Assembly (NCBI GenBank): GCA_038044405.1 | Contig: JBBTAC010000002.1 | Span: 1 to 55,433, forward strand | Direction of reading: 5' to 3' | DNA length: 55,433 nt | Origin: Nanobdellota archaeon | Lineage (GTDB): Archaea; Nanobdellota; Nanobdellia; Pacearchaeales; GW2011-AR1 | Shown here: positions 1 to 55,433 of the stretch, piece by piece | Position numbering within the stretch: position 1 is the first letter of the stretch | Layout of the letters: the number at the start of each line of letters is the position of its first letter | The notes under the pieces: generated by a model | Seen by the model: only the letters and a program-made list of their open reading frames with translations | Database searches by the model: none | Told to the model about the DNA's origin: nothing | Program-made: the position numbers and the translations under genes

Positions 1-2
1 TT

Positions 3-3000
3 ACCATTTATAATAATACTATTACAACAAATGGAAGTGATGCCATTTCTAATACGGCAAGTAAATTTAATTTTATCCATAATAATAATATAACAACAAA
101 TGGGACTTCATCAGATGGTATACTGCCAGGAACAAATAGCACGGTTCTTAACAATCAAATAACTATCAAAGGTGCTTCTGGCGATGGCATTACATTTAAT
201 GGAAACGCCAATAACACCTTACAAGGAAATGTTATTATTATCTCCAATGGAGTCGGAAATGGTATAACTGTTGTTAACGGCGATTTTACCCACATCTTAC
301 ATAATAATATAACTACTAGAGGAACTGGAGACGGTATTTCCTTCAGTTCAGGATCAGATTACGCAGTTATCAATGGAAATATAATTAATACTAGTGGTAG
401 TGGTGATGGTATGGATATTAATGGTGTTGGTACGAATATCACAAATACGACAATTACAACAACAGGGGGAGGTATAGGCATAATCCTGAGTAGTTCAACT
501 AACGGCACTTTACGCGGAATCAATATAAAAACCAACGCATCTAATGCCTACGGCATTTATACAGGCACAAGCGCGGTTAGTTCTTTTGAAATATTTGACA
601 GCATTTTAAATGCTTCTGCTTCTGGATTAAATGATTTTTTTATTGATGGCACTCTTAATACCACATCCAAAGGAAGTGTATGGAATCTGACAAATGTAAC
701 AGGAAGCAGTGCAAATATTGATAGAAACTTTAGCGTAGGCGCCAACGGCACTCTAAACGTCCACTGGTATCTTGATGCATTTGCAAATTACACAAATAGC
801 ACAAATGCAACAAATGCAAACATTAGCGCATTTAACAAAAATAATCTAATGCAATTTAGCGTTCTCACAGGGGCAGACGGAAGAATAACAAGGCAAATTC
901 TTTTAGAATATTCTCAAAACGGCACAGGCGGAAGCAATACAACATACTATTCAAATTACACAATTAATGCGACCTCAATTCAAAAGCAAAATTTAACTCA
1001 ATCATGGAATATGACGGCCAATAGACTCCTAACTTTTACATTTCTTCCAGAAATAATTGCGCCCATAGTAACAATAAATTCTCCCGCGAATAATACTAAT
1101 ATATTCGATAATCGCAGTGTTTTATTAAATTGGAGTATCCAGGAAGATAGTAACAATAGCGAAGTTTTTGTATGGGTATCTAATGGATCTAATTCTGGCA
1201 ACATAACAGACTTTCTTGTTTATCATAGGACTAATAAAGTTAATGGAACATATACCTATAATTTTAGTGCACCTGTTGTCGATAGTAGATACGGCGATCT
1301 TATAGCCTTGTATCATTTTGACAATTTGAGTTCTAGGGGAGAAAATAACACATTGGTTCTTGATTCCGCAGGAGGAAATAATAATGTAACCTGTATCGGA
1401 ACTACATGCCCCTTATTTAATGAAACAGGTTTAATAGCAGGAGCTTTTGAATACGATGGTATTAATGATTTCTTTAATTTAAGCAACCCAGGGAATATTA
1501 GCAACGGCAGCGTTATGTTATGGACTAAACTTAGGGGAATTCCCTCAAATACAAGCGATGGCTATCTAGTTTCTAAAGTTAAATCAGGCACCAATAACGG
1601 AGAATTTAGATTAATAATAAATAATACTGGAGGTATTGAATTTCAAATAGAATGTCTTTCCCCTACTGCAACATATCTTGTAGAAGGAGATTCCGCACTT
1701 TCTGTTGAAATATGGTACCATATTACTACAATATGGGATTCTGCTGGTATTATGCAATTATATGTTAACGGCATTAAACAAACAGATACTGCAGCGCCTA
1801 ACTGCGGAATGCAGGTGTTTTCTGAAGATGTCCATATAGGCAGGAATAATGCTTTAGGAAGTGGGCTTTATAATGGGACTATTGATGAACTTTCAATATG
1901 GAACCGATCTTTATCACAAGCAGAGATAACTAACCTATATAATTTAAGTATGGGCAAATATTATTGGATTGTAAATGCTAGCGATAACGTGGGCAATACC
2001 CACAGTCCAGGATATTACGAGTTTAATATTACACAAACGGTTATAGCCTCGCAAAATACCGTAAATATATTTCAGAGTACATTTCTAAATTCCGTAACTT
2101 CAACAACAAAAAAAATTATCACATTAATAACTGGGCAATTGAGAATAGTAGCAAATCTTGTTAGAACATTATTAGGAATAAGAACTCAAACCGGAAATGT
2201 TGTATTGACCGCAAGCGAAAGTGATGTTGGACTATTTATAAAGCCGAATATTTATTTTGATTCTAGGACTTTGGCAAATGGCACACAAGTTAATCAGTCA
2301 AATGTATTTATTGAAGTTGAGTTTACAGATAATGATTTTAGCAATTTAAATTACACACTTTACAATGATACTAAAATTGTCGCGAATATAAACTCAACAT
2401 ACAAATATAGTTTTGACTTGTCTAAATATTCCAGAGTAATTAACAATTCGGATTTATCTTTGTCTGCTGATAGTTCTGGTATTGCTTATAATCCTGTTAA
2501 TAATACTTTATTTGTTATACATAATACTGTTGGAAGCGAGAGCATACAGGAGATTGACTTGAATGGGAATTTGATAAGGAGCATAACTTTAACTGGATTT
2601 CATGATACAGAAGCAATTGCCTATGCAAATACCAGCGGAGGGACACATAGATTTATTGTTGCGGAAGAGCAAAGAGCTAATCTAACAGCCATATTTATCA
2701 ATGATGGTACGACAACATTTGCGCAGTCATCAGGAATTATATACAACACATCTTTAGGGAATCTTGCTAATTTAGGATTAGAAGGAGTTGCATACGATGC
2801 TAATAGGGATGTATTCTATATTGTTAAAGAAAAGACTCCTAAAGCTGTTTATCAGGTTAATGCGACTGGCTCTCCTAAGGCATTTACTTTATTCAATGCA
2901 GATTCTCTTTTAAGTGGACAGCAAAGCACTAACTTATCCGACCTATCTGAAGTTTATTATGATAATAACACAGACACCCTATTTATTTCAAGTCATGAAA

Positions 3001-4988
3001 CGCAGGTAATTGCTCAAGTAAATTTGAATGGAACAATCATAGGAAATTTAAGCGCAGACCACATGACTCAACTTGAAGGAATTACCTTCGATACATTTGG
3101 CGATAAGCTTTATGGAATGGGGGAGGCAGATTTCTTCTCGACTTGGCACACTAGTAAGAATTATACTTCTTATCATAATTTCACAGGTATCGCCAACGGG
3201 ACTTATTTCTACAATGTTTCTGCCAGAGATGCTTTGAATAATTTTAATACAACTGAAAGCAGAACAATAATACTTGGAACATTGGCTACAGGAAATGCAT
3301 TTACTACTAATCTGAATCAATTGCTTTCTTTAAGAGATGTTGGGGCAAGATTTGGGAACTCATTTAGAATAAGTACTATTAATAACATTATTAATGGTGT
3401 CTTGAGCAGAACTAGAAATGTTGTAACATCTTTAACTCAAGCTTTGAATGTTGCCGCAAATCTTGTTAGAACATTATTAGGAATAAGAACATCAAATCAA
3501 AGCATATCTTTAAGCGCAATTTCCAGCAAAATAGCAAGTCTAAATAAAGCAATAGTCCAAAGAATTAATATTGACAATGTCCTAAGCCGCACATATTCGG
3601 GTATAAGAAGTCAAATACAATTATTATCTTTAAATACAGTAACTTCAAGGACAAAATCATTCCAAATAAATATCGTGCAATCATTGAATACATTTAGTTC
3701 AAGTGCTAAATTCAGCGCATTTAATAGAATTTTAACCCAGCAATTAACAATACTCTCAAGATTTTCAACTGTATTTTCAGGTTTGAATAAAATAGATTTA
3801 TTTCAAGGGTTTGTAATCAGCCCGATATCAGATAAAACCGGATTTTTCAAAAAGGGACTTGTACAATCTATCGTTATCAATCCAATAATAAGTAACAGCA
3901 AACTATTTTTTATCTCGTTAACACAAAAGATAAATATAATATCAAATTTCAATCGGGCATATCTATTTGTTAGAAATCCTCTTGCAACTCTGAACATAAA
4001 CAACATATTAGACAAAAAAGGATTTTTCTTTAGATTAATCGAAGCCATATTAAGAATAATAACCGGAAGAGTAGGTCCTGAACCAGAGCCGACTCCTACC
4101 TCAACTTCTTCTAGTTCAAGTTCAGGAAGTTCAGGAGGGGGAGGCGCAGCAGTCAGTACAACTACTAAAGGATTTGATATAGATAAAAACAAGATTAGTA
4201 TCCTATTAAAACAAGGAGAAACAAAATCAGATTACATAAAGATAACAAATAAAGAGAATAAAAAAATAAGAATTAGCATCTCCGCTTTAGAAATAGAAGA
4301 TTTAATAAAAATAAGCGAAAAAGATTTTGATCTTGAAGCAGGCGAATCCAAGGATATAAGAATTGATTTTATTGCCCACGAGGGTATTCCCCAAGAATTA
4401 TCCCTATCTCCAGGAGTATATATCGGAAAAATAATTGTCAGCGGTAATAATATAAATAAAGAAATTTTAATTGCAATAGAGGTCGAATCTAAGCTTGCTC
4501 TCTTTGATGTTAAAATTAGTGTACCATATAAATTTACAGAAATTAAACCAGGTGATGAGCTTCTCGCAGAAGTAAAAGCATTTAATCTGGGAAGAACAGG
4601 CTTGGTAGATGTAAAGGCAGAATATACAATTAAAGATTTCAATAATAATATTATTCTTGAAGAATCTGAAACACTAGCTATTGAAACTCAAACATCTTTC
4701 GTTAAAAGATTTTCTATATCTAGTAATGCGGAATACGGAGATTATGTTATTTATGTAAAAATTATCTATGCAGATAGCGTAGCAACATCCAGTGCAGCCT
4801 TCAAAATAACCCAGAAGCCATTTGTCAATTTAATAATAACCGCCTATGTCTTCTCTGCCATTGCAGTTATCTCAATAATAGCCCTTATTATGTTCTATCT
4901 AATAAGAAGAATGAGGAGATTAGAAAGAAGATTGGATAACCGAAATAGAAGAATAACTTTGCAAAAAATATCTCATACTTATCGATAA
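3..4988 (+). CDS. Giant cell-surface protein, 5'-truncated by the window edge: parallel beta-helix repeats, LamG/ConA-like domain, SdiA-regulated-like beta-propeller, degenerate repeat stalk, PT/S/G linker, two beta-sandwich-like domains, C-terminal TM anchor
   Basis: Frame 3 is open from nt 3, with no stop before the listed M411. The upstream part translates to NNxIT(T)xGxxxDGI-type repeats. LamG-like stretch: LIALYHFDN...WYHITTIWDSAGIMQLYVNG...GTIDELSIWNRSLSQAEI. Propeller-like blades: SGIAYNPVNNTLFVIHN, LEGVAYDANRDVFYIVKE, LEGITFDTFGDKLYG. Linker: GPEPEPTPTSTSSSSSSGSSGGGG. C-terminal hydrophobic helix LIITAYVFSAIAVISIIALIMFYLI followed by RRMRRLERR. Confidence 0.85.
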   Translation, partial: TIYNNTITTNGSDAISNTASKFNFIHNNNITTNGTSSDGILPGTNSTVLNNQITIKGASGDGITFNGNANNTLQGNVIIISNGVGNGITVVNGDFTHILHNNITTRGTGDGISFSSGSDYAVINGNIINTSGSGDGMDINGVGTNITNTTITTTGGGIGIILSSSTNGTLRGINIKTNASNAYGIYTGTSAVSSFEIFDSILNASASGLNDFFIDGTLNTTSKGSVWNLTNVTGSSANIDRNFSVGANGTLNVHWYLDAFANYTNSTNATNANISAFNKNNLMQFSVLTGADGRITRQILLEYSQNGTGGSNTTYYSNYTINATSIQKQNLTQSWNMTANRLLTFTFLPEIIAPIVTINSPANNTNIFDNRSVLLNWSIQEDSNNSEVFVWVSNGSNSGNITDFLVYHRTNKVNGTYTYNFSAPVVDSRYGDLIALYHFDNLSSRGENNTLVLDSAGGNNNVTCIGTTCPLFNETGLIAGAFEYDGINDFFNLSNPGNISNGSVMLWTKLRGIPSNTSDGYLVSKVKSGTNNGEFRLIINNTGGIEFQIECLSPTATYLVEGDSALSVEIWYHITTIWDSAGIMQLYVNGIKQTDTAAPNCGMQVFSEDVHIGRNNALGSGLYNGTIDELSIWNRSLSQAEITNLYNLSMGKYYWIVNASDNVGNTHSPGYYEFNITQTVIASQNTVNIFQSTFLNSVTSTTKKIITLITGQLRIVANLVRTLLGIRTQTGNVVLTASESDVGLFIKPNIYFDSRTLANGTQVNQSNVFIEVEFTDNDFSNLNYTLYNDTKIVANINSTYKYSFDLSKYSRVINNSDLSLSADSSGIAYNPVNNTLFVIHNTVGSESIQEIDLNGNLIRSITLTGFHDTEAIAYANTSGGTHRFIVAEEQRANLTAIFINDGTTTFAQSSGIIYNTSLGNLANLGLEGVAYDANRDVFYIVKEKTPKAVYQVNATGSPKAFTLFNADSLLSGQQSTNLSDLSEVYYDNNTDTLFISSHETQVIAQVNLNGTIIGNLSADHMTQLEGITFDTFGDKLYGMGEADFFSTWHTSKNYTSYHNFTGIANGTYFYNVSARDALNNFNTTESRTIILGTLATGNAFTTNLNQLLSLRDVGARFGNSFRISTINNIINGVLSRTRNVVTSLTQALNVAANLVRTLLGIRTSNQSISLSAISSKIASLNKAIVQRINIDNVLSRTYSGIRSQIQLLSLNTVTSRTKSFQINIVQSLNTFSSSAKFSAFNRILTQQLTILSRFSTVFSGLNKIDLFQGFVISPISDKTGFFKKGLVQSIVINPIISNSKLFFISLTQKINIISNFNRAYLFVRNPLATLNINNILDKKGFFFRLIEAILRIITGRVGPEPEPTPTSTSSSSSSGSSGGGGAAVSTTTKGFDIDKNKISILLKQGETKSDYIKITNKENKKIRISISALEIEDLIKISEKDFDLEAGESKDIRIDFIAHEGIPQELSLSPGVYIGKIIVSGNNINKEILIAIEVESKLALFDVKISVPYKFTEIKPGDELLAEVKAFNLGRTGLVDVKAEYTIKDFNNNIILEESETLAIETQTSFVKRFSISSNAEYGDYVIYVKIIYADSVATSSAAFKITQKPFVNLIITAYVFSAIAVISIIALIMFYLIRRMRRLERRLDNRNRRITLQKISHTYR

Positions 4989-5003
4989 AAATAAAATAAA
5001 TCT

Positions 5004-5429
5004 TTATTGCCAAACAGCCAGAATTCCAGCCATTACTAATAATGTCGCTAGATAATGAAATACATTTATCATGTAATATCTAAATGATTTTCCTTCCCAC
5101 AAAACACTTCCCAACAAAACAGGGGCGATAAAGCCAAGCCAAATCCAGAAGCCAGCTTGCATGCCTTCAAAGAAAGTTGTAGCAGCAATATACTGAACAA
5201 AATAAGAAAGTATGAAAGACATCAATAATGTTGCAATAAATGCAGCAAAATAATATGGCGCCATTCCTTTTTTCTTTACGCCTTTAATATCCTTTTTTGT
5301 CTGGCCAGATTCTTTCATCCAAGCAGTTGCAAATAAAAGAGGAGAATACCATAAAAAGCCAATAAACATTGAAACAATAGCTGAAACAAGAACTGCAATA
5401 TAATTTATATCAAAATCCGTAATCACCAT
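5004..5429 (-). CDS. DUF1761-like integral membrane protein (paralog of 8879..9265)
   Basis: Multi-TM profile. Motif FLWYSPLLFATAWMKESG near the N-terminus and C-terminal GILAVWQ are both mirrored in the 128-aa ORF at 8879. Confidence 0.75.
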   Translation of the reverse strand: MVITDFDINYIAVLVSAIVSMFIGFLWYSPLLFATAWMKESGQTKKDIKGVKKKGMAPYYFAAFIATLLMSFILSYFVQYIAATTFFEGMQAGFWIWLGFIAPVLLGSVLWEGKSFRYYMINVFHYLATLLVMAGILAVWQ

Positions 5430-5472
5430 AATAAAAGAATGGAATGCTTTATTTAAATACCTTCTTAATAAT

Positions 5473-5733
5473 TTATTTTTCTAAAACCTTTCTCTCCAAT
5501 AATCCAGATAAAGGTTTTCCATCTAATTCTACAACTGCCCTTTTTCCATCTATTAAATAAAACTTGTCCGAGATACCATTCTCATTAATATCGGCTTCTT
5601 GAATTATATATTTTGTTTGCCTTCTATCAAGATTAGTCTTAAGCATAAAACCAAGTCCGAAATAAGCACTTCCTAAAGCTAATCCTATTCCTAAAAATTG
5701 ACCAAATTTAGAGTCGTACCATTTGTCAGCCAT
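5473..5733 (-). CDS. Small membrane-anchored protein, unknown function
   Basis: 86-aa ORF with one hydrophobic helix (FGQFLGIGLALGSAYFGLGFML) followed by a charged soluble tail. No recognisable family. Confidence 0.5.
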   Translation of the reverse strand: MADKWYDSKFGQFLGIGLALGSAYFGLGFMLKTNLDRRQTKYIIQEADINENGISDKFYLIDGKRAVVELDGKPLSGLLERKVLEK

Positions 5734-5783
5734 AATCTAAATATATAAAAGTAATTTATAAGCATTTAGGCATTTTTGTAAAT

Positions 5784-5916
5784 ATCAAGAAGTCCTTGTA
5801 TTTTTGTCTGGACTCATCAAAGTCTTATAGACCTTGAATGCCATCAAGAATCCGACTTTAGAAGATTCTTGAGGTCTGGATGCTCAAGATTCAACTATCG
5901 AGGAATCTTGACATAA
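5784..5916 (+). repeat. Multi-hairpin intergenic repeat element, copy 1 (133 nt)
   Basis: Positions 5784-5891 match 28087-28194 at 107/108 nt (single G/A difference at 5811 vs 28114, manual alignment). Hairpins: CAAG-aagtc-CTTG (5786-5798), CTTGA/TCAAG (5833-5848), CAAGAATC/GATTCTTG (5845-5871), CAAGATTC/GAATCTTG (5885-5910). Shared 3' end ACATAA. Confidence 0.9.
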
Positions 5917-5967
5917 GTAAAAACTAACTTAGAAAGATAATTAAATTTGAATATATTATTATAATCG

Positions 5968-6294
5968 ATGTATAGAGTAATATATGCGTTTGGAAGACAA
6001 GGTATAGAAATAACTAATTCTTCAATAACTAATTTTTACGATAAAAGAGAAATAGAAATTCCATCCTCAATAAAAATTCCAGATAATTTAGAAGCAATAG
6101 AAATACCTGAATTTGAAAGAACACAACATTATAGGGCTTCACAATATTGGTATTTCACAGTAACATTTCCTGAAAGAGAAAGGTTTAGAACAGGCAGAAC
6201 TTTAACAGAAGAAGATATTAACAGAGAAATAGCAAAATCTTTAGAAAAAGAATTCAGATTTTTATATTGTCAATTTTATGTAAAAAATAAATAA
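5968..6294 (+). CDS. Hypothetical protein
   Basis: 108-aa ORF about 50 nt downstream of repeat copy 1. No recognisable motif. Confidence 0.5.
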   Translation: MYRVIYAFGRQGIEITNSSITNFYDKREIEIPSSIKIPDNLEAIEIPEFERTQHYRASQYWYFTVTFPERERFRTGRTLTEEDINREIAKSLEKEFRFLYCQFYVKNK

Positions 6295-6327
6295 ATATTA
6301 TTCTTCACTATTAACCAAATACTCTAA

Positions 6328-6618
6328 TTATCCAGAATGCTCTTCATTAACAAAGTCCACTTTAGATTCTAAAGTTGATTGTACAAAGCTTTCAAAAGTG
6401 TTTAATCTTTCCTTAACCCTTTTTTCAACTTCATCAAAAAGGACATCATAATCTCCATTGCTTATATTTTTTCTGTCTCCGAACATTTCACTTTTCAACT
6501 TCAAAAAATCATTTAAAACCTCATAATCTTTTCCTCTTCTCCTATTCATAAGTATAAAACCCGCCCATCTTTCTATATATCTTCTATTTTTCGGAATCAT
6601 ATATTCTTCTTCAGCCAT
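6328..6618 (-). CDS. Hypothetical protein translationally coupled to aEF-2
   Basis: 96-aa ORF. Its ATG shares one nt with the EF-2 stop (TAATG at 6616-6620, minus strand). Charged helical sequence with no recognised family. Confidence 0.6.
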   Translation of the reverse strand: MAEEEYMIPKNRRYIERWAGFILMNRRRGKDYEVLNDFLKLKSEMFGDRKNISNGDYDVLFDEVEKRVKERLNTFESFVQSTLESKVDFVNEEHSG

Positions 6619-8816
6619 TATTCTTTCCCAATTCCTTTTCTTTCTCTAATTTTTCTAATTACTTCTTCTTGCAACTCTCGAGGAAGTTTCTGAAATTTTT
6701 GATCCATAAGACTTGAAAATCCTCGTCCTTCTGTTGAAGATCTCAAGTCATTGCTCCAACCAATCATTTCAGCTACCGGGATTTTTGCAATAACAATTAT
6801 ATCTCCTGCCTCTTGCAGAACATCTATCAGTACACCTCTTTTGCTTCCGACTAATTGCGTTACAGCTCCCATGAATTCAATTGGTGCTTCTATTCTATGA
6901 GTTTGTATAGGTTCAAGAATTGCAGCTGTACTGGCCATGCATTCAAACATTCCTTTTCTTACAGCAGGATAAATCTGCGCTGGACCGCGATGCATATGGT
7001 CTACGTGTAATTTAGTATCATGCAGAATTAATTTTGATTTCATTAAAGGCTCACGAGCAAGAGGCCCAGAATCAATAACAAGTTTCCAGCCGTCCATGAT
7101 TGAATCTATAACTTCTGTAAGAAGAACAATTCCTCTTGTTCTGTCTTCAAATACATTTCCTTTGTAAATTTCTTTATACTGTCTTGCTTCTTCACTACTA
7201 ATTCCCAATTCAGTCAATTTTTTCCAGGTATTCTCTGCTCTTTTCTTTAATCTTTCTTCTGGAATTTCACCTCTTTCAATAGCATCGTAAACAGCATCTT
7301 CCAATGGTTCTATGCTAAAGTAAAATATGTTATGTCCATTGGGTGTTCTTATTTCTGTTTTATTACTTTGCTTTATAACGGTCTCACGATATACAACTAT
7401 AGGATTTCCTGTTTTAACCTCAAGACCCTTTTCATTTTTGATTCTCCCCTCAATAATTTCTAAATGCAATTCTCCCATTCCAGATATTAAATTTTCTCCT
7501 GTTTCTTCATTAATCTCAACTTTAATGCTTGGATCTTCTTTTCCTACTTTTCTAAGAACTTCAATTAACTTTGGCAAATCTGCAGATTTGTTTACTTCTA
7601 TTGACTTAGTGATAACTGGCTGGAATATATGCCTTATTTCTTCAAATGGAGTTTGTTCGTTAACAGTTATTGTGTCGCCAACATCTGCATTCAAACCAGT
7701 GATTGCTAAGACATTTCCAGCAGGCACCTTTTCTAATTGTTCAGGCTTAACGCCATTGTAAACTAAAACTTGCTGTATTCTTGCTTTTCTCTTGGCATTA
7801 TTTGCATAAACTTCCATGCCATTTACAATTGTGCCAGAATATAATCTTCCAGCAGCTATCTCTTTTCCAGATCTCGGATCAATAACGATTTTTGTAATAA
7901 CAAAAGCAACTTCTCCTTCTCTATTACAGTTTACTAAATCAGTTCCGAATTTGCTTTCTATATCCCCTCTCCATATTTTCGGAATTCTATATTTTTGAGC
8001 TTCTAATGGATTTGGCAGATGTTTTACAGCCATATCTAAAACAATCTCATATAAAGGAGCATTATCCCATGCCCATTTTCTTCTATCTGATTCTTCCATT
8101 TCATATAACTTTATTACATCCCTAAAACTGATTCCTTTTTTCTTCATGAAAGGAAATGACAAAGCCCAATTATCTCTGGCAGAACCGAATGCAACACTAC
8201 CATCTTGAACATTAACTTTCCATTTTTCCTTAAACTCTGGCTCTGCAATCTGCATTATTAAATTATTAAATTCCTCGATAACTTTCATTAATCTTTGCTG
8301 CATTTGTTCTGGAGTTAATTTTAATTCTTTTATCAATCTATCAACTTTGTTTATGAATAAAACAGGCTTTACTCTTTCCCTTAATGCTTGTTTCAATACA
8401 GTTACTGTTTGAGGCATAATTCCCTCACAGCCGCAAACAAGAACAAATGTCCCATCAATTGCACGCATTGCCCTTGTAACGTTTCCACCAAAATCAACGT
8501 GTCCTGGAGTGTCAATTAAATTGATAAGATATTCTGTATCATGAAAATTGTGTACCATTGAAACATTTGCAGCATCAACAGTCATTAATCTTTCTTGCTC
8601 GTCAGCATGCTGCCAAGTCATCATACCTTCTTCTAAATCGCCGGCATTCTTTGTAGCCATCATACCAGCTGCGGCTAAAAGAACGTCTGTGAACGCTGTT
8701 TTCCCATGGTGTATGTGTGCACTTGTTGCAACATTACGAATATCCTTCTGTGTCGAAACTAATCGCTGAATTTTTCCTAAGTTTGTTTCTTTCTCTACCA
8801 TTTTTTGAAAAAACAA
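6618..8816 (-). CDS. fusA: Translation elongation factor 2 (aEF-2)
   Basis: GTPase motifs AHIHHGKT, DTPGHVDF, NKVDR. Diphthamide-loop-like HVDHMHRGPAQIYPAVRK. The 732-aa length is typical of aEF-2. The true start may be the internal MVEKE. Confidence 0.97.
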   Translation of the reverse strand: MFFQKMVEKETNLGKIQRLVSTQKDIRNVATSAHIHHGKTAFTDVLLAAAGMMATKNAGDLEEGMMTWQHADEQERLMTVDAANVSMVHNFHDTEYLINLIDTPGHVDFGGNVTRAMRAIDGTFVLVCGCEGIMPQTVTVLKQALRERVKPVLFINKVDRLIKELKLTPEQMQQRLMKVIEEFNNLIMQIAEPEFKEKWKVNVQDGSVAFGSARDNWALSFPFMKKKGISFRDVIKLYEMEESDRRKWAWDNAPLYEIVLDMAVKHLPNPLEAQKYRIPKIWRGDIESKFGTDLVNCNREGEVAFVITKIVIDPRSGKEIAAGRLYSGTIVNGMEVYANNAKRKARIQQVLVYNGVKPEQLEKVPAGNVLAITGLNADVGDTITVNEQTPFEEIRHIFQPVITKSIEVNKSADLPKLIEVLRKVGKEDPSIKVEINEETGENLISGMGELHLEIIEGRIKNEKGLEVKTGNPIVVYRETVIKQSNKTEIRTPNGHNIFYFSIEPLEDAVYDAIERGEIPEERLKKRAENTWKKLTELGISSEEARQYKEIYKGNVFEDRTRGIVLLTEVIDSIMDGWKLVIDSGPLAREPLMKSKLILHDTKLHVDHMHRGPAQIYPAVRKGMFECMASTAAILEPIQTHRIEAPIEFMGAVTQLVGSKRGVLIDVLQEAGDIIVIAKIPVAEMIGWSNDLRSSTEGRGFSSLMDQKFQKLPRELQEEVIRKIRERKGIGKE

Positions 8817-8878
8817 AGAGGGTTTTTAAATCTTCTTGAAGAAGATAATTTTAAATAGTTAAATTATATATAACTATC

Positions 8879-9265
8879 ATGATTAATTATATAGCTCTTT
8901 TGGTTGCTTCTATTGTAGGATATATTATTCCGATGATATGGTATGCTCCACCTTTATTTGGAAAAAAATGGATGAAGTATTCCGGCATTAAAGAAATGAA
9001 GATGAACCCTGCAATCATGTTTGGAGGATTTATTATTACAATTATATTTAATGGGGTTATTTCATGGATTATTGGACTAGCAAATATTACAACATTCGTA
9101 CAAGGAATGGGTATTGGTGCCATCCTTTGGCTCGGATTTATTGCAACCAGCCAGCTTGATTCAGTCCTTTATACCAAAAGACCAGTCGCCTTATACTGGA
9201 TTACATCAATTCAATATTTAATCTCCATGGTAATTGTTGGCGGCATATTAGCTGTCTGGCAATAA
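8879..9265 (+). CDS. DUF1761-like integral membrane protein (paralog of 5004..5429)
   Basis: MIWYAPPLFGKKWMKYSG motif, multi-TM, C-terminal GILAVWQ identical to the paralog. Confidence 0.75.
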   Translation: MINYIALLVASIVGYIIPMIWYAPPLFGKKWMKYSGIKEMKMNPAIMFGGFIITIIFNGVISWIIGLANITTFVQGMGIGAILWLGFIATSQLDSVLYTKRPVALYWITSIQYLISMVIVGGILAVWQ

Positions 9266-9308
9266 TTCTATTATAATATTTAAAGACATACAATATCTTA
9301 AAAAGAAA

Positions 9309-10442
9309 ATGGCAAATAAAATAGTTTATTTGGATTGTGCAGCAACAATGCCGCTTTATAAAGAAGTCGCAAAAGAAATGGAAAAATTTAATTCAGAAAA
9401 TTATGGCAATCCTTCTTCACAACATCAACTTGGAGAAAATGCGCAAAAATCTATAAATGAAGCAAGAAGAAAAATAGCAAACGAGATAAATGCCAAACCG
9501 CAGGAAATTATATTTACTTCAGGAAGCACAGAATCAAACAATATGGCTATTTTTGGTTTGGCAAAATTAAATAAAAATAAAAGAAAGATAATAATTTCTG
9601 CAATAGAACATTCTTCTATTTTTGAAATCTGCAACGAATTAAAAAAAGATGGATACGAAATTATCGAAATTCCAGTAAATAAAGAAGGAATTATAGACTT
9701 AAATGAATTAGAAGAAAAAATTGACAAGGATGCACTATTAGTCTCTATCATTCATGTTAATAACGAAATAGGAAGCATTCAAGATATCGAAAAAATAGGC
9801 AGAATATGCAAAGAAAATGGAGTTTATTTTCATACAGACACTGCACAGGGTTTTGGTAAATTAAATATCGACGTGAAAAAGATGAATGTGGATTTACTGA
9901 CAGCATCAGGCCATAAAATTGGGGGTCCCAAAGGAATAGGTTTACTATATGTAAGGGAAAATATTCCAATATCTCCAATTATCTTTGGAGGGGGGCAGGA
10001 GAGGAATCTAAGAGGCGGGACTGAAAATGTTCCAGCTATTATGGGATTTGTAAAAGCAGTTGAGATAATAAAAAGATCAGATAAAGAAAAAATAAAAGTA
10101 TTCCGTAATTACTTTATCCAGCAAATTGAAGAATTAGAAGGTAAAATAAATGGAAGCAAGGAAAAAGCAATTCCAAATATTATTAACATTTATTTCCCTA
10201 AAGCTGATGCTGAAAAAATAGTTTTATTTTTATCTCAAAAAGGAATTATGTGCTCAACAGGAAGTGCATGCGATAGCAAGAAAAAAAATGAAAGAGTATT
10301 GAAAGCTATAGGTTCAAGTGATAGTGCAAATAAAAGTATAAGATTCAGTTTTTCAGATAAGTTGGAAAAGAAAGATATAGACTTTGTTACTGAACAACTT
10401 AATAAAGTATTAAAAAATTTAGATTTTAAAGGCAAGATTTAA
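9309..10442 (+). CDS. iscS: Cysteine desulfurase (class V aminotransferase, IscS/NifS type)
   Basis: PLP-lysine motif SGHKIGGPKGIGLLYV. GGGQERNLRGGTENV. Active-site loop CSTGSACDS. Confidence 0.9.
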   Translation: MANKIVYLDCAATMPLYKEVAKEMEKFNSENYGNPSSQHQLGENAQKSINEARRKIANEINAKPQEIIFTSGSTESNNMAIFGLAKLNKNKRKIIISAIEHSSIFEICNELKKDGYEIIEIPVNKEGIIDLNELEEKIDKDALLVSIIHVNNEIGSIQDIEKIGRICKENGVYFHTDTAQGFGKLNIDVKKMNVDLLTASGHKIGGPKGIGLLYVRENIPISPIIFGGGQERNLRGGTENVPAIMGFVKAVEIIKRSDKEKIKVFRNYFIQQIEELEGKINGSKEKAIPNIINIYFPKADAEKIVLFLSQKGIMCSTGSACDSKKKNERVLKAIGSSDSANKSIRFSFSDKLEKKDIDFVTEQLNKVLKNLDFKGKI

Positions 10443-10466
10443 ATAATACTAATATTACCCAAATAT

Positions 10467-11369
10467 ATGAAATCTTCGTATATTGCCGGATTTATTTTGT
10501 GCTTGGCAGTTGTGCTAATCTCTGCAAGTGTTATTGCAGAAGATGCGAATATAGGGGAAAGCAAGAGGAATGACTTTAATGCAAGACTAGACCATGTTAG
10601 ATGTAGAATTGAATTAGTAAAAAAACAAATTAATCTGCTATCGGGTGTGGACGCGAGCCTTAATTCTTACAAAGCACTTTTAGACACAGATTACTTAAAA
10701 TTGCAGGAATTGGCAGCCACATTAAAGTCTAGAGAATTTAGTGATTATTTTACAACTATTTTTAAAGATAACTTAATGAATGCTGTTAAGGCAATTCAAG
10801 CCGATAAGAAAAATGTTAGAGGTGCAAATTTGACTAGAGAGGAAAAAATAAGCCTAAGAGACAATGATAAGGTTATTACTTCTGAATTTGCAGAATGCAT
10901 AAATAAGGCAGACAAGAATTTTACCGAGTCTAGAATAAAATATCTCGGCGCATGGATAAATAGATGGAATAATATAATTTCAAAGATGAAAGAGAAGGGA
11001 TATGACACAAGCGAAATGGAAGGTATTGTTGCTGACACAAAGAATGATTTATTGCTTGCATCGGATCAAATAAAAAATGCTGGAAGATCTGGAAAAAGAA
11101 TTGTGGTAGAAAATGCCAAGAATGTTCATTTGCATTCATGGGCTAGATTTGAAATAGCTAGAATAAGCAGCTATCTGAAGTCGATTGAAAGCGATTCTGT
11201 CGCAAAGGGTTATCAGTCAAATGTAGACTCAATAAAAGCAAAACTTGATGAAGCAAGCAATATAGCAGTTGTAGGAAAGAAATATAAAGACGGAGAATTT
11301 GAAGGTGTTTGGAAATTAATAAGAGATGCTGCTCAAATGCTAAAAGAATTAAATAAAAAATTAAGATAA
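10467..11369 (+). CDS. Secreted alpha-helical protein, unknown function
   Basis: N-terminal signal-like helix YIAGFILCLAVVLISASVIA. The remainder is charged and helical with no family motif. Confidence 0.6.
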   Translation: MKSSYIAGFILCLAVVLISASVIAEDANIGESKRNDFNARLDHVRCRIELVKKQINLLSGVDASLNSYKALLDTDYLKLQELAATLKSREFSDYFTTIFKDNLMNAVKAIQADKKNVRGANLTREEKISLRDNDKVITSEFAECINKADKNFTESRIKYLGAWINRWNNIISKMKEKGYDTSEMEGIVADTKNDLLLASDQIKNAGRSGKRIVVENAKNVHLHSWARFEIARISSYLKSIESDSVAKGYQSNVDSIKAKLDEASNIAVVGKKYKDGEFEGVWKLIRDAAQMLKELNKKLR

Positions 11370-11371
11370 AG

Positions 11372-11611
11372 ATGGAAGAGAAAAAGAAAGGTAGAGGGAA
11401 TAATAAGTGGATTTGGGCAGTAGCAATAATTATCGTACTTCTTGTTTTAATATTTGCTATCAAAGGAAATAAGAAAATAGAAACAACTAGCGGAGATGGA
11501 AACGTCCCGGAAACTGGAGATATAAATAGCCTAGATATCGGAGATAATCCAGATATAGGTGTAGAGGATTTTAATTCACTTCCTTCCTCTCAAGAGGCAA
11601 TAAGTTCATAA
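11372..11611 (+). CDS. Small single-pass membrane protein with acidic tail
   Basis: 79-aa ORF starting 3 nt after the preceding stop. TM segment WIWAVAIIIVLLVLIFAI, then a D/E/G-rich tail. Confidence 0.5.
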   Translation: MEEKKKGRGNNKWIWAVAIIIVLLVLIFAIKGNKKIETTSGDGNVPETGDINSLDIGDNPDIGVEDFNSLPSSQEAISS

Positions 11612-11692
11612 TAAAAAAATGAGAAAAACAATTCGAAAATCAAGGAGAAAAAGAAAATTGCTTATACTATTAAGAAAAAAAGGAATGAAAAA

Positions 11693-12742
11693 ATGAAAAA
11701 AACTATCTTTCTAATAATGGCAGGCATATTAATTATTGCTTTATTCAGTTTTGCTTTAGCAGATGAAGGTTCTAATTCAGATAAAGAATCCAATATAACT
11801 GCCGAAAAAGAAGACGATGATAGAGATTCCAATAACGAGCTAGAAAAATCTGATACTGAAATAAAAATTAAAGAGCAATTTAAAGAAAATGAAGTAGAAA
11901 TTGAAAGAGAAATAAAAAGCAAAGCAGAAGGCATTGAAATTAAAGAAAAATTTAGATTAAAAATTAAAGAGAAAAATGGTGAATTTGAAGTTGAAGGAAA
12001 AAAGAAGATAAAAATAAGGGAATTAGATGATATTGGAGAAAAAAAGGAGATTATTGCAGGAAGAATTAATGCAAAGACGGGATTAAATTTAACTGCAGAC
12101 GATTTAGGTGATGGAACAAGATTAAGGGCTATTCTTTCAAATGGAAAGTTTGCAGAGATTAAGATTATGCCAGATAAGGCTTCTGAAATAGCCCTAGGTA
12201 TACTAAAAGCAAAATGCGTAGAAAGAAATTGTACTGTCGAATTAAAGGAAGTTGGAGACAAATTAGGCTATGAGCTAGAAACAGAAAAAAATGTTAGCAT
12301 ATTCTTCTTCTTCAAGTCAAAAGTTAAAGTAAGGGCAGTTGTTGATGCAGAAACAGGCCAAATCATCTTGATAAAAAGACCGTGGTGGAAATTCTTATTT
12401 AAAGAAGTAGATGAAGAAGAAAATGAAGATTTAGAATCAAATATAGAGGCAGACGAAACAGCAGATGATAAGGGAAAGAAAGTAACGCTATGCCATATCC
12501 CTCCAGGAAACCCTGCAGGTAAGAATACAATTATAGTAGGTGAATCAGCTGTCAAAGCGCATTTGGCTCATGGCGATTATCTTGGTGCTTGCAAGATTTC
12601 AGGCAATGAAACCGGAGGATCAAACGGAAGCGGATCAGGCAGTGGATCAAGTGGAACAGGATCAAGTGGAACAGGAAATAGCTCTCAGACGAACATAACT
12701 GTTAATTTGATAGAAGGAGTCGGTGTTGGATCACAAGGATAA
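11693..12742 (+). CDS. Secreted protein with K/E-rich region, PepSY-like segment, Cys-bracketed CHIPPGNP...HGDYLGAC motif and G/S-rich tail
   Basis: Signal peptide MKKTIFLIMAGILIIALFSFALA. VDAETGQIILIKRPWW. LCHIPPGNPAGKNTIIVGESAVKAHLAHGDYLGAC. GSGSGSGSSGTGSSGTG. Confidence 0.7.
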   Translation: MKKTIFLIMAGILIIALFSFALADEGSNSDKESNITAEKEDDDRDSNNELEKSDTEIKIKEQFKENEVEIEREIKSKAEGIEIKEKFRLKIKEKNGEFEVEGKKKIKIRELDDIGEKKEIIAGRINAKTGLNLTADDLGDGTRLRAILSNGKFAEIKIMPDKASEIALGILKAKCVERNCTVELKEVGDKLGYELETEKNVSIFFFFKSKVKVRAVVDAETGQIILIKRPWWKFLFKEVDEEENEDLESNIEADETADDKGKKVTLCHIPPGNPAGKNTIIVGESAVKAHLAHGDYLGACKISGNETGGSNGSGSGSGSSGTGSSGTGNSSQTNITVNLIEGVGVGSQG

Positions 12743-12759
12743 TTAATTTAGCTAGTTGA

Positions 12760-13215
12760 TTAAACAGAAGCATCTAATTCTACATCTGAAATAAGCTCTT
12801 GATACTCTTTTCTTTCGTATTCTGCTTTATTTCTTGAATTATATCTAGGCAATATTTTATAGAATAGTTTTTCAATTGGATTCCTCGAATTTTCTTCATA
12901 TTCTCTTAATTGAGCATCAAAATTCTCAATCCAATTTCTTGCTTGCGGTTTTATAGTAGGATCATCTCCTTGAGATGCTTTTTTTAAAAAAGTAAAGACT
13001 TTTTCGTCTAGCGTTCCTTGAGGATTTATTAAATGCCTTCCTAAAATTGAAATTATATCTATTCTTGCTGAAGAATGAAGTTCCTCAAAGTTAGCATTCA
13101 TCAAGCAATTTAGGTTAAAAGTAGAGACATATCTAGGCTTTCCTCTTGCGAGTTTAGATAATTTTTCATCAACAGGTTTTTTAATATAGTGCGGTTGCCA
13201 ATATTTGGAATTCAT
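12760..13215 (-). CDS. Hypothetical protein
   Basis: 151-aa ORF that fills its slot cleanly. No recognisable motif. Confidence 0.5.
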   Translation of the reverse strand: MNSKYWQPHYIKKPVDEKLSKLARGKPRYVSTFNLNCLMNANFEELHSSARIDIISILGRHLINPQGTLDEKVFTFLKKASQGDDPTIKPQARNWIENFDAQLREYEENSRNPIEKLFYKILPRYNSRNKAEYERKEYQELISDVELDASV

Positions 13216-13294
13216 AGATCATAGGATTTAATATGTTTTTTAAATCTTTGTAAAATGTTTATTTTGTAACTACCCTATAATAATATATTAAATC

Positions 13295-13537
13295 TTATTC
13301 AAATTCTTCCAAGTCGTCCTCTGAAAAAGGAGCATAAGCAATTATTTCGCCTTCGTCATTAAGAATTGCAACATGATATTGACCGTTAGGCAGAACAATA
13401 TTAATTACTCCAATCATGCCTTTTTTTATTTCTGGCTGATCTTCACTTTCTTCTTTTTCATCATGATATTCGATATATTCAGGGTCAGGAGTAATTAAAA
13501 TTTTTACCCTCTCATGTCTTTTAAATTTTGTCTGCAT
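13295..13537 (-). CDS. Small acidic hypothetical protein
   Basis: 80-aa ORF directly abutting the upstream 83-aa ORF with no gap. Acidic, no motif. Confidence 0.5.
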   Translation of the reverse strand: MQTKFKRHERVKILITPDPEYIEYHDEKEESEDQPEIKKGMIGVINIVLPNGQYHVAILNDEGEIIAYAPFSEDDLEEFE

Positions 13538-13789
13538 TTATCTTTTTTTCCTAAATTTTTTAACAGATAAATTTTTTAATGGAATAGAATGCTTTGAGTA
13601 AAGTATCAAATAAATTATCTCCAATATACCAAAGGTATTGACTACTAAAAGGATAACGAACCAGACTGGTTGATTTAATCTAGAAGATTTCCATAAAGCT
13701 AATCCCTTCCAAATAAGCGCCCATATTACCAAAAATACAAGGATTATAGGGGAGATGTTTAGCTGTTCTGCCAATGTATCAAATACCAT
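13538..13789 (-). CDS. Small two-TM membrane protein (resembles the DUF5652-type WKGxALW...NTxGILE pattern)
   Basis: LIWKGLALWKSSRLNQPVWFVILLVVNTFGILEIIYL. The family assignment is from memory only. Confidence 0.55.
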   Translation of the reverse strand: MVFDTLAEQLNISPIILVFLVIWALIWKGLALWKSSRLNQPVWFVILLVVNTFGILEIIYLILYSKHSIPLKNLSVKKFRKKR

Positions 13790-13869
13790 ATTCTACTAAA
13801 TTAAACTAAGCTTATAAATATTTCTTGAAAGATATAAATCTTTAAATATTGAGCACATATTAATCTTAT

Positions 13870-14334
13870 ATGGAATTTGAAATTAATGGTATGCTACCTT
13901 ATGAAGTTGGAGTCAGCGATATAAAAATAGAGGATCTTCTTAATTGTTTTGTAAGAGCAAATTTAGGAATAAATACTTCTCTTTCACAAAAAACTATTGA
14001 GTACTCTATTGAAGGATGGGGATATGATCCAGAATCCCATATTGCAAAAGTTCCTTTGGGATTAGATATTAATAGCGATTTAGTCAAAGTTGTAGGTTAT
14101 ACTCTAAGAAGGAAAAATGTAGGTGAAAGATTAGAGATAGAACTTATTGATGAATTAGTACCAAGAGCAGCTGCTTTCGGAACAGTAAATGAGAATCATC
14201 CTGTTTTTAAACTGTCGTTTAGGGGATTTGAAAGAATGGCCAGATCAAATGATTTTTCAGCGCATGAAATCTTAAGAAAAGCGTATGGTGTGCTTGAAGA
14301 GTTTTATGAAAAAAGAAGCTTGTTGTTAAAATAG
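13870..14334 (+). CDS. Hypothetical protein
   Basis: 154-aa ORF, no recognisable motif. Confidence 0.5.
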   Translation: MEFEINGMLPYEVGVSDIKIEDLLNCFVRANLGINTSLSQKTIEYSIEGWGYDPESHIAKVPLGLDINSDLVKVVGYTLRRKNVGERLEIELIDELVPRAAAFGTVNENHPVFKLSFRGFERMARSNDFSAHEILRKAYGVLEEFYEKRSLLLK

Positions 14335-14448
14335 AAAATTTCCTTTTTATCACTCTAAAAATAAGACTAAAAATTTAAAAAATTTGTCGACGTATAACTT
14401 GGATACATAGAAATATTTATATAGAGAAAAAATAAAAAGTTAATATAA

Positions 14449-14495
14449 ACACAACAGATTGTGTTAAAAGACACTAAAACCACAAGCTATTGTGT
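14449..14495 (+). promoter_or_regulatory. Tandem NrdR boxes (operator) upstream of nrdR-nrdJ
   Basis: Box 1 is ACACAACAGATTGTGT (14449-14464). Box 2 is CCACAAGCTATTGTGT (14480-14495). Both are palindromic and close to the 16-bp consensus acaCwAtATaTwGtgt. Start-to-start spacing is 31 bp. A TATA-like TTTATATA at 14416-14423 lies just upstream, so box 1 would cover the expected transcription start. Confidence 0.75.
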
Positions 14496-14518
14496 AAAAT
14501 AAGAAAAGAGAAGAATAA

Positions 14519-14959
14519 ATGCTCTGCCCATATTGTTCACACGAAGAGAGCAAGGTAATCGATAAAAGAGACGCTAATGAGATTACAAGACGAAGGAGGG
14601 AGTGCTTAAAATGCAGTAATCGCTTTAACACAAGAGAAGCGGTTGAAAAAGCAGAGCTTCATGTCATAAAAAAAGATGGCAGAAGAGAAGAATTCAATAG
14701 AGCGAAAATAGAAAGAGGCATATTGAGGGCTTGTGAAAAGAGACCTGTAAATAACGAGACAATTGAAAAGATGATTAATAAAATAGAGGAAAAGATTAGA
14801 AAAAAAGGGAGTGAGGTTAAAGCTAGTTTTATTGGTGAATTAATTTCAAAGGAATTAAAGAAAACAGACAAAGTTGCATATATTAGATTTGCATCTGTTT
14901 ACAAAGACTTTGCCGATCTTGATGATTTTAAAAAAGAGATAAAGGGGTTGATTAAATAG
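14519..14959 (+). CDS. nrdR: NrdR transcriptional repressor (zinc ribbon + ATP-cone)
   Basis: MLCPYCSHEESKVIDKR...RRRRECLKCSNRFNTRE zinc ribbon, followed by an ATP-cone-like region. The gene ends 3 nt before nrdJ. Confidence 0.92.
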   Translation: MLCPYCSHEESKVIDKRDANEITRRRRECLKCSNRFNTREAVEKAELHVIKKDGRREEFNRAKIERGILRACEKRPVNNETIEKMINKIEEKIRKKGSEVKASFIGELISKELKKTDKVAYIRFASVYKDFADLDDFKKEIKGLIK

Positions 14960-14962
14960 CAA

Positions 14963-17900
14963 ATGGCAGAAGAGAATGTTATGAACGGCAATGGATATGA
15001 AAACGGCAATAGCAATGGATATGAAGATAAAAGGATATTTGTACAAAGATTAGATTCTATAAAACGTTCAATGCAGATTGAAAGATATTTTACTCAAGAA
15101 AACAAAAGTCCATTTATATACGGTATTAATGGAAAGCCTTTAAACTGGATTTCAGAAGATGTTAACGTTACAGATGATAGGGGAAAGTTAATATTTACCC
15201 AGCCAAGTGTTAGAAGACCTGATTTTTGGAGTCCTTTAGCGATTAAAGTAGTTGCGAGCAAATATTTTTGGGGCGACCAAGCAAAAAATGAAAGGGAGAA
15301 TACAGTAGAAAAATTAATAGGCAGGGTTTCTAGGTTTATAGGAAGACAATCATTAAAACAAGGATACTTTAACGAAAAAGAAAGCAGTATACTTCAAGAT
15401 GAGATATCGGCTATATGTTTAAATCAATTATGTGTTTTTAATTCTCCTGTTTGGTTCAATGCTGGAATTCAAGAATATCATCAAGAAGCAGGAGGCGTTT
15501 CAGCTTACGTCTGGGACGAGACAACTAAGGGCATAATAAAATCAGATAAAGCAATGGACAGACCACAATGTTCAGCATGTTTTATTTTAAGCGCAGAAGA
15601 TAATATGGATTCTATAATGGCTGTGCAGACTGCAGAGGCTAATTTATTTAAGGCAGGCTCGGGAACAGGAACAAATCGTTCTAATTTAAGAAGTTCAAGA
15701 GAAAAATTAACAGGAGGAGGAAGAGCTTCAGGACCTGTAAGTTTTATGAGAGGTTACGATGCATATGCCTCTGTTATCAAATCAGGAGGCAAGACTAGAA
15801 GGGCAGCAAAAATGGAAATATTAAATATAGACCACCCTGATGTAATGGATTTTATTAATGCAAAACAAACTGAAGAAAAAAAGGCATGGGCTTTAATTGA
15901 GCAGGGTTATGGTGGTGGAATGAATGGAGATGCATATGGCAGCGTTTGTTTCCAGAATTGCAATATGTCTGTAAGAGTTTCAGACGAATTCATGAAAGCT
16001 ATAAAAAATGATGGAGAATGGCAGACAAAATTTGTAAAATCAAATGGAGTATGCGAAACTTTTAAGGCAAGAGATATATTGGACAAAATAGCAGAAGGAA
16101 CTTGGATTTGCGGCGATCCAGGAATACAATGCGATACAATCATAAACAAATACCATACTTGCAAAAATTCAGGAAAGATAAATGCATCTAATCCATGCGT
16201 AACTGGAGACACAAGAATTTTAATAGAAGGAGGTAAATGGGTGAGAATTGACTCAATTTTAGATAAAGAATCAAATATTTTAACTAATACAGGGATTATT
16301 CAAGAATCAAAAATAAATGGTTCATTTAAAACAGGTAGAAAACCAGTATACAAATTAACAACGAAAAGTGGATACGAAATGAAATTAACTTCTGACCATA
16401 AAGTATTTACAATAAATAGGGGATTTGTTCCAGCATGCGAACTTACTAAAGATGATTATATATTGCTTCCAGCTTATAATGTGTCTGAGGTTGTAGAACC
16501 AGAAGATAAGAATTTTTATCAGATGTTAGGAGTTTATCTGGGAGATGGGCATGGCGGGATGAATAGCGAAAGTATACAGTTAACTATGAACAAAGAAGAA
16601 GAAATACCAATATTAGAAAGATTTGCTGAATATGTTGCAACTAACTATGAAAGAATAACTCACAAAAACTCTCCAGCAACTGTAAGAATTACACCTACTT
16701 CTTGCAAGTATAGCATTACTAATACATTTGTTATTAATAAATTCAAAGAATTTGTTGATTTATCTTTATTAGGGCATGAAAAATATATATCTAATAGAAT
16801 ATTTAGTTTAGGTTTAGGAGAGCAGAAATATATCTTACAAGGGTTATTTAGTTCTGATGGAACTGTTGCAAATTATGGGGAAAAATCCCAATATGTCTCT
16901 TTAGATTCTACAAGTTTACAATTATTGAAAGATGTTCAGCTTATTTTATTAGGATTTGGAATTAAGAGCAAACTGTATAAAAATAGAAGAGCTGGAAAAG
17001 ATAAAGCTTTCTTGCCAGATGGAAGGGGCGGATTAAAAGAATATAACGTAAAAGAAATGCATTCTTTAAGAATTTCTAGATCAGGAAGAATAAAATTTGA
17101 AAGATTAATAGGATTCATGCCGGAATCTAAGAAGGGCGAGAGACTTAGAAAGATGAATGAACAAATTGGCGTTTATAACGATAAACCAATTGATGCCGTT
17201 GAGTCTCTTAATTATATTGGAGAAGAAGAGGTCTACGACTTAACTGAGCCATTGACACACAGTTTTGTAGCAAATGGTATTACAGTTCATAATTGCTCCG
17301 AGTATATGTTCCTTGATGACACGGCTTGTAATTTAGCATCAATTAATCTAATGAAATTTAGAACAGAAAATGGCGGATTTGATGCAGAGGGTTACAAGAA
17401 AGTTGTTAGATATTTTATAACTGCTATGGATATTTTTGTTGATGGAGCAAGTTATCCAACTGAAAAAATTGCAGAAAGGTCGCACATTTTCAGAACATTG
17501 GGATTAGGCTATGCAAATCTTGGAGCATTGTTAATGTCTTTAGGCTTACCCTATAATTCCGACTCAGGAAGAGCTGTTGCAGCAGCAATAACTGCAATAA
17601 TGTGCGGAGAAGCATATAAAGCCAGCGCAGAACTAGCAAGATTAGTTGGACCATTTCCTGGATTTAAAGATAATAGAGAAAGCATGTTGAATGTTATTAG
17701 AATGCATAGAGAGCATGTTAAAGAAATAGACGTCGAAAAAATACCTGTCGATTTAAGAGATTTAGTAAATATAGCCTGGGATTGCTGGAGTGAAGCTCTA
17801 GAACTAGGCGAGAAATATGGATTTAGAAACGCACAAACAACTGTTCTAGCGCCAACCGGAACAATTGCATTTATGATGGATTGCGACACAACAGGTATAG

Positions 17901-18949
17901 AGCCAGACATTGCCTTAGTAAAATATAAAGTCCTTAGTGGAGGAGGCATGTTAAAGATTGTTAATGGCTCAGTCTCCTTAGCATTGAAGAAATTAGGATA
18001 TAATGAATTTGAAATTAAGAACATTATAGAATACATTGATAAAAATGATACTATTGAAGGAGCTCCTTATCTAAGAGATGAACATCTCGATGTATTTGAT
18101 TGTGCGTTCAAACCTGCAAATGGGAAGAGGGCAATCAATTATAAGGCGCATATTGATATGATGGCTGTTTCTCAGCCATTTATTTCAGGAGCAATTAGCA
18201 AGACAGTTAATATGCCTGAAGATTCTACAGTAGAAGATATTGCCAAGGCCTATATTTATGCTTGGGAAAGTAAATTAAAAGCAGTTGCTATTTATAGAGA
18301 GAACAGCAAGAGAAGTCAGCCATTAAATACAAGAAAAACAGAAGGCGAAGTTGTTAAAAAAGTTGAGAAGATAATTGTCGCAAAGAGAATTCCTCTTCCT
18401 CAAACAAGAAAATCTATTACACATAAATTCGATATAGGAGGACATAGCGGATATTTAACAGTTGGACTATATGACGATGGAAAACCAGGAGAAGTATTTG
18501 TTACAATGGCAAAGCAAGGCTCAACAATAAGAGGCTTAATGGACGCTTGGGCTCGCTCTATATCTTTAAACTTGCAATATAGTGCGACTATAAACGAGCT
18601 ATTTGGAAAATTCAGGCATCAAAAGTTTGAACCTGCTGGATTTGTTAAAAATGAAGGTGGAGGGTCAATTGATGAAAAAGTAAAGCCTATCAGAACAGCA
18701 TCATCAATAGTAGACTATGTTGCTCAATTCATGTTGAATAATTTTGGAATTAGTGCCGGAAAAGTTCAAGTAGACATTGAACCAGATTTAGAAATTAAAG
18801 ATGCAATTGATGAACAAGCACAACTTAATGAGTTTTCTAATGAGGGATTAATCTGCTCATTCTGCGGCGGCACTGCAAAAAGAATTGGAAATTGTGCAAT
18901 TTATTGCACGAGCTGTAATCAAACCCAAAGAAGCGGATGTGGAGAATAA
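14963..18949 (+). CDS. nrdJ: Class II (B12-dependent) ribonucleotide reductase NrdJ, interrupted by an in-frame intein
   Basis: N-terminal FWSPLAIKVVASKYFWGD. The active-site loop SNP|C...|CSEYMFLDDTACNLASINL is split by the intein. C-terminal Cys cluster CSFCGG...CAIYCTSCNQ. Confidence 0.95.
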   Translation: MAEENVMNGNGYENGNSNGYEDKRIFVQRLDSIKRSMQIERYFTQENKSPFIYGINGKPLNWISEDVNVTDDRGKLIFTQPSVRRPDFWSPLAIKVVASKYFWGDQAKNERENTVEKLIGRVSRFIGRQSLKQGYFNEKESSILQDEISAICLNQLCVFNSPVWFNAGIQEYHQEAGGVSAYVWDETTKGIIKSDKAMDRPQCSACFILSAEDNMDSIMAVQTAEANLFKAGSGTGTNRSNLRSSREKLTGGGRASGPVSFMRGYDAYASVIKSGGKTRRAAKMEILNIDHPDVMDFINAKQTEEKKAWALIEQGYGGGMNGDAYGSVCFQNCNMSVRVSDEFMKAIKNDGEWQTKFVKSNGVCETFKARDILDKIAEGTWICGDPGIQCDTIINKYHTCKNSGKINASNPCVTGDTRILIEGGKWVRIDSILDKESNILTNTGIIQESKINGSFKTGRKPVYKLTTKSGYEMKLTSDHKVFTINRGFVPACELTKDDYILLPAYNVSEVVEPEDKNFYQMLGVYLGDGHGGMNSESIQLTMNKEEEIPILERFAEYVATNYERITHKNSPATVRITPTSCKYSITNTFVINKFKEFVDLSLLGHEKYISNRIFSLGLGEQKYILQGLFSSDGTVANYGEKSQYVSLDSTSLQLLKDVQLILLGFGIKSKLYKNRRAGKDKAFLPDGRGGLKEYNVKEMHSLRISRSGRIKFERLIGFMPESKKGERLRKMNEQIGVYNDKPIDAVESLNYIGEEEVYDLTEPLTHSFVANGITVHNCSEYMFLDDTACNLASINLMKFRTENGGFDAEGYKKVVRYFITAMDIFVDGASYPTEKIAERSHIFRTLGLGYANLGALLMSLGLPYNSDSGRAVAAAITAIMCGEAYKASAELARLVGPFPGFKDNRESMLNVIRMHREHVKEIDVEKIPVDLRDLVNIAWDCWSEALELGEKYGFRNAQTTVLAPTGTIAFMMDCDTTGIEPDIALVKYKVLSGGGMLKIVNGSVSLALKKLGYNEFEIKNIIEYIDKNDTIEGAPYLRDEHLDVFDCAFKPANGKRAINYKAHIDMMAVSQPFISGAISKTVNMPEDSTVEDIAKAYIYAWESKLKAVAIYRENSKRSQPLNTRKTEGEVVKKVEKIIVAKRIPLPQTRKSITHKFDIGGHSGYLTVGLYDDGKPGEVFVTMAKQGSTIRGLMDAWARSISLNLQYSATINELFGKFRHQKFEPAGFVKNEGGGSIDEKVKPIRTASSIVDYVAQFMLNNFGISAGKVQVDIEPDLEIKDAIDEQAQLNEFSNEGLICSFCGGTAKRIGNCAIYCTSCNQTQRSGCGE
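16196..17293 (+). mobile_element. Intein (366 aa) with LAGLIDADG homing-endonuclease domain, inserted at the NPC active-site cysteine of NrdJ
   Basis: Begins CVTGDTRIL (block A, Cys1). Has TSDHKVF (block B TxxH). Two LAGLIDADG motifs: LGVYLGDGHG and LQGLFSSDGTV. Ends FVANGITVHN, followed by the +1 Cys of CSEYMF. Both boundaries are in frame with the host ORF. Confidence 0.9.
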
Positions 18950-18993
18950 TATGATAAAATATACAAAAGTTTTATTAAGGCATTTTTTCTAAA

Positions 18994-19314
18994 ATGAAGA
19001 TGGTTGCTAAAAATTTAACTTCTAAGACATTTAACGACTTCATAAAAAACGGAGTCAGTATAGTTGATTTTTCAGCAGATTGGTGTATGCCTTGCAAAAT
19101 AATGAGCCCTATTGTAGATGAAACTGCAAATAAAATAAAAAATGCAAAATTTGGAAAAGTTGATGTTGACAAAGAAACTGAATTAGCGCAGAGATTTGGT
19201 GTAATGAGTGTTCCAACATTATTATTTTTCAAAAATAAAGAGCAAATTGATATGACTGTAGGAGTTGTATCAAAAGATGAACTAATTAAAAAAGTAGAAA
19301 AAATGTTGAAATAA
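18994..19314 (+). CDS. trxA: Thioredoxin
   Basis: 106 aa. Active site FSADWCMPCK (CxxC = CMPC). Conserved VPTLLFF. Lies 45 nt downstream of nrdJ. Confidence 0.9.
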   Translation: MKMVAKNLTSKTFNDFIKNGVSIVDFSADWCMPCKIMSPIVDETANKIKNAKFGKVDVDKETELAQRFGVMSVPTLLFFKNKEQIDMTVGVVSKDELIKKVEKMLK

Positions 19315-19361
19315 TTTAACTCTAATAAGGTTTAAATAACAATTTTTTCTTCTCAGACCAT

Positions 19362-19435
19362 GGTTCCGTAGCTCAGTCTGGTAGAGCACTGGGCTTTTAA
19401 CCCAGGTGTCGCGGGTTCAAATCCCGTCGGGACCA
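19362..19435 (+). tRNA. tRNA-Lys (anticodon UUU), no intron, CCA not encoded
   Basis: Manual cloverleaf. Acceptor GGTTCCG/CGGGACC (one G-U pair). D stem GCTC/GAGC. Anticodon stem CTGGG/CCCAG with loop CTTTTAA. T arm GCGGG-TTCAAAT-CCCGT. Discriminator A. 74 nt. Local GC spike. Confidence 0.95.
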
Positions 19436-19582
19436 TTTTAGGATTTGAACAGGTTCAAATCACTTCAACATGTAAGTGTCGAAGTTAACAATATTCTCAA
19501 TAAAATCCCTTCGGAAAAACATTCCAAACACTAAAAAAATTGCAATAAAAAAGAAATTACAATAATTTTTTCATTCTTCATT

Positions 19583-20548
19583 TTATCTCTCTTTTATACT
19601 ATCAACCAAACATCCAGGAGAAACCCAAGCCTCTTGATCATAAACATCTCTCCCAATAAATTCTTCCCAATCTCTAACTAGCCTATTTAATTTTTCTTCA
19701 TAAACTGATTTCAATTCTTCATCCAAAAAATCAAACGGACAATATTTATAAATTCCATCGCTGCCGCCTGTCCAAACAGCAAGTTCAGTCATAGCAATTT
19801 TATCATTGATTCTTGGAGCAGCTTTCGCAACAATATCTCCAGCCTTAACTACATCTCCCCTTTTTACCTTAACATCAATAACATGTTCAAAACTCACAAT
19901 CCATTTTGAATTTTCTTTCAACTGAAAATTAATCCCAAAATCTTTAGTGTGATCAAAAAAACCCACATCTGTTATCGTTCCATCAATTGGCGCAATAATA
20001 TCCGTAGTTAAAGGAACATAAAACCAGTATTCAATATTCCTACTAGCAGGATCGCTTTTTCTTTGTCCCTGTCCACCAAATTCAACAAAAACCCATTCGC
20101 TGAGTATGTTAGGATCTTCAAAAACAATATCTTTTGAAAATATCAAATCCCCTGCACGATTTGTGTTCTTATCCCAAGGCTCAATATTAAATCCAAAATT
20201 TTTCAAAACAGGGCGGTCATCTGTATTTGTTTCATCTCTATTTAATTCGGGAACAGATTTTCCGTCATTAAAGTCCTGGCCACTATTTTTATTAAGCAAA
20301 CCACATAATTCATTTTCAATTCCTTGACAATAATCCTCGCATACTCCTTTATTACCCAAACAAAATTCCCTGCATTCTTCTTCTCCAGAACATAAATTGC
20401 CCAAACTTTTTTTATAAAGAGAATTTAAATTCTCTCCTGGTCTCTTAAAAATATTCTTTGAAATAAATTCTTTTCCAAAAAATATTCCAAACACTAAAAC
20501 AACTACAACAATCGCAATTCCAACCCCAATTATCACATTATTTTTCAT
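19583..20548 (-). CDS. Membrane-anchored exported protein: Cys-rich N-terminal module plus M23/LytM-like (duplicated-hybrid-motif) C-terminal domain
   Basis: N-terminal TM helix VIIGVGIAIVVVVLVFGIFF. Cys cluster LCSGEEECREFCLGNKGVCEDYCQGIENELC. APIDGTITDV...FEHVIDVKVKRGDVVKAGDIVAKA resembles M23, but I cannot find the HxxxD and HxH zinc ligands. Confidence 0.65.
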   Translation of the reverse strand: MKNNVIIGVGIAIVVVVLVFGIFFGKEFISKNIFKRPGENLNSLYKKSLGNLCSGEEECREFCLGNKGVCEDYCQGIENELCGLLNKNSGQDFNDGKSVPELNRDETNTDDRPVLKNFGFNIEPWDKNTNRAGDLIFSKDIVFEDPNILSEWVFVEFGGQGQRKSDPASRNIEYWFYVPLTTDIIAPIDGTITDVGFFDHTKDFGINFQLKENSKWIVSFEHVIDVKVKRGDVVKAGDIVAKAAPRINDKIAMTELAVWTGGSDGIYKYCPFDFLDEELKSVYEEKLNRLVRDWEEFIGRDVYDQEAWVSPGCLVDSIKER

Positions 20549-20558
20549 TTTCTTATGT

Positions 20559-20951
20559 TTATCTTAATGCATAACCAAATATAACCAATAAAATATTAAT
20601 CACATAAATTAGAGAACAAATTATACAGAAATTTTTCAATTTAAAAAAAGAAACATAAGCTAGATATATGGTAAATAATAAAGAAATAATTGAAAAATAA
20701 AAAAATATTTTTGGATATCCTATAATTGATAAAATTATAATCATGATATAAAATCCTATTCCTGCCAAGGAATTTGATATGCCAAACATCTTCCCATAAG
20801 AACTTGAAAATGCTTTTGTGCATGACGCATTATTGCCGATGTCGCAAACAGCTTTGTATTTTTTATTTTCTCTAGTCTTTCGCTCAATATAAAAAGCATA
20901 AATTGACAAAAACACGCCTATAATTGATAAAATTATAATTATGTTAATCAT
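20559..20951 (-). CDS. Vitamin K epoxide reductase (VKOR) family membrane oxidoreductase
   Basis: 4-TM profile. Loop cysteine pair CDIGNNASC followed by SSSYGKMFGISNSLAG. Redox CxxC (FCIICS) in the last helix. Confidence 0.8.
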   Translation of the reverse strand: MINIIIILSIIGVFLSIYAFYIERKTRENKKYKAVCDIGNNASCTKAFSSSYGKMFGISNSLAGIGFYIMIIILSIIGYPKIFFYFSIISLLFTIYLAYVSFFKLKNFCIICSLIYVINILLVIFGYALR

Positions 20952-21139
20952 AAAATAAATAGTTTAAGACAATATAAATAATTAACTAATAGGTTAAATA
21001 ATAAAAATTAGCAAATTTCATGTTATAAAGAGCTATTTTAGAGAATTTTTTGCAAGCAGAAAAATTTAAAAACCCACTTTTACACTCTCTTTTATTATCT
21101 AGTAGTTAAAATAAATTATTAGCCCTCACCATTCGACAA

Positions 21140-21346
21140 ATGCACATCCTTCAGCCCAAACACACAAAGTTAAAGACAGAAGAAGTAAAGAAATTATTAG
21201 AAAAATACAATATAACTGTTTCTCAATTACCATATATAAAGATAGACGATCCTGCTATTCCTCAAGGTTGCGTTAAAGGAGACGTAATTAAAATAGAGAG
21301 AAAAGAGGGAGACAAAATAGTCTTATATTTTAGGGTAGTGGTATAA
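21140..21346 (+). CDS. rpoH: DNA-directed RNA polymerase subunit H (Rpo5)
   Basis: 68 aa. HILQPKHTKL...LPYIKIDDP...GDVIKIERK...YFRVV pattern. Lies immediately upstream of rpoB. Confidence 0.9.
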   Translation: MHILQPKHTKLKTEEVKKLLEKYNITVSQLPYIKIDDPAIPQGCVKGDVIKIERKEGDKIVLYFRVVV

Positions 21347-21347
21347 A

Positions 21348-24300
21348 GTGGTAAAGAAAGAAAATATTTTAATTGAGAAATATCTGAAGCAGCATTCACT
21401 TGTAGAATCAAACATTCTTTCTTTTAATGACTTTATTAACAATAGAATGCAGGATATCGTAAACGATATAAACCATTCTCTTAATCAAGAGGAAGTCGAA
21501 GTTAAGATTGGAAAGGTTAAAATTGGCAAGCCAAACATAATAGAAGCTGACGGAAGTTCAAATATATTGACACCTATGATTGCTAAGATAAGAGGTCTAA
21601 CCTATTCTGCGCCAGTTTTTGTTGAATTAAGCGTTCGATACGGAGAACAAAGCGATGATGCCGAAGTAGAAATTGGTAGAATTCCAATAATGGTTAGAAG
21701 CGCAACATGTACAACTCATGGAATGAATAGGGAAGATTTAAGAGAAAATTATATGGATCCTCTAGACCCTGGCGGATATTTCATAATTAACGGTAATGAG
21801 CGAATAATAGTAATGTCAGAGGACTTAGCCCCAAATCAATCATTTATAGAAAAAGGCAGGCAAGGACTAACTTTAAAGATATTCTCGCAAAAAGGATCAT
21901 ATAGAATTCCAACAACAATCTCGGAAACTAATGAAGGAATATTAGAATTAACATTTAGCAGATTAAGAAATATTCCGGCAATTATACTGCTTAAATCATT
22001 AGGTTTAGTCAAAGAAGCAGATATAGCAAAGCATGTTGAGCATGAAAATGATTGTTTAATAGTTAATTTATATGAATTTGGTAAAATACAAAATCCAGAA
22101 GATGCAATGATGTATGTTGCAGAAAAATCGGGAATTCAAGGCACTAAAAAAGAGATTCTAGAAAGAGTAAAACAGAGAATAGATTCTTTTCTGCTTCCTC
22201 ATATAGGGATGGATAAATCACTAAGAACAGAAAAGGCCTTAACACTATGCAGATTTATTCGCCTCTATCTAAAAGCAAAAGAAGATAAAAAGATTAGGAC
22301 AGATAAAGACCATTATAAAAATAAGCGTGTCAAACTATCTGGTGATTTGATGTCAGATTTATTTAGAGTTAATTTTGGTATATTAATAAGAGATATACAA
22401 TATTCGTTGCAAAAGGTTTCAAAAAGAAAGAAATTTTATTCATTAAAGACTATCTCAAAGTCAACATTGTTTTCACATAGAATTGAAAGTGCAATAGCTA
22501 CTGGTTCTTGGATTGGAGAAAAATCAGGCGTAACTCAGAATATGGAAAAGAACAATTATATGGCGGTTCTTTCTCAATTACAAAGAGTCACAAGTCTTCT
22601 TCCAGGAGATCAGGAAAACTTCAAGGCAAGAACACTTCATCCAACACATTATGGAAGATTCTGCCCTACAGAAACTCCAGAAGGTATAGAAATAGGTTTA
22701 AGAAAAAATCTTGCTATAATGACAAAGATATCTACAGATATAATATTTGAAGAGAAAGCAGTTATAAAAAAATTCAAGGAAGCTGGTTTGCAGGAAGAAA
22801 AAGGAAAAGACTTATTTTTCAATGGGCGTTTCATAGGATTTGTTAAAGAACCAATGGTATTCGCTAATAACATTAAAAGATTAAGAAGAGCTGGAGAGTT
22901 GCCTGGCGAAATGAGTATCATGCACGATGAAATATTAGATTTAATAACAATTTCAACAGAAGCAGGAAGAGTTTTGCGCCCATTAATTGTCATAGAAAAT
23001 AATGCGAGCAGATTAAAAGACGACCATCTTGTAGAATTAGAAGAAGATAAGATAAGCTGGAAAGATTTGATTAAAGAAGGAATAATAGAATATATTGATG
23101 CTGCTGAAGAAGACAATGCCTTTATAGCGCAAAATCCTCAAGAAATAACATCAGAGCATACACATCTTGAAATTCACCCAATAGATTTATTTGGTCTAAT
23201 AACAAGTTTAGTTCCTTTTGCAAATCACGACCAAAGTTCAAGACTCAACAGAGGAAGCAAGACACTTAAACAAAGTCTTGGAATATACGCTGCAAATTAT
23301 CTAGTAAGACTAGACAGCAATGTTTCTATATTGCATTATCCACAAAAACCTTTGGTAAGAAGTTTCGTTTATGACACACTTGAAGTATATCCTGCTGGTC
23401 AAAATATTATTGTTGCAATTATGCCTTACGAAGGTTATAACATGGGAGACGCTATCGTAATAAATAGAGAAAGCGTAGATAGGGGCATGGGTAGAAGTAC
23501 ATTCTTCAAACCATATGTTTCAGCAGAGTTGCATTATCCTGGAAGTTTGAACGACGAAATAACTATTCCATCCAAAGATATCTCTGGCTATAGAACAGAA
23601 CAATCTTACAAATATTTAGAAGATGACGGTATTGCATATCCAGAGGCCAATATCAAAGCAGGAGATGTTATAATAGGTAAAACAACACCTCCTAAATTCT
23701 TAAGTGAAGCAAGAAATATAACTATTCAGGCAAAGAAAGAAGCTAGCGTAGCCATGAAGCAAGAAGAAGAAGGTATTATTGATGCAGTATTTATAACTGT
23801 AAATAGCGAAGGAAATAAAATTGTCCAGGCAAGAACAAGAGACCAGAGATTACCAGAGCCAGGAGATAAATATTCAGCTCCACATGGTCAGAAAGGAGTT
23901 ATTGGTATGCTTGCAGATGGCAGAGATATTCCATTTACAGGCTCGGGCACAAAACCAGATCTCTTATTCAATCCGCACGGCATCCCTAGCAGAATGACAG
24001 TTGGATATTTGATAGAACTTTTAGCTGGAAAAACAGCAGCAACTACCGGAAGAATTGTTGATGGTACTCCATTTACAGGCTCAACAGTTGATGAATTAAA
24101 ATCACAATTACACGAAATGGGATTCCGTTCAGATGGAAAAGAGACAATGTACGATGGAGTTACAGGAAGAAGAATGGACGCGCATATTTACATAGGAAAT
24201 ATGTATTATCTTAAACTTGTAAGAATGGTAAAGAACTTGCTGCACGCAAGAGCATCTGGAAAAATAGCTTTATTAACAAGACAGCCAATTGAAGGTCGTT

Positions 24301-24596
24301 CAAGAGGCGGAGGTTTGCGTCTTGGAGAAATGGAACAGCAAGCACTAACCGGTCATGGTGCTTCTCTATTGTTAAAAGAAAGATACAGCTCAGATAAGAC
24401 AACAGTTTACGTATGCAAGGAATGCGGTAATATGACTTATGAAGATGTTATAAGAAATAAAACTCCTTGTAATCTATGCGGAAGCAACGAATCAGACCCT
24501 GTAGAAATATCTTATGCGTTCAAGTTATTAGTGGACGAATTACTCGGCCTTGGCATATTAACTAAATTCACTTTGAAAGATAAATACGAGAGATAA
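21348..24596 (+). CDS. rpoB: DNA-directed RNA polymerase subunit B (unsplit), GTG start
   Basis: 1082 aa. Motifs GRFCPTETPEG, SAPHGQKG, PSRMTVG, GEMEQQAL. C-terminal Zn ribbon CKECGN...CNLCGS. Confidence 0.97.
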   Translation: MVKKENILIEKYLKQHSLVESNILSFNDFINNRMQDIVNDINHSLNQEEVEVKIGKVKIGKPNIIEADGSSNILTPMIAKIRGLTYSAPVFVELSVRYGEQSDDAEVEIGRIPIMVRSATCTTHGMNREDLRENYMDPLDPGGYFIINGNERIIVMSEDLAPNQSFIEKGRQGLTLKIFSQKGSYRIPTTISETNEGILELTFSRLRNIPAIILLKSLGLVKEADIAKHVEHENDCLIVNLYEFGKIQNPEDAMMYVAEKSGIQGTKKEILERVKQRIDSFLLPHIGMDKSLRTEKALTLCRFIRLYLKAKEDKKIRTDKDHYKNKRVKLSGDLMSDLFRVNFGILIRDIQYSLQKVSKRKKFYSLKTISKSTLFSHRIESAIATGSWIGEKSGVTQNMEKNNYMAVLSQLQRVTSLLPGDQENFKARTLHPTHYGRFCPTETPEGIEIGLRKNLAIMTKISTDIIFEEKAVIKKFKEAGLQEEKGKDLFFNGRFIGFVKEPMVFANNIKRLRRAGELPGEMSIMHDEILDLITISTEAGRVLRPLIVIENNASRLKDDHLVELEEDKISWKDLIKEGIIEYIDAAEEDNAFIAQNPQEITSEHTHLEIHPIDLFGLITSLVPFANHDQSSRLNRGSKTLKQSLGIYAANYLVRLDSNVSILHYPQKPLVRSFVYDTLEVYPAGQNIIVAIMPYEGYNMGDAIVINRESVDRGMGRSTFFKPYVSAELHYPGSLNDEITIPSKDISGYRTEQSYKYLEDDGIAYPEANIKAGDVIIGKTTPPKFLSEARNITIQAKKEASVAMKQEEEGIIDAVFITVNSEGNKIVQARTRDQRLPEPGDKYSAPHGQKGVIGMLADGRDIPFTGSGTKPDLLFNPHGIPSRMTVGYLIELLAGKTAATTGRIVDGTPFTGSTVDELKSQLHEMGFRSDGKETMYDGVTGRRMDAHIYIGNMYYLKLVRMVKNLLHARASGKIALLTRQPIEGRSRGGGLRLGEMEQQALTGHGASLLLKERYSSDKTTVYVCKECGNMTYEDVIRNKTPCNLCGSNESDPVEISYAFKLLVDELLGLGILTKFTLKDKYER

Positions 24597-24597
24597 A

Positions 24598-27500
24598 ATG
24601 CAATTAGAAAATTTCAGAAAACAAGTTAGATCATTGAACTTCAGTTTGCTTAGTCCAGAACAGGTTAAAAGACTTAGCGCAGCTAAAATAGTAACGCCAG
24701 AATTATATGATATCGATGGTTTTCCAGTAGATGGTGGATTAATGGACTTGCGCCTTGGAGCTATAGATCCAGGTGTTCGATGTAGAACTTGTGGAAAGCG
24801 CCTTAGAGAATGCTCTGGCCATCCTGGAAGTATAGAACTAGCTCGCCCTGTTTTCCATATAAAGTATATACAATTAATTGAACATTGCCTTAGAAGCTTT
24901 TGCCCATCTTGTGGTAAGTTAACTCTATCAGATGAAAAGCAAAAAATTTATGGTCCCGCAGAAAGAGCCAAAAAAGCAAGGGACGCTAAAAAGTGCGCCC
25001 ATTGCAATGAAGTTATAGAGCGAGTAAAATTAGAGAAGCCTACAACATTTATGTCAGGAAAAAAAAGATTAAGCCCAATAGAAGTTAGAGATAGAATAAT
25101 AAAAGTCCCAGATGAAGAATTAAAAAAGACAGGCATAAATCCAAAGACAGCACGTCCAGAATGGGCCGTTCTTTCGCTTTTATTAGTTCCTTCAGTTACA
25201 GTAAGACCAAGTATTACTCTTGAAGAAGGAACAAGAAGTGAAGATGATTTAACTCACAAATTATCAGATATAATCCGAGCAAATCAGAGATTATGGGAAA
25301 ATCTAAACGCAGGAGCTCCGGAAGTTATTATCGAAGATTTATGGGATTTATTGCAATATCATGTTACAACATTTTTTGATAATAATATTTCAAGAATTCC
25401 CCCAGCAAGACATCGTTCTGGACAGCCATTAAAAACAATCACCGAGCGTATCAAAGGAAAAGAAGGAAGAATAAGAGCAAACTTATCAGGTAAAAGAGTA
25501 AATTATTCAGCACGTACAGTTATCTCGCCAGATCCTTATCTTAAAATCAACGAAATAGGCGTTCCCCTAGCTATCGCAAAAACAATTACAGTAGCTGAGC
25601 CAATTACAACTATAAATATAGAATTTATGAAAGAAGTTGTAAAAAAAGCAGAAGAGTATCCTGGCGCAAATTATGTAATAAGAACTGATGGAAAGAGGAA
25701 AAGAATTACAAAGGATCTAAAAGAAGAAATATGCGCAGAATTAAAGCCAGGTTATAGAATAGAAAGACATCTTAAAGACGGAGATGTAGTATTATTCAAT
25801 CGTCAGCCAACATTGCATAAACAAGGACTTATGGCGCATTTCGTAAAAGTATTGCCTGACAGGACATTCAAATTACATCCAGCATCAGCCTCACCATATA
25901 ATGCAGACTTTGATGGAGATGAAATGAACCTTCATTGCCCTCAAACAGAAGAAGCACAAGCAGAAGCAAAAATATTATTAGATATAAATAACAATATAAT
26001 TTCTTCAAAAAACAATACAAATTTAGTTGGAACAGTAGACGACGCAATTACCGGATTATATGTCTTAGGAAAAGAAGAATTTGATAAAAATGAAGCAGAT
26101 CAATTATTATATACTATAGGCATAGCAAATTCAAATAAGAAGAAAAGAATTTCAGGTCATGAAATTTTCTCGCAAATAATTCCTAAAGGATCAGAAATTA
26201 CAATACCAAATGCAATTTCAAGTAAATCTAGTTTTGGAGTTGAGGATGGAGAAATGGTTAAACTATTGGACAAAGAATTTGGCAGAGAAATTACAATAGA
26301 TTGTATTGATAAAGCATTTATGTTAGGAACACAATATTTGACAAGACACGGTTATTCTCTTTCATTAGACGACCTTAATGTTCCAGAGAAGGTAAAAGAA
26401 TTAACCGTAAGCATCTTAGCTAGAGCAGACATAAAAACAAAAGAGATTATAGAGAGTTACAAAAATGGCAAGTTAGAAGCAATGCCAGGAAAAACATTAG
26501 AAGAAACTCGTGAAAATAAAATCTTGCAAGTCTTGAATGAAGTCAGAACAGAAATAGGAGAAGCTGTTAAAGAATATTTCCCAGCAGACAGCAATGTAAG
26601 CAAGATGATTAATTCAGGTGCTAGAGGCAGTTTATTGAATATAACTCAAATAGGTTGTTGTGTAGGTCAGCAAGCTCTTTGGGGAAAGAGAATTAGTTTC
26701 GGTTACAATGACAGAACTTTATCTTTCTTCAAAAAAGGAGATTTAACTCCTGCCGCTCAAGGTTTCATAAAATCTTCATTTTTCAAAGGACTCATTCCTA
26801 CAGAATTTTTCTTTGGCGCAATAACAGGGCGTGATAGTCTAATGGACACAGCATTGAGAACTCCAAAGTCAGGTTATTTGCACAGAAGATTAGTATATGC
26901 GTTGCAAGATCTTAAAATAGAATATGACATGACAGTAAGGGACGCATCAGAGCATATTGTTCAGTTTGCATATGGCGACGACAGTAAAGACATTTCTAAA
27001 TTGCACTTGCACGATTCAAAAGTTTCTCCAGCAGAGGCAGTAGGAATTGTAACAGCACAATCATTTGGAGAAGCATCAACACAGATGGTTTTGAACGTAT
27101 TTCACCATGCAGGTATATCCCAAATGCAGGTTACACAAGGGTTGCCAAGATTAATAGAACTAATTGATGCAAGAAAACAGCCATCAACACCATTAATGGA
27201 GCTTTATTTAGATAAAGAGCATAACAACGAAAAAGATGCAAGAATAATCGCAGAAAAAATTAAAGAAGTAAAACTAAAAGACGTCTTGTCTGAAATTAAA
27301 ATAGATTTTAGCAACAAAAGAATAGAAATAATCTTGGATAATAAAGCCGTTCGAGCAGCACACATAACTCCAGCAATTATTGCAGAAAGATTAAAAGATA
27401 AAGGGTTAAAGATAAAATCAAGTGACCTAAGACTAAGTATAGACACAGCAGAATTGGATTTCAAAGCAATATACAAGTTGAAAGAAAAAATTAAAGAATT

Positions 27501-28050
27501 AATAATTTCTGGTGTAAAAAATATATCCCAAATATTTGTTTCACAAAGAGAGAAAGATTTTGTAATAGTTACAGCAGGTTCTAATCTAAAAGATATCTTG
27601 GATATAAAAGGTATAGATGTCAATAATGTAACTTCAAATGATATATTTGACGTTATGAATGTTTTTGGTATAGAAGCTGCTCGCCAGACAATAATTAATG
27701 AAATAAAAAAAGTTATAGAAAGTCAGGGTTTAGACATCAATGAGAGGCACATTAAATTGATTGCAGATGCAATGGCAGTATTAGGAACAATAAAAGGAGT
27801 TACACGTATGGGAATAATATCTGATAAAGCAAGCATATTAGCAAGAGCGACTTTTGAAACACCTGATAAACAATTTATTGGCGCAACATTAAAAGGTCTA
27901 AAAGAAGAATTGAACTCAGTAATAGAAAACATTTTATTGAATCAGCCAATTCCTGTTGGCAGCGGCCTGCCAGGTTTGTTAGTTAAGGTAACAGGCCCTC
28001 TTGTAAGAAAAGGCGACAAAGATGCCAAGAAGCGCGCTGAGGAAGAATAG
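24598..28050 (+). CDS. rpoA: DNA-directed RNA polymerase subunit A with A' and A'' portions fused in one ORF
   Basis: N-terminal Zn motifs [16 protein letters not shown] and CPSCG...CAHCN. Catalytic [12 protein letters not shown]. A'-end-like FAYGDDSKD runs without a stop into the A''-type trigger-loop region [26 protein letters not shown]. Confidence 0.95.
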   Translation: [1150 protein letters not shown]

Positions 28051-28086
28051 ATTTAAAAAAAGATTCTTAAAAAACCTAAATTTAAA

Positions 28087-28208
28087 ATCAAGAAGTCCTT
28101 GTATTTTTGTCTGAACTCATCAAAGTCTTATAGACCTTGAATGCCATCAAGAATCCGACTTTAGAAGATTCTTGAGGTCTGGATGCTCAAGATTGCATCT
28201 TGACATAA
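28087..28208 (+). repeat. Multi-hairpin intergenic repeat element, copy 2 (122 nt)
   Basis: 28087-28194 is 107/108 identical to 5784-5891. The terminal hairpin is shortened to CAAGAT-tgc-ATCTTG (28188-28202). Same ACATAA end. Lies between the rpoA stop (28050) and the nusA start. Confidence 0.9.
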
Positions 28209-28253
28209 AACAAAAAGATAGATTTATATACCTTATTGCAAAATAATAATAAG

Positions 28254-28670
28254 ATGACGACGATAAATATGCAGACGTTGGTTTATATTAATCTATTAGA
28301 TAAGGCCTCTCACGTTAAAACAAAACAATGTTTTGTCTATAATAATACTATTTTCTTTGCTGTTCCAAAGCAATTAGTTTCTCAAGCTATTGGCCCAAAT
28401 GCCTCTTATGTAAAAAAGATCAGAGATAATTTAGGAAAAAAAGTTAAGATTATAAGCGCTCCAGAAGGCCCAGAGGAAATGCAAAAATTCATTGAAGATA
28501 TTGTCTCCCCAACTAAATTCAAGTCTTTAGAAATAAGGGATAATACAGTAATTATCACAGCCGGAAGCAATCAAAACAAAGCATCCTTAATAGGGCGAAA
28601 TAGGAGAAGATTTTCTGAAATGCATAAAGTTATTCACGACATTTTTAATATGGATTTGAGGATTGTTTGA
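28254..28670 (+). CDS. nusA: Archaeal NusA-like transcription termination/antitermination factor (two KH domains)
   Basis: About 138 aa. KH-like segments AIGPNASYVKKIRDNLGKKVKII and LIGRNRRRFSEMHKV. Canonical position between rpoA and rps12. I chose the ATG at 28254 rather than the TTG at 28236 used by the ORF track. Confidence 0.8.
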   Translation: MTTINMQTLVYINLLDKASHVKTKQCFVYNNTIFFAVPKQLVSQAIGPNASYVKKIRDNLGKKVKIISAPEGPEEMQKFIEDIVSPTKFKSLEIRDNTVIITAGSNQNKASLIGRNRRRFSEMHKVIHDIFNMDLRIV

Positions 28671-28723
28671 GACATATAAAACATCAGGGCAAGTTTTAAA
28701 AACCCTCTTTCTCTTCTGAAAAT

Positions 28724-29149
28724 ATGGGATTAATGAATGCACGCAAAATTGGAAAGAATAGGAAAAATAGTAGATGGGCGGATCATAAATATAAAGTAAG
28801 AACGCAAAATCTAAGAGTAAAGTTCGATCCTCTCGGAGGCAGATCATTTCAAGCAAGAGGCATTGTTATAAGTAAATTTCAAAAAGAAGCAAAACAGCCA
28901 AACTCTGCAATGAGAAAATGCTGCAAAGTACAACTAATAAAAAATAACCTTCAAGTAGGAGCATTTATCCCTGGAAATCTTGCTCAAAAGTTCGTTGATG
29001 AGCACGATGAAGTTTTAATAGAAAGAATTGGCGGAAAAATGGGCCGTTCTAAAGGAGATATCCCAGGAATAAGATTCCAAGTTATAAAAGTAAATGATCA
29101 GCCATTAAGAAGATTGTGGAAAGGTCAGATAGAGAAGGGAAGAAGATAA
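28724..29149 (+). CDS. rps12: 30S ribosomal protein uS12
   Basis: KQPNSAMRKCCKVQLIKN, IPGIRFQVIKVN. 141 aa. Confidence 0.95.
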   Translation: MGLMNARKIGKNRKNSRWADHKYKVRTQNLRVKFDPLGGRSFQARGIVISKFQKEAKQPNSAMRKCCKVQLIKNNLQVGAFIPGNLAQKFVDEHDEVLIERIGGKMGRSKGDIPGIRFQVIKVNDQPLRRLWKGQIEKGRR

Positions 29150-29151
29150 TT

Positions 29152-29769
29152 ATGGAAAAAACACAGCTCCCAGAATTGAAATTTAAATTATTTGACATAT
29201 ACGATGCTTCAGAAGCTGTAATAAAAGATCAAGCTTTAAAGCCATATATTAATTTAGATAATAAATTATTGTTAAAATCTTATGGCAGAAATCTAGAGAA
29301 ATTCGCAAAAATAAGAGTTAATATTTTAGAGCGTATGGCGAATAGATTGGCAGTTCCAGGCCATGTAGGAAAGAAGCATAAAATAATTACATCTTGGAGT
29401 TCAGGAAAATATAATAAAAATATGTCTACAATATTTAAAGCATTAAATATTATAGAAAGAGTAACAAAGAAAAATCCAGTTCAAGTTTTAATAGATGCAA
29501 TGGAGAATGGCTCTCCAAGAGATGAAATAACAGTTATAGAGCACGCAGGAGCAAGATATCCACAGGCAGTTGACAGTTCTCCAATGAGAAGAATTGATTT
29601 AGCAATTCGCTGGATTGTACAAGGTTCATACCAAAGATGTTTTGGTAAGAAGAAGAAAATGGCAGAATCTTTAGCAGATGAAATAATTAAAGCCTCTCAA
29701 AATAATATGGAAAGTTATTCAGTCAGTAAAAGAAATGAAGCTGAAAAACAAGCTGATTCTGCGAGATAA
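29152..29769 (+). CDS. rps7: 30S ribosomal protein uS7
   Basis: Archaeal S7 pattern (ENGSPRDEITVIEHAGARYPQAVDSSPMRRIDLAIRWI). I chose the ATG at 29152, just after the S12 stop, over the upstream in-frame ATG at 29116. Confidence 0.93.
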   Translation: MEKTQLPELKFKLFDIYDASEAVIKDQALKPYINLDNKLLLKSYGRNLEKFAKIRVNILERMANRLAVPGHVGKKHKIITSWSSGKYNKNMSTIFKALNIIERVTKKNPVQVLIDAMENGSPRDEITVIEHAGARYPQAVDSSPMRRIDLAIRWIVQGSYQRCFGKKKKMAESLADEIIKASQNNMESYSVSKRNEAEKQADSAR

Positions 29770-29806
29770 TAAAAAAGCTTATATAATCTTGCACATTAGA
29801 TATAAT

Positions 29807-29980
29807 ATGGAAACAGAAAAGATAAATGAAAAAGAAATAATAACAAGACTAGCAAGGCTTCAAACAGATATGAATTATGTAAGGGAGCATATTGAAGATA
29901 TTACTTTGACAGAAGATGATTTGGAATCAATTAAAGAAGCTGAAAAAGATTTAAGAGAAGGAAGAGTAAGGAGATTGTAA
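29807..29980 (+). CDS. Putative antitoxin of a type II toxin-antitoxin pair
   Basis: 57-aa helical acidic ORF (TEDDLESIKEAEKDLREGRVRRL) ending 6 nt before the RelE/ParE-like ORF. A TATA-like TTATATAA at 29779-29786 fits a near-leaderless start at 29807. The longer ORF-track start at 29735 would overlap rps7. Confidence 0.6.
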   Translation: METEKINEKEIITRLARLQTDMNYVREHIEDITLTEDDLESIKEAEKDLREGRVRRL

Positions 29981-29986
29981 TATCTC

Positions 29987-30247
29987 ATGTATCTTGTAGC
30001 TCTTTCTCAACGTGCTCAAAAATTCTTAGATAAACTTGATTTCCATATAAAAGAAAGAATTGAAAACACACTAAAAAGACTAGAAAGTAACCCTGTTCCA
30101 AGCGATGTAGTTTTTATTGGTAGGGAAGAAGGAGACAAAGTTTTTCGCTATAGGATTGGAGATTATAGGGCATTGTATAAATTGAAAGATTCAGAAAAAA
30201 TTATTTTAATTACGAAGATTGATAAAAGACCTAGAGTTTACGATTAA
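29987..30247 (+). CDS. RelE/ParE-family toxin (mRNA interferase type)
   Basis: 86 aa. FRYRIGDYRALYKLKDSEKIILITKIDKRPRVY matches the RIGDYR...I..I..R family signature. Confidence 0.8.
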   Translation: MYLVALSQRAQKFLDKLDFHIKERIENTLKRLESNPVPSDVVFIGREEGDKVFRYRIGDYRALYKLKDSEKIILITKIDKRPRVYD

Positions 30248-31153
30248 TCATTTCTCCTTCGTCGCATGTCCCCCAAACTCTTCTCTTAAAAGAGAAATCA
30301 ATCGTGTAGAAAAAGATTGCTTTTTCTCAGACAATTTCCTTTTTCGCAACGCAAGTTTCAAACTATCAAATTCAACACCTGACTTCTTAGCAATTGAATG
30401 AGCCAATTTCCCGCTTTCCCCTCCCCTAATAATGCCGTCAGTATTTTTAAGTTCAGGATTTTTATTCAATATTTTCTCTATTAATTCGGTTAAATTAGAC
30501 TTAATTATGGAGCCATTATTCCAAATTTTAGCAATTTCTTTTAAGTTAAATTTATACTCGCTCTTGCTCAAAACTTCAAAACCTTCACCATAAGCTTCCA
30601 ATATAGCATACTCAATTCCATTATGTATTAATTTTACAAAATGCCCAGCCCCACTATTACCAACATAACCATAGCCATTCTTTTCAGCTAAATCTCTAAA
30701 CAAAAATTCTATTTTTTTAAATATATTTTTATCTCCCCCAATAGTTAAAGAAGCTCCATTTTTTGCTCCTTCTAAACCTCCACTTACACCAAGGTCAATA
30801 AAATTAATTCCCTCTTCTTTTAATACTTCATAACGCCTGGAAGAATCCTCATAAAAAGAATTCCCCCCGTCAATGATTATATCGCCTTCAGAAAGAAATG
30901 GAAAAAGACCTGCAATTATATCATCAACTGGCTTTCCTGCAGTCACCATTAGAATTATAATTTTCCTGTTTCCTAAACTATCTGCAAATTCTTCAAATGA
31001 ATATTTTCCAATCGCTCCTTTTCTAGCCATTTCCCTAGTAGATTCTGGAGAGCGATTATATACAGTTACATGATACTTTTTAGAAATAAGGTTTAAGGCC
31101 ATATTCTTGCCCATCTTGCCCAATCCAACAATACCAACTCTTTTTTTTCCCAT
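30248..31153 (-). CDS. gnd: 6-phosphogluconate dehydrogenase, decarboxylating, short (~300 aa, YqeC/GndA-like) form
   Basis: Rossmann motif VGIVGLGKMGKNMALNL. GVSGGLEGAKNGASL. GAGHFVKLIHNGIEYA. Confidence 0.85.
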   Translation of the reverse strand: MGKKRVGIVGLGKMGKNMALNLISKKYHVTVYNRSPESTREMARKGAIGKYSFEEFADSLGNRKIIILMVTAGKPVDDIIAGLFPFLSEGDIIIDGGNSFYEDSSRRYEVLKEEGINFIDLGVSGGLEGAKNGASLTIGGDKNIFKKIEFLFRDLAEKNGYGYVGNSGAGHFVKLIHNGIEYAILEAYGEGFEVLSKSEYKFNLKEIAKIWNNGSIIKSNLTELIEKILNKNPELKNTDGIIRGGESGKLAHSIAKKSGVEFDSLKLALRKRKLSEKKQSFSTRLISLLREEFGGHATKEK

Positions 31154-31155
31154 AA

Positions 31156-31617
31156 TTATACGGCGCGTCTAGTAAAATGCTCTTGTTTCTCTTCCAGACA
31201 TCTTACGATTCTCAAATAGCCGTTCATAGCACGTTCTTCAAGGTTTTTTCTTACAAGCAATTCTTCTTTGATTTTATCAAGATGCCTTTCTTCCAATTCA
31301 GCAGGATTTCTCACATGATAGAATATCAAACCCCTTAATTCAATCATTTCACCAAATGTATCTAAATCTAAATTATCCGCATCAAAATTATAATTTAAAT
31401 AGGCCGTAATAATCTTTCTATTGCAATTTTCAGAATAAAGTATTCTCCTATTACATTTTTCTTGTGCATCAATTGTTATATCTACCACATATGGTTTGTT
31501 ATCTAGCAGGTCAAAAGCAAGTGTTTCTTTTTTCCCATAAATATCACAGCTTAGTTTTATTTTGCCGTTTACTTCTTTAATTATTAAAGGAGAATATATA
31601 CCTGACAAGTTAATCAT
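31156..31617 (-). CDS. Hypothetical protein
   Basis: 153-aa ORF packed between the LOG-family gene and gnd (2-nt spacer to gnd). No motif. Confidence 0.5.
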   Translation of the reverse strand: MINLSGIYSPLIIKEVNGKIKLSCDIYGKKETLAFDLLDNKPYVVDITIDAQEKCNRRILYSENCNRKIITAYLNYNFDADNLDLDTFGEMIELRGLIFYHVRNPAELEERHLDKIKEELLVRKNLEERAMNGYLRIVRCLEEKQEHFTRRAV

Positions 31618-31662
31618 TATTATATTTAATTTATATAATTATTAAACGTTTCTATGTAAGAA

Positions 31663-32301
31663 TTAAATCTTAAATCTCTTATAATTCAGGCAGAAATTTT
31701 TATCTCCGCCTTTAAAGGCCTGATAAGCTTGCTCAATAACCTTTATTGCCTCTCCAGAATTTTTTGCAAGAAATAAAAGTTCTAAATCTTCTTCATTAAA
31801 AAATTTTCTTCTCAATGGTTCTTTCTTTAACCACTTAATCAAACCTTTCCATTGATCACCAACTAAAATAATAGGTATATGGCAAATGCGCTTTACCTGC
31901 ATTAATTGCCAGCTATAAAATAATTCAAGTATCGTACCAACACCTCCGTGAGCTACTACAATTGCATTTGAAAAAAGCATAAAATGGTCCAGTCTTTCAG
32001 AGAATCTTGCAAACTGTTTTTTAACATCTACATAAGGATTCATCCTTTGTTCATGGGGAAGTTTAATATTCAATCCAATTGTATGTGCACCGTTGTTTCT
32101 GCCCCCAATTTTATGGCCTGCACTGGCCGCCTCCATTATCCCAGGTCCTCCACCAGTTACAAGATCAATTCCTCTTTGACCAATCATTTTAGCAAGTTTG
32201 TAAACTTCATCATATTCCTTGCTTCCCTTCTTCATTCGAGCAGATCCAAATATAGTGACTCTAAACTCTTTTTTCTTTAATTCTTTTGAAATATTTGTCA
32301 T
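31663..32301 (-). CDS. LOG-family (TIGR00730) Rossmann-fold nucleotide-binding protein
   Basis: VTIFGSAR, TGGGPGIMEA, AHGGVGTILE motifs. Confidence 0.85.
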   Translation of the reverse strand: MTNISKELKKKEFRVTIFGSARMKKGSKEYDEVYKLAKMIGQRGIDLVTGGGPGIMEAASAGHKIGGRNNGAHTIGLNIKLPHEQRMNPYVDVKKQFARFSERLDHFMLFSNAIVVAHGGVGTILELFYSWQLMQVKRICHIPIILVGDQWKGLIKWLKKEPLRRKFFNEEDLELLFLAKNSGEAIKVIEQAYQAFKGGDKNFCLNYKRFKI

Positions 32302-32936
32302 TATCTTTCAACTCCTTTAATATTATTCAACAAGATTTCAGGTTTTTTAGAGTTTGCTATTGCAGAAGCAATCAAAACTCCTTTACAGCCCAATTTATAC
32401 GCCTCTCGAATATCATCTGCTGAATTTATTCCAGCTCCGCATAATGTAATAATTCGCGACTTGCGCAATAAATTACTAAACTTCTCAACATCTTTTGTTC
32501 TATATTGAGTAATTGATTTTCCACTTCCAACTAATTTAGGATCCTCAAATGCAATTGCATAAGGCTTTAATTTTGAAATTTTTCTGACTTCATTTAAATT
32601 AGAAGCACAAACAATTATTTTTAAATTAAATTTTTTAGACACAGTTAACACCTTAGAAATATCTTTCATAGAGATAGGATGTTCAGAATGGTTTATTAGC
32701 GTACCCATAGCTCCAGCTTTTTTCAATGTTTCCAGCATGTTGTACCCTGTTGCTCTATTGCTCTCTTTAGAGTCTACATGTTGCGCAAAAACACTCAATT
32801 TAGTATTATCTACAATATTTTCAATATCTATCATGGCAGGGCAGATTATTGCCCTAGGCAGATATTTCTGAATTTTTCTAGCCAATTGCAAAGCAGACTT
32901 TCCTGTTTTATAATTCTTAAAATTTATTACTATCAT
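32301..32936 (-). CDS. tpiA: Triosephosphate isomerase, archaeal short type
   Basis: INFKNY, LINHSEH, IAFEDPKLVGSG. 211 aa. Overlaps the LOG-family gene by 1 nt. Confidence 0.88.
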   Translation of the reverse strand: MIVINFKNYKTGKSALQLARKIQKYLPRAIICPAMIDIENIVDNTKLSVFAQHVDSKESNRATGYNMLETLKKAGAMGTLINHSEHPISMKDISKVLTVSKKFNLKIIVCASNLNEVRKISKLKPYAIAFEDPKLVGSGKSITQYRTKDVEKFSNLLRKSRIITLCGAGINSADDIREAYKLGCKGVLIASAIANSKKPEILLNNIKGVER

Positions 32937-33133
32937 TTTTTATTTCTAGATTCCGAAATTTTAACTAATATTCCCAATATTATAGTAAATAATAAAATAG
33001 AGAAAAATACGTGAAATGTAGAATTAAGTTTTAGACTAGAAAAGTAGATAATATCTAATAGAATAACCAGAGCAAATGAAATTGCATAAGGGATTGCATA
33101 ATTAATTTTCTTGGTTTTATTTTTCATCATCAT
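32933..33133 (-). CDS. Small two-TM membrane protein
   Basis: 66-aa hydrophobic ORF overlapping the tpiA start by 4 nt. Confidence 0.45.
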   Translation of the reverse strand: MMMKNKTKKINYAIPYAISFALVILLDIIYFSSLKLNSTFHVFFSILLFTIILGILVKISESRNKK

Positions 33134-33177
33134 TTCAACTCCCTCGTATCAAAAAATTAATCACTATAAGTATAAAA

Positions 33178-33972
33178 ATGCTTTTAAATTTAAACTTTTT
33201 GAGGTTATTAATGAACAGAAGCCCTCTTATGCTTGGAGTAGAAAGAAAGATTGGCGAGAATATCGAATCTTTCTTAACAGAAGCCTATGTAAATGAATGG
33301 AAGTCTAGTCTTTATATTGGTAGGAAATTAAAAGTTCATCCTGCAACTATAAGGCGTTGGCTCATGAAATCAGGTGTTAACTTAAGAAATACCAAAGATT
33401 ATTTATCTAGAAGAATTAAAAAACCTCTTAACAACACCTTAAAGTATTATTATCATGTAAGAAAACCTGTTTCAGAAATTGCAAGCGAAAGAAAAGTTTG
33501 TGCAAAAACAGTTTATCGTTGGATGGAAAGTGCAGATATAGAAAGGAGAAAGGGATCCAATGCGTATCTAGATAACGGATTTACTAGACCTTCAAATAAA
33601 GAATTAGAAGTGTTGCTAAGTCAAAAAAATAAAAAAGAAATTTCCTCTATTTACGATATTAATCCGCATACTTTAAGAAGATGGATACAACAAGCAGGAT
33701 TGCATCAATTTAAAAAAAGCAGATATGATTCTAAAAATTTAAGAAGAAATATGGTTAAAGATCTGCTTGAAAGATTAGAAAAAGATTTTAGTCAATTAAG
33801 GTATGAAGATTTCAGTACTAAGAAAGAAGATGGAAATTCTTATAGAGGCCTGCTTAATTGGTACATTGCGCACCATCGTTGCAGATTTTCTGGTGTAAAG
33901 AGGCAAATGAAAGAAGATTATTCAGAAAATGACAAAATGTCTAATTCCATATTACCTTCTGAATTTTCTTAG
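33178..33972 (+). CDS. Protein with three tandem helix-turn-helix-like repeats, unknown function
   Basis: Three spaced repeats of a recognition-helix-like motif: HPATIRRWLMKSG, AKTVYRWMESADI, PHTLRRWIQQAGL. The start is uncertain (33178, 33211 or 33229). The 3' end overlaps the convergent aldolase gene by 32 nt. Confidence 0.6.
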   Translation: MLLNLNFLRLLMNRSPLMLGVERKIGENIESFLTEAYVNEWKSSLYIGRKLKVHPATIRRWLMKSGVNLRNTKDYLSRRIKKPLNNTLKYYYHVRKPVSEIASERKVCAKTVYRWMESADIERRKGSNAYLDNGFTRPSNKELEVLLSQKNKKEISSIYDINPHTLRRWIQQAGLHQFKKSRYDSKNLRRNMVKDLLERLEKDFSQLRYEDFSTKKEDGNSYRGLLNWYIAHHRCRFSGVKRQMKEDYSENDKMSNSILPSEFS

Positions 33973-34699
33973 TAATTTCTCCTGGATTCTTGCTTTGCCA
34001 GATATTTCTTCCCACAGCGAGTCCTGTTGCTCCAGTTTTCATTATCTCTTCAGTTTCTTTTAAAAAGTCACTTTCACCTTTTTTAGTCCCTCCAGCAATT
34101 ACAACTTTTGTTTTACCCGCAGTCTTTACAGTCCATTTCAAATCATCCACATTTCCGCCATATTTTAATTTTACAATATCAGCACCCAATTCCAATCCAA
34201 CTCGAGCAGCGTAAGCCATTATTTCTCTAGATGTGTCAGTTTTTATTGACTTTCCGCGAGGATATACCCATGCAATAACAGGAATGCCTTTCGAATGCGC
34301 CTCTCTTTCTATAATCTCAAATTCCTGCATCATTATACTTTCATATTCACTTCCAATGTAAATTGTATATCCCACAGCACTTGCGCCCAATTTCAGAGCT
34401 TCTTGAACAGTACAAAGCTGTCTAGCAAGAGCCTCGCCCTTGTATAAATTTGTCTTTCCATTTAATTTTATAATCAGAGGTATTTTACTAGATCTTATTT
34501 CAGAATTATATTTTTCAGCAATTCCCTTCTGGAAGACAAGCCCTTGAAATTTCCCATTTTTTGCAATATCTATAATATAACTAGGATTAGCGTTTTTATC
34601 ATTAAAATCAGTACTCGGTCCATGCTCTAATCCTTGATCATATGCAAGATAAAGCGCCTTTCCTCTTTTCAAAATCTTATCGATTTTTATTTTCATCAT
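33941..34699 (-). CDS. fbaB: Class I fructose-bisphosphate aldolase, archaeal DhnA/FbaB type (a related DeoC/LacD-family aldolase cannot be excluded)
   Basis: LAYDQGLEHGP, GADIVKLKY (Schiff-base lysine context), GATGLAVGRNIWQ. Confidence 0.78.
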   Translation of the reverse strand: MMKIKIDKILKRGKALYLAYDQGLEHGPSTDFNDKNANPSYIIDIAKNGKFQGLVFQKGIAEKYNSEIRSSKIPLIIKLNGKTNLYKGEALARQLCTVQEALKLGASAVGYTIYIGSEYESIMMQEFEIIEREAHSKGIPVIAWVYPRGKSIKTDTSREIMAYAARVGLELGADIVKLKYGGNVDDLKWTVKTAGKTKVVIAGGTKKGESDFLKETEEIMKTGATGLAVGRNIWQSKNPGEITKKIQKVIWN

Positions 34700-34757
34700 T
34701 CACCTTCAAAAATTAGAAAGAAAGAAATTTTATAAACTTACCTCTGTTAACTATTAT

Positions 34758-35099
34758 ATGAAAAAATATGTAGAAAAGAGGCCCTGGGGAAAATTTGAGA
34801 GATTTACAGATAACGAAAAATCAACTGTAAAAATAATAACAGTAAACCCTGGACAAAAATTATCTTTACAATATCATAATTATAGACAAGAATTCTGGAA
34901 ATTTCTAGACAATCCAGCTAAAGTCACACTAGGAAAAAGAATAATTAAAGTTAAAAAAGATCAAGAAATAATAGTTCCAAAAAAAACTCTTCACAGAGTT
35001 GAGGCATTAGATAAGCCAGTAAGATTTTTAGAAATTGCAATCGGCAAATTTAGAGAAAATGACATCGTTAGAATCGAAGACAATTATGGGCGAGTTTAA
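34758..35099 (+). CDS. Cupin-type mannose-6-phosphate isomerase (type II PMI cupin domain)
   Basis: RPWGKFERF...VKIITVNPGQKLSLQYHNYRQEFW...HRVE. Confidence 0.72.
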   Translation: MKKYVEKRPWGKFERFTDNEKSTVKIITVNPGQKLSLQYHNYRQEFWKFLDNPAKVTLGKRIIKVKKDQEIIVPKKTLHRVEALDKPVRFLEIAIGKFRENDIVRIEDNYGRV

Positions 35100-35105
35100 A
35101 ATTAA

Positions 35106-36482
35106 TTATTTCTCAGCAATTCTCAAAATCTCTTTCAACTTAGATTTCATTGTAACTTTATCAACAGCTTCTAAATTAATTCTCAATAAAGGCTCTGTAT
35201 TGCTTTTCCTAACGCTAAACCAGTAATCATCAAACTGAATTCTCAAGCCATCAAAATTATCTATTTTTCGCGGTTTTTTATTTTTATAATATTTTTTAAT
35301 TTTCTCAACAATGTCTTCACCATCTTTTAATTTTATACTCATCTCTTCAGATTGAGAGTATTTATTAAATTCAGCAATCAAATCAGAAAATTTAATTCCA
35401 TTTTTCTTGGATTGAGAATAAATCTCTAGAACAAGCAAAGAACTAATCAATGCAGAATCAGCGTAATAATTATCCCTATAATAATAATGCCCAGAATGTT
35501 CAACTCCCAATAATGCATTGTTCTTATACATAGACTCCTTCATAAAAGCATGGCCGACTTTAGCACGCACAGATTTTCCATAATATTTTGATATGGTTTC
35601 GTTAATTATTTTACTGCAAGCAGAAGTATAGACAATATTTTCTTTTCTTTTCTTTTCTTGCAAAAGATATTTTGCCAATAAAGCACCTATAAAAGAGGTG
35701 CTAACAAGTTGACCTTTTTCGTCGACAAATGCAACTCTATCCATATCGCCGTCGAAAGCAATTCCAAAATCCGCTTTATCTTTTAAAACCATCTTTCTTA
35801 AAGACTTCATGTTATCTTTTAGAATAGGATTTGGCACATGATTTGGAAATTTTCCATCTAATTTAAAGTATAAGGGCAAAATGCGAATATCTAGGCCTTT
35901 GTAAATAAAAGGAACAAGTCTTCCAGCCATACCATTTCCAGCATCTACAGCTATTTTTAAATTTCCAATTTTACCTGGGTTAACGAAAGATAAAATATGT
36001 TTTTTATAATTTTTTAAGACGTCTCTTTTAGAAATTTCGCCTCTAATTTTTATGTTTGAAAAATAATCTTTTTCAATAAATTTTTTTATTTTATCTAATC
36101 CATTATTCATGTCAATAGGTCTTGCATTAGCCTTAACAATCTTGATCCCATTATATTCTGCAGGATTATGTGAAGCAGTTATCATGATTCCTGGAGTTTT
36201 ATAAAATGCACTCGCAAAATATAAAGCAGGAGTATCAATTAACCCTATATCCATAACATTGATTCCAGAATCAACAAACCCTTTAGCCAACGCATTAAAC
36301 AAAAGATTAGAAGATAATCTCATATCTCTTCCAATAATTATTTTCTTGCATTTTAAAAATTTAGATATCGCCCTCCCAGTTTTATAAGCAAAACTATCAT
36401 CTAACTCCTGGCCATAAACCCCTCTAATGTCGTTCATTCTAAAAATATTTTCAAACATATTGCCTCTTTCCCGATTTAGCAA
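35106..36482 (-). CDS. Phosphomannomutase/phosphoglucomutase
   Basis: Active-site serine loop ITASHNPAEYNGIK. Mg loop GIAFDGDMDR. The true start is probably the internal MFENIF (about 36458). Confidence 0.9.
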   Translation of the reverse strand: MLNRERGNMFENIFRMNDIRGVYGQELDDSFAYKTGRAISKFLKCKKIIIGRDMRLSSNLLFNALAKGFVDSGINVMDIGLIDTPALYFASAFYKTPGIMITASHNPAEYNGIKIVKANARPIDMNNGLDKIKKFIEKDYFSNIKIRGEISKRDVLKNYKKHILSFVNPGKIGNLKIAVDAGNGMAGRLVPFIYKGLDIRILPLYFKLDGKFPNHVPNPILKDNMKSLRKMVLKDKADFGIAFDGDMDRVAFVDEKGQLVSTSFIGALLAKYLLQEKKRKENIVYTSACSKIINETISKYYGKSVRAKVGHAFMKESMYKNNALLGVEHSGHYYYRDNYYADSALISSLLVLEIYSQSKKNGIKFSDLIAEFNKYSQSEEMSIKLKDGEDIVEKIKKYYKNKKPRKIDNFDGLRIQFDDYWFSVRKSNTEPLLRINLEAVDKVTMKSKLKEILRIAEK

Positions 36483-36544
36483 AAGATTTAATAATATAAA
36501 AATCTTGACCTCACTAGATTATTTTAATAAAGAGGTTAAAAAGA

Positions 36545-38746
36545 ATGCAAAAAGACGAGCCAGTAATTCTATATATGGCTACATATCCACCGCGTGAATG
36601 CGGAATAGCAACATTCACAAAAGATATTAGCGATGCTATAGACAGAAGATTCTTTCCATCAATAAAAACAAGAATTCTGGCAATGAATAATAACGGTACA
36701 AACATCTATAATTATCCAAAAAGGGTAATGTTCCAGATTAGCGATACAGAAATATCAAATTATTTAGAAATAGCTAATAAAATAAATAAATCCAAAGAGA
36801 TAAAGTTGATAAATATCCAGCATGAATTTGGAATATTTGGAGGAGAATTTGGAGAATATTTAATTCCCTTTCTAGAAGTTTTAAAGAAACCAGTCGTAAT
36901 AACTCTCCATAGTCTTATTCCATTTCCAAATGAAAAATTAAAAAACGTAGTGCAAGAAATATCTAAAAGAGTTAATGCCCTAATTGTAATGACTAAAAAA
37001 GGAGTTGACATTCTTCGAGAACATTACGGAATAGTTAACGGCAAACCAAAAGTATATGTTATTCCCCATGGAATTCCAAATGTAACCTTTGAATCACAGC
37101 AAAAAGAAAAGAAGAATCTTGGCTTTGAAAACAATACGATTTTGCTGACATTTGGAATGATGGGCCCTGGAAAGGGTTATGAACATGTTATAGAATCTCT
37201 TCCAGAAATTGTAAAGAGCTATCCAAATTTACTTTACTTAATTGTAGGTGAAACTCATCCAATGGTAAGAAAAAGAGAAGGAGAACAATATAGAAACTCT
37301 TTAGATGCCAGAATAAAAAGATTAAAGCTGCAAAAGCACGTTAAATTTTATAATAAGTATGTTACGCAGTCTGAAATAATAAGTTACATTAAAGCCTCAG
37401 ATATTTACTTATGTACGCCAGACAATCCAAATCAAATAACTTCGGGCACATTAGCTTATGCAATGGGCAGCGGAAGAACAGTAATAGCAACGCCATTTAT
37501 TCACGCAAAAGATATTGTTACAGAAAATCGCGGTCGTCTAGTAGAATTCAAAAATTCAGAATCAATAAAGAACGCTTTATCAGAATTATTATCCATAAAA
37601 GAAAAGAGAAAAGATATGGAGCGCAATTCTTATTATTACACCCGTCACATGACCTGGCCAAACGTAGCAATGGCTTATGGCCGAGTATTTAAAGAAATTC
37701 TAAAAGAACAGGCAGTAGATATAAAAGAATTGCCAAAGATAAACATGCAGCATTTAATGAGGCTCACAGATAAATTCGGTATAATCCAATTCTCAGAACA
37801 AACCAATCCCGATAAAGCATCAGGTTACACTTTAGATGATAATGCCCGTGCGTTGCTAGTATCAGCAATGCATTATGAAAGATTTAATGAATATAAACAG
37901 CTAAAATTAATAAAAACTTATTTAGATTATATAAATTTTGTAAAAGATAAGGATGGAAAGCTATATAATTTTGTTGATAAATACAAAATGATAAACGGCG
38001 ATTGGAGTGAAGATGCACATGGAAGAGCATTATGGGCTTTAGGTTATTTAGCTTCGCTAGACAAGATTCCAAAAGATTTAAGGAATAAAGCAGACAATTT
38101 ATTCTTAGAGACTTTATCAGTAGCTTCCATTATGCGTTCTCCAAGAGCAATAGCATTTACAATATCAGGCCTATATTATTATAATCAAAAAAAGAAATCA
38201 GATTATATTAAAAATAATATAAAGAAACTTGCAAATATACTAATTTCACTCTATGATCATAATTCTTCTACAAAATGGCAATGGTTTGAACCATTTCTTA
38301 CATATTCAAATAGCAAGCTCCCAGAAGCCTTGCTTTATGCCTACCAGTTGACAAATGAAGAGAATTATCTCGACAAAGCAGTAAAAACTCTTGATTTTTT
38401 AATTTCAAAAACATTCGAAAAAGATATTTTTGTTCCAATAGGGCAAAGAGGATGGTATGAAAAAGATAAAGAGCGCGCATATTTTGACCAGCAGCCAATA
38501 GAGGCAGGCTACACAGTTCAAACTCTTATAGAGGCTCACAAAATAACAAAAAATGAAAAGTATAAGGATTATGCAATAAAGTCATTTGAATGGTTCTTAG
38601 GAAAAAATATGCTGCGGCAAACAATCTATAACGAGAAAACAGGCGGCTGTCATGACGGTTTAGGTGAAAATGCAATCAATCTTAATCAAGGCGCAGAATC
38701 CACACTTTCATATCTAATGGCGAGATTGTCTTTGATAGAACTTTAA
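36545..38746 (+). CDS. GT4-family glycosyltransferase fused to a C-terminal ~340-aa (alpha/alpha)-barrel-like domain
   Basis: The N-terminal ~390 aa has a GT-B/GT4 layout (ECGIATFTKD..., GETHP..., TSGTLAYAMGSGRTVIATPF). The C-terminal half has helical-repeat motifs DDNARALLV and HGRALWALGY. Confidence 0.78.
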   Translation: MQKDEPVILYMATYPPRECGIATFTKDISDAIDRRFFPSIKTRILAMNNNGTNIYNYPKRVMFQISDTEISNYLEIANKINKSKEIKLINIQHEFGIFGGEFGEYLIPFLEVLKKPVVITLHSLIPFPNEKLKNVVQEISKRVNALIVMTKKGVDILREHYGIVNGKPKVYVIPHGIPNVTFESQQKEKKNLGFENNTILLTFGMMGPGKGYEHVIESLPEIVKSYPNLLYLIVGETHPMVRKREGEQYRNSLDARIKRLKLQKHVKFYNKYVTQSEIISYIKASDIYLCTPDNPNQITSGTLAYAMGSGRTVIATPFIHAKDIVTENRGRLVEFKNSESIKNALSELLSIKEKRKDMERNSYYYTRHMTWPNVAMAYGRVFKEILKEQAVDIKELPKINMQHLMRLTDKFGIIQFSEQTNPDKASGYTLDDNARALLVSAMHYERFNEYKQLKLIKTYLDYINFVKDKDGKLYNFVDKYKMINGDWSEDAHGRALWALGYLASLDKIPKDLRNKADNLFLETLSVASIMRSPRAIAFTISGLYYYNQKKKSDYIKNNIKKLANILISLYDHNSSTKWQWFEPFLTYSNSKLPEALLYAYQLTNEENYLDKAVKTLDFLISKTFEKDIFVPIGQRGWYEKDKERAYFDQQPIEAGYTVQTLIEAHKITKNEKYKDYAIKSFEWFLGKNMLRQTIYNEKTGGCHDGLGENAINLNQGAESTLSYLMARLSLIEL

Positions 38747-38767
38747 ATTTAAAGTATAATAATTTAT

Positions 38768-39058
38768 TTAATTTTTCTTACCATTCGCAGGAACATTCAT
38801 CTGCACATTATCTATTGGGACATTAAATTTGTGCCTCTTTCTCACAATATCTTCAATTTCAATTTCAACAATTTCAGGAAAGCGATCATTCTTATTCACA
38901 CCAAGCAACCTAACAAGTCCATACTCTTTATCAGAAGCAATAAAATCTAATTTATTAACCCAGCACGATGCTATTTCATCAGGTCGAGGATCACAAACTT
39001 GAAATGTAGCCAGAAGATAATTTCTTTCTTCTTTGTATTTGCAAAATAAATATGCCAT
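38768..39058 (-). CDS. Hypothetical protein
   Basis: 96-aa ORF, no motif. Confidence 0.45.
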   Translation of the reverse strand: MAYLFCKYKEERNYLLATFQVCDPRPDEIASCWVNKLDFIASDKEYGLVRLLGVNKNDRFPEIVEIEIEDIVRKRHKFNVPIDNVQMNVPANGKKN

Positions 39059-39128
39059 TTTTATTTATAATTTTATCAATTTTTAAATCCTTGCAAAACC
39101 TTTTATACAATACGATATTAATATAAAA

Positions 39129-40235
39129 ATGAATCAAATAGAAGAGGCATATGAACAAGCTATAAAAGTTCTAGAAAAATGCGCAACAAACCATGGTTTT
39201 CATGCAGCACATCCGGGCTATCAAGGAATCTGGGCAAGAGACTCAAATATAACTTCTTTAGGCGCTTCTCTTCTGGGGGATAAATTTAAAGAAGAATTTA
39301 AGAGTTCATTAATTATGCTGGCAAAGGGCCAGTCAGAAAAAGGCCAGATTCCAAACGCAGTTCTATGTCATGAAAAGCCAATAAAAATAGATTACAAATC
39401 AATTGACTCAACTTTATGGTTTTTAATCGGACATTATATTTTCAAACAAAGATATAACGATTCTTCTTTAATAAATAAATATAAAAAAAATATAGAAAAA
39501 GCATTAACATGGTTATCTTATCAAGATATGGGCGAGGACTCAATGCTAGAACAGCTTCCAACAACAGACTGGCAAGATGCCTTTCCACATCGTTACGGGC
39601 ACACAATAAATACTCAAGCACTTTACTATAAAGTTTTACAATCCACAAATCAAAAAGAAAAAGCAAGAAAACTAAAAGAACAAACAAATAATAATGAAGA
39701 TAACAAACTTTGGAATGGGTCTTTTTATCTTCCTTGGCGTTGGAAAAATCATAGAAAATATCAAGAAAAAGGAGAATGGTTCGATTCTCTAGGAAATTTA
39801 TTATCTATTATTTTTGAGCTTGCAGATGATCAAAAATCAAACAAAATTCTAGAGTATATTAAAAAAAATAATATAAGCAAGCCATATCCAGTAAAAGCAA
39901 TTTATCCGCCAATAACAAAAGATTCAAAAGATTGGCAGCCATATTTCGAAGACTGCGGAGCCAAAACTCCTTATAATTATCTTAATGCAGGAATCTGGAC
40001 ATTTATCGGAGGATTTTATATTTTAGCATTGATAAAACAAGGAAATTTTAAAGAGGCAGAGCATCAATTAGAAAAGTTAGCAGAAGCAAATTTACAATCT
40101 GGTTTTGCAGAATGGCTTCATGGTCAAACAGGAAAAATAGGCACATCTTCAAGTAAAGAAGGTAATCAGGCATGGAATGCCGGAATGTATATTTTAGCTT
40201 ATCAATCAATAAAAGAAAAGAAATGTTTAATTTAG
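39129..40235 (+). CDS. (alpha/alpha)6-barrel glycoside hydrolase, GDE_C / GH100-like (amylo-alpha-1,6-glucosidase / neutral invertase superfamily)
   Basis: GIWARDSNITSLGA, TTDWQD, and YLNAGIWTFIGGFY-type helical hairpins. The exact family is not resolvable by eye. Confidence 0.68.
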   Translation: MNQIEEAYEQAIKVLEKCATNHGFHAAHPGYQGIWARDSNITSLGASLLGDKFKEEFKSSLIMLAKGQSEKGQIPNAVLCHEKPIKIDYKSIDSTLWFLIGHYIFKQRYNDSSLINKYKKNIEKALTWLSYQDMGEDSMLEQLPTTDWQDAFPHRYGHTINTQALYYKVLQSTNQKEKARKLKEQTNNNEDNKLWNGSFYLPWRWKNHRKYQEKGEWFDSLGNLLSIIFELADDQKSNKILEYIKKNNISKPYPVKAIYPPITKDSKDWQPYFEDCGAKTPYNYLNAGIWTFIGGFYILALIKQGNFKEAEHQLEKLAEANLQSGFAEWLHGQTGKIGTSSSKEGNQAWNAGMYILAYQSIKEKKCLI

Positions 40236-40287
40236 TATTATGACGAAAAAATAATAAATAGAGTATTAAGCAATAGATGGATTAAAA

Positions 40288-40485
40288 ATGAATAATAAAT
40301 ATCACTACGATGCAGAATCAGATTCGCTTTTTATATACTTGGAGGAAGGGGAAGAAGAAAGTTTTGAGGAAATTATACCTGGTATTAATATAGAGTTTGA
40401 TAAAAAAGGAAAGGTAATTGGAATAGAGGTGCTTAAAGCTTCACGCTTTAAAGAAAAATTAAAAGACAAAATAATTGGGCATTAA
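40288..40485 (+). CDS. DUF2283-like small protein
   Basis: YDAESDSLFIYL...KGKVIGIEVLKAS pattern. 65 aa. Confidence 0.6.
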   Translation: MNNKYHYDAESDSLFIYLEEGEEESFEEIIPGINIEFDKKGKVIGIEVLKASRFKEKLKDKIIGH

Positions 40486-40493
40486 TTCAATAA

Positions 40494-41633
40494 TTATTCT
40501 CTCAATCCAAACTTCTCAATAATAATATCCGCCGCCTTCTTAGATACGACCCAATAATCAAAATTAGCAACAGCATGTTTCCTAGCTTCTTCTCCCATTT
40601 TATTGCGCAATTCAGCGTCTGTTAACAATTTCAATGTATATTCAGCAAGTTCATCTATATTTGCTCTGTAAGCAAATACTTTAGGTTCGTCAAATTTTAG
40701 TATCTTCTCTTCTGAAAAACCCATCCAAGGATAAACCCATTCTTGATTTAAAATTACTTTATCAGCAACATTAGCTAGAAAGCCCGTTTTTCCATGAACA
40801 ATAGTTTCCTTAGGCCCCATTGCATTTATTGAAATAACAGGTTTACCGCATGACATTGCCTCAACTTGAATCATCCCGAATCCCTCTAATCTAGAAGGAG
40901 CGGCATAAATATCGCAAGCATTTAAAACATAAGGCATGAAATCATTTGAAAATACGTCGTCTATAAAAATTACTTTATCTTGAATACCAAGTTCCTTAAT
41001 AATTTTGTCTTCTTCCATATGCCATTCAGAAGCATTATCAGAAGGCCAGCTTTTGCAAATATATTTCCAATTCTTGAATTTTTCATTTACTTTTGCAAGA
41101 GCTCTAAACATTTCTTGAGCACCTTTGCTCGTAACATCCCCTCCAGCTGTCAAAATCATAAGCTCATCTTTAATTCCAAGCATTTCTCTAATTCCCTTTA
41201 TTTTATCATCCTTTGGCAAAGGTTTGAATAAACCAGTGTCGATCCCAATATGCAACGGAACAAAATTCTTTACATCAACACCATCTCTCTTGTAAGTTTC
41301 TTTAACCCAATCGCTCGTTGTAAATACTAAAGGTAAGTTTTCAATATCTTTATGATAATTAGCAATCCAACCGTCTGCATTAAACCAAGGTACAGGTGTA
41401 ACCCCAAATTTTAATGGGTGTTGTATCAAATGAGGCGCATTTGCCCAATAACCTATTCCAATAGCAACATCTGGCTTTAAATTTTTAAAATAGAATTCTT
41501 TTTGCGTAGAGCCTTCTCTATTACAAGGCAAAACATCATGCCCTTGCTCCAATAAACCTCTATACAGCATATCTCCTTGGATGCTCAAACCGTCTGATTC
41601 AGCAGGATAAGGATAAAGTATTACAGCTTTCAT
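40494..41633 (-). CDS. GT4-family glycosyltransferase
   Basis: E-x7-E region EGFGMIQVEAMSCGKPVI. GT-B layout. Last gene of the overlapping operon. Confidence 0.88.
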   Translation of the reverse strand: MKAVILYPYPAESDGLSIQGDMLYRGLLEQGHDVLPCNREGSTQKEFYFKNLKPDVAIGIGYWANAPHLIQHPLKFGVTPVPWFNADGWIANYHKDIENLPLVFTTSDWVKETYKRDGVDVKNFVPLHIGIDTGLFKPLPKDDKIKGIREMLGIKDELMILTAGGDVTSKGAQEMFRALAKVNEKFKNWKYICKSWPSDNASEWHMEEDKIIKELGIQDKVIFIDDVFSNDFMPYVLNACDIYAAPSRLEGFGMIQVEAMSCGKPVISINAMGPKETIVHGKTGFLANVADKVILNQEWVYPWMGFSEEKILKFDEPKVFAYRANIDELAEYTLKLLTDAELRNKMGEEARKHAVANFDYWVVSKKAADIIIEKFGLRE

Positions 41634-42217
41634 ATTACTCGGACATTAAAAGCCTCAACATTTCCGCTCGATTTAACTTCAAAACTTTCATCATTAAAAC
41701 CATAAACATTTTTTATTAAATATAACTTCTTTGAATGAATGTCTTTTGACAGCTTTATAAATTTATTTGCATTTTTGTCTATACTACAAAAACCCCCAAT
41801 AGAATTTTTTCCTTTATAGGAAAAGTAAAAAATCCCTTTGCATTTTAATTCTTTATTTTCAATCATTTTATTTACAGCTCTATGCACGTCTAAATGTCTA
41901 ATATGCCCATATTCTCCATTCTTGCCGTGAGTATAAACATAACCGTATTCTTCATTCTTTTTCATTGCCTTTATCTTGTTTATTACTTCATCACTATCTA
42001 AATCATGAAATTTTTCATCATCCAAATCAGATATAGAATAATCCGCGTTTAATTCTTTGCAAACTTTAGAAAATTTCGGCATTCTATCTTTATCATCTTT
42101 CCTGCATAAACAGATAATTTCCCATTCACAATCTTTATTTTGAATAATAGTGCCTCCCATCCAAATCGTCTCATCATCAGGATGAGCAACAATAACTAAA
42201 TTTTTTATTTTCTTCAT
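41630..42217 (-). CDS. PIG-L/LmbE-family N-acetylglucosaminyl deacetylase
   Basis: VIVAHPDDETIWMGG signature, with a later H..H (GHIRHLDVH). Confidence 0.85.
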   Translation of the reverse strand: MKKIKNLVIVAHPDDETIWMGGTIIQNKDCEWEIICLCRKDDKDRMPKFSKVCKELNADYSISDLDDEKFHDLDSDEVINKIKAMKKNEEYGYVYTHGKNGEYGHIRHLDVHRAVNKMIENKELKCKGIFYFSYKGKNSIGGFCSIDKNANKFIKLSKDIHSKKLYLIKNVYGFNDESFEVKSSGNVEAFNVRVI

Positions 42218-42906
42218 AATTTACTAGCAGCTTCTTTATCAATTATAAATGTGACGTCCTTATGCTTTTTTAATATACTTGCAGGAACTTTCTCGTAAAT
42301 TTTACCCTGAACAGATTTAGCAATAGCATCAGCCTTATGTTTACCATTAGCTAACAAAATAATTTTCTTTGCACGCATAATTGTAGCAATTCCAACTGTC
42401 AAAGCATACTTTCCAACTTTATTGTCTTTCAAAGTCATTTCACTCAATTTTATTTTTCTTGTTTCGCTCTTAAATGAAGAGCCAGGTTCATTAAATCCAA
42501 TATGTCCATTTCGTCCAATACCTAAAATCTGCAAGTCAATTCCTCCAGCTTTCTTTATTTCTTTTTCGTAATTCTTGCACTCTAATTCAATATCGTCAGC
42601 TAAACCATTAAGAAAATGTATGTTTTCCTTTTTAATATCAATTTTATTAAATAAATTTTTATCCATAAAAAATCTTAAGCTTTTTTTATTATCCTCACTC
42701 AATAAGTATTCATCTAGATTAAAAATTTTAATTCTAGAGAAATCTATCTTGGAATTTTTATAAGCCAAAACAAGCTCTTTATAAAAAGGAATCATTGTCT
42801 TTCCTGTTGCTAACCCTAAAACTAAATTTCTCTTTTTCTGTTTATATAAAATATCGAGGGCTTCAAGTGCAATTTGCCTTGTATTTTGAACTATTATTAA
42901 TTTCAT
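42214..42906 (-). CDS. nagB: Glucosamine-6-phosphate deaminase
   Basis: LGLATGKTM, FNLDEY, QILGIGRNGHIGFNEPGSS. Confidence 0.88.
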   Translation of the reverse strand: MKLIIVQNTRQIALEALDILYKQKKRNLVLGLATGKTMIPFYKELVLAYKNSKIDFSRIKIFNLDEYLLSEDNKKSLRFFMDKNLFNKIDIKKENIHFLNGLADDIELECKNYEKEIKKAGGIDLQILGIGRNGHIGFNEPGSSFKSETRKIKLSEMTLKDNKVGKYALTVGIATIMRAKKIILLANGKHKADAIAKSVQGKIYEKVPASILKKHKDVTFIIDKEAASKL

Positions 42907-43985
42907 TAGAAATACTCCATTTGCTTGAAGATTTCATCAAAATCTATTTGTTTGACAGCAGTTATACTATCTGCTCCTCCATAATATATAAGTAAACTCT
43001 TTTCATCCAAACTAACAACGGCCCCTGTTGGAAATACAACTCTATTTATGAATCCCCGTGTTTCATAATCCTCTTCAGGTTGAAATAAAGGTTTATTGGT
43101 AGGAGATCTAGCAATAATTTTCTCTGGATTTTTTAAATCCAATAAAACAGCGCCAGCACAATATACGCTTTCTTCACCCTCTTCCCTTACACCGTGATAA
43201 ATTATCAGCCACCCTTTTTTTGTTTTTATTGGAGGTGCTCCACCGCCTATTCTTCTAGAATCCCAAGAATCATGCCTAGGTCTAAGTATACTTCTTTCCC
43301 GACCCCAATAAACTAAATCCGGAGAATAGGAAATCCAAATGCTTGGTCTGCTGAATTTGAAAAATCCTTCTGGTCTATGTAAAGCAACATATTTGCCTTT
43401 TATTTTTTCAGGGAATATTACAGCATCTTTATTCTGTTCTCTAAATATTATTCCATTCCTAGTCCATGAATCTACATTCTTAGATACAGCTAAACAAGTA
43501 GAAACACCTTCATTATTAGAAATACTAACATAAGTCATATAATATTTTCCATCCATCTCTATAATTCTCGGATCTTCAACTCCATAATCACTTTCTCCAG
43601 GAATACCTGTAAAAATAGGCTTATTTCCTATATTCTCTACAGAGAATCCATCACTGCTTAAAATCGCTTTTCTAAAATGAGATATTGTAGGCAGTCTGCA
43701 AGAACCATCTTTCAAATACATTTCACCCCACTTACCCCTTCTAATAATATCTTTTTCATTTATCTTCTGATAATTTGCCTTGTATTCGCTTTCAGAAGAC
43801 ATTACAGGGCATGTTGTCATATTCTTCTGTCCAAAGCCAGCACTTTCAGCAATTCGCACATATAGGGCTATTTTTTTATCTTGCAATCTTACAGCTGCAG
43901 GATTAAATGCTCCTTCTATCTTCCAATCTTTAAAACTCGGTTTAAAATTATCCGGCTTCAATAACAATTTACTTTTAAATCTCAT
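42906..43985 (-). CDS. GH130-family beta-mannoside phosphorylase
   Basis: FNPAAV, GVEDPRIIEMDGKYYMTYV, YGGADSITAV. About 360 aa, with a five-bladed-propeller family pattern. Confidence 0.83.
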   Translation of the reverse strand: MRFKSKLLLKPDNFKPSFKDWKIEGAFNPAAVRLQDKKIALYVRIAESAGFGQKNMTTCPVMSSESEYKANYQKINEKDIIRRGKWGEMYLKDGSCRLPTISHFRKAILSSDGFSVENIGNKPIFTGIPGESDYGVEDPRIIEMDGKYYMTYVSISNNEGVSTCLAVSKNVDSWTRNGIIFREQNKDAVIFPEKIKGKYVALHRPEGFFKFSRPSIWISYSPDLVYWGRERSILRPRHDSWDSRRIGGGAPPIKTKKGWLIIYHGVREEGEESVYCAGAVLLDLKNPEKIIARSPTNKPLFQPEEDYETRGFINRVVFPTGAVVSLDEKSLLIYYGGADSITAVKQIDFDEIFKQMEYF

Positions 43986-44449
43986 CTTTTCAAAAACCTC
44001 TTTTTAAATTTTATATTATAATTTGGCATGGAATCCTCTTGATAAACAGTTAAAGCTTTTAATTTTTTCTTTCCGACATTTACCAATCTATGTGCATATC
44101 CTTCTGGAATTAAAGTTATCTCTCCTTTTTTCAAATTAACTCTTTGCGCTTTATTATTCTTTTGCATAACTAATACACCAGATCCCTCTAAAAGAATATA
44201 AAATTCAGGCGTTCTATTAGAATGCACATGACCGCGAGTCATGTAAAATTCTTCATTTATTGCCCCAGGATTTATTACAGTCAATCCAAGTTGAATTGGA
44301 GACAATTTTTTAATATAAACGTCATAAATTATCGAGTTATCGTCAAAATTAGATTCATCTTTAAATCTATTTTTCATATCTCTCAATTTAATAATTTCTT
44401 TTTTATCATAATTGTTCTCAAATTCCCTTATAGTTTTATTATAATTCAT
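43982..44449 (-). CDS. pgiA: Cupin-type phosphoglucose isomerase (archaeal cPGI-like)
   Basis: MTRGHVHSNRTPEFYILLEG...IPEGYAHRLVNVG matches the cPGI metal-binding cupin motifs. At 155 aa it is shorter than the roughly 190-aa Pyrococcus enzyme, as I recall it. Confidence 0.72.
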   Translation of the reverse strand: MNYNKTIREFENNYDKKEIIKLRDMKNRFKDESNFDDNSIIYDVYIKKLSPIQLGLTVINPGAINEEFYMTRGHVHSNRTPEFYILLEGSGVLVMQKNNKAQRVNLKKGEITLIPEGYAHRLVNVGKKKLKALTVYQEDSMPNYNIKFKKRFLKR

Positions 44450-45276
44450 TTTTTAGCTCCAGCAACTTCAGCATATTCTTCAGTAATATCTTGGGTAAAT
44501 TTTCTCATACCTTCAAGAGTTTTATTATGTCTAAGAAGAGATTTTATAACTGAAAAAGGCATTGTCGCAATATCTGCTCCAGCAAGTGCAACTTCTCTAA
44601 ATTGTCTAGAGTTTCTTATGCTTGCAGCCAATATTTCTGATTTAATTCCTTGTAAATCAAAAATTTTCCTGCACTTTTTAATCAAATCAACACCTGAAAC
44701 AATCCCATTATCATTGAATATTGTCCCAAATCTTTTTATTCCTTCTGCAGGAAAATAATCCTCTTTGCCAAATCGCATTCTTCTCATTTCCCTCAAATAA
44801 TCATCTTCTCTTCCAGCAAAAGGGCTGACTATTTTCGCTCCAGCTTTAGCAGCAAGAAAAGCTTGTTCAGGAGTAAAAATTAAAGTGCAGTTTATAGGGA
44901 TTTTCTTACCAGATAAATATTTTATTGCCTTTATTCCATCTGCTTCATTTGAACAAACATTTTCCAAGCAAGGATCAACAGGTATTTTTATATAAACATT
45001 TTTTGCTATTTTGTTAAATTTTTTATATAAAATTAAACTCTCCTTAATCATTTCCTTAAAATCCGTCCCTACAACCTCTAAACTTACTCTAGCGTTTTTA
45101 GAAACCTTCAAAATATCTTTTATGTAGCTCTCAATATTAATTTTTTTATCTTTTAATTTTAATCTATCAACTTCATTCTTTATTAAACTAGGGTTAGTCG
45201 TAACACCATCTAAAATACCATAACTAGCAACTTCCTTGATTTCATCTAAATTAGCGCTGTCTATAAATATTTTCAT
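44446..45276 (-). CDS. tal: Transaldolase, TalC/FSA short-family type, with insertions
   Basis: MKIFIDSANLDEI...GVTTNPSLI, Schiff-base VYIKIPV, NCTLIF, VSPFAGR, AASIRN. Confidence 0.88.
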   Translation of the reverse strand: MKIFIDSANLDEIKEVASYGILDGVTTNPSLIKNEVDRLKLKDKKINIESYIKDILKVSKNARVSLEVVGTDFKEMIKESLILYKKFNKIAKNVYIKIPVDPCLENVCSNEADGIKAIKYLSGKKIPINCTLIFTPEQAFLAAKAGAKIVSPFAGREDDYLREMRRMRFGKEDYFPAEGIKRFGTIFNDNGIVSGVDLIKKCRKIFDLQGIKSEILAASIRNSRQFREVALAGADIATMPFSVIKSLLRHNKTLEGMRKFTQDITEEYAEVAGAKK

Positions 45277-45378
45277 TTTCTCTTTTTTATATAATAATAA
45301 ATAACTATTTAAAATATGCTAAGTCACTTCAATATTGTAAATAAAAACCATTATAAACATCATTATCCTTTTCAAGAA

Positions 45379-45828
45379 ATGGGAAAAGAAGTGATTTACA
45401 TTGGTGCAGATCATTCAGGATTCCAACTAAAAGAAAGAATAAAAGAATATCTTGGAAAAAATAAAATTCAATATGAGGATTTAGGAGGTCGTGGAGATAA
45501 GAATGACGACTATCCAGATTATGCCTTCAAAGTTGCAGAAAAGGTATCTAAAAATAAAAATTCTAAGGGAATTTTAGTTTGCGGAACAGGAACAGGCATG
45601 GTAATTGCGGCAAACAAAGTAAAGAGTATTAGAGCCGCATTTGCTTACGATTCTTATTCTGCAAGGGCGTCTAGGGAGCATAATAATGCAAATATTTTAT
45701 GTTTAAGAGGAAGAAATTTTCAAGAAAAGAAAAATCTTCAATTAGTTAAAATTTGGCTGAGTTCTGTATTCAGCGGAAAAAGCAGACATGAGAGGAGATT
45801 AAGGAAAATAGTAAGATATGAAATATGA
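45379..45828 (+). CDS. rpiB: Ribose-5-phosphate isomerase B
   Basis: GADHSGFQLKE, GILVCGTGTGMVIAANK. I chose the internal ATG at 45379. The stop overlaps the rpe start (ATGA). Confidence 0.9.
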   Translation: MGKEVIYIGADHSGFQLKERIKEYLGKNKIQYEDLGGRGDKNDDYPDYAFKVAEKVSKNKNSKGILVCGTGTGMVIAANKVKSIRAAFAYDSYSARASREHNNANILCLRGRNFQEKKNLQLVKIWLSSVFSGKSRHERRLRKIVRYEI

Positions 45829-46466
45829 GAAAGATAATTCCCACAATATTAGCACATAATAAAGAAGAATTTAATAAAAGATTTGAAAAACTAATCAAGA
45901 TATCTAAAAATCTCCATATAGATTTTATGGATGGAAAATTCGTAAAATCAACAGGAATAAAAATCAGTCAAATTCCAAATCTAAAAAACTATAATATAAA
46001 CTTTGAAGCTCATTTAATGACAATTAATCCAGGAAAATACTTATTATTACTAAAGAAAAAAGGATTCAAAAAAATAATATTCCATTATGAAGCGATTCAA
46101 GAGGGTAAAATAATTAGTATAATAAAAAAAATAAAATCAAATAATATGAAAGCGATTATAGCATTAAACCCAGAAACACAAATAAATAATATTATTCCAT
46201 TTCTAAATAAAATATCTGGTGTACTTGTTATGGGAGTATACCCCGGGAAAGAAAATCAGAAATTTATTTCAAAAGTATATGAAAAGATAAAAGGATTAAG
46301 GAAAATAAATAAAAAAATAAATATCCATGTCGATGGCGGAGTAAATTTGTCAAACATCAAGAAATTAAAAATGTTGGGTGTGAATTGCATAAATTCAGGC
46401 AGTTTTATTTCAAACTCGATAGATCCAAAGAGGGCGTTAAGGCACTTAGAGAAATCATTTATTTAA
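45825..46466 (+). CDS. rpe: Ribulose-phosphate 3-epimerase
   Basis: IIPTILA, HIDFMDGKFV, AHLM, VMGVYPGKENQKF, VDGGVN. Confidence 0.85.
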   Translation: MRKIIPTILAHNKEEFNKRFEKLIKISKNLHIDFMDGKFVKSTGIKISQIPNLKNYNINFEAHLMTINPGKYLLLLKKKGFKKIIFHYEAIQEGKIISIIKKIKSNNMKAIIALNPETQINNIIPFLNKISGVLVMGVYPGKENQKFISKVYEKIKGLRKINKKINIHVDGGVNLSNIKKLKMLGVNCINSGSFISNSIDPKRALRHLEKSFI

Positions 46467-46468
46467 AA

Positions 46469-46552
46469 CATCAAGATTTGCTGTTCACAAATAGCAAATC
46501 TTGTGTGCTCAAGAACCAAGCAATTAAGAATAGTCTAAAGGTTCTTGACATC
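46469..46552 (+). repeat. Double-hairpin element related to the 3' half of the 5784/28087 repeat
   Basis: CAT-CAAGATTTGCT-(loop)-AGCAAATCTTG (46472-46503), then GCT-CAAGAACC-(loop)-GGTTCTTG-ACAT (46510-46550). The conserved flanks catCAAGA...TCTTG and gctCAAGA...TCTTGacat are the same as in the repeat, with different but complementary inner stems. The second arm overlaps the last codons of pgl. Confidence 0.6.
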
Positions 46553-47224
46553 AGTAAAAACATAGGAATCTTCTATTGAATTAATAAGTTTTGCTGGACA
46601 ATCTGCAATTATCAATTTATTATTCATAAAGTTTTCATAAGCTTCTCTTTTCTCTTCACCAAAGAAAAGAAGCAGTCCACATTTAGATTTCTGCAATAAT
46701 CTTCTAGAAGCCGAAATTCTATCAGAAGGCAGTTTAGGAGATTCTTTCACATTTACAAAAAATTCAGAAGGGTCTTTTACAGACGAATTTGGAAATAAAG
46801 AGCCAACATGCCCATCTTCTCCAGAACTAAGCAATATTATATCATAACAGTCTGAAATTAATTTCAATTCGTTTTTGTATGCTTCTAGTCCTTTATTCAT
46901 AGGCAGATTAAAATAAATATAGGGATGCATGTTATTGCTCAATAAAAGTTTCTGTTTTGTCAAATATTCTAGAAATATATCATAAGCTTGTTTGAAATTT
47001 TTTCCCGGGTCATTACCAATTGTATCATCAATCATAAAGATATGCACTTTATCCCATTTTATATTTTCATTTTTTAAAATATTAAGAACACCAATTATGG
47101 ATCTTCCGCCAGGAATTGCAAGAACAACTCTTTCCTGTATTTTCAGGAGAGAATTTATCTTTTTAGCAATAAGTTGCGCGGCTTTTATTTCAAGTTCTTT
47201 CCTTTTTCCATTAATTATCTTCAT
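46535..47224 (-). CDS. pgl: 6-phosphogluconolactonase
   Basis: [22 protein letters not shown]. Overlaps msrB by 4 nt. Confidence 0.85.
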
Positions 47225-47619
47225 TTTACTTCCTTTTTCTTTTTAAAACCTAAAGCACACGAGTTTATACAATAACGTATACCAGTTGGAGCAGGACCAT
47301 CCTTAAAAACATGTCCTAAATGCCCCCCACATTTCTTGCATATGACTTCGGTTCTTTTCATAAATAAAGAATCATCTTCTTTTAATATAATAGAGTTTTT
47401 TGCAGCAGGACTATCAAAACTTGGCCAGCCAGTTCCGGAATCAAATTTAGTTTTAGAAGAAAATAATTTAGCTCCACAAGCTGCACAAACATACATTCCA
47501 TCTTCTTTATTATGCAAAAGCTTACCCGTAAATGGAAGTTCTGTGCTTTTTTTCCTCAATACTTTAAATTGTTCAGGCGTTAATTTTTTCTTCCATTCCT
47601 CTTCTGTTTTAGCTATCAT
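47221..47619 (-). CDS. msrB: Peptide-methionine (R)-S-oxide reductase
   Basis: Zn CxxC pairs CAACG and [34 protein letters not shown]. Confidence 0.93.
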
Positions 47620-47680
47620 CTTTTTGCTGAATATTTATTTTTTTGCTTGAAGATTTTTTAAAATCTTCTTTCTAAAATCT

Positions 47681-48880
47681 TCATTTTCTGCTTTTCTCCA
47701 GAGCAACTATCCCAAGTAATTTATCTCCACTTATATATTTTATTAAAGCCCCTCCAGATAAACTATTGTAGGAAAACTTATTTAGAATCTTATATTTTTT
47801 TATAGTGGTGGTTAAATGCCCTCCACCTATAATACTAAAGACATTTTTCTTGGAAGTCAATTCAGATATATATTCGAGTAATTTTTTAGTGCCGTAACTA
47901 AATTCATCTATCTCAGAAAATCCAAGTGGCCCCTTCATAAAAATATAGTCCGCCTTATCAATAAAATCCTTAAATAATTCTATGGTTTTTTCATTCACGT
48001 CATATATTTTATAATCGTAAGGTATTTCATTTAAATCAGCATTAACCCTCTTTCCATTTTCTCCAAGCAGTCCAAAATCAACTGGTAAAATAATCTGGTT
48101 TTTATATTTAGAATATATTTTCTTCAATTTAGGTATAAGAGAAAAATAATTATTGTCTTTTAACCATTTGGATTCATATCCCAAATCATAACCCTTGATA
48201 ATTAAAAATAAATTAGCCAAAACACCAGCACAAAGCATTTTGTTTCTTTTATCTTTCAAGAATTTAAATAAAGGAATATAGTCCTCAACTTTTGATCCTC
48301 CAAGAATGAATACTTTATTTTTTCCGCGAGAATTTTCAAATTTTGATAAAGCTTTTAACTCATTTTCAAATTCCAGACCAATAGCACAAGGTAAATATCT
48401 TGGAGGAAGAATAATACTTCCTTGCAATCTATGGGATACTGAAAATGCCTCATTAATGTATAAATCAAATAAACCGCAAAATTCTCTATATTTATTTCCC
48501 TTCATCTCGATATTAATCTCGTCATTATACTCTCTAACATTCCTCAAAATTATCACGTCTTTAATATTCAAATTATTTATTTTATCTCTAGAAACATTCC
48601 CAAACAAATCATCAACATATTCTACTTTTCTTCCGATAAAATTAGACAGAATTTTTGCATGCTGTTCTAATGAAGTAAAATCTCGATCTCCTTTCCTCCC
48701 TTGATGGGCAATTACAACAACTTTCGCATTTTTATTTATCAAATATTTAATAGTCTTAGCAGACGCCTCAAATCTAGGATTATCAAGAATTTTTCCATTG
48801 ACAACAGGACTGTTAACATCTATTCTTAATAAAATTTTTTTATTCCTTACATTAATTTCTGCAAGTTTACGAAGTTTCAT
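47681..48880 (-). CDS. pgk: Phosphoglycerate kinase
   Basis: RIDVNSPV, AHQGRKG, ILGGSKVED, IGGGHL. 399 aa. Confidence 0.9.
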   Translation of the reverse strand: MKLRKLAEINVRNKKILLRIDVNSPVVNGKILDNPRFEASAKTIKYLINKNAKVVVIAHQGRKGDRDFTSLEQHAKILSNFIGRKVEYVDDLFGNVSRDKINNLNIKDVIILRNVREYNDEINIEMKGNKYREFCGLFDLYINEAFSVSHRLQGSIILPPRYLPCAIGLEFENELKALSKFENSRGKNKVFILGGSKVEDYIPLFKFLKDKRNKMLCAGVLANLFLIIKGYDLGYESKWLKDNNYFSLIPKLKKIYSKYKNQIILPVDFGLLGENGKRVNADLNEIPYDYKIYDVNEKTIELFKDFIDKADYIFMKGPLGFSEIDEFSYGTKKLLEYISELTSKKNVFSIIGGGHLTTTIKKYKILNKFSYNSLSGGALIKYISGDKLLGIVALEKSRK

Positions 48881-48881
48881 C

Positions 48882-49874
48882 TTACTTACCCAAAATCAGT
48901 CCTGCAACCCCAACTAATCTATTAGAATATCCCCATTCATTATCATACCATCCAGATATGCTTACTAATTCATCAACTACTTTTGTTAATAAAGAATCAA
49001 AAACACAAGAATGTTTATTATGTATTATGTCCGAAGAGACAATAGGGTCTTCTGTATATTGCAAAATTCCCTTCATTCTTCCTTCAGCTTCTTTCTTAAA
49101 AGTCTTATTAATCATTTCTTTTGTAGGTTTTTTTGATAGTTTTGCTACAATATGGCTTATTGAACCGTCTATAACAGGAATTCTTAAAGCAAATCCGTCA
49201 ATCTTTCCATTTAAATCTGGAAAAATCTCTAAAATTGATTTTGTTGCCCCAGAACTTGACGGAACAATATTCATTGCTGCAGCTCGTCCTCTACGCATAT
49301 CTTTTTTATCATCACCATCTATTAGTTTTTGAGTTGCTGTGTAAGCATGAGCAGTGATAAAATGTGCATTAATAATTTTAAAATTATTATGTAAAACACT
49401 AACCATAGGGGCAATGCAATTGGTAGTACAGCTTGATGCAGAAATTATCTTATGGTTACTCTTCAAATCTTTGTTATTAACTCCAAATGCAATGCAAGAA
49501 TCATGTCCATGAGCAGGAGCTGAAATCAAAACTCTTTTAGCTCCCGCATTAATATGTTTTATAGCTCCTTCTCTTTCTGTAAAAACCCCTGTGCATTCTA
49601 CAACTAAATCTATCTTTTCTCTTTTCCAAGGCAGTTTTTCAGGGTCAAGCTCATGAAATACTTTTATCTTTTTACCATTTACAATTAAGTTATTTCCATC
49701 ATGAGAAGCATTTTTTAATGTTTCATGTACAGAATCATATTTTAATGAATAAACAATATGGTCCAGGTCTTCAGGATGATTTATAAAAAAATTCCATTTT
49801 GCATTAGATTCTAAAGCAGCAAGAAAGAATTGCTTTCCTATTCTACCAAATCCATTTATTGCAACATTAGCCAT
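48882..49874 (-). CDS. gap: Glyceraldehyde-3-phosphate dehydrogenase, class I (bacterial/eukaryotic type)
   Basis: VAINGFGRIGK, catalytic ASSCTTNCIAP, WYDNEWGYSNR. Confidence 0.93.
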   Translation of the reverse strand: MANVAINGFGRIGKQFFLAALESNAKWNFFINHPEDLDHIVYSLKYDSVHETLKNASHDGNNLIVNGKKIKVFHELDPEKLPWKREKIDLVVECTGVFTEREGAIKHINAGAKRVLISAPAHGHDSCIAFGVNNKDLKSNHKIISASSCTTNCIAPMVSVLHNNFKIINAHFITAHAYTATQKLIDGDDKKDMRRGRAAAMNIVPSSSGATKSILEIFPDLNGKIDGFALRIPVIDGSISHIVAKLSKKPTKEMINKTFKKEAEGRMKGILQYTEDPIVSSDIIHNKHSCVFDSLLTKVVDELVSISGWYDNEWGYSNRLVGVAGLILGK

Positions 49875-49952
49875 TTTTCCTCTTTTATTATATATGAATT
49901 TAAGATTAAAAGGTATATAAATTTTGAGGAAATTAATATTTAGTTTTAAGAT

Positions 49953-51788
49953 TCACAAGAAGCCACTCATGACATCAACAATCCATTTAGCACTAATTTT
50001 ATACTTATCCAATAATTCTTCCATTGTTCCAGAATGAGGGGCTTCTTTAATAGCTAAATGTTTTATTTGAATGTCGCTATTTGCCAATTCAGCAAAAAGC
50101 ATTTCTCCTATTCCACCTTCTTTATAATGGTCTTCTGTTACAACAATTTTACCGCCGTGCTGTCTTATAAAAGAAGCAAGTTTCTTTATATCTAATGGTT
50201 TAATACAATAAAGATCAATAACAGCGCTATTAATTTTCTTTTGCTTTAACATATCATGTGCTTTAAGAGATTCATGAAGAGTTATACCGCTTCCTATCAA
50301 AACAATTTTATCTTCTTTTGACTGTTTAATTACTTTAAAATCCCCTAGGGCAAATGATTCTTTTTCGTTATAAATTAACTGCGTTTTTGGTCTAGTTGTT
50401 CTTATATATTTCAATCCTCTAGTAGTCGCAGCCAAATGCAGAAGTTTTTCTGTGGATATAGCATCAGATGGATAAAAAATAATTGATTTAGGTATGGACC
50501 TGAATAAAGCAATATCTTCTAATCCCATTTGCGAAGCGCCATCTTCTCCAATGGATACACCAGAATGACTTCCGCAGAGAGTAAAATTTGGATTGGACAA
50601 AGCAGACATTCTAATTTGATCATGCGCTCTTGTTAAAAAAGATGCAAAACTAGAAGCAAATACATTAAATCCTTTTTTTGATAAACCCAAAGCCATACCA
50701 ATCATATTTTGTTCAGCAATATATGCTTCAATAAATTGCATGGGAGTTTTTTCTTTAACCTTCTCAGAAAAAGTAGAATTGCTTACTTCCCCATCAAGAG
50801 CTAAAACACCTGGGTCACTCTTAGCCAAATTAGCCAAAGCATTTCCATAAGCAGTTCTTGTAGCAATTAATTCTGAAGATTTATATTTAGTTAATTGCAA
50901 GCTTGATTTTTTAATTTCTTTACTAACTTTTAATAAGCCCAAAGTAGGTAATCTTATTTTTACCTCAGGCATTTTTGGTTCAGGTATTAATTTTAAAGCC
51001 TTTTCAAGCTCTTTTTTAGAAAGTGCTTTTCCATGCCATCCATTTTTATCTTCAATAAATTTTACACCTTTCCCTTTAAAAGTTTTCGCGATTATTACAC
51101 TTGGTTTGTCTGATTTTCTAGATTTTTCAAATGCTTCTAAAATCTGTTTTATATTGTGCCCATTTACATTAATAGCATCCCAGCCAAATTCTTTAAATCG
51201 AGATTCATACTTTTTGATATCATGGCCGAGCATAGTTTCTCCTGTTTGACCTAATCGATTGACATCAATTATAGCTGTTAAATTGTTCAATTTATAATGG
51301 CTGGCTAATTGCAAGGCCTCATATATAGATCCTTCAGAACATTCGCTATCTCCCAATAGAACATAAACCCTAGAGTTTCTTTTCTGAATTTTCCCAGCCA
51401 TAGCCATTCCAGCCCCAACAGATAAACCCTGGCCAAGAGAACCAGTTGCAACCTTAATCCAAGGTAATAAAGAAGAAGGTATAGGATGACCTTCTAGAGT
51501 GCTTTGTAGTTTTCTTAGTCCAGATAGATTCTGTTTTATGCATCCTGCACGATATAATGCAGCATACAATATAGGTGCAGCATGCCCCTTGCTCAATATA
51601 AATTCATCATTATCAGGATTATCAGAATTCTTTACATCATAAGAAATAGCGTTAAAAAATAAAGAAGACATAATTTCCGCGCATGACAAGCATGAACTAA
51701 GATGCCCGCTTCCAGCTTCAGTAGTCATTTTCAAGACATCCCTTCTCAAAATATTAGCTATGTCTTGCAGTTCCCTTTCGTTTGTCAT
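49953..51788 (-). CDS. tkt: Transketolase, single-chain (unsplit)
   Basis: SGHLSSCLS, LSKGHAAP, LGDSECSEGSIYEA, GEDGASQMG. 611 aa. Confidence 0.93.
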   Translation of the reverse strand: MTNERELQDIANILRRDVLKMTTEAGSGHLSSCLSCAEIMSSLFFNAISYDVKNSDNPDNDEFILSKGHAAPILYAALYRAGCIKQNLSGLRKLQSTLEGHPIPSSLLPWIKVATGSLGQGLSVGAGMAMAGKIQKRNSRVYVLLGDSECSEGSIYEALQLASHYKLNNLTAIIDVNRLGQTGETMLGHDIKKYESRFKEFGWDAINVNGHNIKQILEAFEKSRKSDKPSVIIAKTFKGKGVKFIEDKNGWHGKALSKKELEKALKLIPEPKMPEVKIRLPTLGLLKVSKEIKKSSLQLTKYKSSELIATRTAYGNALANLAKSDPGVLALDGEVSNSTFSEKVKEKTPMQFIEAYIAEQNMIGMALGLSKKGFNVFASSFASFLTRAHDQIRMSALSNPNFTLCGSHSGVSIGEDGASQMGLEDIALFRSIPKSIIFYPSDAISTEKLLHLAATTRGLKYIRTTRPKTQLIYNEKESFALGDFKVIKQSKEDKIVLIGSGITLHESLKAHDMLKQKKINSAVIDLYCIKPLDIKKLASFIRQHGGKIVVTEDHYKEGGIGEMLFAELANSDIQIKHLAIKEAPHSGTMEELLDKYKISAKWIVDVMSGFL

Positions 51789-51934
51789 TTTATTCTTTAT
51801 TCTAATATTTCAAAGTTAAAATCCTATAAAAATCTTCGTTTTTTCAGTAGTATTAATATTAATTATAAAGTAGTAAATAAATGTGTTTTATAGTGCAAGA
51901 GATAATTTAAAAAATCTTCTTTCCTATTAAATTC

Positions 51935-53287
51935 ATGAAAAAGCAAGAGGTGAGCTTTGTCTTATTCGGTGGCACAGGGGATTTAACAAAAAGGAAAATT
52001 GTTCCAGCATTAGCTAATTTAATTCATCAGGGTAAAATTAGAGATGATTCAACAATAATAGGAATTTCAAGAAAAAAAATTTCGGATGAGGAATATAAAA
52101 AATTCCTATTAGATTCAGTAAAAGAAGACAGAGATAAAAGTTATATAAAAAAATTAGATATAAAATTCTTCACTGGAGATTTCACGAAAAGCGGTTTATC
52201 AGGATTGAAGGAATTAATAGAAAAATCAGAAAAACCAGGATGCAGCAGAATATATTATTTATCGACAAGCTTCAAATTCTTTCCAGATATAGTCAAAGAA
52301 TTAAAAAGCCAGAACCTGCATAAAAAAAATCAGGCCTTTACAAGAATAGTATTCGAAAAGCCTTTCGGCAAAGATCTAAAATCATCTGAAAATCTAGATA
52401 AAGAAATCCATAAGGTCTTTTTAGAAGAAAATGTTTTTAGATTAGATCATTATTTAGCAAAAGAAACAGTTCAAAATTTAAACGTGCTAAAGTTCACAAA
52501 TCCTCTTCTTTATAGCACATTTAACAAAGAATATATAGAATCAATAGAAATTATAGTTGACGAAGATCAAGGTGTAGAAAATAGAATAGAATACTACAAC
52601 GATGCCGGAGCTATCAAAGATATGTTTCAAAGTCATCTACTGCAAGTTTTGTCCTTATTATTAATGGAAATGCCATCTGCGTTAGTATATGATAAAATCC
52701 ATGATGAAAAGGTCAAGATTCTAAAAAATTTAGAAATTCTTCAGTCAAAACATCATCTTCTAGGTCAATACGAAAGCTATGAGAAAGAAGCAAAAGTTTC
52801 TGGTTTAAATAAAAGCAAGATAGAGACATTTGCAAAAATAGAGTTAAATTGCAAAATTAAAAAATGGGATAGTGTTAAATTAATATTAAGAACAGGAAAG
52901 AAATTAAAAAGAAAATTTGGGCAGATAATAATAAAATTCAAGCCGATGAAAAACAATGGTAACCATTTAGCAAATATTGCAGATAATAAAATAATCATAG
53001 ATATATATCCTAAACAAGACGTATCTATTTTTATGAATACTAGAAGTCCAGAATTTTATAATCAAGTAAAGCAGGCAAAATTCGAATTCTGTAGAGAATG
53101 TGAATTCGGTCCAAATACAATGAACGAATATGCAACTCTTTTACACGAAGTTATCAAAGGAGATAAAACTCTTTTCACTCGAAGTGACGAAGTTAAGGAA
53201 AGTTGGAAAATAGTTGAAAGGATAGAAAAAATGCGCGATCAAATAAAATTCATAAAATACAAGGATAATTCAAATCCAGAAGAATAA
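51935..53287 (+). CDS. zwf: Glucose-6-phosphate 1-dehydrogenase
   Basis: FVLFGGTGDLTKRKIVPAL, EKPFG, RLDHYLAKE (cf. RIDHYLGKE). Confidence 0.93.
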   Translation: MKKQEVSFVLFGGTGDLTKRKIVPALANLIHQGKIRDDSTIIGISRKKISDEEYKKFLLDSVKEDRDKSYIKKLDIKFFTGDFTKSGLSGLKELIEKSEKPGCSRIYYLSTSFKFFPDIVKELKSQNLHKKNQAFTRIVFEKPFGKDLKSSENLDKEIHKVFLEENVFRLDHYLAKETVQNLNVLKFTNPLLYSTFNKEYIESIEIIVDEDQGVENRIEYYNDAGAIKDMFQSHLLQVLSLLLMEMPSALVYDKIHDEKVKILKNLEILQSKHHLLGQYESYEKEAKVSGLNKSKIETFAKIELNCKIKKWDSVKLILRTGKKLKRKFGQIIIKFKPMKNNGNHLANIADNKIIIDIYPKQDVSIFMNTRSPEFYNQVKQAKFEFCRECEFGPNTMNEYATLLHEVIKGDKTLFTRSDEVKESWKIVERIEKMRDQIKFIKYKDNSNPEE

Positions 53288-53345
53288 ATAACTAGAAAAT
53301 AGCAACTATGAAAAAGTTTAAATATCTTTTATATTTGAAAAATTC

Positions 53346-53972
53346 ATGGCAAATCAAGTTAAAATACAAAGTGGAATATTAAGAATTTTAGATGACTCTA
53401 TTTTAGAAGCATATAATGAATCCATTCAAGGATACAACGAAAAAGCAAGAGATTCTCTTGGAAAATTCAGTAAAAGCGATGGAGAATTAACTGGCTCAAG
53501 CCCGTTAATGCTTATTCAATTAGCAAATTCAGGATTACTTCCGGAAGGAACAAGACTAGCAAAAAGAGAAGATTTAGAAAATGCGATATCACAAGATTCA
53601 GATTTTTTAAGAGGACATTATACTGATTTTGGTTTAGCTTTAAAAACAGCAGGAGATTCTTATGCTCCTAATGATTTACTCGCTAAAAGACTTGCAGAAC
53701 AATTTAAGCAGAGAAATATAAAACTTGGAGAAGGAAAATTAATTTATTTCGATTCACTTTATTTAATAGAAGATGAAAATTCAGCTTATGGTTTAATTCC
53801 AAGCTTGAAAGATGGAGCCGAAAGCTCAATCTTAGATTTGGATGATTTCAGATGGAATTACACAAGAGACGAAGGTTTGGCTTGTGCTGACCTTGTCAGG
53901 GACAGGTACTGGGATTCCAACTTTGAGCACGTTGCTGATTCGGGCGGTAGGCGGCAGGGTAGTCGTAGTTAG
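53346..53972 (+). CDS. Hypothetical protein with an anomalously GC-rich 3' end
   Basis: 208-aa ORF with no recognised motif. The last ~100 nt are about 55% GC by manual count, against the ~30% background. Confidence 0.55.
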   Translation: MANQVKIQSGILRILDDSILEAYNESIQGYNEKARDSLGKFSKSDGELTGSSPLMLIQLANSGLLPEGTRLAKREDLENAISQDSDFLRGHYTDFGLALKTAGDSYAPNDLLAKRLAEQFKQRNIKLGEGKLIYFDSLYLIEDENSAYGLIPSLKDGAESSILDLDDFRWNYTRDEGLACADLVRDRYWDSNFEHVADSGGRRQGSRS

Positions 53973-54028
53973 TACTTAAGGCACTTCTAAAAATTCAATT
54001 AAAGAATAAAAATAAAAAATTAAAAAAA

Positions 54029-54754
54029 TTAAAAAGATCTTAGTTTATATTCTACTTCAATAGTTGCTCTAACTTCTATATCTTTAGGTGCGATATTTAT
54101 TGCAGCATCTCTTGCTTCACCGCTAGAGGCTACTCCGCCCTTTGATTCAAAATATACAACAGGTCCGTAGTTGAAATCCTGGCTCTTCACAGAAACAAGG
54201 CTTCCCAAATTCTTGCCTAATCCTCGAGCAGTTGCTTCTGCTTTAATCTTTGCATCCTTTCCTGCTTCTTCAAGTGCTTGAGTCTTATATTCACTTTGTT
54301 TTTCTTCTGAAAGCTCAAAGTTTATGTAAGACACTAAAGCGCCAGCATCAACAGAGGCATCAACTATTTCAGCAACACCATCAAAATCGCTAGTTTCTAC
54401 AACTATTTGTTGTGAGGCAATATAACCCTTGAGTTTTTGATCTCCGTTACTCCAATCATATTCAGGATAAATGTTGAAATTAATTGTTTTTATTTCATCC
54501 TTAGCAATTCCCAATTTTAATAAATTAAGGAAAAGATTGTCAAGAATTTTATCATGAGCATCCTTTGCTTTTTGAGCACTATCATCTCTTGCTTCAATAT
54601 TAATATTGATAGATACTTTATCAGGTTTTGCTTCTATAACGGAGTTGCCTTGTGCACTTACAACAGCAGCACTAGTATTAAAGGCAATATACCCTCCAAT
54701 TAAAATTATCGCAATAACTAATCCGGTAATAATCGTTTTATTATCCATTATCAT
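54029..54754 (-). CDS. SIMPL/DUF541-family secreted protein
   Basis: N-terminal TM/signal anchor. VSAQGNSVIEAKPDKVSINI...AKDAHDKI pattern typical of DUF541. Confidence 0.72.
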   Translation of the reverse strand: MIMDNKTIITGLVIAIILIGGYIAFNTSAAVVSAQGNSVIEAKPDKVSININIEARDDSAQKAKDAHDKILDNLFLNLLKLGIAKDEIKTINFNIYPEYDWSNGDQKLKGYIASQQIVVETSDFDGVAEIVDASVDAGALVSYINFELSEEKQSEYKTQALEEAGKDAKIKAEATARGLGKNLGSLVSVKSQDFNYGPVVYFESKGGVASSGEARDAAINIAPKDIEVRATIEVEYKLRSF

Positions 54755-55370
54755 TACCTCCTTTCATTCTTTCTTTATAGTTCCAAAAAACCACTATGAG
54801 TAATGCCATAAGAGATCCCAACATAAACCATGCCCACGAATTAGGAGAATTTGCGCTGTAAGTCAAAACATCTGAAACTTGCGGAGATGGAGGTTGAATC
54901 ATATCAATAGCACCTCTAGAAGCACTAGAGCTACCCTCACTTGCAACCTCCTTCATCATAACAGCACTATCACTACCATAACTATTAACACCAATAGGAA
55001 CACCAATAAATATTTTTATTATAATCGCAACTAGAATACAACCTATAACTGCTGGAATTATTCCTCTAGCAAGCGACTTTGGAGATATAATTATTTTTTT
55101 ATTCGACACTTTATATCTATGGATTCTTTTTCCTTTAACGCTCCAGAAATAACCTCCTGTTTTTTCAATTAAACCAGCACCCTCTAATTTTTTTATATTA
55201 TATTCAATAGTATTTGCAGGCACACCTAATTTAGACGCTATTTCTGCCTCGCTTAATTCACCATCAGCCAGAACAGAAATAATTTTCTTAGCAGTCTTAT
55301 TTGATATAACATCTGCTATCTTTTCTGTCCTTGGATCATCAAGGTCTATCATAATTGAGCTTCTTACCAT
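54741..55370 (-). CDS. Membrane-anchored ArsR-type winged-helix transcription regulator
   Basis: N-terminal wHTH LADGELSEAEIASKLGVPANTIEYNIKKLEGAGLIEK. Two C-terminal hydrophobic helices (IIPAVIGCILVAIIIKIFIGV and WAWFMLGSLMALLIVVFW). Overlaps the downstream SIMPL gene by 14 nt. Confidence 0.75.
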   Translation of the reverse strand: MVRSSIMIDLDDPRTEKIADVISNKTAKKIISVLADGELSEAEIASKLGVPANTIEYNIKKLEGAGLIEKTGGYFWSVKGKRIHRYKVSNKKIIISPKSLARGIIPAVIGCILVAIIIKIFIGVPIGVNSYGSDSAVMMKEVASEGSSSASRGAIDMIQPPSPQVSDVLTYSANSPNSWAWFMLGSLMALLIVVFWNYKERMKGGNDNG

Positions 55371-55433
55371 CTTTATTCTAATAATATTTAGTTTATAAAT
55401 AATTTCAAGAGTTCAAATTGAATTGAAGCTATC

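Follow-up and report, generated by a model that had tools for sequence, protein, structure and literature searches.

The closest described counterparts of the repeat reported here are the bacterial REP, BIME and REPIN sequences, which are mobilised by RAYT, an IS200-like transposase of the Y1 HUH type. Other known systems that bear comparison are the PATEs derived from IS200/IS605 elements, the BOX elements of Streptococcus pneumoniae, the Correia and ERIC repeats and the canonical MITEs. For archaea, a search of the literature gave only bulk censuses of MITEs and REPs, none of which describes the present hairpin family. A high MITE density, 105 MITEs per Mb, has been found in one Woesearchaeota genome (PMC11602168).

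Here we report a previously undescribed family of modular hairpin repeats. It is of an already known kind, the prokaryotic interspersed palindromic repeats; notable in it are a four-way-junction fold, nested modular growth and a DPANN host. The element is most likely a non-coding mobile repeat rather than a dedicated RNA gene. The genomes of DPANN archaea are tiny, streamlined and known almost only from metagenomes, and a structured repeat probably still multiplies there.

Copies in the window and their surroundings

The window, that is the whole stretch of 55,433 nucleotides that was analysed, encodes RpoB, a fused RpoA (1150 aa), NusA, S12, S7, EF-2 and enzymes of the pentose-phosphate and glycolytic pathways, at a GC content of about 32%. 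The closest relatives of its RpoA are found in Pacearchaeota/Woesearchaeota ("Nanoarchaeota") MAGs, which identifies the host as a DPANN archaeon. The window holds two full elements and a partial one:

5784..5914, plus strand: copy 1, full element of 131 nt (covariance model 109.9 bits, E 2.6e-23)
28087..28206, plus strand: copy 2, full element of 120 nt in the rpoA-nusA spacer (covariance model 106.3 bits)
28114, plus strand: sole substitution between the copies, G to A, by which a C-G pair of helix P1b becomes C.A
46470..46551, plus strand: third, partial relative of the 3'-domain type, ATCAAGAUUUGC..GCAAAUCUUG-UGUG-CUCAAGAACC..GGUUCUUGACAU, between convergent genes

Copies 1 and 2 had been picked out by a previous reading of the letters (hereafter the sequence-only reading) as a near-identical pair on the same strand with unrelated flanks. 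This description was confirmed: the first 108 aligned nucleotides (5784-5891 and 28087-28194) differ by one substitution only, G5811/A28114, and the flanks show no alignment beyond AT-richness. In copy 1 the last hairpin is longer by 11 bases, located in its loop and upper stem; the hairpin is shortened in copy 2 as had been reported. CTTGACATAA is the 3' end common to both window copies, and after CTTGACAT both continue with AA. The ACATAA on which both copies were said to end is thus present, but it did not hold as a boundary, since comparison across the family places the conserved 3' end ...GACAT two bases earlier, at 5914 and 28206.

Exact 26-mer and 50-mer probes match only the two copies in the window (shuffle expectation 0.00), and no further full copy was found there by nhmmer or the covariance model, with filters off in both. 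The partial relative consists of a 3'-domain hairpin and a terminal hairpin. All three plus-strand CTTGACAT sites of the window are ends of these elements, each with TGCTCAAG before it. The 3' arm of the partial relative overlaps the minus-strand, 6-phosphogluconolactonase-like gene at 46535-47224, whose last five codons and stop (46535-46551) lie within the arm; the repeat may have reshaped the C-terminus of this protein.

Copy 1 lies between divergent small ORFs (5473-5733 on the minus strand, 5968-6294 on the plus strand), and copy 2 between rpoA (stop at 28050) and nusA (ATG at 28254), within the rpoB-rpoA-nusA transcription unit. The distances to the next ATG (5914 to 5968 and 28206 to 28254) had been read correctly, as had a TATA-like box between copy 2 and its ATG, which is TTTATATA at 28224-28231. 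No reading frame is common to the copies and their indels are not multiples of three, in line with the earlier statement that no ORF is conserved.

The locus of copy 1, including the element, was found in an independent Hainich groundwater assembly (L163). Furthermore, four independent Logan assemblies, made from other runs, break off within the copy 1 element, all of them at one position. Together these observations show that the element is a real repeat of the population and not an assembly artefact.

Several other features of the window were recorded. The cumulative GC skew peaks at about 28000-30300, where gene orientation flips from mostly plus to mostly minus; the element copies at 5.8, 28.1 and 46.5 kb are all on the plus strand despite this flip. 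At 14519-18949 (plus strand) a gene for an NrdR-like repressor, with Zn ribbon and ATP-cone, stands directly upstream of a class II ribonucleotide reductase that contains an intein with a LAGLIDADG domain, followed by a thioredoxin gene and tRNA-Lys(UUU) at 19361-19436. Directly after the gene for ribosomal protein S7 come an ORF of 81 aa, without a match in Pfam, and a toxin gene of the ParE family; together (29735-30247, plus strand) they look like a toxin-antitoxin pair ending the rpo/S12/S7 operon. Past the right end of the window, locus L168 (7560-10000) carries a free-standing LAGLIDADG gene and then about 1.5 kb with neither a called gene nor an Rfam match; in another sample (L170) the neighbour here is not the same. 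An L30e gene is absent between rpoA and nusA (28051-28253, and downstream of rpoA in L006-L085).

Fold, family and modular build

The predicted fold is a four-way junction, formed by helices P1a, P1b, P2 and P3, followed by one or more 3' hairpins, and it is supported by covariation. Its parts are as follows:

5784..5790, plus strand: 5' strand of P1a in copy 1, AUCAAGA, pairing with UCUGGAU at 5875-5881; closes the junction, with one conserved A.G mismatch
5791..5814, plus strand: P1b hairpin of copy 1, AGUCC (5791-5795)/GGACU (5810-5814) with a 14-nt loop; both-side changes in four of five pairs
5817..5837, plus strand: P2 hairpin of copy 1, UCAAAGUCU-UAU-AGACCUUGA, with an A.C mismatch (A5821/C5833)
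5842..5874, plus strand: P3 hairpin of copy 1, CAUCAAGAAUC...GAUUCUUGAGG, with the junction AUGC (5838-5841) just before it
5884..5914, plus strand: terminal hairpin of copy 1, UCAAGAUUC (5884-5892)/GAAUCUUGA (5903-5911), then CAU, the family's conserved 3' end
28087-28093/28178-28184, 28094-28098/28113-28117, 28120-28128/28132-28140 and 28145-28155/28167-28177, plus strand: the same helices in copy 2
28187-28193/28197-28203, plus strand: terminal hairpin of copy 2, shortened

The sequence-only reading had drawn a row of four hairpins. Three of these survive as P2, P3 and the terminal hairpin, whereas the first, CAAG/CTTG, finds no support in covariation (80% paired, a level also reached by 63 of 500 shuffles) and is replaced by two long-range helices. 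Across the family, P1a pairs a 5' AUCAA(A/G)A with U(U/C)UGGAU located 3' of P3. Its variable pair covaries (AU in nine copies, GC in four, GU in one), and in copies of the window type an A-to-G change on the 5' side is matched by U-to-C. P1b reads CACGAUGUGCC/GGCACUCGUG in another subfamily, P2 has the form UCAAG...CUUGA, and P3 the form CAUCAAGAAU...AUUCUUGAGG with a conserved A.G mismatch. The junction is followed on its 3' side by GC, optional hairpins and the terminal hairpin, the stem of which also covaries between copies. Almost every hairpin stands on a UCAAG...CUUGA foot, and TCAAG/CTTGA occurs six to seven times per element. The junction sequences CA, AUGC, the A.G mismatch and GGAUGC are highly conserved, a conservation that was partly imposed by the search patterns.

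In 14 copies checked by hand, 97% of the cells are paired and both-side changes occur at 11 pairs, a result reached by none of 500 shuffles, and slid controls collapse. Double changes were seen at 28 of 31 pairs among 65 distinct copies, in an alignment fitted to the model. The structured-element option of the sequence-only reading is thereby borne out. The consensus fold is not the fold of minimum energy (-30.2 vs -35.1 kcal/mol for copy 1, -19.2 vs -29.9 kcal/mol for copy 2).

The A.C mismatch in P2 is shared by both window copies, whereas the nearest relatives (L139, L140, L152, L153 and L123) have A-U at this place. A derived mismatch common to both points to a recent origin of one copy from the other, and judged from their sequences the two appear to be a recent intragenomic duplication that is starting to decay. 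As the only difference between them breaks a P1b pair, the two changes together speak for decay or drift rather than for a tightly constrained RNA at these two loci.

The search patterns were derived from comparison of the window element with a relative (L012) whose rpoA-nusA spacer contains the middle portion of the element, with compensatory changes in both hairpins. Pattern scans, together with a covariance model built from 14 copies, revealed about 60 related copies, in at least eight Pacearchaeota/Woesearchaeota-type MAGs and in groundwater and other metagenomes. About 21 of these are from eight GTDB representative MAGs, with at most five per MAG and on different contigs. A further 41 metagenome loci, from groundwater and other sources, contained a real copy in 39 cases; the remaining two (L128 and L137) are chance matches. 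A contig end lies within about 200 nt of roughly one third of the 39 metagenome copies. In 280 kb of loci the covariance model gave 78 matches at E <= 0.01, including about 58 full elements (E < 1e-8), and in other genomes it picked up fainter relatives, more diverged in sequence, close to the rpo operon. Hairpin elements of greater divergence also adjoin or lie near family members at L140 887-1001 and L105 6535-6699 (both in minus orientation); they either begin with the same ATCA..AA or combine CAG...CTG feet with a ...CGACAT end. The patterns used probably captured only part of the family.

Whole hairpin modules have been gained and lost precisely, and elements range in size from about 60 to 350 nt. 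The P2-P3 pair may be present, absent, alone or nested in inverse orientation; the last was seen in seven loci, as a P2-P3-like module inside the 5' part of a full element. In short forms that lack P2-P3, GGAC is joined directly to UUUUGGAUG. In many copies the loop of P1b or of the terminal hairpin houses an extra GC-rich hairpin, which has a loop of the UUAAAA type and UUUG after it. Tandem copies have their terminal AT in common (...CTTGACATCAAAAAG...).

The presence and absence of a single module can be read within one spacer. In L012, P2-P3 stands alone, and its flanks of 22 + 22 nt occur 100 nt apart in a filled and an empty state: GCAAGA|CCTCAAGG...CTCGAGG|AACCG when filled and GCAAGA|AACCG when empty, without duplication. 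The region (4253-4418) has the layout [A X B] Y [A B], in which X stands for the two-hairpin module and A and B for perfect direct repeats of 22 nt, so that the filled and empty pair lies inside one spacer; the second B contains the nusA start codon. An archaeal bulge-helix-bulge intron was considered for this pair and rejected by hand inspection, the intron-side CUCA and exon-side ACCG not being complementary.

Known identities were also sought for the element itself. No family of Rfam 15 matches it, in line with the sequence-only reading, which recognised no known RNA family, and the window and five other loci give only tRNA. Of the hits below threshold the best was a minus-strand RAGATH-1 hammerhead (E 0.49; 19.8 bits, where the cut-off is 56.3), rejected because homologues do not keep the UGAUGAG/GAAA catalytic core. 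The topology is that of a cloverleaf, but the arms measure 9 and 11-12 bp, and ARAGORN and the Rfam tRNA model find only the tRNA-Lys at 19361-19436. For 5S rRNA, H/ACA and C/D box RNAs and the RNase P CR-I region, assessed by eye, there is no model match and the multi-copy modular variation does not fit. A template or variable repeat of a diversity-generating retroelement (DGR) was rejected because the element lies outside coding sequence and the sole difference between the window copies, G to A, is not adenine-specific. Likewise, a virus or plasmid origin was rejected, the element having 0 matches in IMG/VR and in phage and plasmid collections.

Insertion, mobility and competing explanations

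Full copies start with ATCAA(A/G)AA and finish with (C/T)TTGACAT, the CTTGACAT end, in unrelated, AT-rich flanks. As read from the sequences, the inverted match between the two ends is only 5-7 nt long, imperfect and interrupted by a 2-nt indel. Target-site duplication was looked for in 32 copies at every boundary offset with k = 2-6, and matches equalled the shuffled expectation, with the exception of an invariant AT at both ends that is indistinguishable from element sequence. This agrees with the earlier remark that no such duplication is obvious.

Syntenic relatives carry their copies in neighbouring but different spacers and orientations (L093 vs L126, L097 vs L118), for which reason orthologous retention was rejected. 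About 60 relatives have either nothing or something different in their rpoA-nusA spacer, which ranges in length from -16 (an overlap) to 2331 nt and contains unrelated small ORFs in some of them (L006, L008); a related module occurs only in L012 and, weakly, in L043. This variability shows that the element is not a conserved part of the operon. A look-up of exact flanking proteins gave only filled sites or broken contigs, and no strain-level empty site was recovered. Pairs of elements on the same contig are co-oriented in about 8-10 cases and opposed in two, which is only a hint of the alignment with the replication strand that a single-stranded DNA mechanism might produce.

In about 1 Mb of loci examined, neither the window nor the surroundings of any copy contained a transposase, recombinase or HUH gene, and no parent autonomous element with the same ends was found in these loci or the window. 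Comparing 335 flanking ORFs all against all gave no recurrent neighbour protein family, only syntenic housekeeping genes. The one transposase-like feature seen is encoded at 33178-33972 of the window (plus strand), a 264-aa protein with three tandem transposase-type HTH motifs (HPATIRRWL, AKTVYRWM and PHTLRRWI). It lacks a catalytic domain, and IS3/IS630 models match it in their HTH parts alone, with scores that fall well short of the cut-offs. The other DPANN loci (roughly 1 Mb) contain no homologue of this protein, and nothing speaks for or against it as a partner of the element.

The reading we prefer, with a probability of about 0.55, is that of a REP/BIME- or MITE-like non-autonomous mobile repeat recognised as a folded single-stranded nucleic acid. 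The elements would multiply within and between genomes of Pacearchaeota/Woesearchaeota-type DPANN archaea, and would be copied and inserted as a folded single strand, most likely of DNA. Mobilisation would be the task of a trans-acting, structure-specific enzyme encoded elsewhere in the genome, for which an HUH/Y1-type transposase is the closest model by analogy with REP/REPIN and IS200/IS605 derivatives. Recognition or cleavage may take place at the UCAAG/CUUGA foot. The minimal target would be AT, and elements would insert beside ...AT within AT-rich spacers and leave no variable target duplication. Stems would be kept by compensatory change in those lineages that stay active. A copy inside a transcription unit, such as copy 2 between rpoA and nusA, would be transcribed, and a side effect on mRNA processing or stability is conceivable.

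It is possible, if rather improbable, that the elements belong to an unrecognised hairpin-insertion system of DPANN archaea, either an archaeal counterpart of REPIN-RAYT or mechanistically new, or else that a new class of cloverleaf-shaped functional RNA has turned mobile. The enzyme of such an insertion system would recognise the four-way-junction strand, as DNA or RNA, and paste whole modules precisely and with no target duplication, even into the loops of existing copies.

A serious but less probable rival of the preferred reading is that the elements form a structured non-coding RNA family, with a cloverleaf-like junction and 3' hairpins, in which the RNA fold is selected and dispersal is secondary. 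Such an RNA might act in trans as a small RNA, serve as sponge or scaffold for a binder of the UCAAG/CUUGA foot, or be a processing or stability signal in cis. The strong covariation in four helices is consistent with this, as are junction nucleotides that stay conserved while loops and stems vary, and the place of copy 2 inside the rpoB-rpoA-nusA transcription unit. The folding strand also bears on it. When whole elements are folded, 22 of 32 copies do so better as the plus strand, which also contains more G.U pairs (125 vs 71); the copies behind these counts are not independent of each other. In the junction core, however, there are 27 G.U-type and 19 A.C-type mismatches, a near parity that is expected if pairing matters in DNA or if the mismatches are neutral decay. 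The folding entity is, on these data, a single strand, weakly favoured to be the plus strand, and this is equally compatible with a plus-strand RNA and with a plus-strand DNA intermediate.

Other evidence speaks against an RNA family. Neither a conserved promoter-like box at a fixed upstream distance nor a downstream oligo-T tract was found. The genes downstream of the copies are unrelated housekeeping genes (e.g. those of NusA, TIM, a GTPase, an aminopeptidase, endonuclease IV, NAC and RpoH), which also rules out a riboswitch or regulon leader. In a first sample (n = 21) copies shared their strand with the downstream gene, at 25-70 nt, in 16 cases vs 5, but this bias disappeared in the larger sample (20 vs 13, p = 0.3, not significant). 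A position upstream of a plus-strand gene, which the sequence-only reading had noted for both window copies, can thus not be upheld as a rule of the family. Furthermore, the P2-P3 module also occurs inverted inside elements, the window copies contain pair-breaking changes, and the positions of copies differ between relatives.

We consider it distinctly unlikely that the repeat is an RNA-mediated, SINE-like element whose folded transcript is copied back into DNA by a reverse transcriptase. Reverse transcriptases, of the DGR type and others, occur commonly in these lineages, and this route would suit the single-strand-specific structure, which mildly prefers the plus strand, as well as the sharp ends on both the 5' and the 3' side and the absence of a variable target duplication. 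An A-rich tail and an internal promoter are lacking, however, no reverse transcriptase was seen near the copies or in the window, and both the inverse nested modules and the precise gain of internal hairpins are easier to explain at the level of DNA.

Still less credible is an array of double-stranded DNA sites, in which TCAAG/CTTGA half-sites upstream of promoters would be bound by a regulator or chromatin protein. The recurrence of this motif within each element and the location of many copies just upstream of core promoters would fit such an array. Nevertheless, the half-sites stand anywhere from about 9 to 45 nt apart, the inner positions of the stems covary although a double-stranded site does not demand this, and copies are found not only in divergent and tandem spacers but also between convergent genes and inside operons. 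A segmental duplication or assembly artefact private to this contig, suggested by the fact that the window has only two full copies that are nearly identical, has a negligible probability in view of the unrelated flanks, the same locus in independent assemblies and the dozens of homologues in other genomes.

The repeat is also of practical interest. It breaks assemblies and lands in core operons such as rpoA-nusA, and it matters for strain typing and for the finishing of genomes. As a natural marker it records recent genome dynamics, and it offers a lead to the enzyme behind its mobilisation or to a protein partner that recognises the UCAAG/CUUGA foot in RNA. The four-way junction is defined well enough for a curated model, with which such regions would no longer be annotated as empty spacers.

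Comparison with known repeat systems

The present elements resemble canonical MITEs in being small, non-coding, multi-copy and intergenic, at non-orthologous sites and with an AT-rich target. The MITE-like spread proposed from the letters alone stands to this extent, whereas the terminal inverted repeats (TIRs) and target-site duplications (TSDs) of a canonical MITE are weak or absent here. With BOX, Correia and ERIC the family shares optional or repeated internal modules, a stable predicted RNA structure, a location near gene starts and inside operons, and a mobilisation machinery that is unknown or borrowed. There is no sequence relation to these repeats and the nested inverse modules set the present family apart; in addition, Correia and ERIC have clear TIRs and TA duplications, of which it has neither.

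The similarity to IS200/IS605-derived PATEs lies in the hairpin-based build with subterminal hairpins, the lack of a TSD and of a clear TIR, the single-strand-specific folding, and a constant short sequence, here AT, at the left flank and right end. Only this dinucleotide is constant here, whereas IS200/IS605 targets are 4-5 nt long. Unlike in PATEs, the hairpin on the left is not a copy of that on the right, and no TnpA/TnpB gene with matching ends was found.

Like REP, BIME and REPIN, the elements are short extragenic palindromes with a conserved foot motif. Also in common are mosaic arrays with alternating orientation, inverse modules adjoining main copies in seven loci, and the combination of compensatory stems, intergenic location and broken assemblies with the absence of clear TIRs and of target duplications. 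No RAYT gene was seen in the window and about 1 Mb of loci, and the copy number looks like tens rather than hundreds. In contrast to the bacterial repeats, the foot is UCAAG/CUUGA, and neither GTAG nor CGTC occurs as a tag in any copy; the hairpins are here organised in a four-way junction that takes up nested insertions, in an AT-rich DPANN host.

Follow-up and report, generated by a model that had tools for sequence, protein, structure and literature searches.

The largest subunit of RNA polymerase in a Pacearchaeota-type archaeon with a very small genome (GTDB Pacearchaeales, DPANN) is encoded by a single gene, very probably a functional one that arose by secondary fusion of separate A′ and A″ genes and not by retention of an ancestral unsplit state. 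In most archaea, the largest subunit is made from two genes. Here the fusion as such is already known: it is a lineage trait and not a novelty, since all close relatives have it (137/137) and it was documented in 2017. The original prediction had held that exactly such a finding would make the fusion a lineage trait. Da Cunha et al. (2017, PLoS Genet; PMC5484517, text and S29 Fig) describe "a secondary fusion in Pacearchaeaota," and two pacearchaeal sequences were noted as fused in Front Mol Biosci in 2021 (PMC8204694). The published cases agree with ours in lineage and in having a single ORF that runs over the canonical split site, they were likewise interpreted as a secondary fusion, and the gene itself shows no difference. 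Two other sources (PMC13473441 and a 2026 Nanobdellota preprint) treat RpoA only as a marker or a paralogy issue, and its architecture is absent from them. We add the order-wide count, the residue-level anatomy of the junction and a read and contig check and, beyond the Pacearchaeota fusion papers, independent rpoA fusions elsewhere in DPANN and a later fusion of rpoB. The rpoA fusion by itself matters little; the pattern of recurrence is modestly interesting.

The Gene and Its Operon

The window, meaning the whole stretch of 55,433 nucleotides that was analyzed, carries rpoA as one ORF with an ATG start, 1150 amino acids plus a stop codon and zero internal stops. The features that concern us are as follows.

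21140–21346, + strand: rpoH (Rpo5), a 68-aa ORF that opens the RNA polymerase operon; Pfam RNA_pol_Rpb5_C, 63.5 bits, above cut-off
21348–24596, + strand: rpoB, unsplit, 1082 aa; B″-type residues 4–486 and B′-type residues 490–1079
24598–28050, + strand: fused rpoA (A′+A″), from the ORF, Pfam, NCBIfam and alignment to solved chains
24598–26988, + strand: A′-equivalent part, residues 1–797, with Zn clusters, catalytic loop and bridge helix; PRK08566 and solved A′/Rpo1N alignments
25900–25920, + strand: catalytic NADFDGD loop, residues 435–441, from the translation; D437, D439 and D441 invariant in 26 relatives
26797–26904, + strand: bridge helix, about residues 734–769, placed through the alignment of Rpb1 776–878 with residues 700–802
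26989–27018, + strand: fusion linker of 10 residues, 798–807, standing in for the A′ tail, the stop/start and the A″ head
27019–28050, + strand: A″-equivalent part, residues 808–1150 plus stop; TIGR02389 and solved A″/Rpo1C alignments
27058–27150, + strand: trigger loop, about residues 821–851, inside the A″-type part
28236–28670, + strand: NusA-like KH protein, a downstream operon member; weak Pfam KH_5 match at 26.4 bits, below the cut-off of 27
28724–29769, + strand: ribosomal proteins S12 (28724–29149) and S7 (29116–29769), from Pfam matches

The order rpoH-rpoB-rpoA-nusA-S12-S7 is canonical. The gene for another subunit, rpoK, sits elsewhere in the genome, outside this operon.

The chain has the domains, catalytic loop, Zn clusters, bridge helix and trigger loop of a largest subunit (Rpo1/Rpb1/β′ family). 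Rpb1 domains 1–5 follow one another in order (PF04997, PF00623, PF04983, PF05000, and PF04998), all above the Pfam cut-offs. The NCBIfam models for both halves hit the chain, PRK08566 (A′) with 1029 bits and TIGR02389 (A″) over residues 804–1124. All 26 relatives compared have both Zn clusters (C62/C65/C72/H75 and C102/C105/C133/C136) unchanged, as well as P756 of the bridge helix, a nanoarchaeal-type proline reported for N. equitans, Pace- and Woesearchaea (PMC8204694). One locus (L019) was left out of the RpoA alignment on account of a single stop in its rpoA match, outside the junction.

The original prediction of one unsplit 1150-codon frame with A′ and A″ parts is borne out by these results. 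The A′ hallmarks that it named are present, namely the N-terminal Zn clusters and a 12-residue motif at residues 435–446, as are the strings quoted for the junction, the 13-residue A′-terminal-like one at residues 790–802 and SPAEAVG...FHHAG at residues 809–838. It had also assigned both the bridge helix and the trigger loop to the A″-type region: the trigger loop does lie there, but the bridge helix belongs to the A′-type part.

Anatomy of the Junction

Alignment to split pairs and to Rpb1 maps the junction to a linker at residues 798–807, within the interval that had been proposed for it (nt 26,980–27,040). Solved A′ chains align up to residues 797–801 and A″ chains start at residues 798–807. 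The solved A″/Rpo1C chains match only from their own residue 50–56 onward. About 25 C-terminal residues of A′ and about 50 N-terminal residues of A″ are unmatched. As had been suspected, the fused protein is shorter than the sum of its parts elsewhere: 1150 aa vs. 880+393 in Sulfolobus and 906+391 in Thermococcus.

The nearest split relatives give a finer account of what is missing. In 26 Woesearchaeota-type split loci, the A′ tail has a median of 22 aa and the A″ head a median of 48 aa, and the two genes are mostly 1–2 nt apart or overlapping. Compared with these, the window junction is without about 18 A′-tail residues, the stop/start and about 48 A″-head residues. What is left opens with DVSK, the first four residues of the A′ tail in the Woesearchaeota-type split relatives. 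The linker is 9–11 aa long across all Pacearchaeota-type loci; within it, H803 is invariant in 26 aligned relatives and is Tyr in locus L041.

In Rpb1, residues 776–878 correspond to residues 700–802 and 1056–1146 to 807–896, which leaves Rpb1 879–1055 without a counterpart. Judged by this alignment, the segment missing at the junction evidently corresponds to the Rpb1 foot, in its archaeal remnant form. The lost remnant would be an insertion on the surface with ends that necessarily lie near each other, and since the foot is an insertion domain, 10 residues would seem able to span the gap. An AlphaFold2 model of the whole RpoA from a 26-sequence alignment (mean pLDDT 57.5, pTM 0.35, junction below 50) is unusable for linker geometry. 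The bridge helix, trigger loop and Mg loop of the catalytic cleft are unaffected. RpoA would be made as one chain of about 130 kDa, one polypeptide replacing two, and the loss of the foot remnant may have been tolerable as one aspect of the shrinkage of genomes and proteins in DPANN.

Conservation Across the Order

The genome, a MAG, is fragmented (34 contigs, 85.5% complete), and the original prediction raised the concern that assembly had deleted a stop/start pair or missed a 1–2 nt indel around 26,950–27,050. This can be excluded, because contigs assembled per run from two studies reproduce the junction exactly (0 differences and no indels over 26500–27500; one of the runs could be the source sample itself) and the same junction occurs throughout the order. 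The same in-frame, stop-free match spans the junction in 137 of the 137 genomes with a match (141 sampled); these belong to 9 families and 79 genera of the order and come from many projects. The difference from split genes, moreover, is the absence of about 70 codons and not of a single base. The chance of an assembly or sequencing error is thus negligible. Two further runs cover the stretch only piecemeal and were not used for conclusions: X6 has no piece over 26962–26998 and X9 no cover after about 27180.

Full-length rpoA is intact across the relatives, and the nearest rpoA loci are labeled Candidatus Pacearchaeota. Open-frame lengths proved misleading in five genomes outside the order (G058, G059, G124, G267, and G268), where apparent fusions have one in-frame stop each between the halves in the DNA; hence only junction-spanning matches with zero stops were counted as fusions. 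As a practical consequence, the single rpoA of Pacearchaeales should not be flagged as a misassembly in annotation, and it can serve as a synapomorphy, or lineage marker, of the order.

Secondary Fusion or Retention

The original prediction left two readings, retention or secondary fusion, and regarded either as informative; the latter is the one that stands. Unsplit A-type genes do occur in archaea (PMC5484517; PMC3852633), and one could imagine that the Pacearchaeales, like Thaumarchaeota, Bathyarchaeia, and Korarchaeota, never underwent the split and kept the original gene. We regard this as very unlikely. The other orders of the class have a split rpoA, with the break at query residues ~802/805, and this includes the genomes that at first looked like exceptions. 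An RpoA tree places the fused clade (SH-aLRT 100, including the window gene, L001) inside a 99-supported clade of split Woesearchaeota-type rows; this is a gene tree and not a species tree, from a quick search under LG+G4, rooted on two Bathyarchaeia sequences, and long-branch effects are a risk for fast-evolving DPANN sequences. Two Bathyarchaeia loci (L089 and L090) are indeed unsplit, but they have a segment of about 82 residues between the anchors, vs. 10 in the window gene. Retention also leaves the DVSK of the linker, shared with the A′ tail of split relatives, to be accounted for, and it requires several independent splits at the exact canonical site in sister lineages. The nesting of the fused clade among split relatives thus points to a secondary fusion.

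In an ancestor of Pacearchaeales, adjacent rpoA1 (A′) and rpoA2 (A″) would have been joined in frame. About 190–200 nt would have been deleted in the process: on the A′ side most of the C-terminal tail together with the stop codon, then the very short spacer between the genes, and on the A″ side the N-terminal head. A′-type residue 797 would thereby have become connected to A″-type residue 808 through the 10-residue linker. The removal may have occurred in one deletion event. A stepwise path can also be envisaged, in which loss of the stop came first and left the foot remnant in place, with the junction shrinking later in steps. In many DPANN split genes, A′ and A″ share one reading frame, with a single stop and 1–4 codons between them (L053, L055, L058, L060, L062, L074, and L091–L093), and one point mutation would fuse them. 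Very short junctions already exist in some split lineages (90 nt in L091; 96–105 nt in Micrarchaeota), and the length of the linker in fused genes is variable (9–11 aa in Pacearchaeales, 13–19 aa in the 'Alti' order). A fused gene with a long junction, on the other hand, was not seen in the 137 Pacearchaeales genomes or in the 50 loci read. The stepwise path is possible, though we think it somewhat unlikely.

Comparison with Known Systems

The split A′/A″ systems (Rpo1N/Rpo1C), whether Woesearchaeota-type or those of Sulfolobus (2pmz/2waq), Thermococcus (4qiw), and Pyrococcus (8cro), have the same domain content, catalytic motifs and operon position as the window gene, and the Woesearchaeota-type genes are about 52% identical to it. 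They differ in being two genes with an A′ tail (19–27 aa) and an A″ head (38–64 aa), both absent in window RpoA. The A″ head is the archaea-specific N-terminal domain of Rpo1C, termed β′-aD3 (PMC11515920).

The ancestrally unsplit A-type likewise uses one gene for the whole subunit. It is only about 39% identical, however, and is the outgroup in the RpoA tree, whereas window RpoA, with its short inter-anchor segment, groups with the Woesearchaeota-type genes. Eukaryotic Rpb1 is a single polypeptide as well, but has a foot of about 177 residues (879–1055) where window RpoA has a few linker residues. It also has a C-terminal heptad-repeat domain, whereas window RpoA ends at residue 1150 without repeats.

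Recurrence in DPANN and the Probable Later Fusion of rpoB

Short-linker fusions of rpoA are found in at least three other DPANN lineages besides Pacearchaeales: a whole order sister to split Micrarchaeota, a subclade of an order labeled 'Altiarchaeota,' and a subclade of an Aenigmatarchaeota order. Their presence raises the question of whether an already fused rpoA was acquired horizontally, from another DPANN group, from Thaumarchaeota/Bathyarchaeia, or from a eukaryote or virus. The RpoA of Pacearchaeales clusters with the Woesearchaeota-type RpoA and not with the other fused genes. Forcing all DPANN fused genes into one clade costs 705 lnL units in the RpoA tree, and a single origin is rejected (p-AU 5e-9 under the model used). 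Linker lengths and sequences are lineage-specific, matching the split relatives of each lineage. We consider horizontal acquisition extremely unlikely, and secondary fusion within the lineage remains our preferred view.

Within Pacearchaeales, rpoB is unsplit in 95 of the 95 sampled genomes of family f1; families f3 and f7 and most of f4, all of the same order, have it split, as do the Woesearchaeota-type loci. Taking the two genes together, it is likely that DPANN lineages have reversed the A′/A″ split on at least four independent occasions, losing the foot remnant each time, and that rpoB″ and rpoB′ were re-fused within Pacearchaeales, the window rpoB included, later than rpoA. On this joint reading, the split probably does not behave as a stable, rare genomic change in archaea with reduced genomes, and the Pacearchaeales crown group would have arrived convergently at a catalytic core encoded by two genes, as in bacteria and eukaryotes. 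Neither recurrent DPANN rpoA fusions nor an rpoB re-fusion turned up in the papers searched; the pattern may still be published.

Arguments for the position of the archaeal root have drawn on splits and fusions of RNA polymerase subunits as rare genomic changes (Da Cunha et al., 2017). If our joint reading is true, at least four re-fusions of rpoA and a later one of rpoB make the split/fused character homoplastic in reduced genomes, and the case for rooting the archaeal tree with it becomes weaker. Finally, in losing the foot remnant again and again, these lineages have in effect carried out a deletion experiment in nature, and its outcome suggests that an archaeal polymerase can work without the A′ tail and the A″ head.

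A single gene for the largest subunit

The original prediction held that the A' and A'' parts of the largest RNA polymerase subunit are encoded here in one unsplit frame. This was borne out: rpoA is a single ORF, and every protein string quoted for it was found in its translation. The product carries Rpb1 domains 1 to 5 in order on one chain (Pfam) and matches both the A' model PRK08566 (1029 bits) and the A'' model TIGR02389 (residues 804-1124; NCBIfam). The gene lies in an RNA polymerase operon of canonical archaeal order, rpoH-rpoB-rpoA-NusA-like KH-S12-S7:

21140-21346, +, rpoH, first in the operon
21348-24596, +, rpoB, directly before rpoA, one gene of 1082 aa
24598-28050, +, rpoA, one ORF of 1150 aa with an ATG start
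3' of rpoA, +, NusA-like KH protein, then S12 and S7 (Pfam)

An L30e gene occupies the place 3' of rpoA in many archaea; it is absent between rpoA and the NusA-like gene, a space of only 186 nt (28050-28236). The rpoK gene is located outside the operon, elsewhere in the genome (a MAG of 658 kb in 34 contigs, completeness 85.5%). The bridge helix has a proline, P756 (26860-26868, residues 755-757), which all 26 aligned relatives share, and the trigger-loop helix has the sequence FHHAG (27100-27111, residues 835-838). Both are unusual active-site substitutions of the nanoarchaeal type, as described for N. equitans, Pacearchaea and Woesearchaea (PMC8204694).

Just upstream of the operon are genes for a thioredoxin (18994-19314, +) and a membrane protein of the VKOR (vitamin K epoxide reductase-like) family (20559-20951, -), which suggests a disulfide-bond system in a small genome. 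The ribonucleotide reductase (14963-18949, +; 1328 aa) contains an intein that carries a LAGLIDADG homing-endonuclease domain (Pfam Intein_splicing at residues 419-777, LAGLIDADG_3).

What was lost at the junction

The junction was mapped by comparing RpoA with solved structures. Alignment with Sulfolobus Rpo1N (880 aa) ends at its residue ~855, opposite residue 797 of the window protein, and that with Rpo1C (393 aa) starts at its residue ~51, opposite residue 798. For Thermococcus, the alignable part reaches residue 881 in A' (906 aa) and begins at residue 56 in A'' (391 aa). Yeast Rpb1 776-878 corresponds to residues 700-802, and 1056-1146 to residues 807-896; the Rpb1 foot reportedly spans ~871-1059. 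From these end points, the foot present in yeast has no counterpart in the window protein, nor do the A' tail (~25 residues) and A'' head (~50 residues) of split archaeal enzymes. The head has been described as an N-terminal domain of Rpo1C that is specific to archaea (PMC11515920).

In place of tail and head, the window protein has a linker of 10 residues. The closest split relatives, which are Woesearchaeota-type, have an A' tail of 19-27 aa past the anchor (median 22) and an A'' head of 38-64 aa (median 48); their genes for A' and A'' mostly overlap or lie 1-2 nt apart (26 split loci). Linker positions 1-4 have the Pacearchaeota-type consensus DVSK (DISK in the window), and DVSK is also the start of the Woesearchaeota-type A' tail (DVSKSEGG.INVKRII). 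This remnant marks a stretch of ~190-200 nt that was lost in frame and comprised tail codons, stop, spacer and head codons. Such a loss explains roughly 60 missing residues; the remaining shortening lies elsewhere, for example around residues 530-539, where the order's other families have an insertion.

A derived trait of the whole order

Assembly artefact at the junction had to be considered. Logan contigs of runs X1 and X4, which belong to two studies (one run may be from the source sample), show 0 differences from the window and no indels over 26500-27500, and the removed stop or indel that the original prediction had thought of was not seen. When residues 735-870, which span the junction, were used as query on 141 sampled genomes of the order (9 families, 79 genera), all 137 with a match had a single continuous stop-free junction. 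Across relatives full-length rpoA is one frame, and an in-frame linker of 9-11 residues is found in 50/50 Pacearchaeota-type loci with a readable junction. The closest loci are labelled Candidatus Pacearchaeota, some of them being auto-labelled Woesearchaeota or Nanoarchaeota. The fusion is a clade trait and not an artefact. Separately, a few Pacearchaeales rpoA genes (locus L019; genomes G020, G021 and G040) contain one or two stop codons at positions outside the junction, perhaps through sequencing error, pseudogene formation or recoding.

An unsplit gene could be ancestral or a secondary fusion, and the original prediction had allowed for both. Other orders of the class are split at query residues ~802/805; three genomes considered as fused exceptions (G058, G059, G124) were rejected upon direct reading, each having one in-frame stop between the halves. 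An RpoA phylogeny (IQ-TREE; 59 rows, junction columns excluded, outgroup Bathyarchaeia) unites the 12 Pacearchaeota-type rows with SH-aLRT 100. They lie within a larger clade (support 99) that otherwise consists of split Woesearchaeota-type rows, and further split Nanoarchaeia fall outside this larger clade. This nesting among split rows argues that the fusion is derived and had a single origin, no later than the base of the order. The unsplit Bathyarchaeia genes, in contrast, retain 82 junction residues and thus represent a different state, which speaks against ancestral retention. The feature is therefore real and correctly described, and secondary fusion is the right reading.

The fusion is also in print. 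Da Cunha et al. (2017), who consider secondary events rare, name "a secondary fusion in Pacearchaeaota" (PMC5484517), and a 2021 study of the Nanoarchaeum RNA polymerase in Front Mol Biosci notes A' and A'' as one polypeptide in two pacearchaeal sequences (PMC8204694). Being published and clade-wide, it is of low interest by itself; only the stepwise fusion of rpoA then rpoB and the recurrence of rpoA fusion in DPANN may be new, and these are modestly interesting.

Later fusion of rpoB

The window rpoB is unsplit; the loci compared with it include L039, L040, L042 and L056-L088. In Woesearchaeota-type loci the gene is divided in two at the B''/B' site. It is also split in three Pacearchaeota-type loci (L039, L040, L042), the earliest branches of their group in the RpoA tree. 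Among the order's families, rpoB is unsplit in 95/95 sampled genomes of f1, in f2, f8 and f9, and in most of f5. The split form is the one found in f3 and f7, and it predominates in f4. As rpoA is fused in all of these families, whether rpoB is split or not, rpoA fused first and the rpoB fusion came later, inside the order, and possibly more than once.

Recurrent rpoA fusion and its possible path

Fused rpoA was found in three other DPANN orders. In the order of genome G265 (isolate LFW-156_1; loci L068, L102-L105), 28 of 30 matching genomes have a fused gene whose linker is 2-6 residues long, and two more (G306, G309) are fused with a LAGLIDADG-domain intein just after the junction; the rest of its class is split. 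Fusion is seen in 9/31 genomes of the order of G264 (labelled Altiarchaeota; L061, L098-L101; linkers 13-19 aa) and in 3/30 of the order of G266 (Aenigmatarchaeota; L069, L106-L108; linker 17 aa). Each fused form still carries remnants typical of its own lineage, namely the beginning of the A' tail and the final part of the A'' head seen in its relatives, and the RpoA tree places every fused group with its own split relatives. When all fused DPANN genes are constrained to be monophyletic, the likelihood drops by 705 lnL units (p-AU 5e-9), which rejects a single origin; one origin inside the Altiarchaeota-labelled order is compatible with the data (p 0.24). The trees thus point to at least four independent fusions.

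The sequences directly show how the gene is built, that it is conserved, that its fused state is derived and which segment is missing. RpoA would be made as one polypeptide. The short linker can presumably bridge the gap, since the foot is an insertion domain whose two ends are adjacent, and loss of the foot may be one of the reductions that streamlined DPANN tolerate. The loss could have been one deletion, or the stop codon could have been lost and the region shrunk afterwards. The latter path would be easy, since in many split DPANN genes only one stop codon interrupts a frame common to both halves. Some split DPANN genes have very short junctions of 90-105 nt between anchors (L091 of G059; L055 and L074 of Micrarchaeota; G366; G396). 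Their halves share a frame with a single stop between, and they look like intermediates one point mutation from fusion.

Inteins occur in rpoA of several relatives at two sites. At the first, immediately behind the junction in the region of the trigger-loop helix, they are found both in split A'' genes and in the fused rpoA of G306 and G309; the second falls within Rpb1 domain 2 of A'.

L075, L096: intein in A'' (Pfam scan)
L076, L086: gap of ~1.6-1.7 kb, the same as in L075/L096 (by gap length only)
L097: intein in A' (Pfam scan); L095 has a similar long frame, by length only
L119: intein in fused rpoA (Pfam scan); L118 has the same insert

Follow-up and report, generated by a model that had tools for sequence, protein, structure and literature searches.

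The window examined here (the whole stretch of DNA that was analysed, 55,433 nucleotides) belongs to a tiny archaeon from oxic Hainich groundwater and carries, at positions 30248–53287, a 23-kb block in which all seven genes of the pentose phosphate pathway (PPP) and five of glycolysis lie together with a module for sugar salvage. The 12 PPP and glycolysis genes had been named in an earlier interpretation made without database searches (hereafter the sequence-only reading), and all of them were located in the block, their identities being confirmed by profile searches and by the conservation of catalytic residues. The central part of the block (34758–43985, about 10 kb) serves sugar and glycan metabolism, neither the PPP nor glycolysis.

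Pentose Phosphate and Glycolysis Genes

The oxidative branch comprises zwf, pgl, and gnd. The zwf gene (51935..53287, plus strand) encodes a classical glucose-6-phosphate dehydrogenase in which the profile search recovers both G6PD_N (PF00479, E 5e-49) and G6PD_C (PF02781, E 6.5e-70). Solved G6PDH structures are matched at up to 231 bits, and the GxxGDL, R46, EKPFG, DHYLxKE, and QxH motifs are kept in 116 relatives, with R46 predicting that the enzyme accepts NADP+. The 6-phosphogluconolactonase gene pgl (46535..47224, minus strand) has TIGR01198 as its best NCBIfam model and matches Glucosamine_iso at 120.6 bits; its GxDGH motif aligns with solved structures, and the 13 solved structures that Pgl matches all belong to 6-phosphogluconolactonases or to the lactonase family (devB, GDH/6PGL). 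A second Glucosamine_iso gene (42214–42906) is not pgl but nagB by TIGR00502 (249.9 bits, above cut-off). Finally, gnd (30248..31153, minus strand) encodes a short-chain, 301-aa decarboxylating 6-phosphogluconate dehydrogenase that exceeds the cut-offs of both TIGR00872 (310.7 bits) and NF007161 (333.3 bits) and whose solved-structure matches are 6PGDHs; R34, K174, N178, E181, R290, and H296 do not vary across 120 relatives, and its NRS motif predicts the use of NADP+.

The non-oxidative branch is represented by an unsplit 611-aa transketolase gene, tkt (49953..51788, minus strand, divergent from zwf; NF004559, 812 bits vs. a cut-off of 488); a short (TalC/Fsa-type) transaldolase gene, tal (44446..45276, minus strand; PF00923, 172.6 bits), whose product carries an insertion of ~34 aa and matches the solved short transaldolase 3s0c at 149 bits, the match being split around residues 160–193; the ribose-5-phosphate isomerase B gene rpiB (45316..45828, plus strand; TIGR01120, 141.6 bits, above the 138.65 cut-off); and the ribulose-phosphate 3-epimerase gene rpe (45825..46466, plus strand; NF004076, 173.4 bits, above the cut-off of 165). 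Judged from these sequence data, both PPP branches are complete in the block, as the sequence-only reading had maintained.

Five glycolysis genes are interspersed. The archaeal-type class I fructose-bisphosphate aldolase gene fba (33941..34699, minus strand; DhnA family, PF01791) scores 247 bits against the solved class I FBP aldolase 1ojx vs. 124 bits against the paralogue MJ0400, and tpiA (32301..32936, minus strand) encodes a short, 211-aa triosephosphate isomerase that passes NF003302 (PRK04302; 196 bits vs. a cut-off of 132) and lies below the cut-off of TIGR00419. The gap product (48882..49874, minus strand) is a type I glyceraldehyde-3-phosphate dehydrogenase (TIGR01534, 371.6 bits, above the 367.2 cut-off), the type II model PRK04207 reaching just 24 bits; pgk (47681..48880, minus strand) encodes phosphoglycerate kinase (PF00162, 327 bits). 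Type I GAPDH, RpiB, the unsplit transketolase, and classical Zwf are types standard in bacteria, when TpiA, FBA, and the cupin-type phosphoglucose isomerase (cPGI; 43982..44449, minus strand; PF06560, 65 bits) are archaeal types. Cupin-type phosphoglucose isomerases are known from Thermococcales (Pyrococcus, Thermococcus) as cPGI enzymes, and the window's enzyme resembles them: it has one cupin domain, in which the GH-x-H, E, and H positions (taken by us to be metal ligands) align, and its nine best matches among solved structures are without exception cupin-type glucose-6-phosphate isomerase chains. However, it is shorter (155 vs. ~189 aa) and distant (~69 bits), and its gene is probably cotranscribed with tal and that of a GH130 phosphorylase, which makes a PMI side activity possible.

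Operon Architecture and Sugar Module

The genes fall into four tight putative transcription units: small ORF–tpiA–LOG–x–gnd, tal–cPGI–GH130–nagB–PIG-L–GT4, rpiB–rpe, and tkt–gap–pgk–msrB–pgl, the last divergent from zwf. Measured spacings bear out the overlaps given by the sequence-only reading: small ORF and tpiA overlap by 4 nt and tpiA and LOG by 1 nt, LOG and x are separated by 45 nt and x and gnd by 2 nt, msrB overlaps pgl and rpiB overlaps rpe by 4 nt each, and 1 nt lies between gap and pgk. That reading did not include the tkt–gap–pgk–msrB–pgl string, the conservation of the tpiA–LOG–x–gnd link, or the six-gene overlapping operon headed by tal, in which GT4 and PIG-L, and likewise PIG-L and nagB, overlap by 4 nt.

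Within this operon, the GH130 mannoside phosphorylase gene (42906..43985, minus strand; PF04041, 182 bits; NF050092, 278 bits, below cut-off) is most similar to phosphorylases of beta-1,2-mannobiose and oligomannan (structures matched: 9fj8, 5b0p, and 7fip). It is followed by nagB (42214..42906, minus strand; cut-off of TIGR00502, 236.9 bits), encoding a glucosamine-6-phosphate deaminase with fructose-6-phosphate as product, a PIG-L/LmbE-family N-acetylglucosaminyl deacetylase gene (41630..42217, minus strand; PF02585), and a GT4 glycosyltransferase gene as last member (40494..41633, minus strand; PF00534, 101 bits). The remainder of the sugar module consists of a 113-aa cupin (34758..35099, plus strand) akin to the mannose-6-phosphate isomerase domain found at the C terminus of GMP/PMI enzymes (PF01050, 82 bits; C-terminal region of TIGR01479), a phosphomannomutase/phosphoglucomutase (35106..36482, minus strand) with four PGM_PMM domains (NF007088, 456 bits, under the equivalog cut-off), a 733-aa GT4 glycosyltransferase (36545..38746, plus strand; PF00534 and PF13692) whose C-terminal half has no assigned function and only weak solved-structure matches, and a 368-aa glycoside hydrolase (39129..40235, plus strand) with GDE_C and GH100-like matches (PF12899 and PF06202) and distant matches to alkaline invertases.

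Upstream of gnd, the LOG-family phosphoribohydrolase (31663..32301, minus strand; PF03641 and PF18306) scores 123 bits against solved LOG enzymes, PpnN nucleosidases matching more weakly, and may free ribose-5-phosphate from nucleoside monophosphates; the substrates of LOG, GH130, and the cupins are, more generally, putative assignments from distant homologues. Between LOG and gnd lies a lineage-specific 153-aa protein, x153 (31156..31617, minus strand), with zero Pfam or NCBIfam hits and with positional counterparts 27–31% identical in two relatives (L197 and L198). A 66-aa hydrophobic small ORF (32933..33133, minus strand), known from the ORF list and its translation, overlaps the tpiA start. 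Next to it, a 264-aa multi-HTH protein (33178..33972, plus strand) that weakly matches a number of HTH and transposase-HTH models likely marks a rearrangement breakpoint, since it stands where relatives keep fba near tpiA (in L198 the two are neighbors, in L197 they lie two genes apart). Finally, msrB (47221..47619, minus strand; PF01641, 173 bits), a methionine-R-sulfoxide reductase gene, is peculiar to this genome in its place between pgk and pgl: it is missing there from the closest relative (L011) and is absent from both of the conserved blocks described below, and the proposal that its coupling to pgl ties NADPH supply to oxidative-damage repair is not supported.

Conservation across Related Archaea

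The block is shared with related genomes. GCA_053534655.1 holds 16 block genes within 24 kb and GCA_030648155.1 holds 15 within 34 kb; gene order is collinear in relatives at 67–73% Zwf identity, the relative with the 16-gene, 24-kb block having a Zwf 72–73% identical. The tkt/zwf core is kept down to 42% Zwf identity and is present in L001, L002, L015, L100, and L110; in these five, and likewise in L011 and L013, tkt is found on the strand opposite to that of zwf and upstream of it, the two genes being directly adjacent in L002 and L110. The tpiA–LOG and LOG–gnd links recur in L197, L198, L110, and L118. As for the sugar module, its conserved part in relatives comprises the 733-aa GT4 (68–70% identical in both relatives' blocks), PMM, and the cupin, of which a 74–76% identical counterpart adjoins gnd in two relatives; a ROK-family kinase is also found inside relatives' blocks. 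More broadly, Zwf and Gnd relatives form at least 120 sequence clusters each, almost all named ones being Woesearchaeota, Pacearchaeota, or Nanoarchaeota.

The host itself is an archaeon, as the sequence-only reading had recognized: its Rpb2-type RpoB, Rpb1-type RpoA, NusA-KH protein, and S12/S7 are archaeal, and the closest relatives of its RpoA, Zwf, and Gnd come from Woesearchaeota, Pacearchaeota, or Nanoarchaeota genomes.

Discussion

The clustering described here is tighter than around the bacterial zwf genes sampled, in line with what had been supposed. In actinobacteria and cyanobacteria, a tkt–tal–zwf–opcA–pgl operon is known, and in the bacterial loci that we sampled, classical Zwf is likewise clustered with other pathway genes: gnd is near zwf in 35 of 93 loci, tkt in 26 of 93, and pgl in 12 of 93. 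Yet around the 49 bacterial zwf genes with full flanks, 0–3 of the six other pathway genes occur within 10 kb, whereas the present block unites seven pathway genes and five glycolytic genes, without opcA and with archaeal-type tpiA, FBA, and cPGI mixed in.

The pathway is, however, not exceptional in this lineage, contrary to the initial claim: to the clusters counted above are added literature reports, and this kind of cluster is already reported for the lineage and is common to related genomes. A complete PPP has been reported in Woesearchaeota since 2015 (Castelle 2015, as cited in PMC5864196), as well as in Nanohaloarchaea (Narasingarao et al. 2012), and is complete or near-complete in ~42% of DPANN genomes, where tkt and tal are bacteria-derived, phosphofructokinase (PFK) is widely absent, and the PPP was proposed as a bypass (PMC8407392). 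These published systems, which include Pacearchaeota as well as Woesearchaeota genomes (Castelle et al. 2015, as cited in PMC5864196; PMC8407392; PMC11606122) and share the host's lineage or superphylum, resemble the block in their classical Zwf, Pgl (devB), and Gnd together with Tkt, Tal, Rpe, and Rpi, in the proposed PFK-bypass role, and in the proposed bacterial origin of tkt and tal; the window uses RpiB, when PMC11606122 lists rpiA. These papers give pathway presence or absence, and in the literature on the DPANN PPP we found no account of a conserved 24–36 kb gene order, of the tal–cPGI–GH130–nagB operon, or of the tpiA–LOG–gnd link. As cited in PMC8506132, Haloferax volcanii (Pickl and Schonheit 2015) also has an oxidative branch ending in 6-phosphogluconate dehydrogenase, but haloarchaea employ a G6PDH of an unrelated short-chain-dehydrogenase type, unlike the classical G6PD_N plus G6PD_C enzyme of the window.

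Could a bacterial pathway have been joined onto an archaeal contig during assembly or binning? The data are metagenomic and some homologues bear bacterial labels (Colwelliaceae Zwf, Patescibacteria Gnd), but one contig of an independent public run spans 29000–48999 with zero differences, depth stays even over four runs belonging to two studies, the 42–55 kb stretch is identical in two separate ENA assemblies, and composition is uniform; moreover, the "Colwelliaceae" Zwf locus also encodes a Cpn60/TCP1-family chaperonin and RtcB, so that the error seems to lie in the label rather than in the locus. Such an artefact is hardly credible. Scarcely more plausible is that at least one of Zwf, Pgl, and Gnd belongs elsewhere (for instance, an F420-dependent enzyme, a second NagB, or a beta-hydroxyacid dehydrogenase), leaving the oxidative branch incomplete. 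Zwf (382.6 bits vs. 400.6 for TIGR00871) and Pgl (107 bits vs. 124 for TIGR01198) do fall slightly below their NCBIfam equivalog cut-offs, and Gnd is short, with an N-terminal domain that also matches 3-hydroxyisobutyrate and tartronate-semialdehyde reductase models. Against this, Zwf has both G6PD domains and all classical motifs, including the catalytic histidines in DHYLxKE and QxH; Gnd, above two 6PGDH cut-offs, reaches at most 90 bits on the reductase models and retains the catalytic K, N, and E plus the C-terminal R and H; Pgl has exclusively 6PGL/lactonase-family structure matches alongside a separate true nagB; and the three genes recur jointly on relatives' contigs (in L015 and L110, inside a single stretch of 10 kb). 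On sequence evidence, all three are canonical rather than F420-dependent or unrelated dehydrogenases.

The sequence-only reading had further described the block as horizontally acquired or heavily consolidated. Heavy consolidation stands; a recently acquired bacterial island that gave this reduced genome its PPP is largely refuted, and we hold it to be very improbable. Its appeal lies in the bacterial-standard types of GAPDH, RpiB, Tkt, and Zwf, in a ParE toxin-antitoxin pair at the left edge, and in the multi-HTH protein within the block. However, block GC (0.25–0.35), GC3 (0.17–0.26), and codon usage (RSCU r = 0.84–0.96 vs. housekeeping genes) are native, being indistinguishable from those of RNA polymerase, ribosomal, EF-2, and RNR genes; neither an integrase nor a flanking tRNA was found for the block; archaeal-type tpiA, FBA, and cPGI are interleaved among the bacterial-type genes; and relatives share the collinear block, Zwf and Gnd having their many relatives in the same archaeal group. 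In a distance tree with a biased bacterial sample, from which neither donor nor transfer date can be read, archaeal-group Zwf separate from 81 sampled bacterial Zwf (mean identity 49% within, 34% between), the best of the latter being ~37% identical vs. 42–73% inside the archaeal group. Together with native composition and collinearity, this distance implies that any bacterial transfer was ancient and lineage-wide.

As regards metabolism, the gene set suggests that scavenged mannosides, amino sugars, and nucleotides could feed a pentose-phosphate shunt without a sugar kinase, none being encoded within the 55-kb window; genes for PFK, hexokinase, or the RuMP route may lie in the rest of the genome, and, given the ROK-family kinase in relatives' blocks, a kinase route may nevertheless exist. 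Scavenged carbon would enter at the sugar-phosphate level: mannosides would yield mannose-1-phosphate by phosphorolysis and then fructose-6-phosphate through PMM and PMI, NagB would convert glucosamine-6-phosphate to fructose-6-phosphate, and LOG may turn nucleoside monophosphates into ribose-5-phosphate. With cPGI connecting fructose-6-phosphate and glucose-6-phosphate, the oxidative branch would produce NADPH and CO2, the non-oxidative branch would return fructose-6-phosphate and glyceraldehyde-3-phosphate, and GAPDH and PGK, whose genes are probably cotranscribed with tkt and pgl, would carry the latter toward ATP.

Sequence does not tell whether flux is catabolic or anabolic, and the block might instead be mainly anabolic, running gluconeogenically from triose phosphates so as to supply nucleotide salvage and the synthesis of cell-surface glycans with ribose-5-phosphate, erythrose-4-phosphate, NADPH, and activated hexoses, rather than to gain energy from scavenged sugars. 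The two GT4, PMM, PMI-like cupin, and PIG-L deacetylase are enzymes typically involved in making glycans, the block has FBA and TIM, GH130 enzymes can work in both directions (one solved relative is named mannoside synthase), and it is the 733-aa GT4, PMM, and cupin that relatives conserve. The probable cotranscription of gap and pgk with tkt and pgl and the deaminating NagB fit catabolism instead, neither an FBPase nor a nucleotidyltransferase was found within the window, and published DPANN reconstructions favor a catabolic shunt (PMC8407392). A mainly anabolic role is therefore possible but rather unlikely, and the two readings are compatible with each other.

On the whole, we favor, with a probability of about 80% for the explanation taken as a whole, a native, vertically inherited central-carbon neighborhood of a Woesearchaeota/Pacearchaeota-group archaeon (GTDB Nanoarchaeota), in which bacterial-type genes acquired anciently at the base of the lineage, and not as a recent island, were then consolidated, and which would support the PFK-independent pentose-phosphate shunt already suggested for DPANN archaea. 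The demand for NADPH that such a shunt could serve fits with the oxic water of well H41 (4.83 mg/L O2; PMC8672522).

Enzymes of the pentose phosphate block

On the evidence of its genes, the block at positions 30248-53287 is archaeal, complete for the pentose phosphate pathway, made up of classical enzymes and consolidated to an unusual degree, and it is not exceptional for its lineage. All genes that the sequence-only reading had named there were recovered in the ORF listing and in Pfam and NCBIfam scans, and profiles and motifs likewise indicate that both branches of the pathway are complete and built of classical enzymes.

In the oxidative branch, zwf (51935-53287, plus strand) encodes a protein with the Pfam domains G6PD_N and G6PD_C, in which the motifs GxxGDLxxRK, EKPFG, (R/L)(I/L)DHYLxKE and QxH as well as Arg46 are all found and are conserved in 116 relatives; its TIGR00871 score is 382.6 bits, slightly below the cut-off of 400.6. 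For the product of pgl (46535-47224, minus strand), the best NCBIfam model is TIGR01198 (107 bits, cut-off 124), NagB models reach only 29-35 bits, and its matches among solved structures, 13 in total, are without exception 6-phosphogluconolactonases or members of the lactonase family, with the GxDGH motif aligned. We read the slight shortfall of Zwf and Pgl from the strict equivalog cut-offs of NCBIfam as divergence and not as another function. The gnd gene (30248-31153, minus strand) encodes a short-chain form of 301 aa that exceeds the cut-offs of both TIGR00872 and NF007161; the catalytic Lys, Asn and Glu, the substrate-binding C-terminal Arg and His, and the N-R-S dinucleotide-specificity motif are all kept, and K174, N178, E181, R290 and H296 are invariant across 120 relatives. 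Use of NADP+ is predicted for Zwf from R46 and for Gnd from N33-R34-S35. An F420-dependent or other non-canonical identity of Zwf, Pgl or Gnd is ruled out by these domains, motifs and scores: profiles, motifs and solved-structure matches make all three canonical, and a separate true nagB exists (42214-42906, minus strand; TIGR00502 above cut-off).

The full non-oxidative set, namely ribose-5-phosphate isomerase, ribulose-phosphate 3-epimerase, transketolase and transaldolase, is encoded as well. Both rpiB (45316-45828, plus strand) and rpe (45825-46466, plus strand) score above cut-off, with TIGR01120 and NF004076, respectively, as does the unsplit, 611-aa tkt (49953-51788, minus strand), which reaches 812 bits with NF004559. 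The product of tal (44446-45276, minus strand) is of the short TalC/Fsa type, with 172.6 bits to PF00923 and matches to solved short transaldolases, and it stays short of the NCBIfam equivalog cut-offs. An insertion of about 34 aa (residues ~160-193), which none of the solved short transaldolases has, splits the match in two.

Interspersed with these genes are those for a cupin-type phosphoglucose isomerase (cPGI; 43982-44449, minus strand), for which the top nine matches to solved structures are all to glucose-6-phosphate isomerases of the cupin type, and for a class I FBA (33941-34699, minus strand; 247 bits to the solved FBP aldolase 1ojx versus 124 to the paralogue MJ0400), together with tpiA (32301-32936, minus strand; above the cut-off of the triose-phosphate isomerase model PRK04302), a type I gap (48882-49874, minus strand) and pgk (47681-48880, minus strand). 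Among the scanned ORFs of the 55-kb window there is no hexokinase/glucokinase, phosphofructokinase, PGAM, enolase or pyruvate kinase. The RuMP genes for HPS (HxlA) and PHI (HxlB) are likewise absent within these 55 kb, where Rpe and FBA show no more than sub-threshold similarity to HxlA; HxlA and HxlB have been reported in Altiarchaeota and not in other DPANN (PMC8407392).

Host and contiguity of the DNA

The archaeal genes for an Rpb2-type RpoB, a single-ORF Rpb1-type RpoA, NusA-KH, S12, S7 and aEF-2 lie on the same contig, and RpoA is 56-79% identical to proteins of genomes labelled Woesearchaeota, Pacearchaeota and Nanoarchaeota, so that the information-processing genes and the nearest RpoA relatives bear out an archaeal host (DPANN, Woesearchaeota/Pacearchaeota). 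RpoA itself (24598-28050, plus strand) is one ORF of 1150 aa with Rpb1 domains 1-5, and it is matched over its whole length (residues 1-1150) in genomes of Woesearchaeota and Pacearchaeota; in most archaea, RpoA is split into A' and A''.

The exact Zwf protein recurs on a contig of 88.5 kb obtained from Hainich groundwater (well H41, 0.1-µm fraction), and also in a second independent assembly; the well is oxic, with 4.83 mg/L O2 (PMC8672522). Positions 29000-48999 are tiled, at flat depth, by contigs of four public runs from two studies, and a single contig covers these whole 20 kb with zero differences. With independent assemblies, a single spanning contig and flat depth, a chimeric assembly of the block is therefore very unlikely. 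Only one of 80 RpoA-anchored loci (L118) has the block next to the RNA polymerase operon; since this adjacency is not conserved, we attach no meaning to the juxtaposition.

Several other features of the window may be recorded here. At 14519-18949 (plus strand), a gene for an NrdR-like repressor (zinc ribbon and ATP-cone) is found upstream of the gene for a class II ribonucleotide reductase, which a LAGLIDADG intein interrupts, and in the Pacearchaeota locus L112 (3174-7833) the same set of NrdR, small ORF and intein-bearing RNR adjoins zwf. The product of 411-4988 (plus strand), 1525 aa long and carrying the domains Laminin_G_3 and SdiA-regulated, is plausibly a surface or attachment protein, and DUF1761 paralogues stand on either side of the EF-2 gene (5004-5429, minus strand; 8879-9265, plus strand). 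At 19583-20951 (minus strand), a VKOR-family thiol oxidoreductase adjoins an M23-peptidase-like protein; alongside MsrB and the NADPH-producing branch, this pair adds to the redox-related genes of an organism whose well is oxic.

Operons and the sugar module

Gene spacing supports the strings small ORF-tpiA-LOG-x-gnd and rpiB-rpe as previously described, and it extends the operons beyond those listed before. On the minus strand, tal-cPGI-GH130-nagB-PIG-L-GT4 follow one another with overlaps of 1-4 nt, and tkt-gap-pgk-msrB-pgl form a string with gaps of 78, 1, 61 and -4 nt, which 146 bp separate from the divergently oriented zwf. Because of the gene overlaps, we infer operons in which tal and cPGI would be co-transcribed with a mannoside phosphorylase and NagB, and gap and pgk with tkt and pgl. 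An Rfam scan, whose sole match was the tRNA upstream of the block, found no riboswitch in the block.

About 10 kb in the middle of the block (34758-43985) belong neither to the pentose phosphate pathway nor to glycolysis. This module comprises genes for a PMI-like cupin, for a phosphomannomutase/phosphoglucomutase and for two GT4 enzymes, one of them of 733 aa, as well as a 96-aa ORF, a glycosidase with distant similarity to GH100 invertases, a PIG-L deacetylase, nagB and a GH130 phosphorylase, whose nearest matches are beta-1,2-mannobiose and oligomannan phosphorylases. The substrates of the GH130 enzyme, LOG, the cupins, the GT4s and the glycosidase are putative, as assigned from distant homology. 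Two relatives' loci carry a ROK-family kinase inside the block (L197, 15830-16654; L198, 19272-20099), and the former also a histidine-phosphatase (PGAM-like) gene (11264-11860); nagB, PIG-L and the second GT4 of the window were not seen in relatives' blocks, where GH130 is placed differently. Genomes thus differ in their sugar-entry module.

The 153-aa protein x (31156-31617, minus strand), which has no family match, also has counterparts between LOG and gnd in L197 (9479-9919) and L198 (9493-9939), and is only 27-31% identical to these counterparts. A 264-aa multi-helix-turn-helix protein (33178-33972, plus strand) and a 66-aa hydrophobic ORF (32933-33133, minus strand) occupy the place where relatives have fba near tpiA, which suggests a rearrangement breakpoint.

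Conservation and distribution

In GCA_053534655.1 (Zwf 72-73% identical), 16 window genes are collinear over 24 kb, in the order GT733 (the 733-aa GT4), pgm, cupin, gnd, LOG, tpiA, fba, cPGI, tal, rpiB, rpe, pgl, pgk, gap, tkt, zwf, and in GCA_030648155.1 (Zwf 67%), 15 window genes, GH130 among them, lie within 34 kb. At 42-59% Zwf identity, a core of tkt and zwf persists with rpiB-rpe, pgl and often gnd (loci L002, L015, L100, L110), and it is dissolved in L111-L113 (46-47%). This synteny was assembled from exact-protein look-ups; single-protein scans returned three archaeal loci from the genome collection and seven from the metagenome collection, mostly on short contigs. The msrB gene is missing from its place beside pgl in the locus of the closest relative (L011) and in both conserved blocks; the msrB-pgl link is thus genome-specific and treated as incidental, and the redox coupling once proposed for it was dropped.

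For Zwf as for Gnd, the clusters of related sequences above 42-49% identity number at least 120, and those that are named fall nearly all in the Woesearchaeota/Pacearchaeota/Nanoarchaeota group. One homologous Zwf (P0025) is labelled "Colwelliaceae bacterium"; its locus, L110, holds a Cpn60/TCP1-family chaperonin and RtcB, an archaeal look that makes mis-binning likely. A Gnd of 58% identity (P0193) is labelled "Patescibacteria group bacterium", for which mis-binning or CPR-DPANN sharing is possible.

With so many Zwf and Gnd relatives and with complete pathways already published, the claim that a complete pentose phosphate pathway is exceptional in an archaeon does not hold within this lineage. 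Complete pathways in Woesearchaeota were reported in 2015 (Castelle 2015, as cited in PMC5864196). About 42% of DPANN genomes have a complete or near-complete pathway, with Woesearchaeota and Pacearchaeota named among them (PMC8407392); zwf, devB and gnd are listed for Woesearchaeota (PMC11606122), and G6PDH and 6PGDH have been noted in Pacearchaeota (PMC8506132). The claim of unusually tight clustering fared better: the window and its relatives have five or six other pathway genes beside zwf, and of the 49 bacterial zwf loci whose 10-kb flanks are complete, not one has more than three of the six, the bacterial counts being a lower bound because the queries were divergent. Our literature search found no description of the block's gene order.

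Origin of the block

The block had been proposed to be either a horizontally acquired island or a heavily consolidated one. Its genes have a GC content of 0.25-0.35 and a GC3 of 0.17-0.26, overlapping those of a housekeeping set of EF-2, RNR, RpoB, RpoA and S12/S7 (0.30-0.35 and 0.20-0.30), and codon usage correlates closely between the two (RSCU, r = 0.84-0.96). In the Pfam scans, no gene of the block showed the catalytic domain of an integrase or a transposase, and no tRNA flanks the block, the sole tRNA (19361-19436) lying 11 kb upstream. The only mobility-type features at or in the block are the multi-helix-turn-helix protein and a ParE-family toxin of 86 aa that, with an 81-aa upstream partner, marks the left block edge between S7 and gnd (29735-30247, plus strand). 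What is decisive is that the block is found collinear in relatives: consolidation stands, and the block is not a recent horizontally acquired island.

An older transfer is another matter. The best bacterial Zwf, of about 600 candidates, is about 37% identical, and in the Zwf tree, which was built quickly from distances, with biased sampling, and names no donor, the archaeal group splits cleanly from the sampled bacteria; this outgroup came from an alignment-based GTDB locus search that picked universal motifs and so returned bacteria alone. The shared block and the at most ~37% identity of sampled bacterial Zwf point to ancient acquisition of the type I GAPDH, RpiB, unsplit Tkt and classical Zwf. 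The block is thus best explained by acquisition at or near the base of the lineage, followed by consolidation with the native archaeal tpiA, FBA and cPGI. A bacterial origin has been proposed for tkt and tal of DPANN (PMC8407392).

Possible working of the block and its meaning

The DNA shows which enzymes are encoded and how their operons are built, and from this one may sketch how carbon would flow. Phosphorolysis by the GH130 enzyme would yield mannose-1-phosphate, which PMM and PMI (either cupin) would convert to fructose-6-phosphate, and amino-sugar phosphates would reach the same intermediate through the PIG-L deacetylase and NagB. LOG could draw ribose-5-phosphate out of scavenged nucleotides: besides the window, four loci (L197, L198, L110 and L118) keep it between tpiA and gnd, and its solved relatives include nucleotide 5'-monophosphate nucleosidases, so that such a release is possible. 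cPGI would interconvert fructose-6-phosphate and glucose-6-phosphate; Zwf, Pgl and Gnd would make NADPH, the cofactor predicted from Arg46 and the NRS motif; and RpiB, Rpe, Tkt and Tal would regenerate fructose-6-phosphate and form glyceraldehyde-3-phosphate, from which GAPDH and PGK, probably co-transcribed with tkt and pgl, would produce 3-phosphoglycerate and ATP. A demand for NADPH fits the oxic habitat, and in DPANN the pathway has been proposed to compensate for the absent phosphofructokinase (PMC8407392).

Carried further, the conserved block of 24-36 kb might be a lineage-specific "scavenge-to-pentose-phosphate" supra-operon, with ATP-free entries and a cyclic oxidative pentose phosphate pathway replacing upper glycolysis, a reading that we hold doubtful, at roughly one chance in four. 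Its three entries would be phosphorolysis of beta-mannosides (GH130), deamination of host-derived amino-sugar phosphates (NagB) and LOG-catalysed conversion of nucleotides to ribose-5-phosphate, and the tpiA-LOG-x-gnd link would mark a route from nucleotides to central carbon previously unrecognised in DPANN archaea. By analogy, this route would serve a purpose like that of the AMP-phosphorylase/RuBisCO pentose-bisphosphate route of archaea. The block may also be read as anabolic, supplying pentoses, NADPH and glycan precursors, which could coexist with the catabolic scheme.

As the exception that this lineage makes is already known, the picture of archaeal pentose metabolism is not overturned. 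The block offers a contiguous, independently re-assembled example of the whole sugar-phosphate core of an ultra-small groundwater archaeon, on one DNA molecule, where elsewhere it is usually pieced together from fragmentary genome bins. It supports the published view that in some Woesearchaeota/Pacearchaeota the pentose phosphate pathway runs in full, through both its oxidative and its non-oxidative branch, and uses classical enzymes of bacterial type. To this view it makes small, testable additions: the conserved gene order, the tal-cPGI-GH130-nagB putative operon and the conserved link between LOG and gnd.

Follow-up and report, generated by a model that had tools for sequence, protein, structure and literature searches.

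Organisation of the locus

The stretch of DNA analysed here (the window; 55,433 nt) belongs to a groundwater DPANN archaeon and contains six minus-strand ORFs, running from 45276 to 40494, which overlap successively by 4, 4, 1, 4 and 4 nt (junction letters ATGA in four cases and TAATG in one). In 5′ to 3′ order these specify a transaldolase (Tal), a cupin phosphoglucose isomerase (cPGI), a GH130 phosphorylase, NagB, a PIG-L/LmbE deacetylase and a GT4 glycosyltransferase. The coordinates, strands and overlaps reported in a first-pass annotation of this DNA match the ORF listing exactly, and its identities for the six genes, as well as for a neighbouring PMI cupin and a phosphomannomutase (PMM), are borne out by Pfam and NCBIfam profiles, with Pfam backing all six family assignments within the operon. 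No signal peptide or transmembrane segment is present in any protein of the module, GH130 included.

Downstream of the operon is a T-rich tract (40402..40493, minus strand), which has TTTTGTCTTTTAATTTTTCTTT within approximately 50 nt after the GT4 stop on the sense strand and a T6 run at 40407-40402, with just two T6 runs occurring within the 4.8-kb operon; it is likely an oligo-T termination zone of the archaeal kind. At the other end, an A/T-rich divergent intergenic region of 39 bp (45277..45315) lies between tal and the plus-strand gene rpiB. Direct reading reveals TATA-like boxes upstream of rpiB (TTTATATAA) and of tal (TTTAAATA), which are weakly suggestive of promoters in a genome of approximately 30 % GC.

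Overlaps are common in this genome, affecting 12 of the window's 32 pairs of adjacent same-strand genes, including the functionally unrelated MsrB and Pgl genes. The overlaps of the operon thus argue for co-transcription rather than for a common pathway, and conservation amongst relatives is the better test of functional linkage. They would also suit an explanation with no single pathway at all, in which compaction of the genome within a 'sugar island' has left housekeeping genes for the pentose phosphate pathway (PPP), mannose salvage, amino-sugar balance and envelope glycosylation merely co-transcribed. The mixture of central-carbon genes found across the 30-53 kb region of the window points the same way, although we regard this explanation as improbable in view of the conservation described below.

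The first gene (44446..45276, minus strand) encodes a Tal/FSA-family enzyme of 276 aa (PF00923, 172.6 bits) with an insertion of approximately 30 aa; its TIGR00875 match of 176 bits falls in two stretches and does not reach the cut-off of 246. Reading of the motifs by eye identifies the Glu in SLEVV and the Phe in SPFAGR, which we take to be the transaldolase pattern rather than that of F6P aldolase, and the product is probably a transaldolase. The second gene (43982..44449, minus strand) encodes a short, 155 aa member of the cupin-type phosphoglucose isomerase family (PF06560, 65.2 bits vs a cut-off of 20.7), in which the motifs GHVH...E and YAHRLVN resemble the cPGI metal site.

The annotation of the fourth gene (42214..42906, minus strand; 230 aa) as a glucosamine-6-phosphate deaminase is upheld, as NagB scores above the TIGR00502 equivalog cut-off (249.9 vs 236.9 bits), with 93.5 bits for Pfam Glucosamine_iso and just 89 bits for the Pgl model. 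A separate NagB paralogue, identified by profile search as 6-phosphogluconolactonase, lies at 46535-47224.

Several further genes accompany the operon. A plus-strand gene at 39129..40235 encodes a GH100/GDE_C-like (α/α)6 glycosidase of 368 aa (PF12899, 65 bits; PF06202, 47.9 bits), the orthologue profile of which hits InvB and InvA, alkaline invertases of cyanobacteria (E-values 1e-15 to 1e-13); D150 and E328 are invariant and presumably align at the catalytic Asp and Glu of the invertases. Also on the plus strand (36545..38746) is a 733 aa fusion of a PimA/PimB-like GT4 (PF00534, 71 bits, N-terminal half) to a C-terminal (α/α)6 domain, whose profile matches YPO2471 (7tem, E-value 3e-20) and, weakly, GH76 α-1,6-mannanases and AGE-family epimerases. 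The minus-strand gene at 35106..36482 specifies a mutase of the phosphomannomutase/phosphoglucomutase/GlmM type (458 aa) with all four PGM_PMM domains, which scores 456.6 bits for NF007088 (PMM/PGM) and 388.5 bits for Arch_GlmM, neither reaching the cut-off. The PMI-type cupin is a stand-alone protein of 113 aa (34758..35099, plus strand; PF01050, 82.4 bits).

Linkage type of the GH130 phosphorylase

The third operon gene (42906..43985, minus strand) encodes a GH130 glycoside phosphorylase of 359 aa (PF04041, 182.5 bits), apparently of the β-1,2-mannoside type, whose lid region resembles that of GH130_4. Its top NCBIfam models are β-1,2-mannobiose phosphorylases, albeit below their cut-offs (278 vs 550 bits), and its orthologues are annotated by JGI as β-1,2-mannobiose/oligomannan phosphorylases. 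Sequence matches in the PDB include Teth514_1788 (197.7 bits), Lin0857 (185.9 bits, full length), Teth514_1789 (181 bits) and Uhgb_MS (173.4 bits); the β-1,4 enzyme UhgbMP (GH130_2), at 117.4 bits, is placed well below five β-1,2 enzymes (173-198 bits), whilst GH130_1 enzymes score 49-65 bits. When the AlphaFold model (pLDDT 91) was compared using Foldseek, the best match was Lin0857 (TM 0.85-0.87), with Lin0857 and Uhgb_MS together spanning 0.85-0.89 and UhgbMP at 0.72/0.80. The DPANN enzymes form a separate clade, with a catalytic region 41-45 % identical to that of characterized β-1,2 enzymes.

At the residue level, R44, E137, D138, K186, R204 and R245 align with R47, E136, D137, K184, R202 and R242 of Uhgb_MS. 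Retention of the catalytic D138 and the phosphate-binding R204 and R245 suggests that the enzyme is a phosphorylase that would yield Man-1-P. The +1-subsite pair is E137/K186, and an E/K pair marks β-1,2 enzymes where Y/R marks β-1,4 enzymes (PMC7660257; PMC12814180). Across 83 aligned sequences, comprising DPANN orthologues, paralogues and bacterial homologues from related loci, Y/R occurs in none and E/K in all but L030:4606 (E/R). From residues and predicted fold, the GH130 of the window thus looks like a β-1,2-mannoside phosphorylase. Its L2 loop (203-216) is GH130_4-like in length. In Lin0857 and Uhgb_MS, an Arg of the lid binds the +1/+2 sugars; this residue is, however, not clearly kept in the window enzyme, which has K85-W86, such that the aglycone may differ from mannose.

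These findings bear directly on the pathway put forward in the first-pass annotation, in which GH130 acts on Man-β-1,4-GlcNAc of N-glycan cores and PIG-L and NagB take GlcNAc to fructose-6-phosphate, in essence the Bacteroides BT1033/UhgbMP route joined with Thermococcales Dac chemistry. The gene content fits this scheme in outline, and a genuine NagB tightly coupled to GH130 speaks in its favour. Nevertheless, the E/K pair and the β-1,2 matches in both sequence and fold bring Man-β-1,4-GlcNAc salvage close to refutation; the enzyme clusters with β-1,2-mannoside clades, the very placement that the annotation had set against its own proposal. No GH130_2-type paralogue is present in the window or the related loci, and the window lacks any endo-β-N-acetylglucosaminidase, α-mannosidase or GlcNAc kinase. 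We therefore consider this pathway highly unlikely.

The deacetylase and its glycosyltransferase partner

The fifth gene (41630..42217, minus strand) encodes a short PIG-L/LmbE-family zinc de-N-acetylase of 195 aa (PF02585, 52.8 bits). Its residues H12-P-D14-D15 and H105/H108, invariant in 29 orthologues, match the HXDD+H motif of the family (PMC4101496). The model (pLDDT 94) adopts the LmbE fold, and its top Foldseek match, the Pyrococcus diacetylchitobiose deacetylase Dac (TM 0.70, E-value 3e-8), would favour N-glycan-core salvage; similar TM values for TT1542 (0.70), BshB (0.62-0.68) and MshB (~0.6), all at 11-19 % identity, mean that Foldseek does not separate Dac from these enzymes.

The last gene (40494..41633, minus strand), translationally coupled to PIG-L, encodes a retaining GT4 glycosyltransferase of 379 aa (PF00534 Glycos_transf_1, 101.2 bits) in which the E-x7-E motif is visible (EGFGMIQVE). 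Pairs of LmbE deacetylases and GT4 enzymes are known from biosynthesis, namely MshA/MshB, BshA/BshB and PIG-A/PIG-L, and the GT4 of the window most resembles MshA and BshA, natural partners of such deacetylases. The best matches of its orthologue profile, which cover the donor-binding domain only, are MshA (3c4q, 75.5 bits), Bacillus anthracis BshA (2jjm, 71.7 bits) and the SPS Tll1590 (68.2 bits). Amongst 31 loci in which PIG-L and GT4 are adjacent, the exact 4-nt overlap occurs in 21, and the pair stays joined even where NagB or GH130 has relocated. Whilst the assignment to the deacetylase family stands, its catabolic placement is less secure, as the strongest linkage of the gene is with a GT4, a pairing otherwise of biosynthesis that the first-pass annotation raised only as a caveat.

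A biosynthetic or cycling module is a serious rival, if an unlikely one on balance. Here GT4 and PIG-L would act as in the three pairs above, GT4 transferring GlcNAc from UDP-GlcNAc onto an acceptor and PIG-L deacetylating the product to an α-GlcN glycoside, with NagB acting to aminate its sugar phosphate (F6P + NH4+ to GlcN-6-P) and UDP-GlcNAc synthesis being fed by the mutase of PMM/GlmM type. GH130, running backwards or serving as a GDP-Man-dependent transferase, would add β-1,2-mannose, and the GH100-like hydrolase together with GH130 phosphorolysis would recycle the product, be it a compatible solute, carbon buffer, cofactor precursor or glycolipid head group. The persistence of the PIG-L-GT4 pair, the MshA and BshA matches and the retention of two GT4s in the module all favour such a scheme, whereas the GT4 falls far below the equivalog cut-offs for MshA (59 vs 462 bits) and BshA (66 vs 274 bits). 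Moreover, almost every organism studied uses NagB and GH130 for catabolism. Weak GDP-Man transferase activity was present in all tested β-1,2-type GH130 phosphorylases, which lends this rival support given the L2 loop length of the window enzyme, but the authors of that work doubt the physiological weight of the side activity (PMC12814180).

Conservation amongst DPANN archaea

Across 62 related DPANN loci, members found near GH130 are GT4 (34 loci), PIG-L (33), the GH100-like gene (28), NagB (25), the GT4-(α/α)6 fusion (21) and the PMI cupin (11). NagB directly follows GH130 in 17 loci, mostly overlapping or at most 5 nt apart. An independent tie between the NagB and PIG-L activities comes from bacterial NF002557 proteins, in which NagB (profile positions 56-275) is fused to a PIG-L domain (369-497). 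Tal and cPGI orthologues occur near GH130 in only 6 and 3 of the 62 loci, respectively; their linkage, part of the unit as first annotated, is thus lineage-specific and lies outside the conserved functional core. This core consists of GH130-NagB and PIG-L-GT4, with the adjacent GH100-like gene, fusion, PMI cupin and PMM, and extends over Woese-, Pace- and Nanoarchaeota. Its four operon genes recur as a cluster in many tiny archaea from groundwater. The order GH130-NagB-PIG-L-GT4 is kept in many relatives, with strong support for the two core pairs and only weak support for tal-pgi. The literature searched contained no account of this cluster.

The rarity of Tal and cPGI near GH130, and the approximately 40 % of loci where GH130 occurs without NagB, PIG-L or GT4, and so evidently does not need them, accord with the absence of a single pathway. 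Set against this, GH130, NagB, PIG-L, GT4, the GH100-like gene and the fusion co-occur in distant DPANN lineages despite rearrangements and inversions (e.g. L028, L043, L045, L047-L053, L057 and L061), which would be difficult to account for if the genes were functionally unconnected.

The proposed wiring into central carbon metabolism finds support more widely, as GH130 adjoins GAPDH/PGK, FBA/TIM, Tal or Tkt in approximately 17 loci. These surrounding glycolysis and PPP genes weigh against the biosynthetic alternative, as does the absence of GlmU and ManC (NDP-sugar pyrophosphorylases), GlmS and a Cys ligase (MshC/BshC) from the recurrent neighbours; a HAD-IIB sugar-phosphatase-like gene nearby in 6 loci, a parallel to the SPS/SPP and MshA/MshA2 schemes, supports it. 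ROK kinases near 11 of the loci, and MFS transporters near 3, count in favour of the turnover reading given below.

Proposed role in small-glycoside turnover

Our preferred reading, held tentatively and at somewhat less than an even chance as a whole, is that the six ORFs form a single co-transcribed operon within a 23-kb central-carbon island, and that it serves cytoplasmic turnover of a short β-1,2-mannosylated, GlcNAc-containing glycoside. Judging by its residues and fold, cytoplasmic GH130 would phosphorolyse a short β-1,2-linked mannoside to α-Man-1-P without ATP; the lid-covered pocket suggests a substrate of approximately DP 2-3. Man-1-P could then be converted to fructose-6-phosphate by PMM and the PMI cupin, as their families imply. 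The MshA/BshA-like GT4 most likely makes an α-GlcNAc glycoside for the coupled PIG-L, and the LmbE-type zinc enzyme would deacetylate this GlcNAc-containing partner; such a supply of substrate is what points to a small Man- and GlcN(Ac)-glycoside being turned over, rather than to breakdown of N-glycan-core Man-β-1,4-GlcNAc. Following a putative phosphorylation or mutase step, NagB would convert GlcN-6-P to fructose-6-phosphate and ammonium.

Some observations count against glycoside turnover. Neither the window nor the 10 kb past its right end contains a kinase, transporter, NagA or secreted glycosidase, and the missing transporter and secreted hydrolase favour the biosynthetic alternative. 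To our knowledge, β-1,2-mannosides are rare in nature and have no known source for groundwater archaea. The GH130-only loci also count against it, and two conserved GT4 synthases fit poorly with a purely catabolic reading. If glycoside turnover is nonetheless the role of this locus, both Man-1-P and GlcN-6-P would finally yield fructose-6-phosphate beside the PPP genes, from where carbon may pass via cPGI, Tal, Tkt and the PPP into lower glycolysis, all encoded alongside.

Organisation and genomic setting of the operon

The six genes form consecutive ORFs on the minus strand, at 45276-44446 (tal), 44449-43982 (cupin phosphoglucose isomerase, cPGI), 43985-42906 (GH130), 42906-42214 (NagB), 42217-41630 (PIG-L/LmbE deacetylase) and 41633-40494 (GT4). 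An ORF listing and the junction sequences (ATGA, ATGA, TAATG, ATGA and ATGA) bear out the first-pass annotation on both the coordinates and the successive overlaps of 4, 4, 1, 4 and 4 nt. Between tal and the divergent rpiB-rpe genes is an A/T-rich spacer of 39 bp that contains TATA-like boxes, a T-rich tract is found 3′ of the GT4 stop codon, and the six-gene run is very probably a single transcript. Overlap is habitual in this genome, as 12 of the 32 same-strand neighbour pairs in the window share nucleotides. These include the genes for MsrB (SelR) and 6-phosphogluconolactonase (46535-47619), which overlap by 4 nt and have no obvious common pathway; an ATGA overlap is therefore, by itself, no proof of functional coupling or of a shared pathway. 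Antisense to the tal/cPGI junction is a 178-aa ORF (44222-44758, plus strand) with a low-complexity, hydrophobic translation, which appears to be a shadow of the coding strand, itself A/T-rich, and not a gene.

The operon is embedded in a 23-kb island (30248-53287) of central-carbon genes, contiguous in an archaeon, that encodes a complete oxidative and non-oxidative pentose phosphate pathway (PPP) together with class I FBA, TIM, GAPDH and PGK. Its genes outside the operon encode 6PGDH, TIM, class I FBA (DeoC/LacD family), PMI cupin, PMM, RpiB, Rpe, 6-phosphogluconolactonase, PGK, GAPDH, transketolase and G6PDH. No phosphofructokinase is encoded within the window; PfkB kinases adjoin FBA in related Pacearchaeota loci. 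An HTH-domain protein of 264 aa (33178-33972, plus strand) is convergent with the class I aldolase gene (33941-34699, minus strand), their 3′ ends overlapping by 32 nt, and may regulate the sugar island locally.

The contig was recovered from the 0.1-µm fraction of groundwater at Hainich well H41, and the arrangement of its RNA polymerase, NusA, S12 and S7 genes, as well as its nearest relatives, place the organism amongst the DPANN archaea. Elsewhere in the window, a class II (B12-type) ribonucleotide reductase gene (14963-18949, 1328 aa) contains an intein with a LAGLIDADG homing-endonuclease domain, and a free-standing LAGLIDADG ORF lies just past the right end. A very large ORF at 411-4988 (1525 aa, or 1661 aa in the source contig), within or next to which the contig ends, combines Laminin_G_3 (concanavalin-like lectin) and SdiA-regulated domains, and may encode a surface or adhesion protein of an episymbiont.

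Identities of Tal, cPGI and NagB

Pfam and NCBIfam searches uphold the family calls for all six operon genes and for the two nearby genes. The product of the first gene belongs to the Tal/FSA family and contains an insertion. The second gene encodes a short (155 aa) member of the cupin PGI family, which scores 65.2 bits against the 20.7-bit gathering cut-off of PF06560; as this match spans only profile positions 48-157 of 182, PGI as opposed to PMI activity is putative. In both proteins the diagnostic residues, namely those that would assign the first to transaldolase or FSA and the metal ligands of the cupin, are putative. The fourth gene is, as judged by its profile scores, a genuine NagB (glucosamine-6-phosphate deaminase), passing the TIGR00502 equivalog model at 249.9 bits against a cut-off of 236.9. 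A mis-called 6-phosphogluconolactonase beside Tal and PGI was considered as an alternative and discarded since the Pgl model gives it 89 bits and a separate Pgl gene is present (46535-47224; Pgl 107 bits, NagB 29 bits). None of the operon proteins has a signal peptide or membrane segment.

The GH130 protein is probably of the β-1,2-mannoside type

The third protein contains the GH130 domain (PF04041, a five-bladed β-propeller) at 182.5 bits against a 26-bit cut-off, and its AlphaFold model (pLDDT 91) finds GH130 structures in all of its top 35 Foldseek matches. No hydrophobic N-terminus or signal peptide was found. Residues D138, K186, R204 and R245 align with D137, K184, R202 and R242 of the reference enzyme Uhgb_MS, comprising the catalytic Asp and the basic phosphate-binding residues. 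A hydrolase of the GH130_3 type was considered and rejected, as these basic residues are present and the β-1,2-mannosidase model reaches only 99 bits.

With regard to linkage, a pair of residues in the +1 subsite predicts specificity in this family, Y/R marking β-1,4, E/K β-1,2 and E/R β-1,3 enzymes, a rule validated on a limited set of enzymes (PMC7660257; PMC12814180). The window protein carries E137/K186, E137 directly preceding the catalytic D138, where Uhgb_MS has E136/K184, and its R44 is equivalent to Uhgb_MS R47. Across 83 aligned GH130s from related loci, both DPANN and bacterial, the Glu and R44 are invariant, and the Lys is replaced at a single locus. The Y/R pair of the β-1,4 enzyme UhgbMP (Y103/R150) occurs neither in the window protein nor in any of the 83. 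A hidden GH130_2-type paralog that might rescue activity on Man-GlcNAc was also sought and set aside, as none is present in the window and the DPANN paralogs carry E/K, save for the one with E/R. This exception, at L030:4606-5367 in a Woesearchaeota locus, is flanked by two GT4 fragments and would, by the published rule, be specific for β-1,3 linkages.

Sequence and fold comparisons point the same way. The best solved sequence relatives are all β-1,2 enzymes, with scores of 197.7 bits for Teth514_1788, 185.9 for Lin0857 (over its full length), 181 for Teth514_1789 and 173.4 for Uhgb_MS; the β-1,4 enzymes RaMP2 and UhgbMP score 117-118 bits, and MGPs 49-65. UhgbMP (117.4 bits) ranks ninth amongst distinct PDB sequences, following five β-1,2 enzymes, TM1225 and RaMP2. 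Foldseek similarly places Lin0857 and Uhgb_MS first (TM 0.85-0.89) and the Teth514 enzymes next, with UhgbMP at 0.72/0.80. Two β-1,2-mannobiose phosphorylase models head the NCBIfam matches, each under its cut-off (NF050092, 278.3 against 550; NF052550, 228.5 against 450), so that by profile the protein is a relative, and not an equivalog, of these enzymes. A neighbour-joining tree, whose references were four β-1,2 enzymes and which was read alongside the PDB scores, fold ranking and signature residues, resolves the DPANN GH130s as a separate clade of two groups beside, not within, GH130_4 and GH130_6.

A further feature concerns the lid of GH130_4 enzymes, defined here as a loop of ~48 aa in which an Arg contacts the sugars at +1/+2 and a Val/Met closes off +3. 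In Lin0857 and Uhgb_MS this lid restricts substrates to about DP 2-3. The window protein has an N-terminal insertion of lid length (full-length alignment to Lin0857 5-351; TM 0.85-0.87), with K85-W86 at the position of the lid Arg, which is thus not clearly conserved; the HMMER and MAFFT alignments are one residue apart on whether K85 or W86 occupies it, and lid pLDDT is 59-84. Within the protein's own subgroup the Arg-Val/Met pair is replaced by K/R-W, and in many other DPANN orthologs by G-N.

The first-pass annotation had proposed a phosphorylase of Man-β-1,4-GlcNAc, acting in salvage of N-glycan cores, and had itself named clustering with β-1,2-specific clades as evidence to the contrary. 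That association is what was found, and with an E/K rather than a Y/R pair and with β-1,2 enzymes leading both the PDB and the fold matches, action on β-1,4-Man-GlcNAc is now highly improbable. From residues, profiles and model we conclude that the protein is a predicted phosphorylase of the β-1,2-mannoside type, possibly with a novel aglycone, and is not expected to be an N-glycan-core enzyme.

The deacetylase, the glycosyltransferase and neighbouring genes

In the PIG-L protein, H12-P-D14-D15 together with H105/H108 is invariant in sets of both 29 and 35 homologs, corresponding to the HXDD + H metal-binding motif of LmbE/PIG-L enzymes (PMC4101496). Its model (pLDDT 94) adopts the Rossmann-like LmbE fold, matching the reference structures Dac, MshB, TT1542, BshB and LnmX at a Foldseek probability of 1.00, with near-equal similarity to each (TM 0.70 for Dac) and no separation amongst them. 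By motif and modelled fold it is a member of the LmbE-like/PIG-L metallo-deacetylase superfamily with a substrate predicted at family level only, the characterised LmbE enzymes all acting on GlcNAc-type substrates (PMC4101496). At 195 aa it represents a short, divergent subfamily, and PDB sequence and profile searches reach characterised members at motif level only. Bacterial NF002557 proteins, in which a NagB domain (profile positions 56-275) is fused to a PIG-L domain (369-497), support a link between deacetylase and deaminase; at this module, coupling of PIG-L to GT4 is tighter than to NagB.

The GT4 protein has the E-x7-E motif. A profile of its orthologs best matches MshA and BshA, across the donor-binding domain only and at scores far under equivalog level. 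MshA and BshA are GlcNAc transferases that are partnered with LmbE deacetylases. The main rival to glycoside turnover is that the module, like MshA/MshB, serves biosynthesis or cycling, with NagB working in the aminating direction and GH130 as a synthase. As all tested β-1,2 GH130 enzymes are reported to combine phosphorylase with transferase activity (PMC12814180), this alternative must be taken seriously, and we consider it possible, if rather unlikely. Specific thiol-pathway equivalogs all fail here (MshA 59 bits against 462, BshA 66 against 274, MshB 29 against 224), and no Cys ligase (MshC/BshC) occurs amongst recurrent neighbours within ~8 kb.

Amongst the neighbours, the GH100-like hydrolase at 39129-40235 matches PF12899 at 65 bits, with only its C-terminal third covered, and its profile matches the cyanobacterial alkaline invertases InvA/InvB (E 1e-13 to 1e-15). 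Its invariant D150 and E328 align with the 'MID' and 'PEY' positions of invertases, which we take to be those of the catalytic Asp/Glu. The fusion protein at 36545-38746 has an N-terminal half resembling PimA/PimB mannosyltransferases, and a C-terminal half whose profile matches YPO2471, itself uncharacterised, and faintly resembles GH76 enzymes and epimerases.

Conservation of the module amongst DPANN archaea

A scan of GTDB species genomes traced orthologs of the GH130, 50-67 % identical to it, to over 60 MAG contigs of Woese-, Pace-, Iain- and Nanoarchaeota, with Bacteroidota homologs reaching 34-38 % only. When the window proteins were mapped onto 62 DPANN loci, the most frequent companions were GT4 (34 loci) and PIG-L (33), followed by the GH100-like hydrolase (28), NagB (25), the GT4-(α/α)6 fusion (21) and the PMI cupin (11); Tal was present in six and cPGI in three. 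GH130 is directly adjacent to NagB in 17 loci, most of these pairs overlapping or being ≤5 nt apart, and PIG-L to GT4 in 31, with an exact 4-nt overlap in 21 of them. The module survives inversions and reshuffling (e.g. in loci L028, L043, L045, L047-L053, L057 and L061). The operon order proposed as a unit by the first-pass annotation is thus upheld in relatives for its GH130-NagB-PIG-L-GT4 part, whereas the joining of tal and pgi to it is peculiar to the lineage of the window. In about 17 loci GH130 is directly flanked by GAPDH-PGK, FBA-TIM, Tal or Tkt, and in ~40 % of loci it occurs without other module genes. Weighing the habitual overlaps of the window genome together with this recurrence, we regard it as improbable that the operon genes have no pathway in common.

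Recurrent neighbours in relatives include ROK kinases of generic subtype (11 loci), PfkB kinases (12), an HAD-IIB phosphatase (6) and MFS transporters (3). None of these, nor any other sugar kinase or transporter, was found in the window or over the 10 kb that follow its right end, the left end being the contig end. Cupin PGI is rare across the loci, and a candidate SIS-type bifunctional PGI/PMI, judged by eye, is seen at the module in L028, L053 and L061 (e.g. L061:2134-3090), the last of which has cPGI as well. Different lineages may therefore use non-homologous enzymes for the isomerase step.

Many relatives also harbour, within the same module, a second, longer GH130 paralog (group B) with an E/K pair and 38-45 % identity to the window protein, for example at L008:15930-17042, L010:4499-5611, L014:12089-13186, L043:5922-7082 and L053:9378-10538. 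Amongst the loci, this is the sole GH130 in L047, L049, L050, L052 and L055-L057; the window itself has no group B member. DPANN-type GH130s (43-60 % identical) are additionally found on contigs binned as Aerophobetes, Thaumarchaeota, Chloroflexi, Omnitrophota and Falkowbacteria (L009, L027, L042, L050 and L068), L050 carrying the whole module and not GH130 alone; either these are DPANN contigs that were mis-binned, or the genes have been transferred laterally.

Comparison with described systems

The nearest described gene cluster is Teth514_1785-1796 of Thermoanaerobacter sp. X-514 (PMC4264767), in which cytoplasmic β-1,2-type GH130 phosphorylases without signal peptides are likewise clustered with GT4, and for which an ATP-free supply of α-Man-1-P has been proposed. 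Over the catalytic region, Teth514_1788/1789 share 43-45 % identity with the window GH130, but lack its lid insertion of GH130_4 type. The Teth514 cluster differs in encoding an ABC transporter, a GH5 hydrolase and a Man-1-P guanylyltransferase (PMC4264767), and is without NagB, PIG-L/LmbE, a GH100-like enzyme or PPP genes. To Lin0857 and Uhgb_MS, which are GH130_4 β-1,2-mannobiose phosphorylases (PMC12814180), the likeness extends to full-length alignment, fold, catalytic, phosphate-binding and +1 residues, an inserted lid near the N-terminus and a comparable L2 loop length. The DPANN enzyme is nevertheless only 35-41 % identical to them in the catalytic region, and differs in its separate clade, lid pair and genomic context. 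The Bacteroides BT1033/UhgbMP route (GH130_2) similarly proceeds by phosphorolysis to Man-1-P, with the GlcNAc moiety passing to NagB; its +1 pair, however, is Y/R and not E/K, similarity is far lower (117 bits; TM 0.72/0.80), and the NagA, kinase, GH18 and α-mannosidases of its PUL are all missing from the window locus.

The side-by-side, translationally coupled placement of a GT4 and an LmbE-family zinc deacetylase recalls the pairs known for mycothiol (MshA/MshB), bacillithiol (BshA/BshB) and GPI anchors (PIG-A/PIG-L), and the residue numbers of H12-x-D14-D15 are those of the BshB motif. Unlike in these systems, neither a Cys ligase nor an inositol-phosphate synthase is encoded nearby, nothing matches the acceptor-binding domain of the GT4, and the deacetylase is unusually short (195 aa). 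In the chitin route of Thermococcales (Dac, GlmA, ADP-dependent kinase and GlmD), an archaeal LmbE-family deacetylase also acts ahead of the deamination of GlcN-6-P. Structurally, Dac is the best match of the window PIG-L (17 % identity at TM 0.70), although the sequence similarity is confined to the motif (E 5e-4 over residues 3-39) and Dac is longer, at ~270 aa. Thermococcales GlmD is a SIS-type deaminase unrelated to NagB, whereas the window NagB is of the classical type; chitinase, GlmA, ADP-dependent kinase and GlmD are all absent from the window. Finally, Leishmania mannogen is made and phosphorolysed in the cytosol by GH130-fold GT108 enzymes (MTPs) as a β-1,2-mannoside carbon buffer of DP 4-40 (PMC10913872). 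MTP4 is a distant fold match of the window GH130 (TM 0.56), belonging to another family and handling a longer polymer than the DP 2-3 suggested by the window lid; a reserve of this kind is not known from archaea.

Full-text literature searches on GH130 in DPANN and other archaea, on NagB in Woese/Pacearchaeota and on DPANN glycoside phosphorylases found no description of the cluster. Each of the enzyme families is already known. New are a GH130 clade specific to DPANN archaea, in which the lid is altered, a subfamily of short LmbE proteins, and the conserved association of the two.

A putative route of glycoside turnover and its significance

Read from the observed gene identities, signature residues, folds and conservation, the predicted activities, a putative glycoside and a likely direction of flux can be assembled as follows. 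GH130 would phosphorolyse a short β-1,2-mannoside to α-Man-1-P, which PMM and the PMI cupin would take to fructose-6-P. PIG-L would de-N-acetylate a GlcNAc-bearing partner, with NagB freeing fructose-6-P and ammonium from GlcN-6-P, and cPGI, Tal, Tkt and lower glycolysis, encoded alongside, would drain the fructose-6-P. The GT4 and the second, fused GT4 would most plausibly build an α-linked glycoside for the deacetylase and hydrolases. By these steps the locus would handle turnover of a small glycoside containing Man and GlcN(Ac), a function that we favour tentatively, at slightly less than even confidence.

A more far-reaching conjecture is that Woese-, Pace- and Nanoarchaeota share a cytosolic glycoside system, in which an MshA/MshB-like pair of GT4 and LmbE makes an α-GlcN glycoside and the DPANN-specific GH130 clade reversibly adds or removes β-1,2-mannose (with Man-1-P or GDP-Man), the product serving as a small 'mannogen-like' buffer of carbon and energy or as precursor to a low-molecular-weight cofactor. 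This is a long shot; if true, the glycoside would be filled from fructose-6-P and emptied back into it without ATP on the mannose branch, and the system would constitute a feature of central metabolism in ultra-small archaea without a described counterpart.

The operon is a solid comparative-genomics lead, whose original headline hypothesis needed correction. Re-assignment from β-1,4-Man-GlcNAc to the β-1,2 type alters the candidate substrates and takes away the idea of host N-glycan stripping, which was appealing but unsupported. Two of the enzyme subfamilies are uncharacterised and give rise to clear predictions for assay, namely the GH130 clade of DPANN archaea, whose lid has diverged, and the LmbE deacetylase of short type. 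As DPANN genomes are minimal, and a module of six to ten genes is nonetheless kept across many lineages amid glycolysis and PPP genes, it is probably important to their lifestyle. If GH130 yields Man-1-P without ATP and NagB yields fructose-6-P, the module would provide energy-sparing carbon entry in organisms that are often assumed to be host-dependent.
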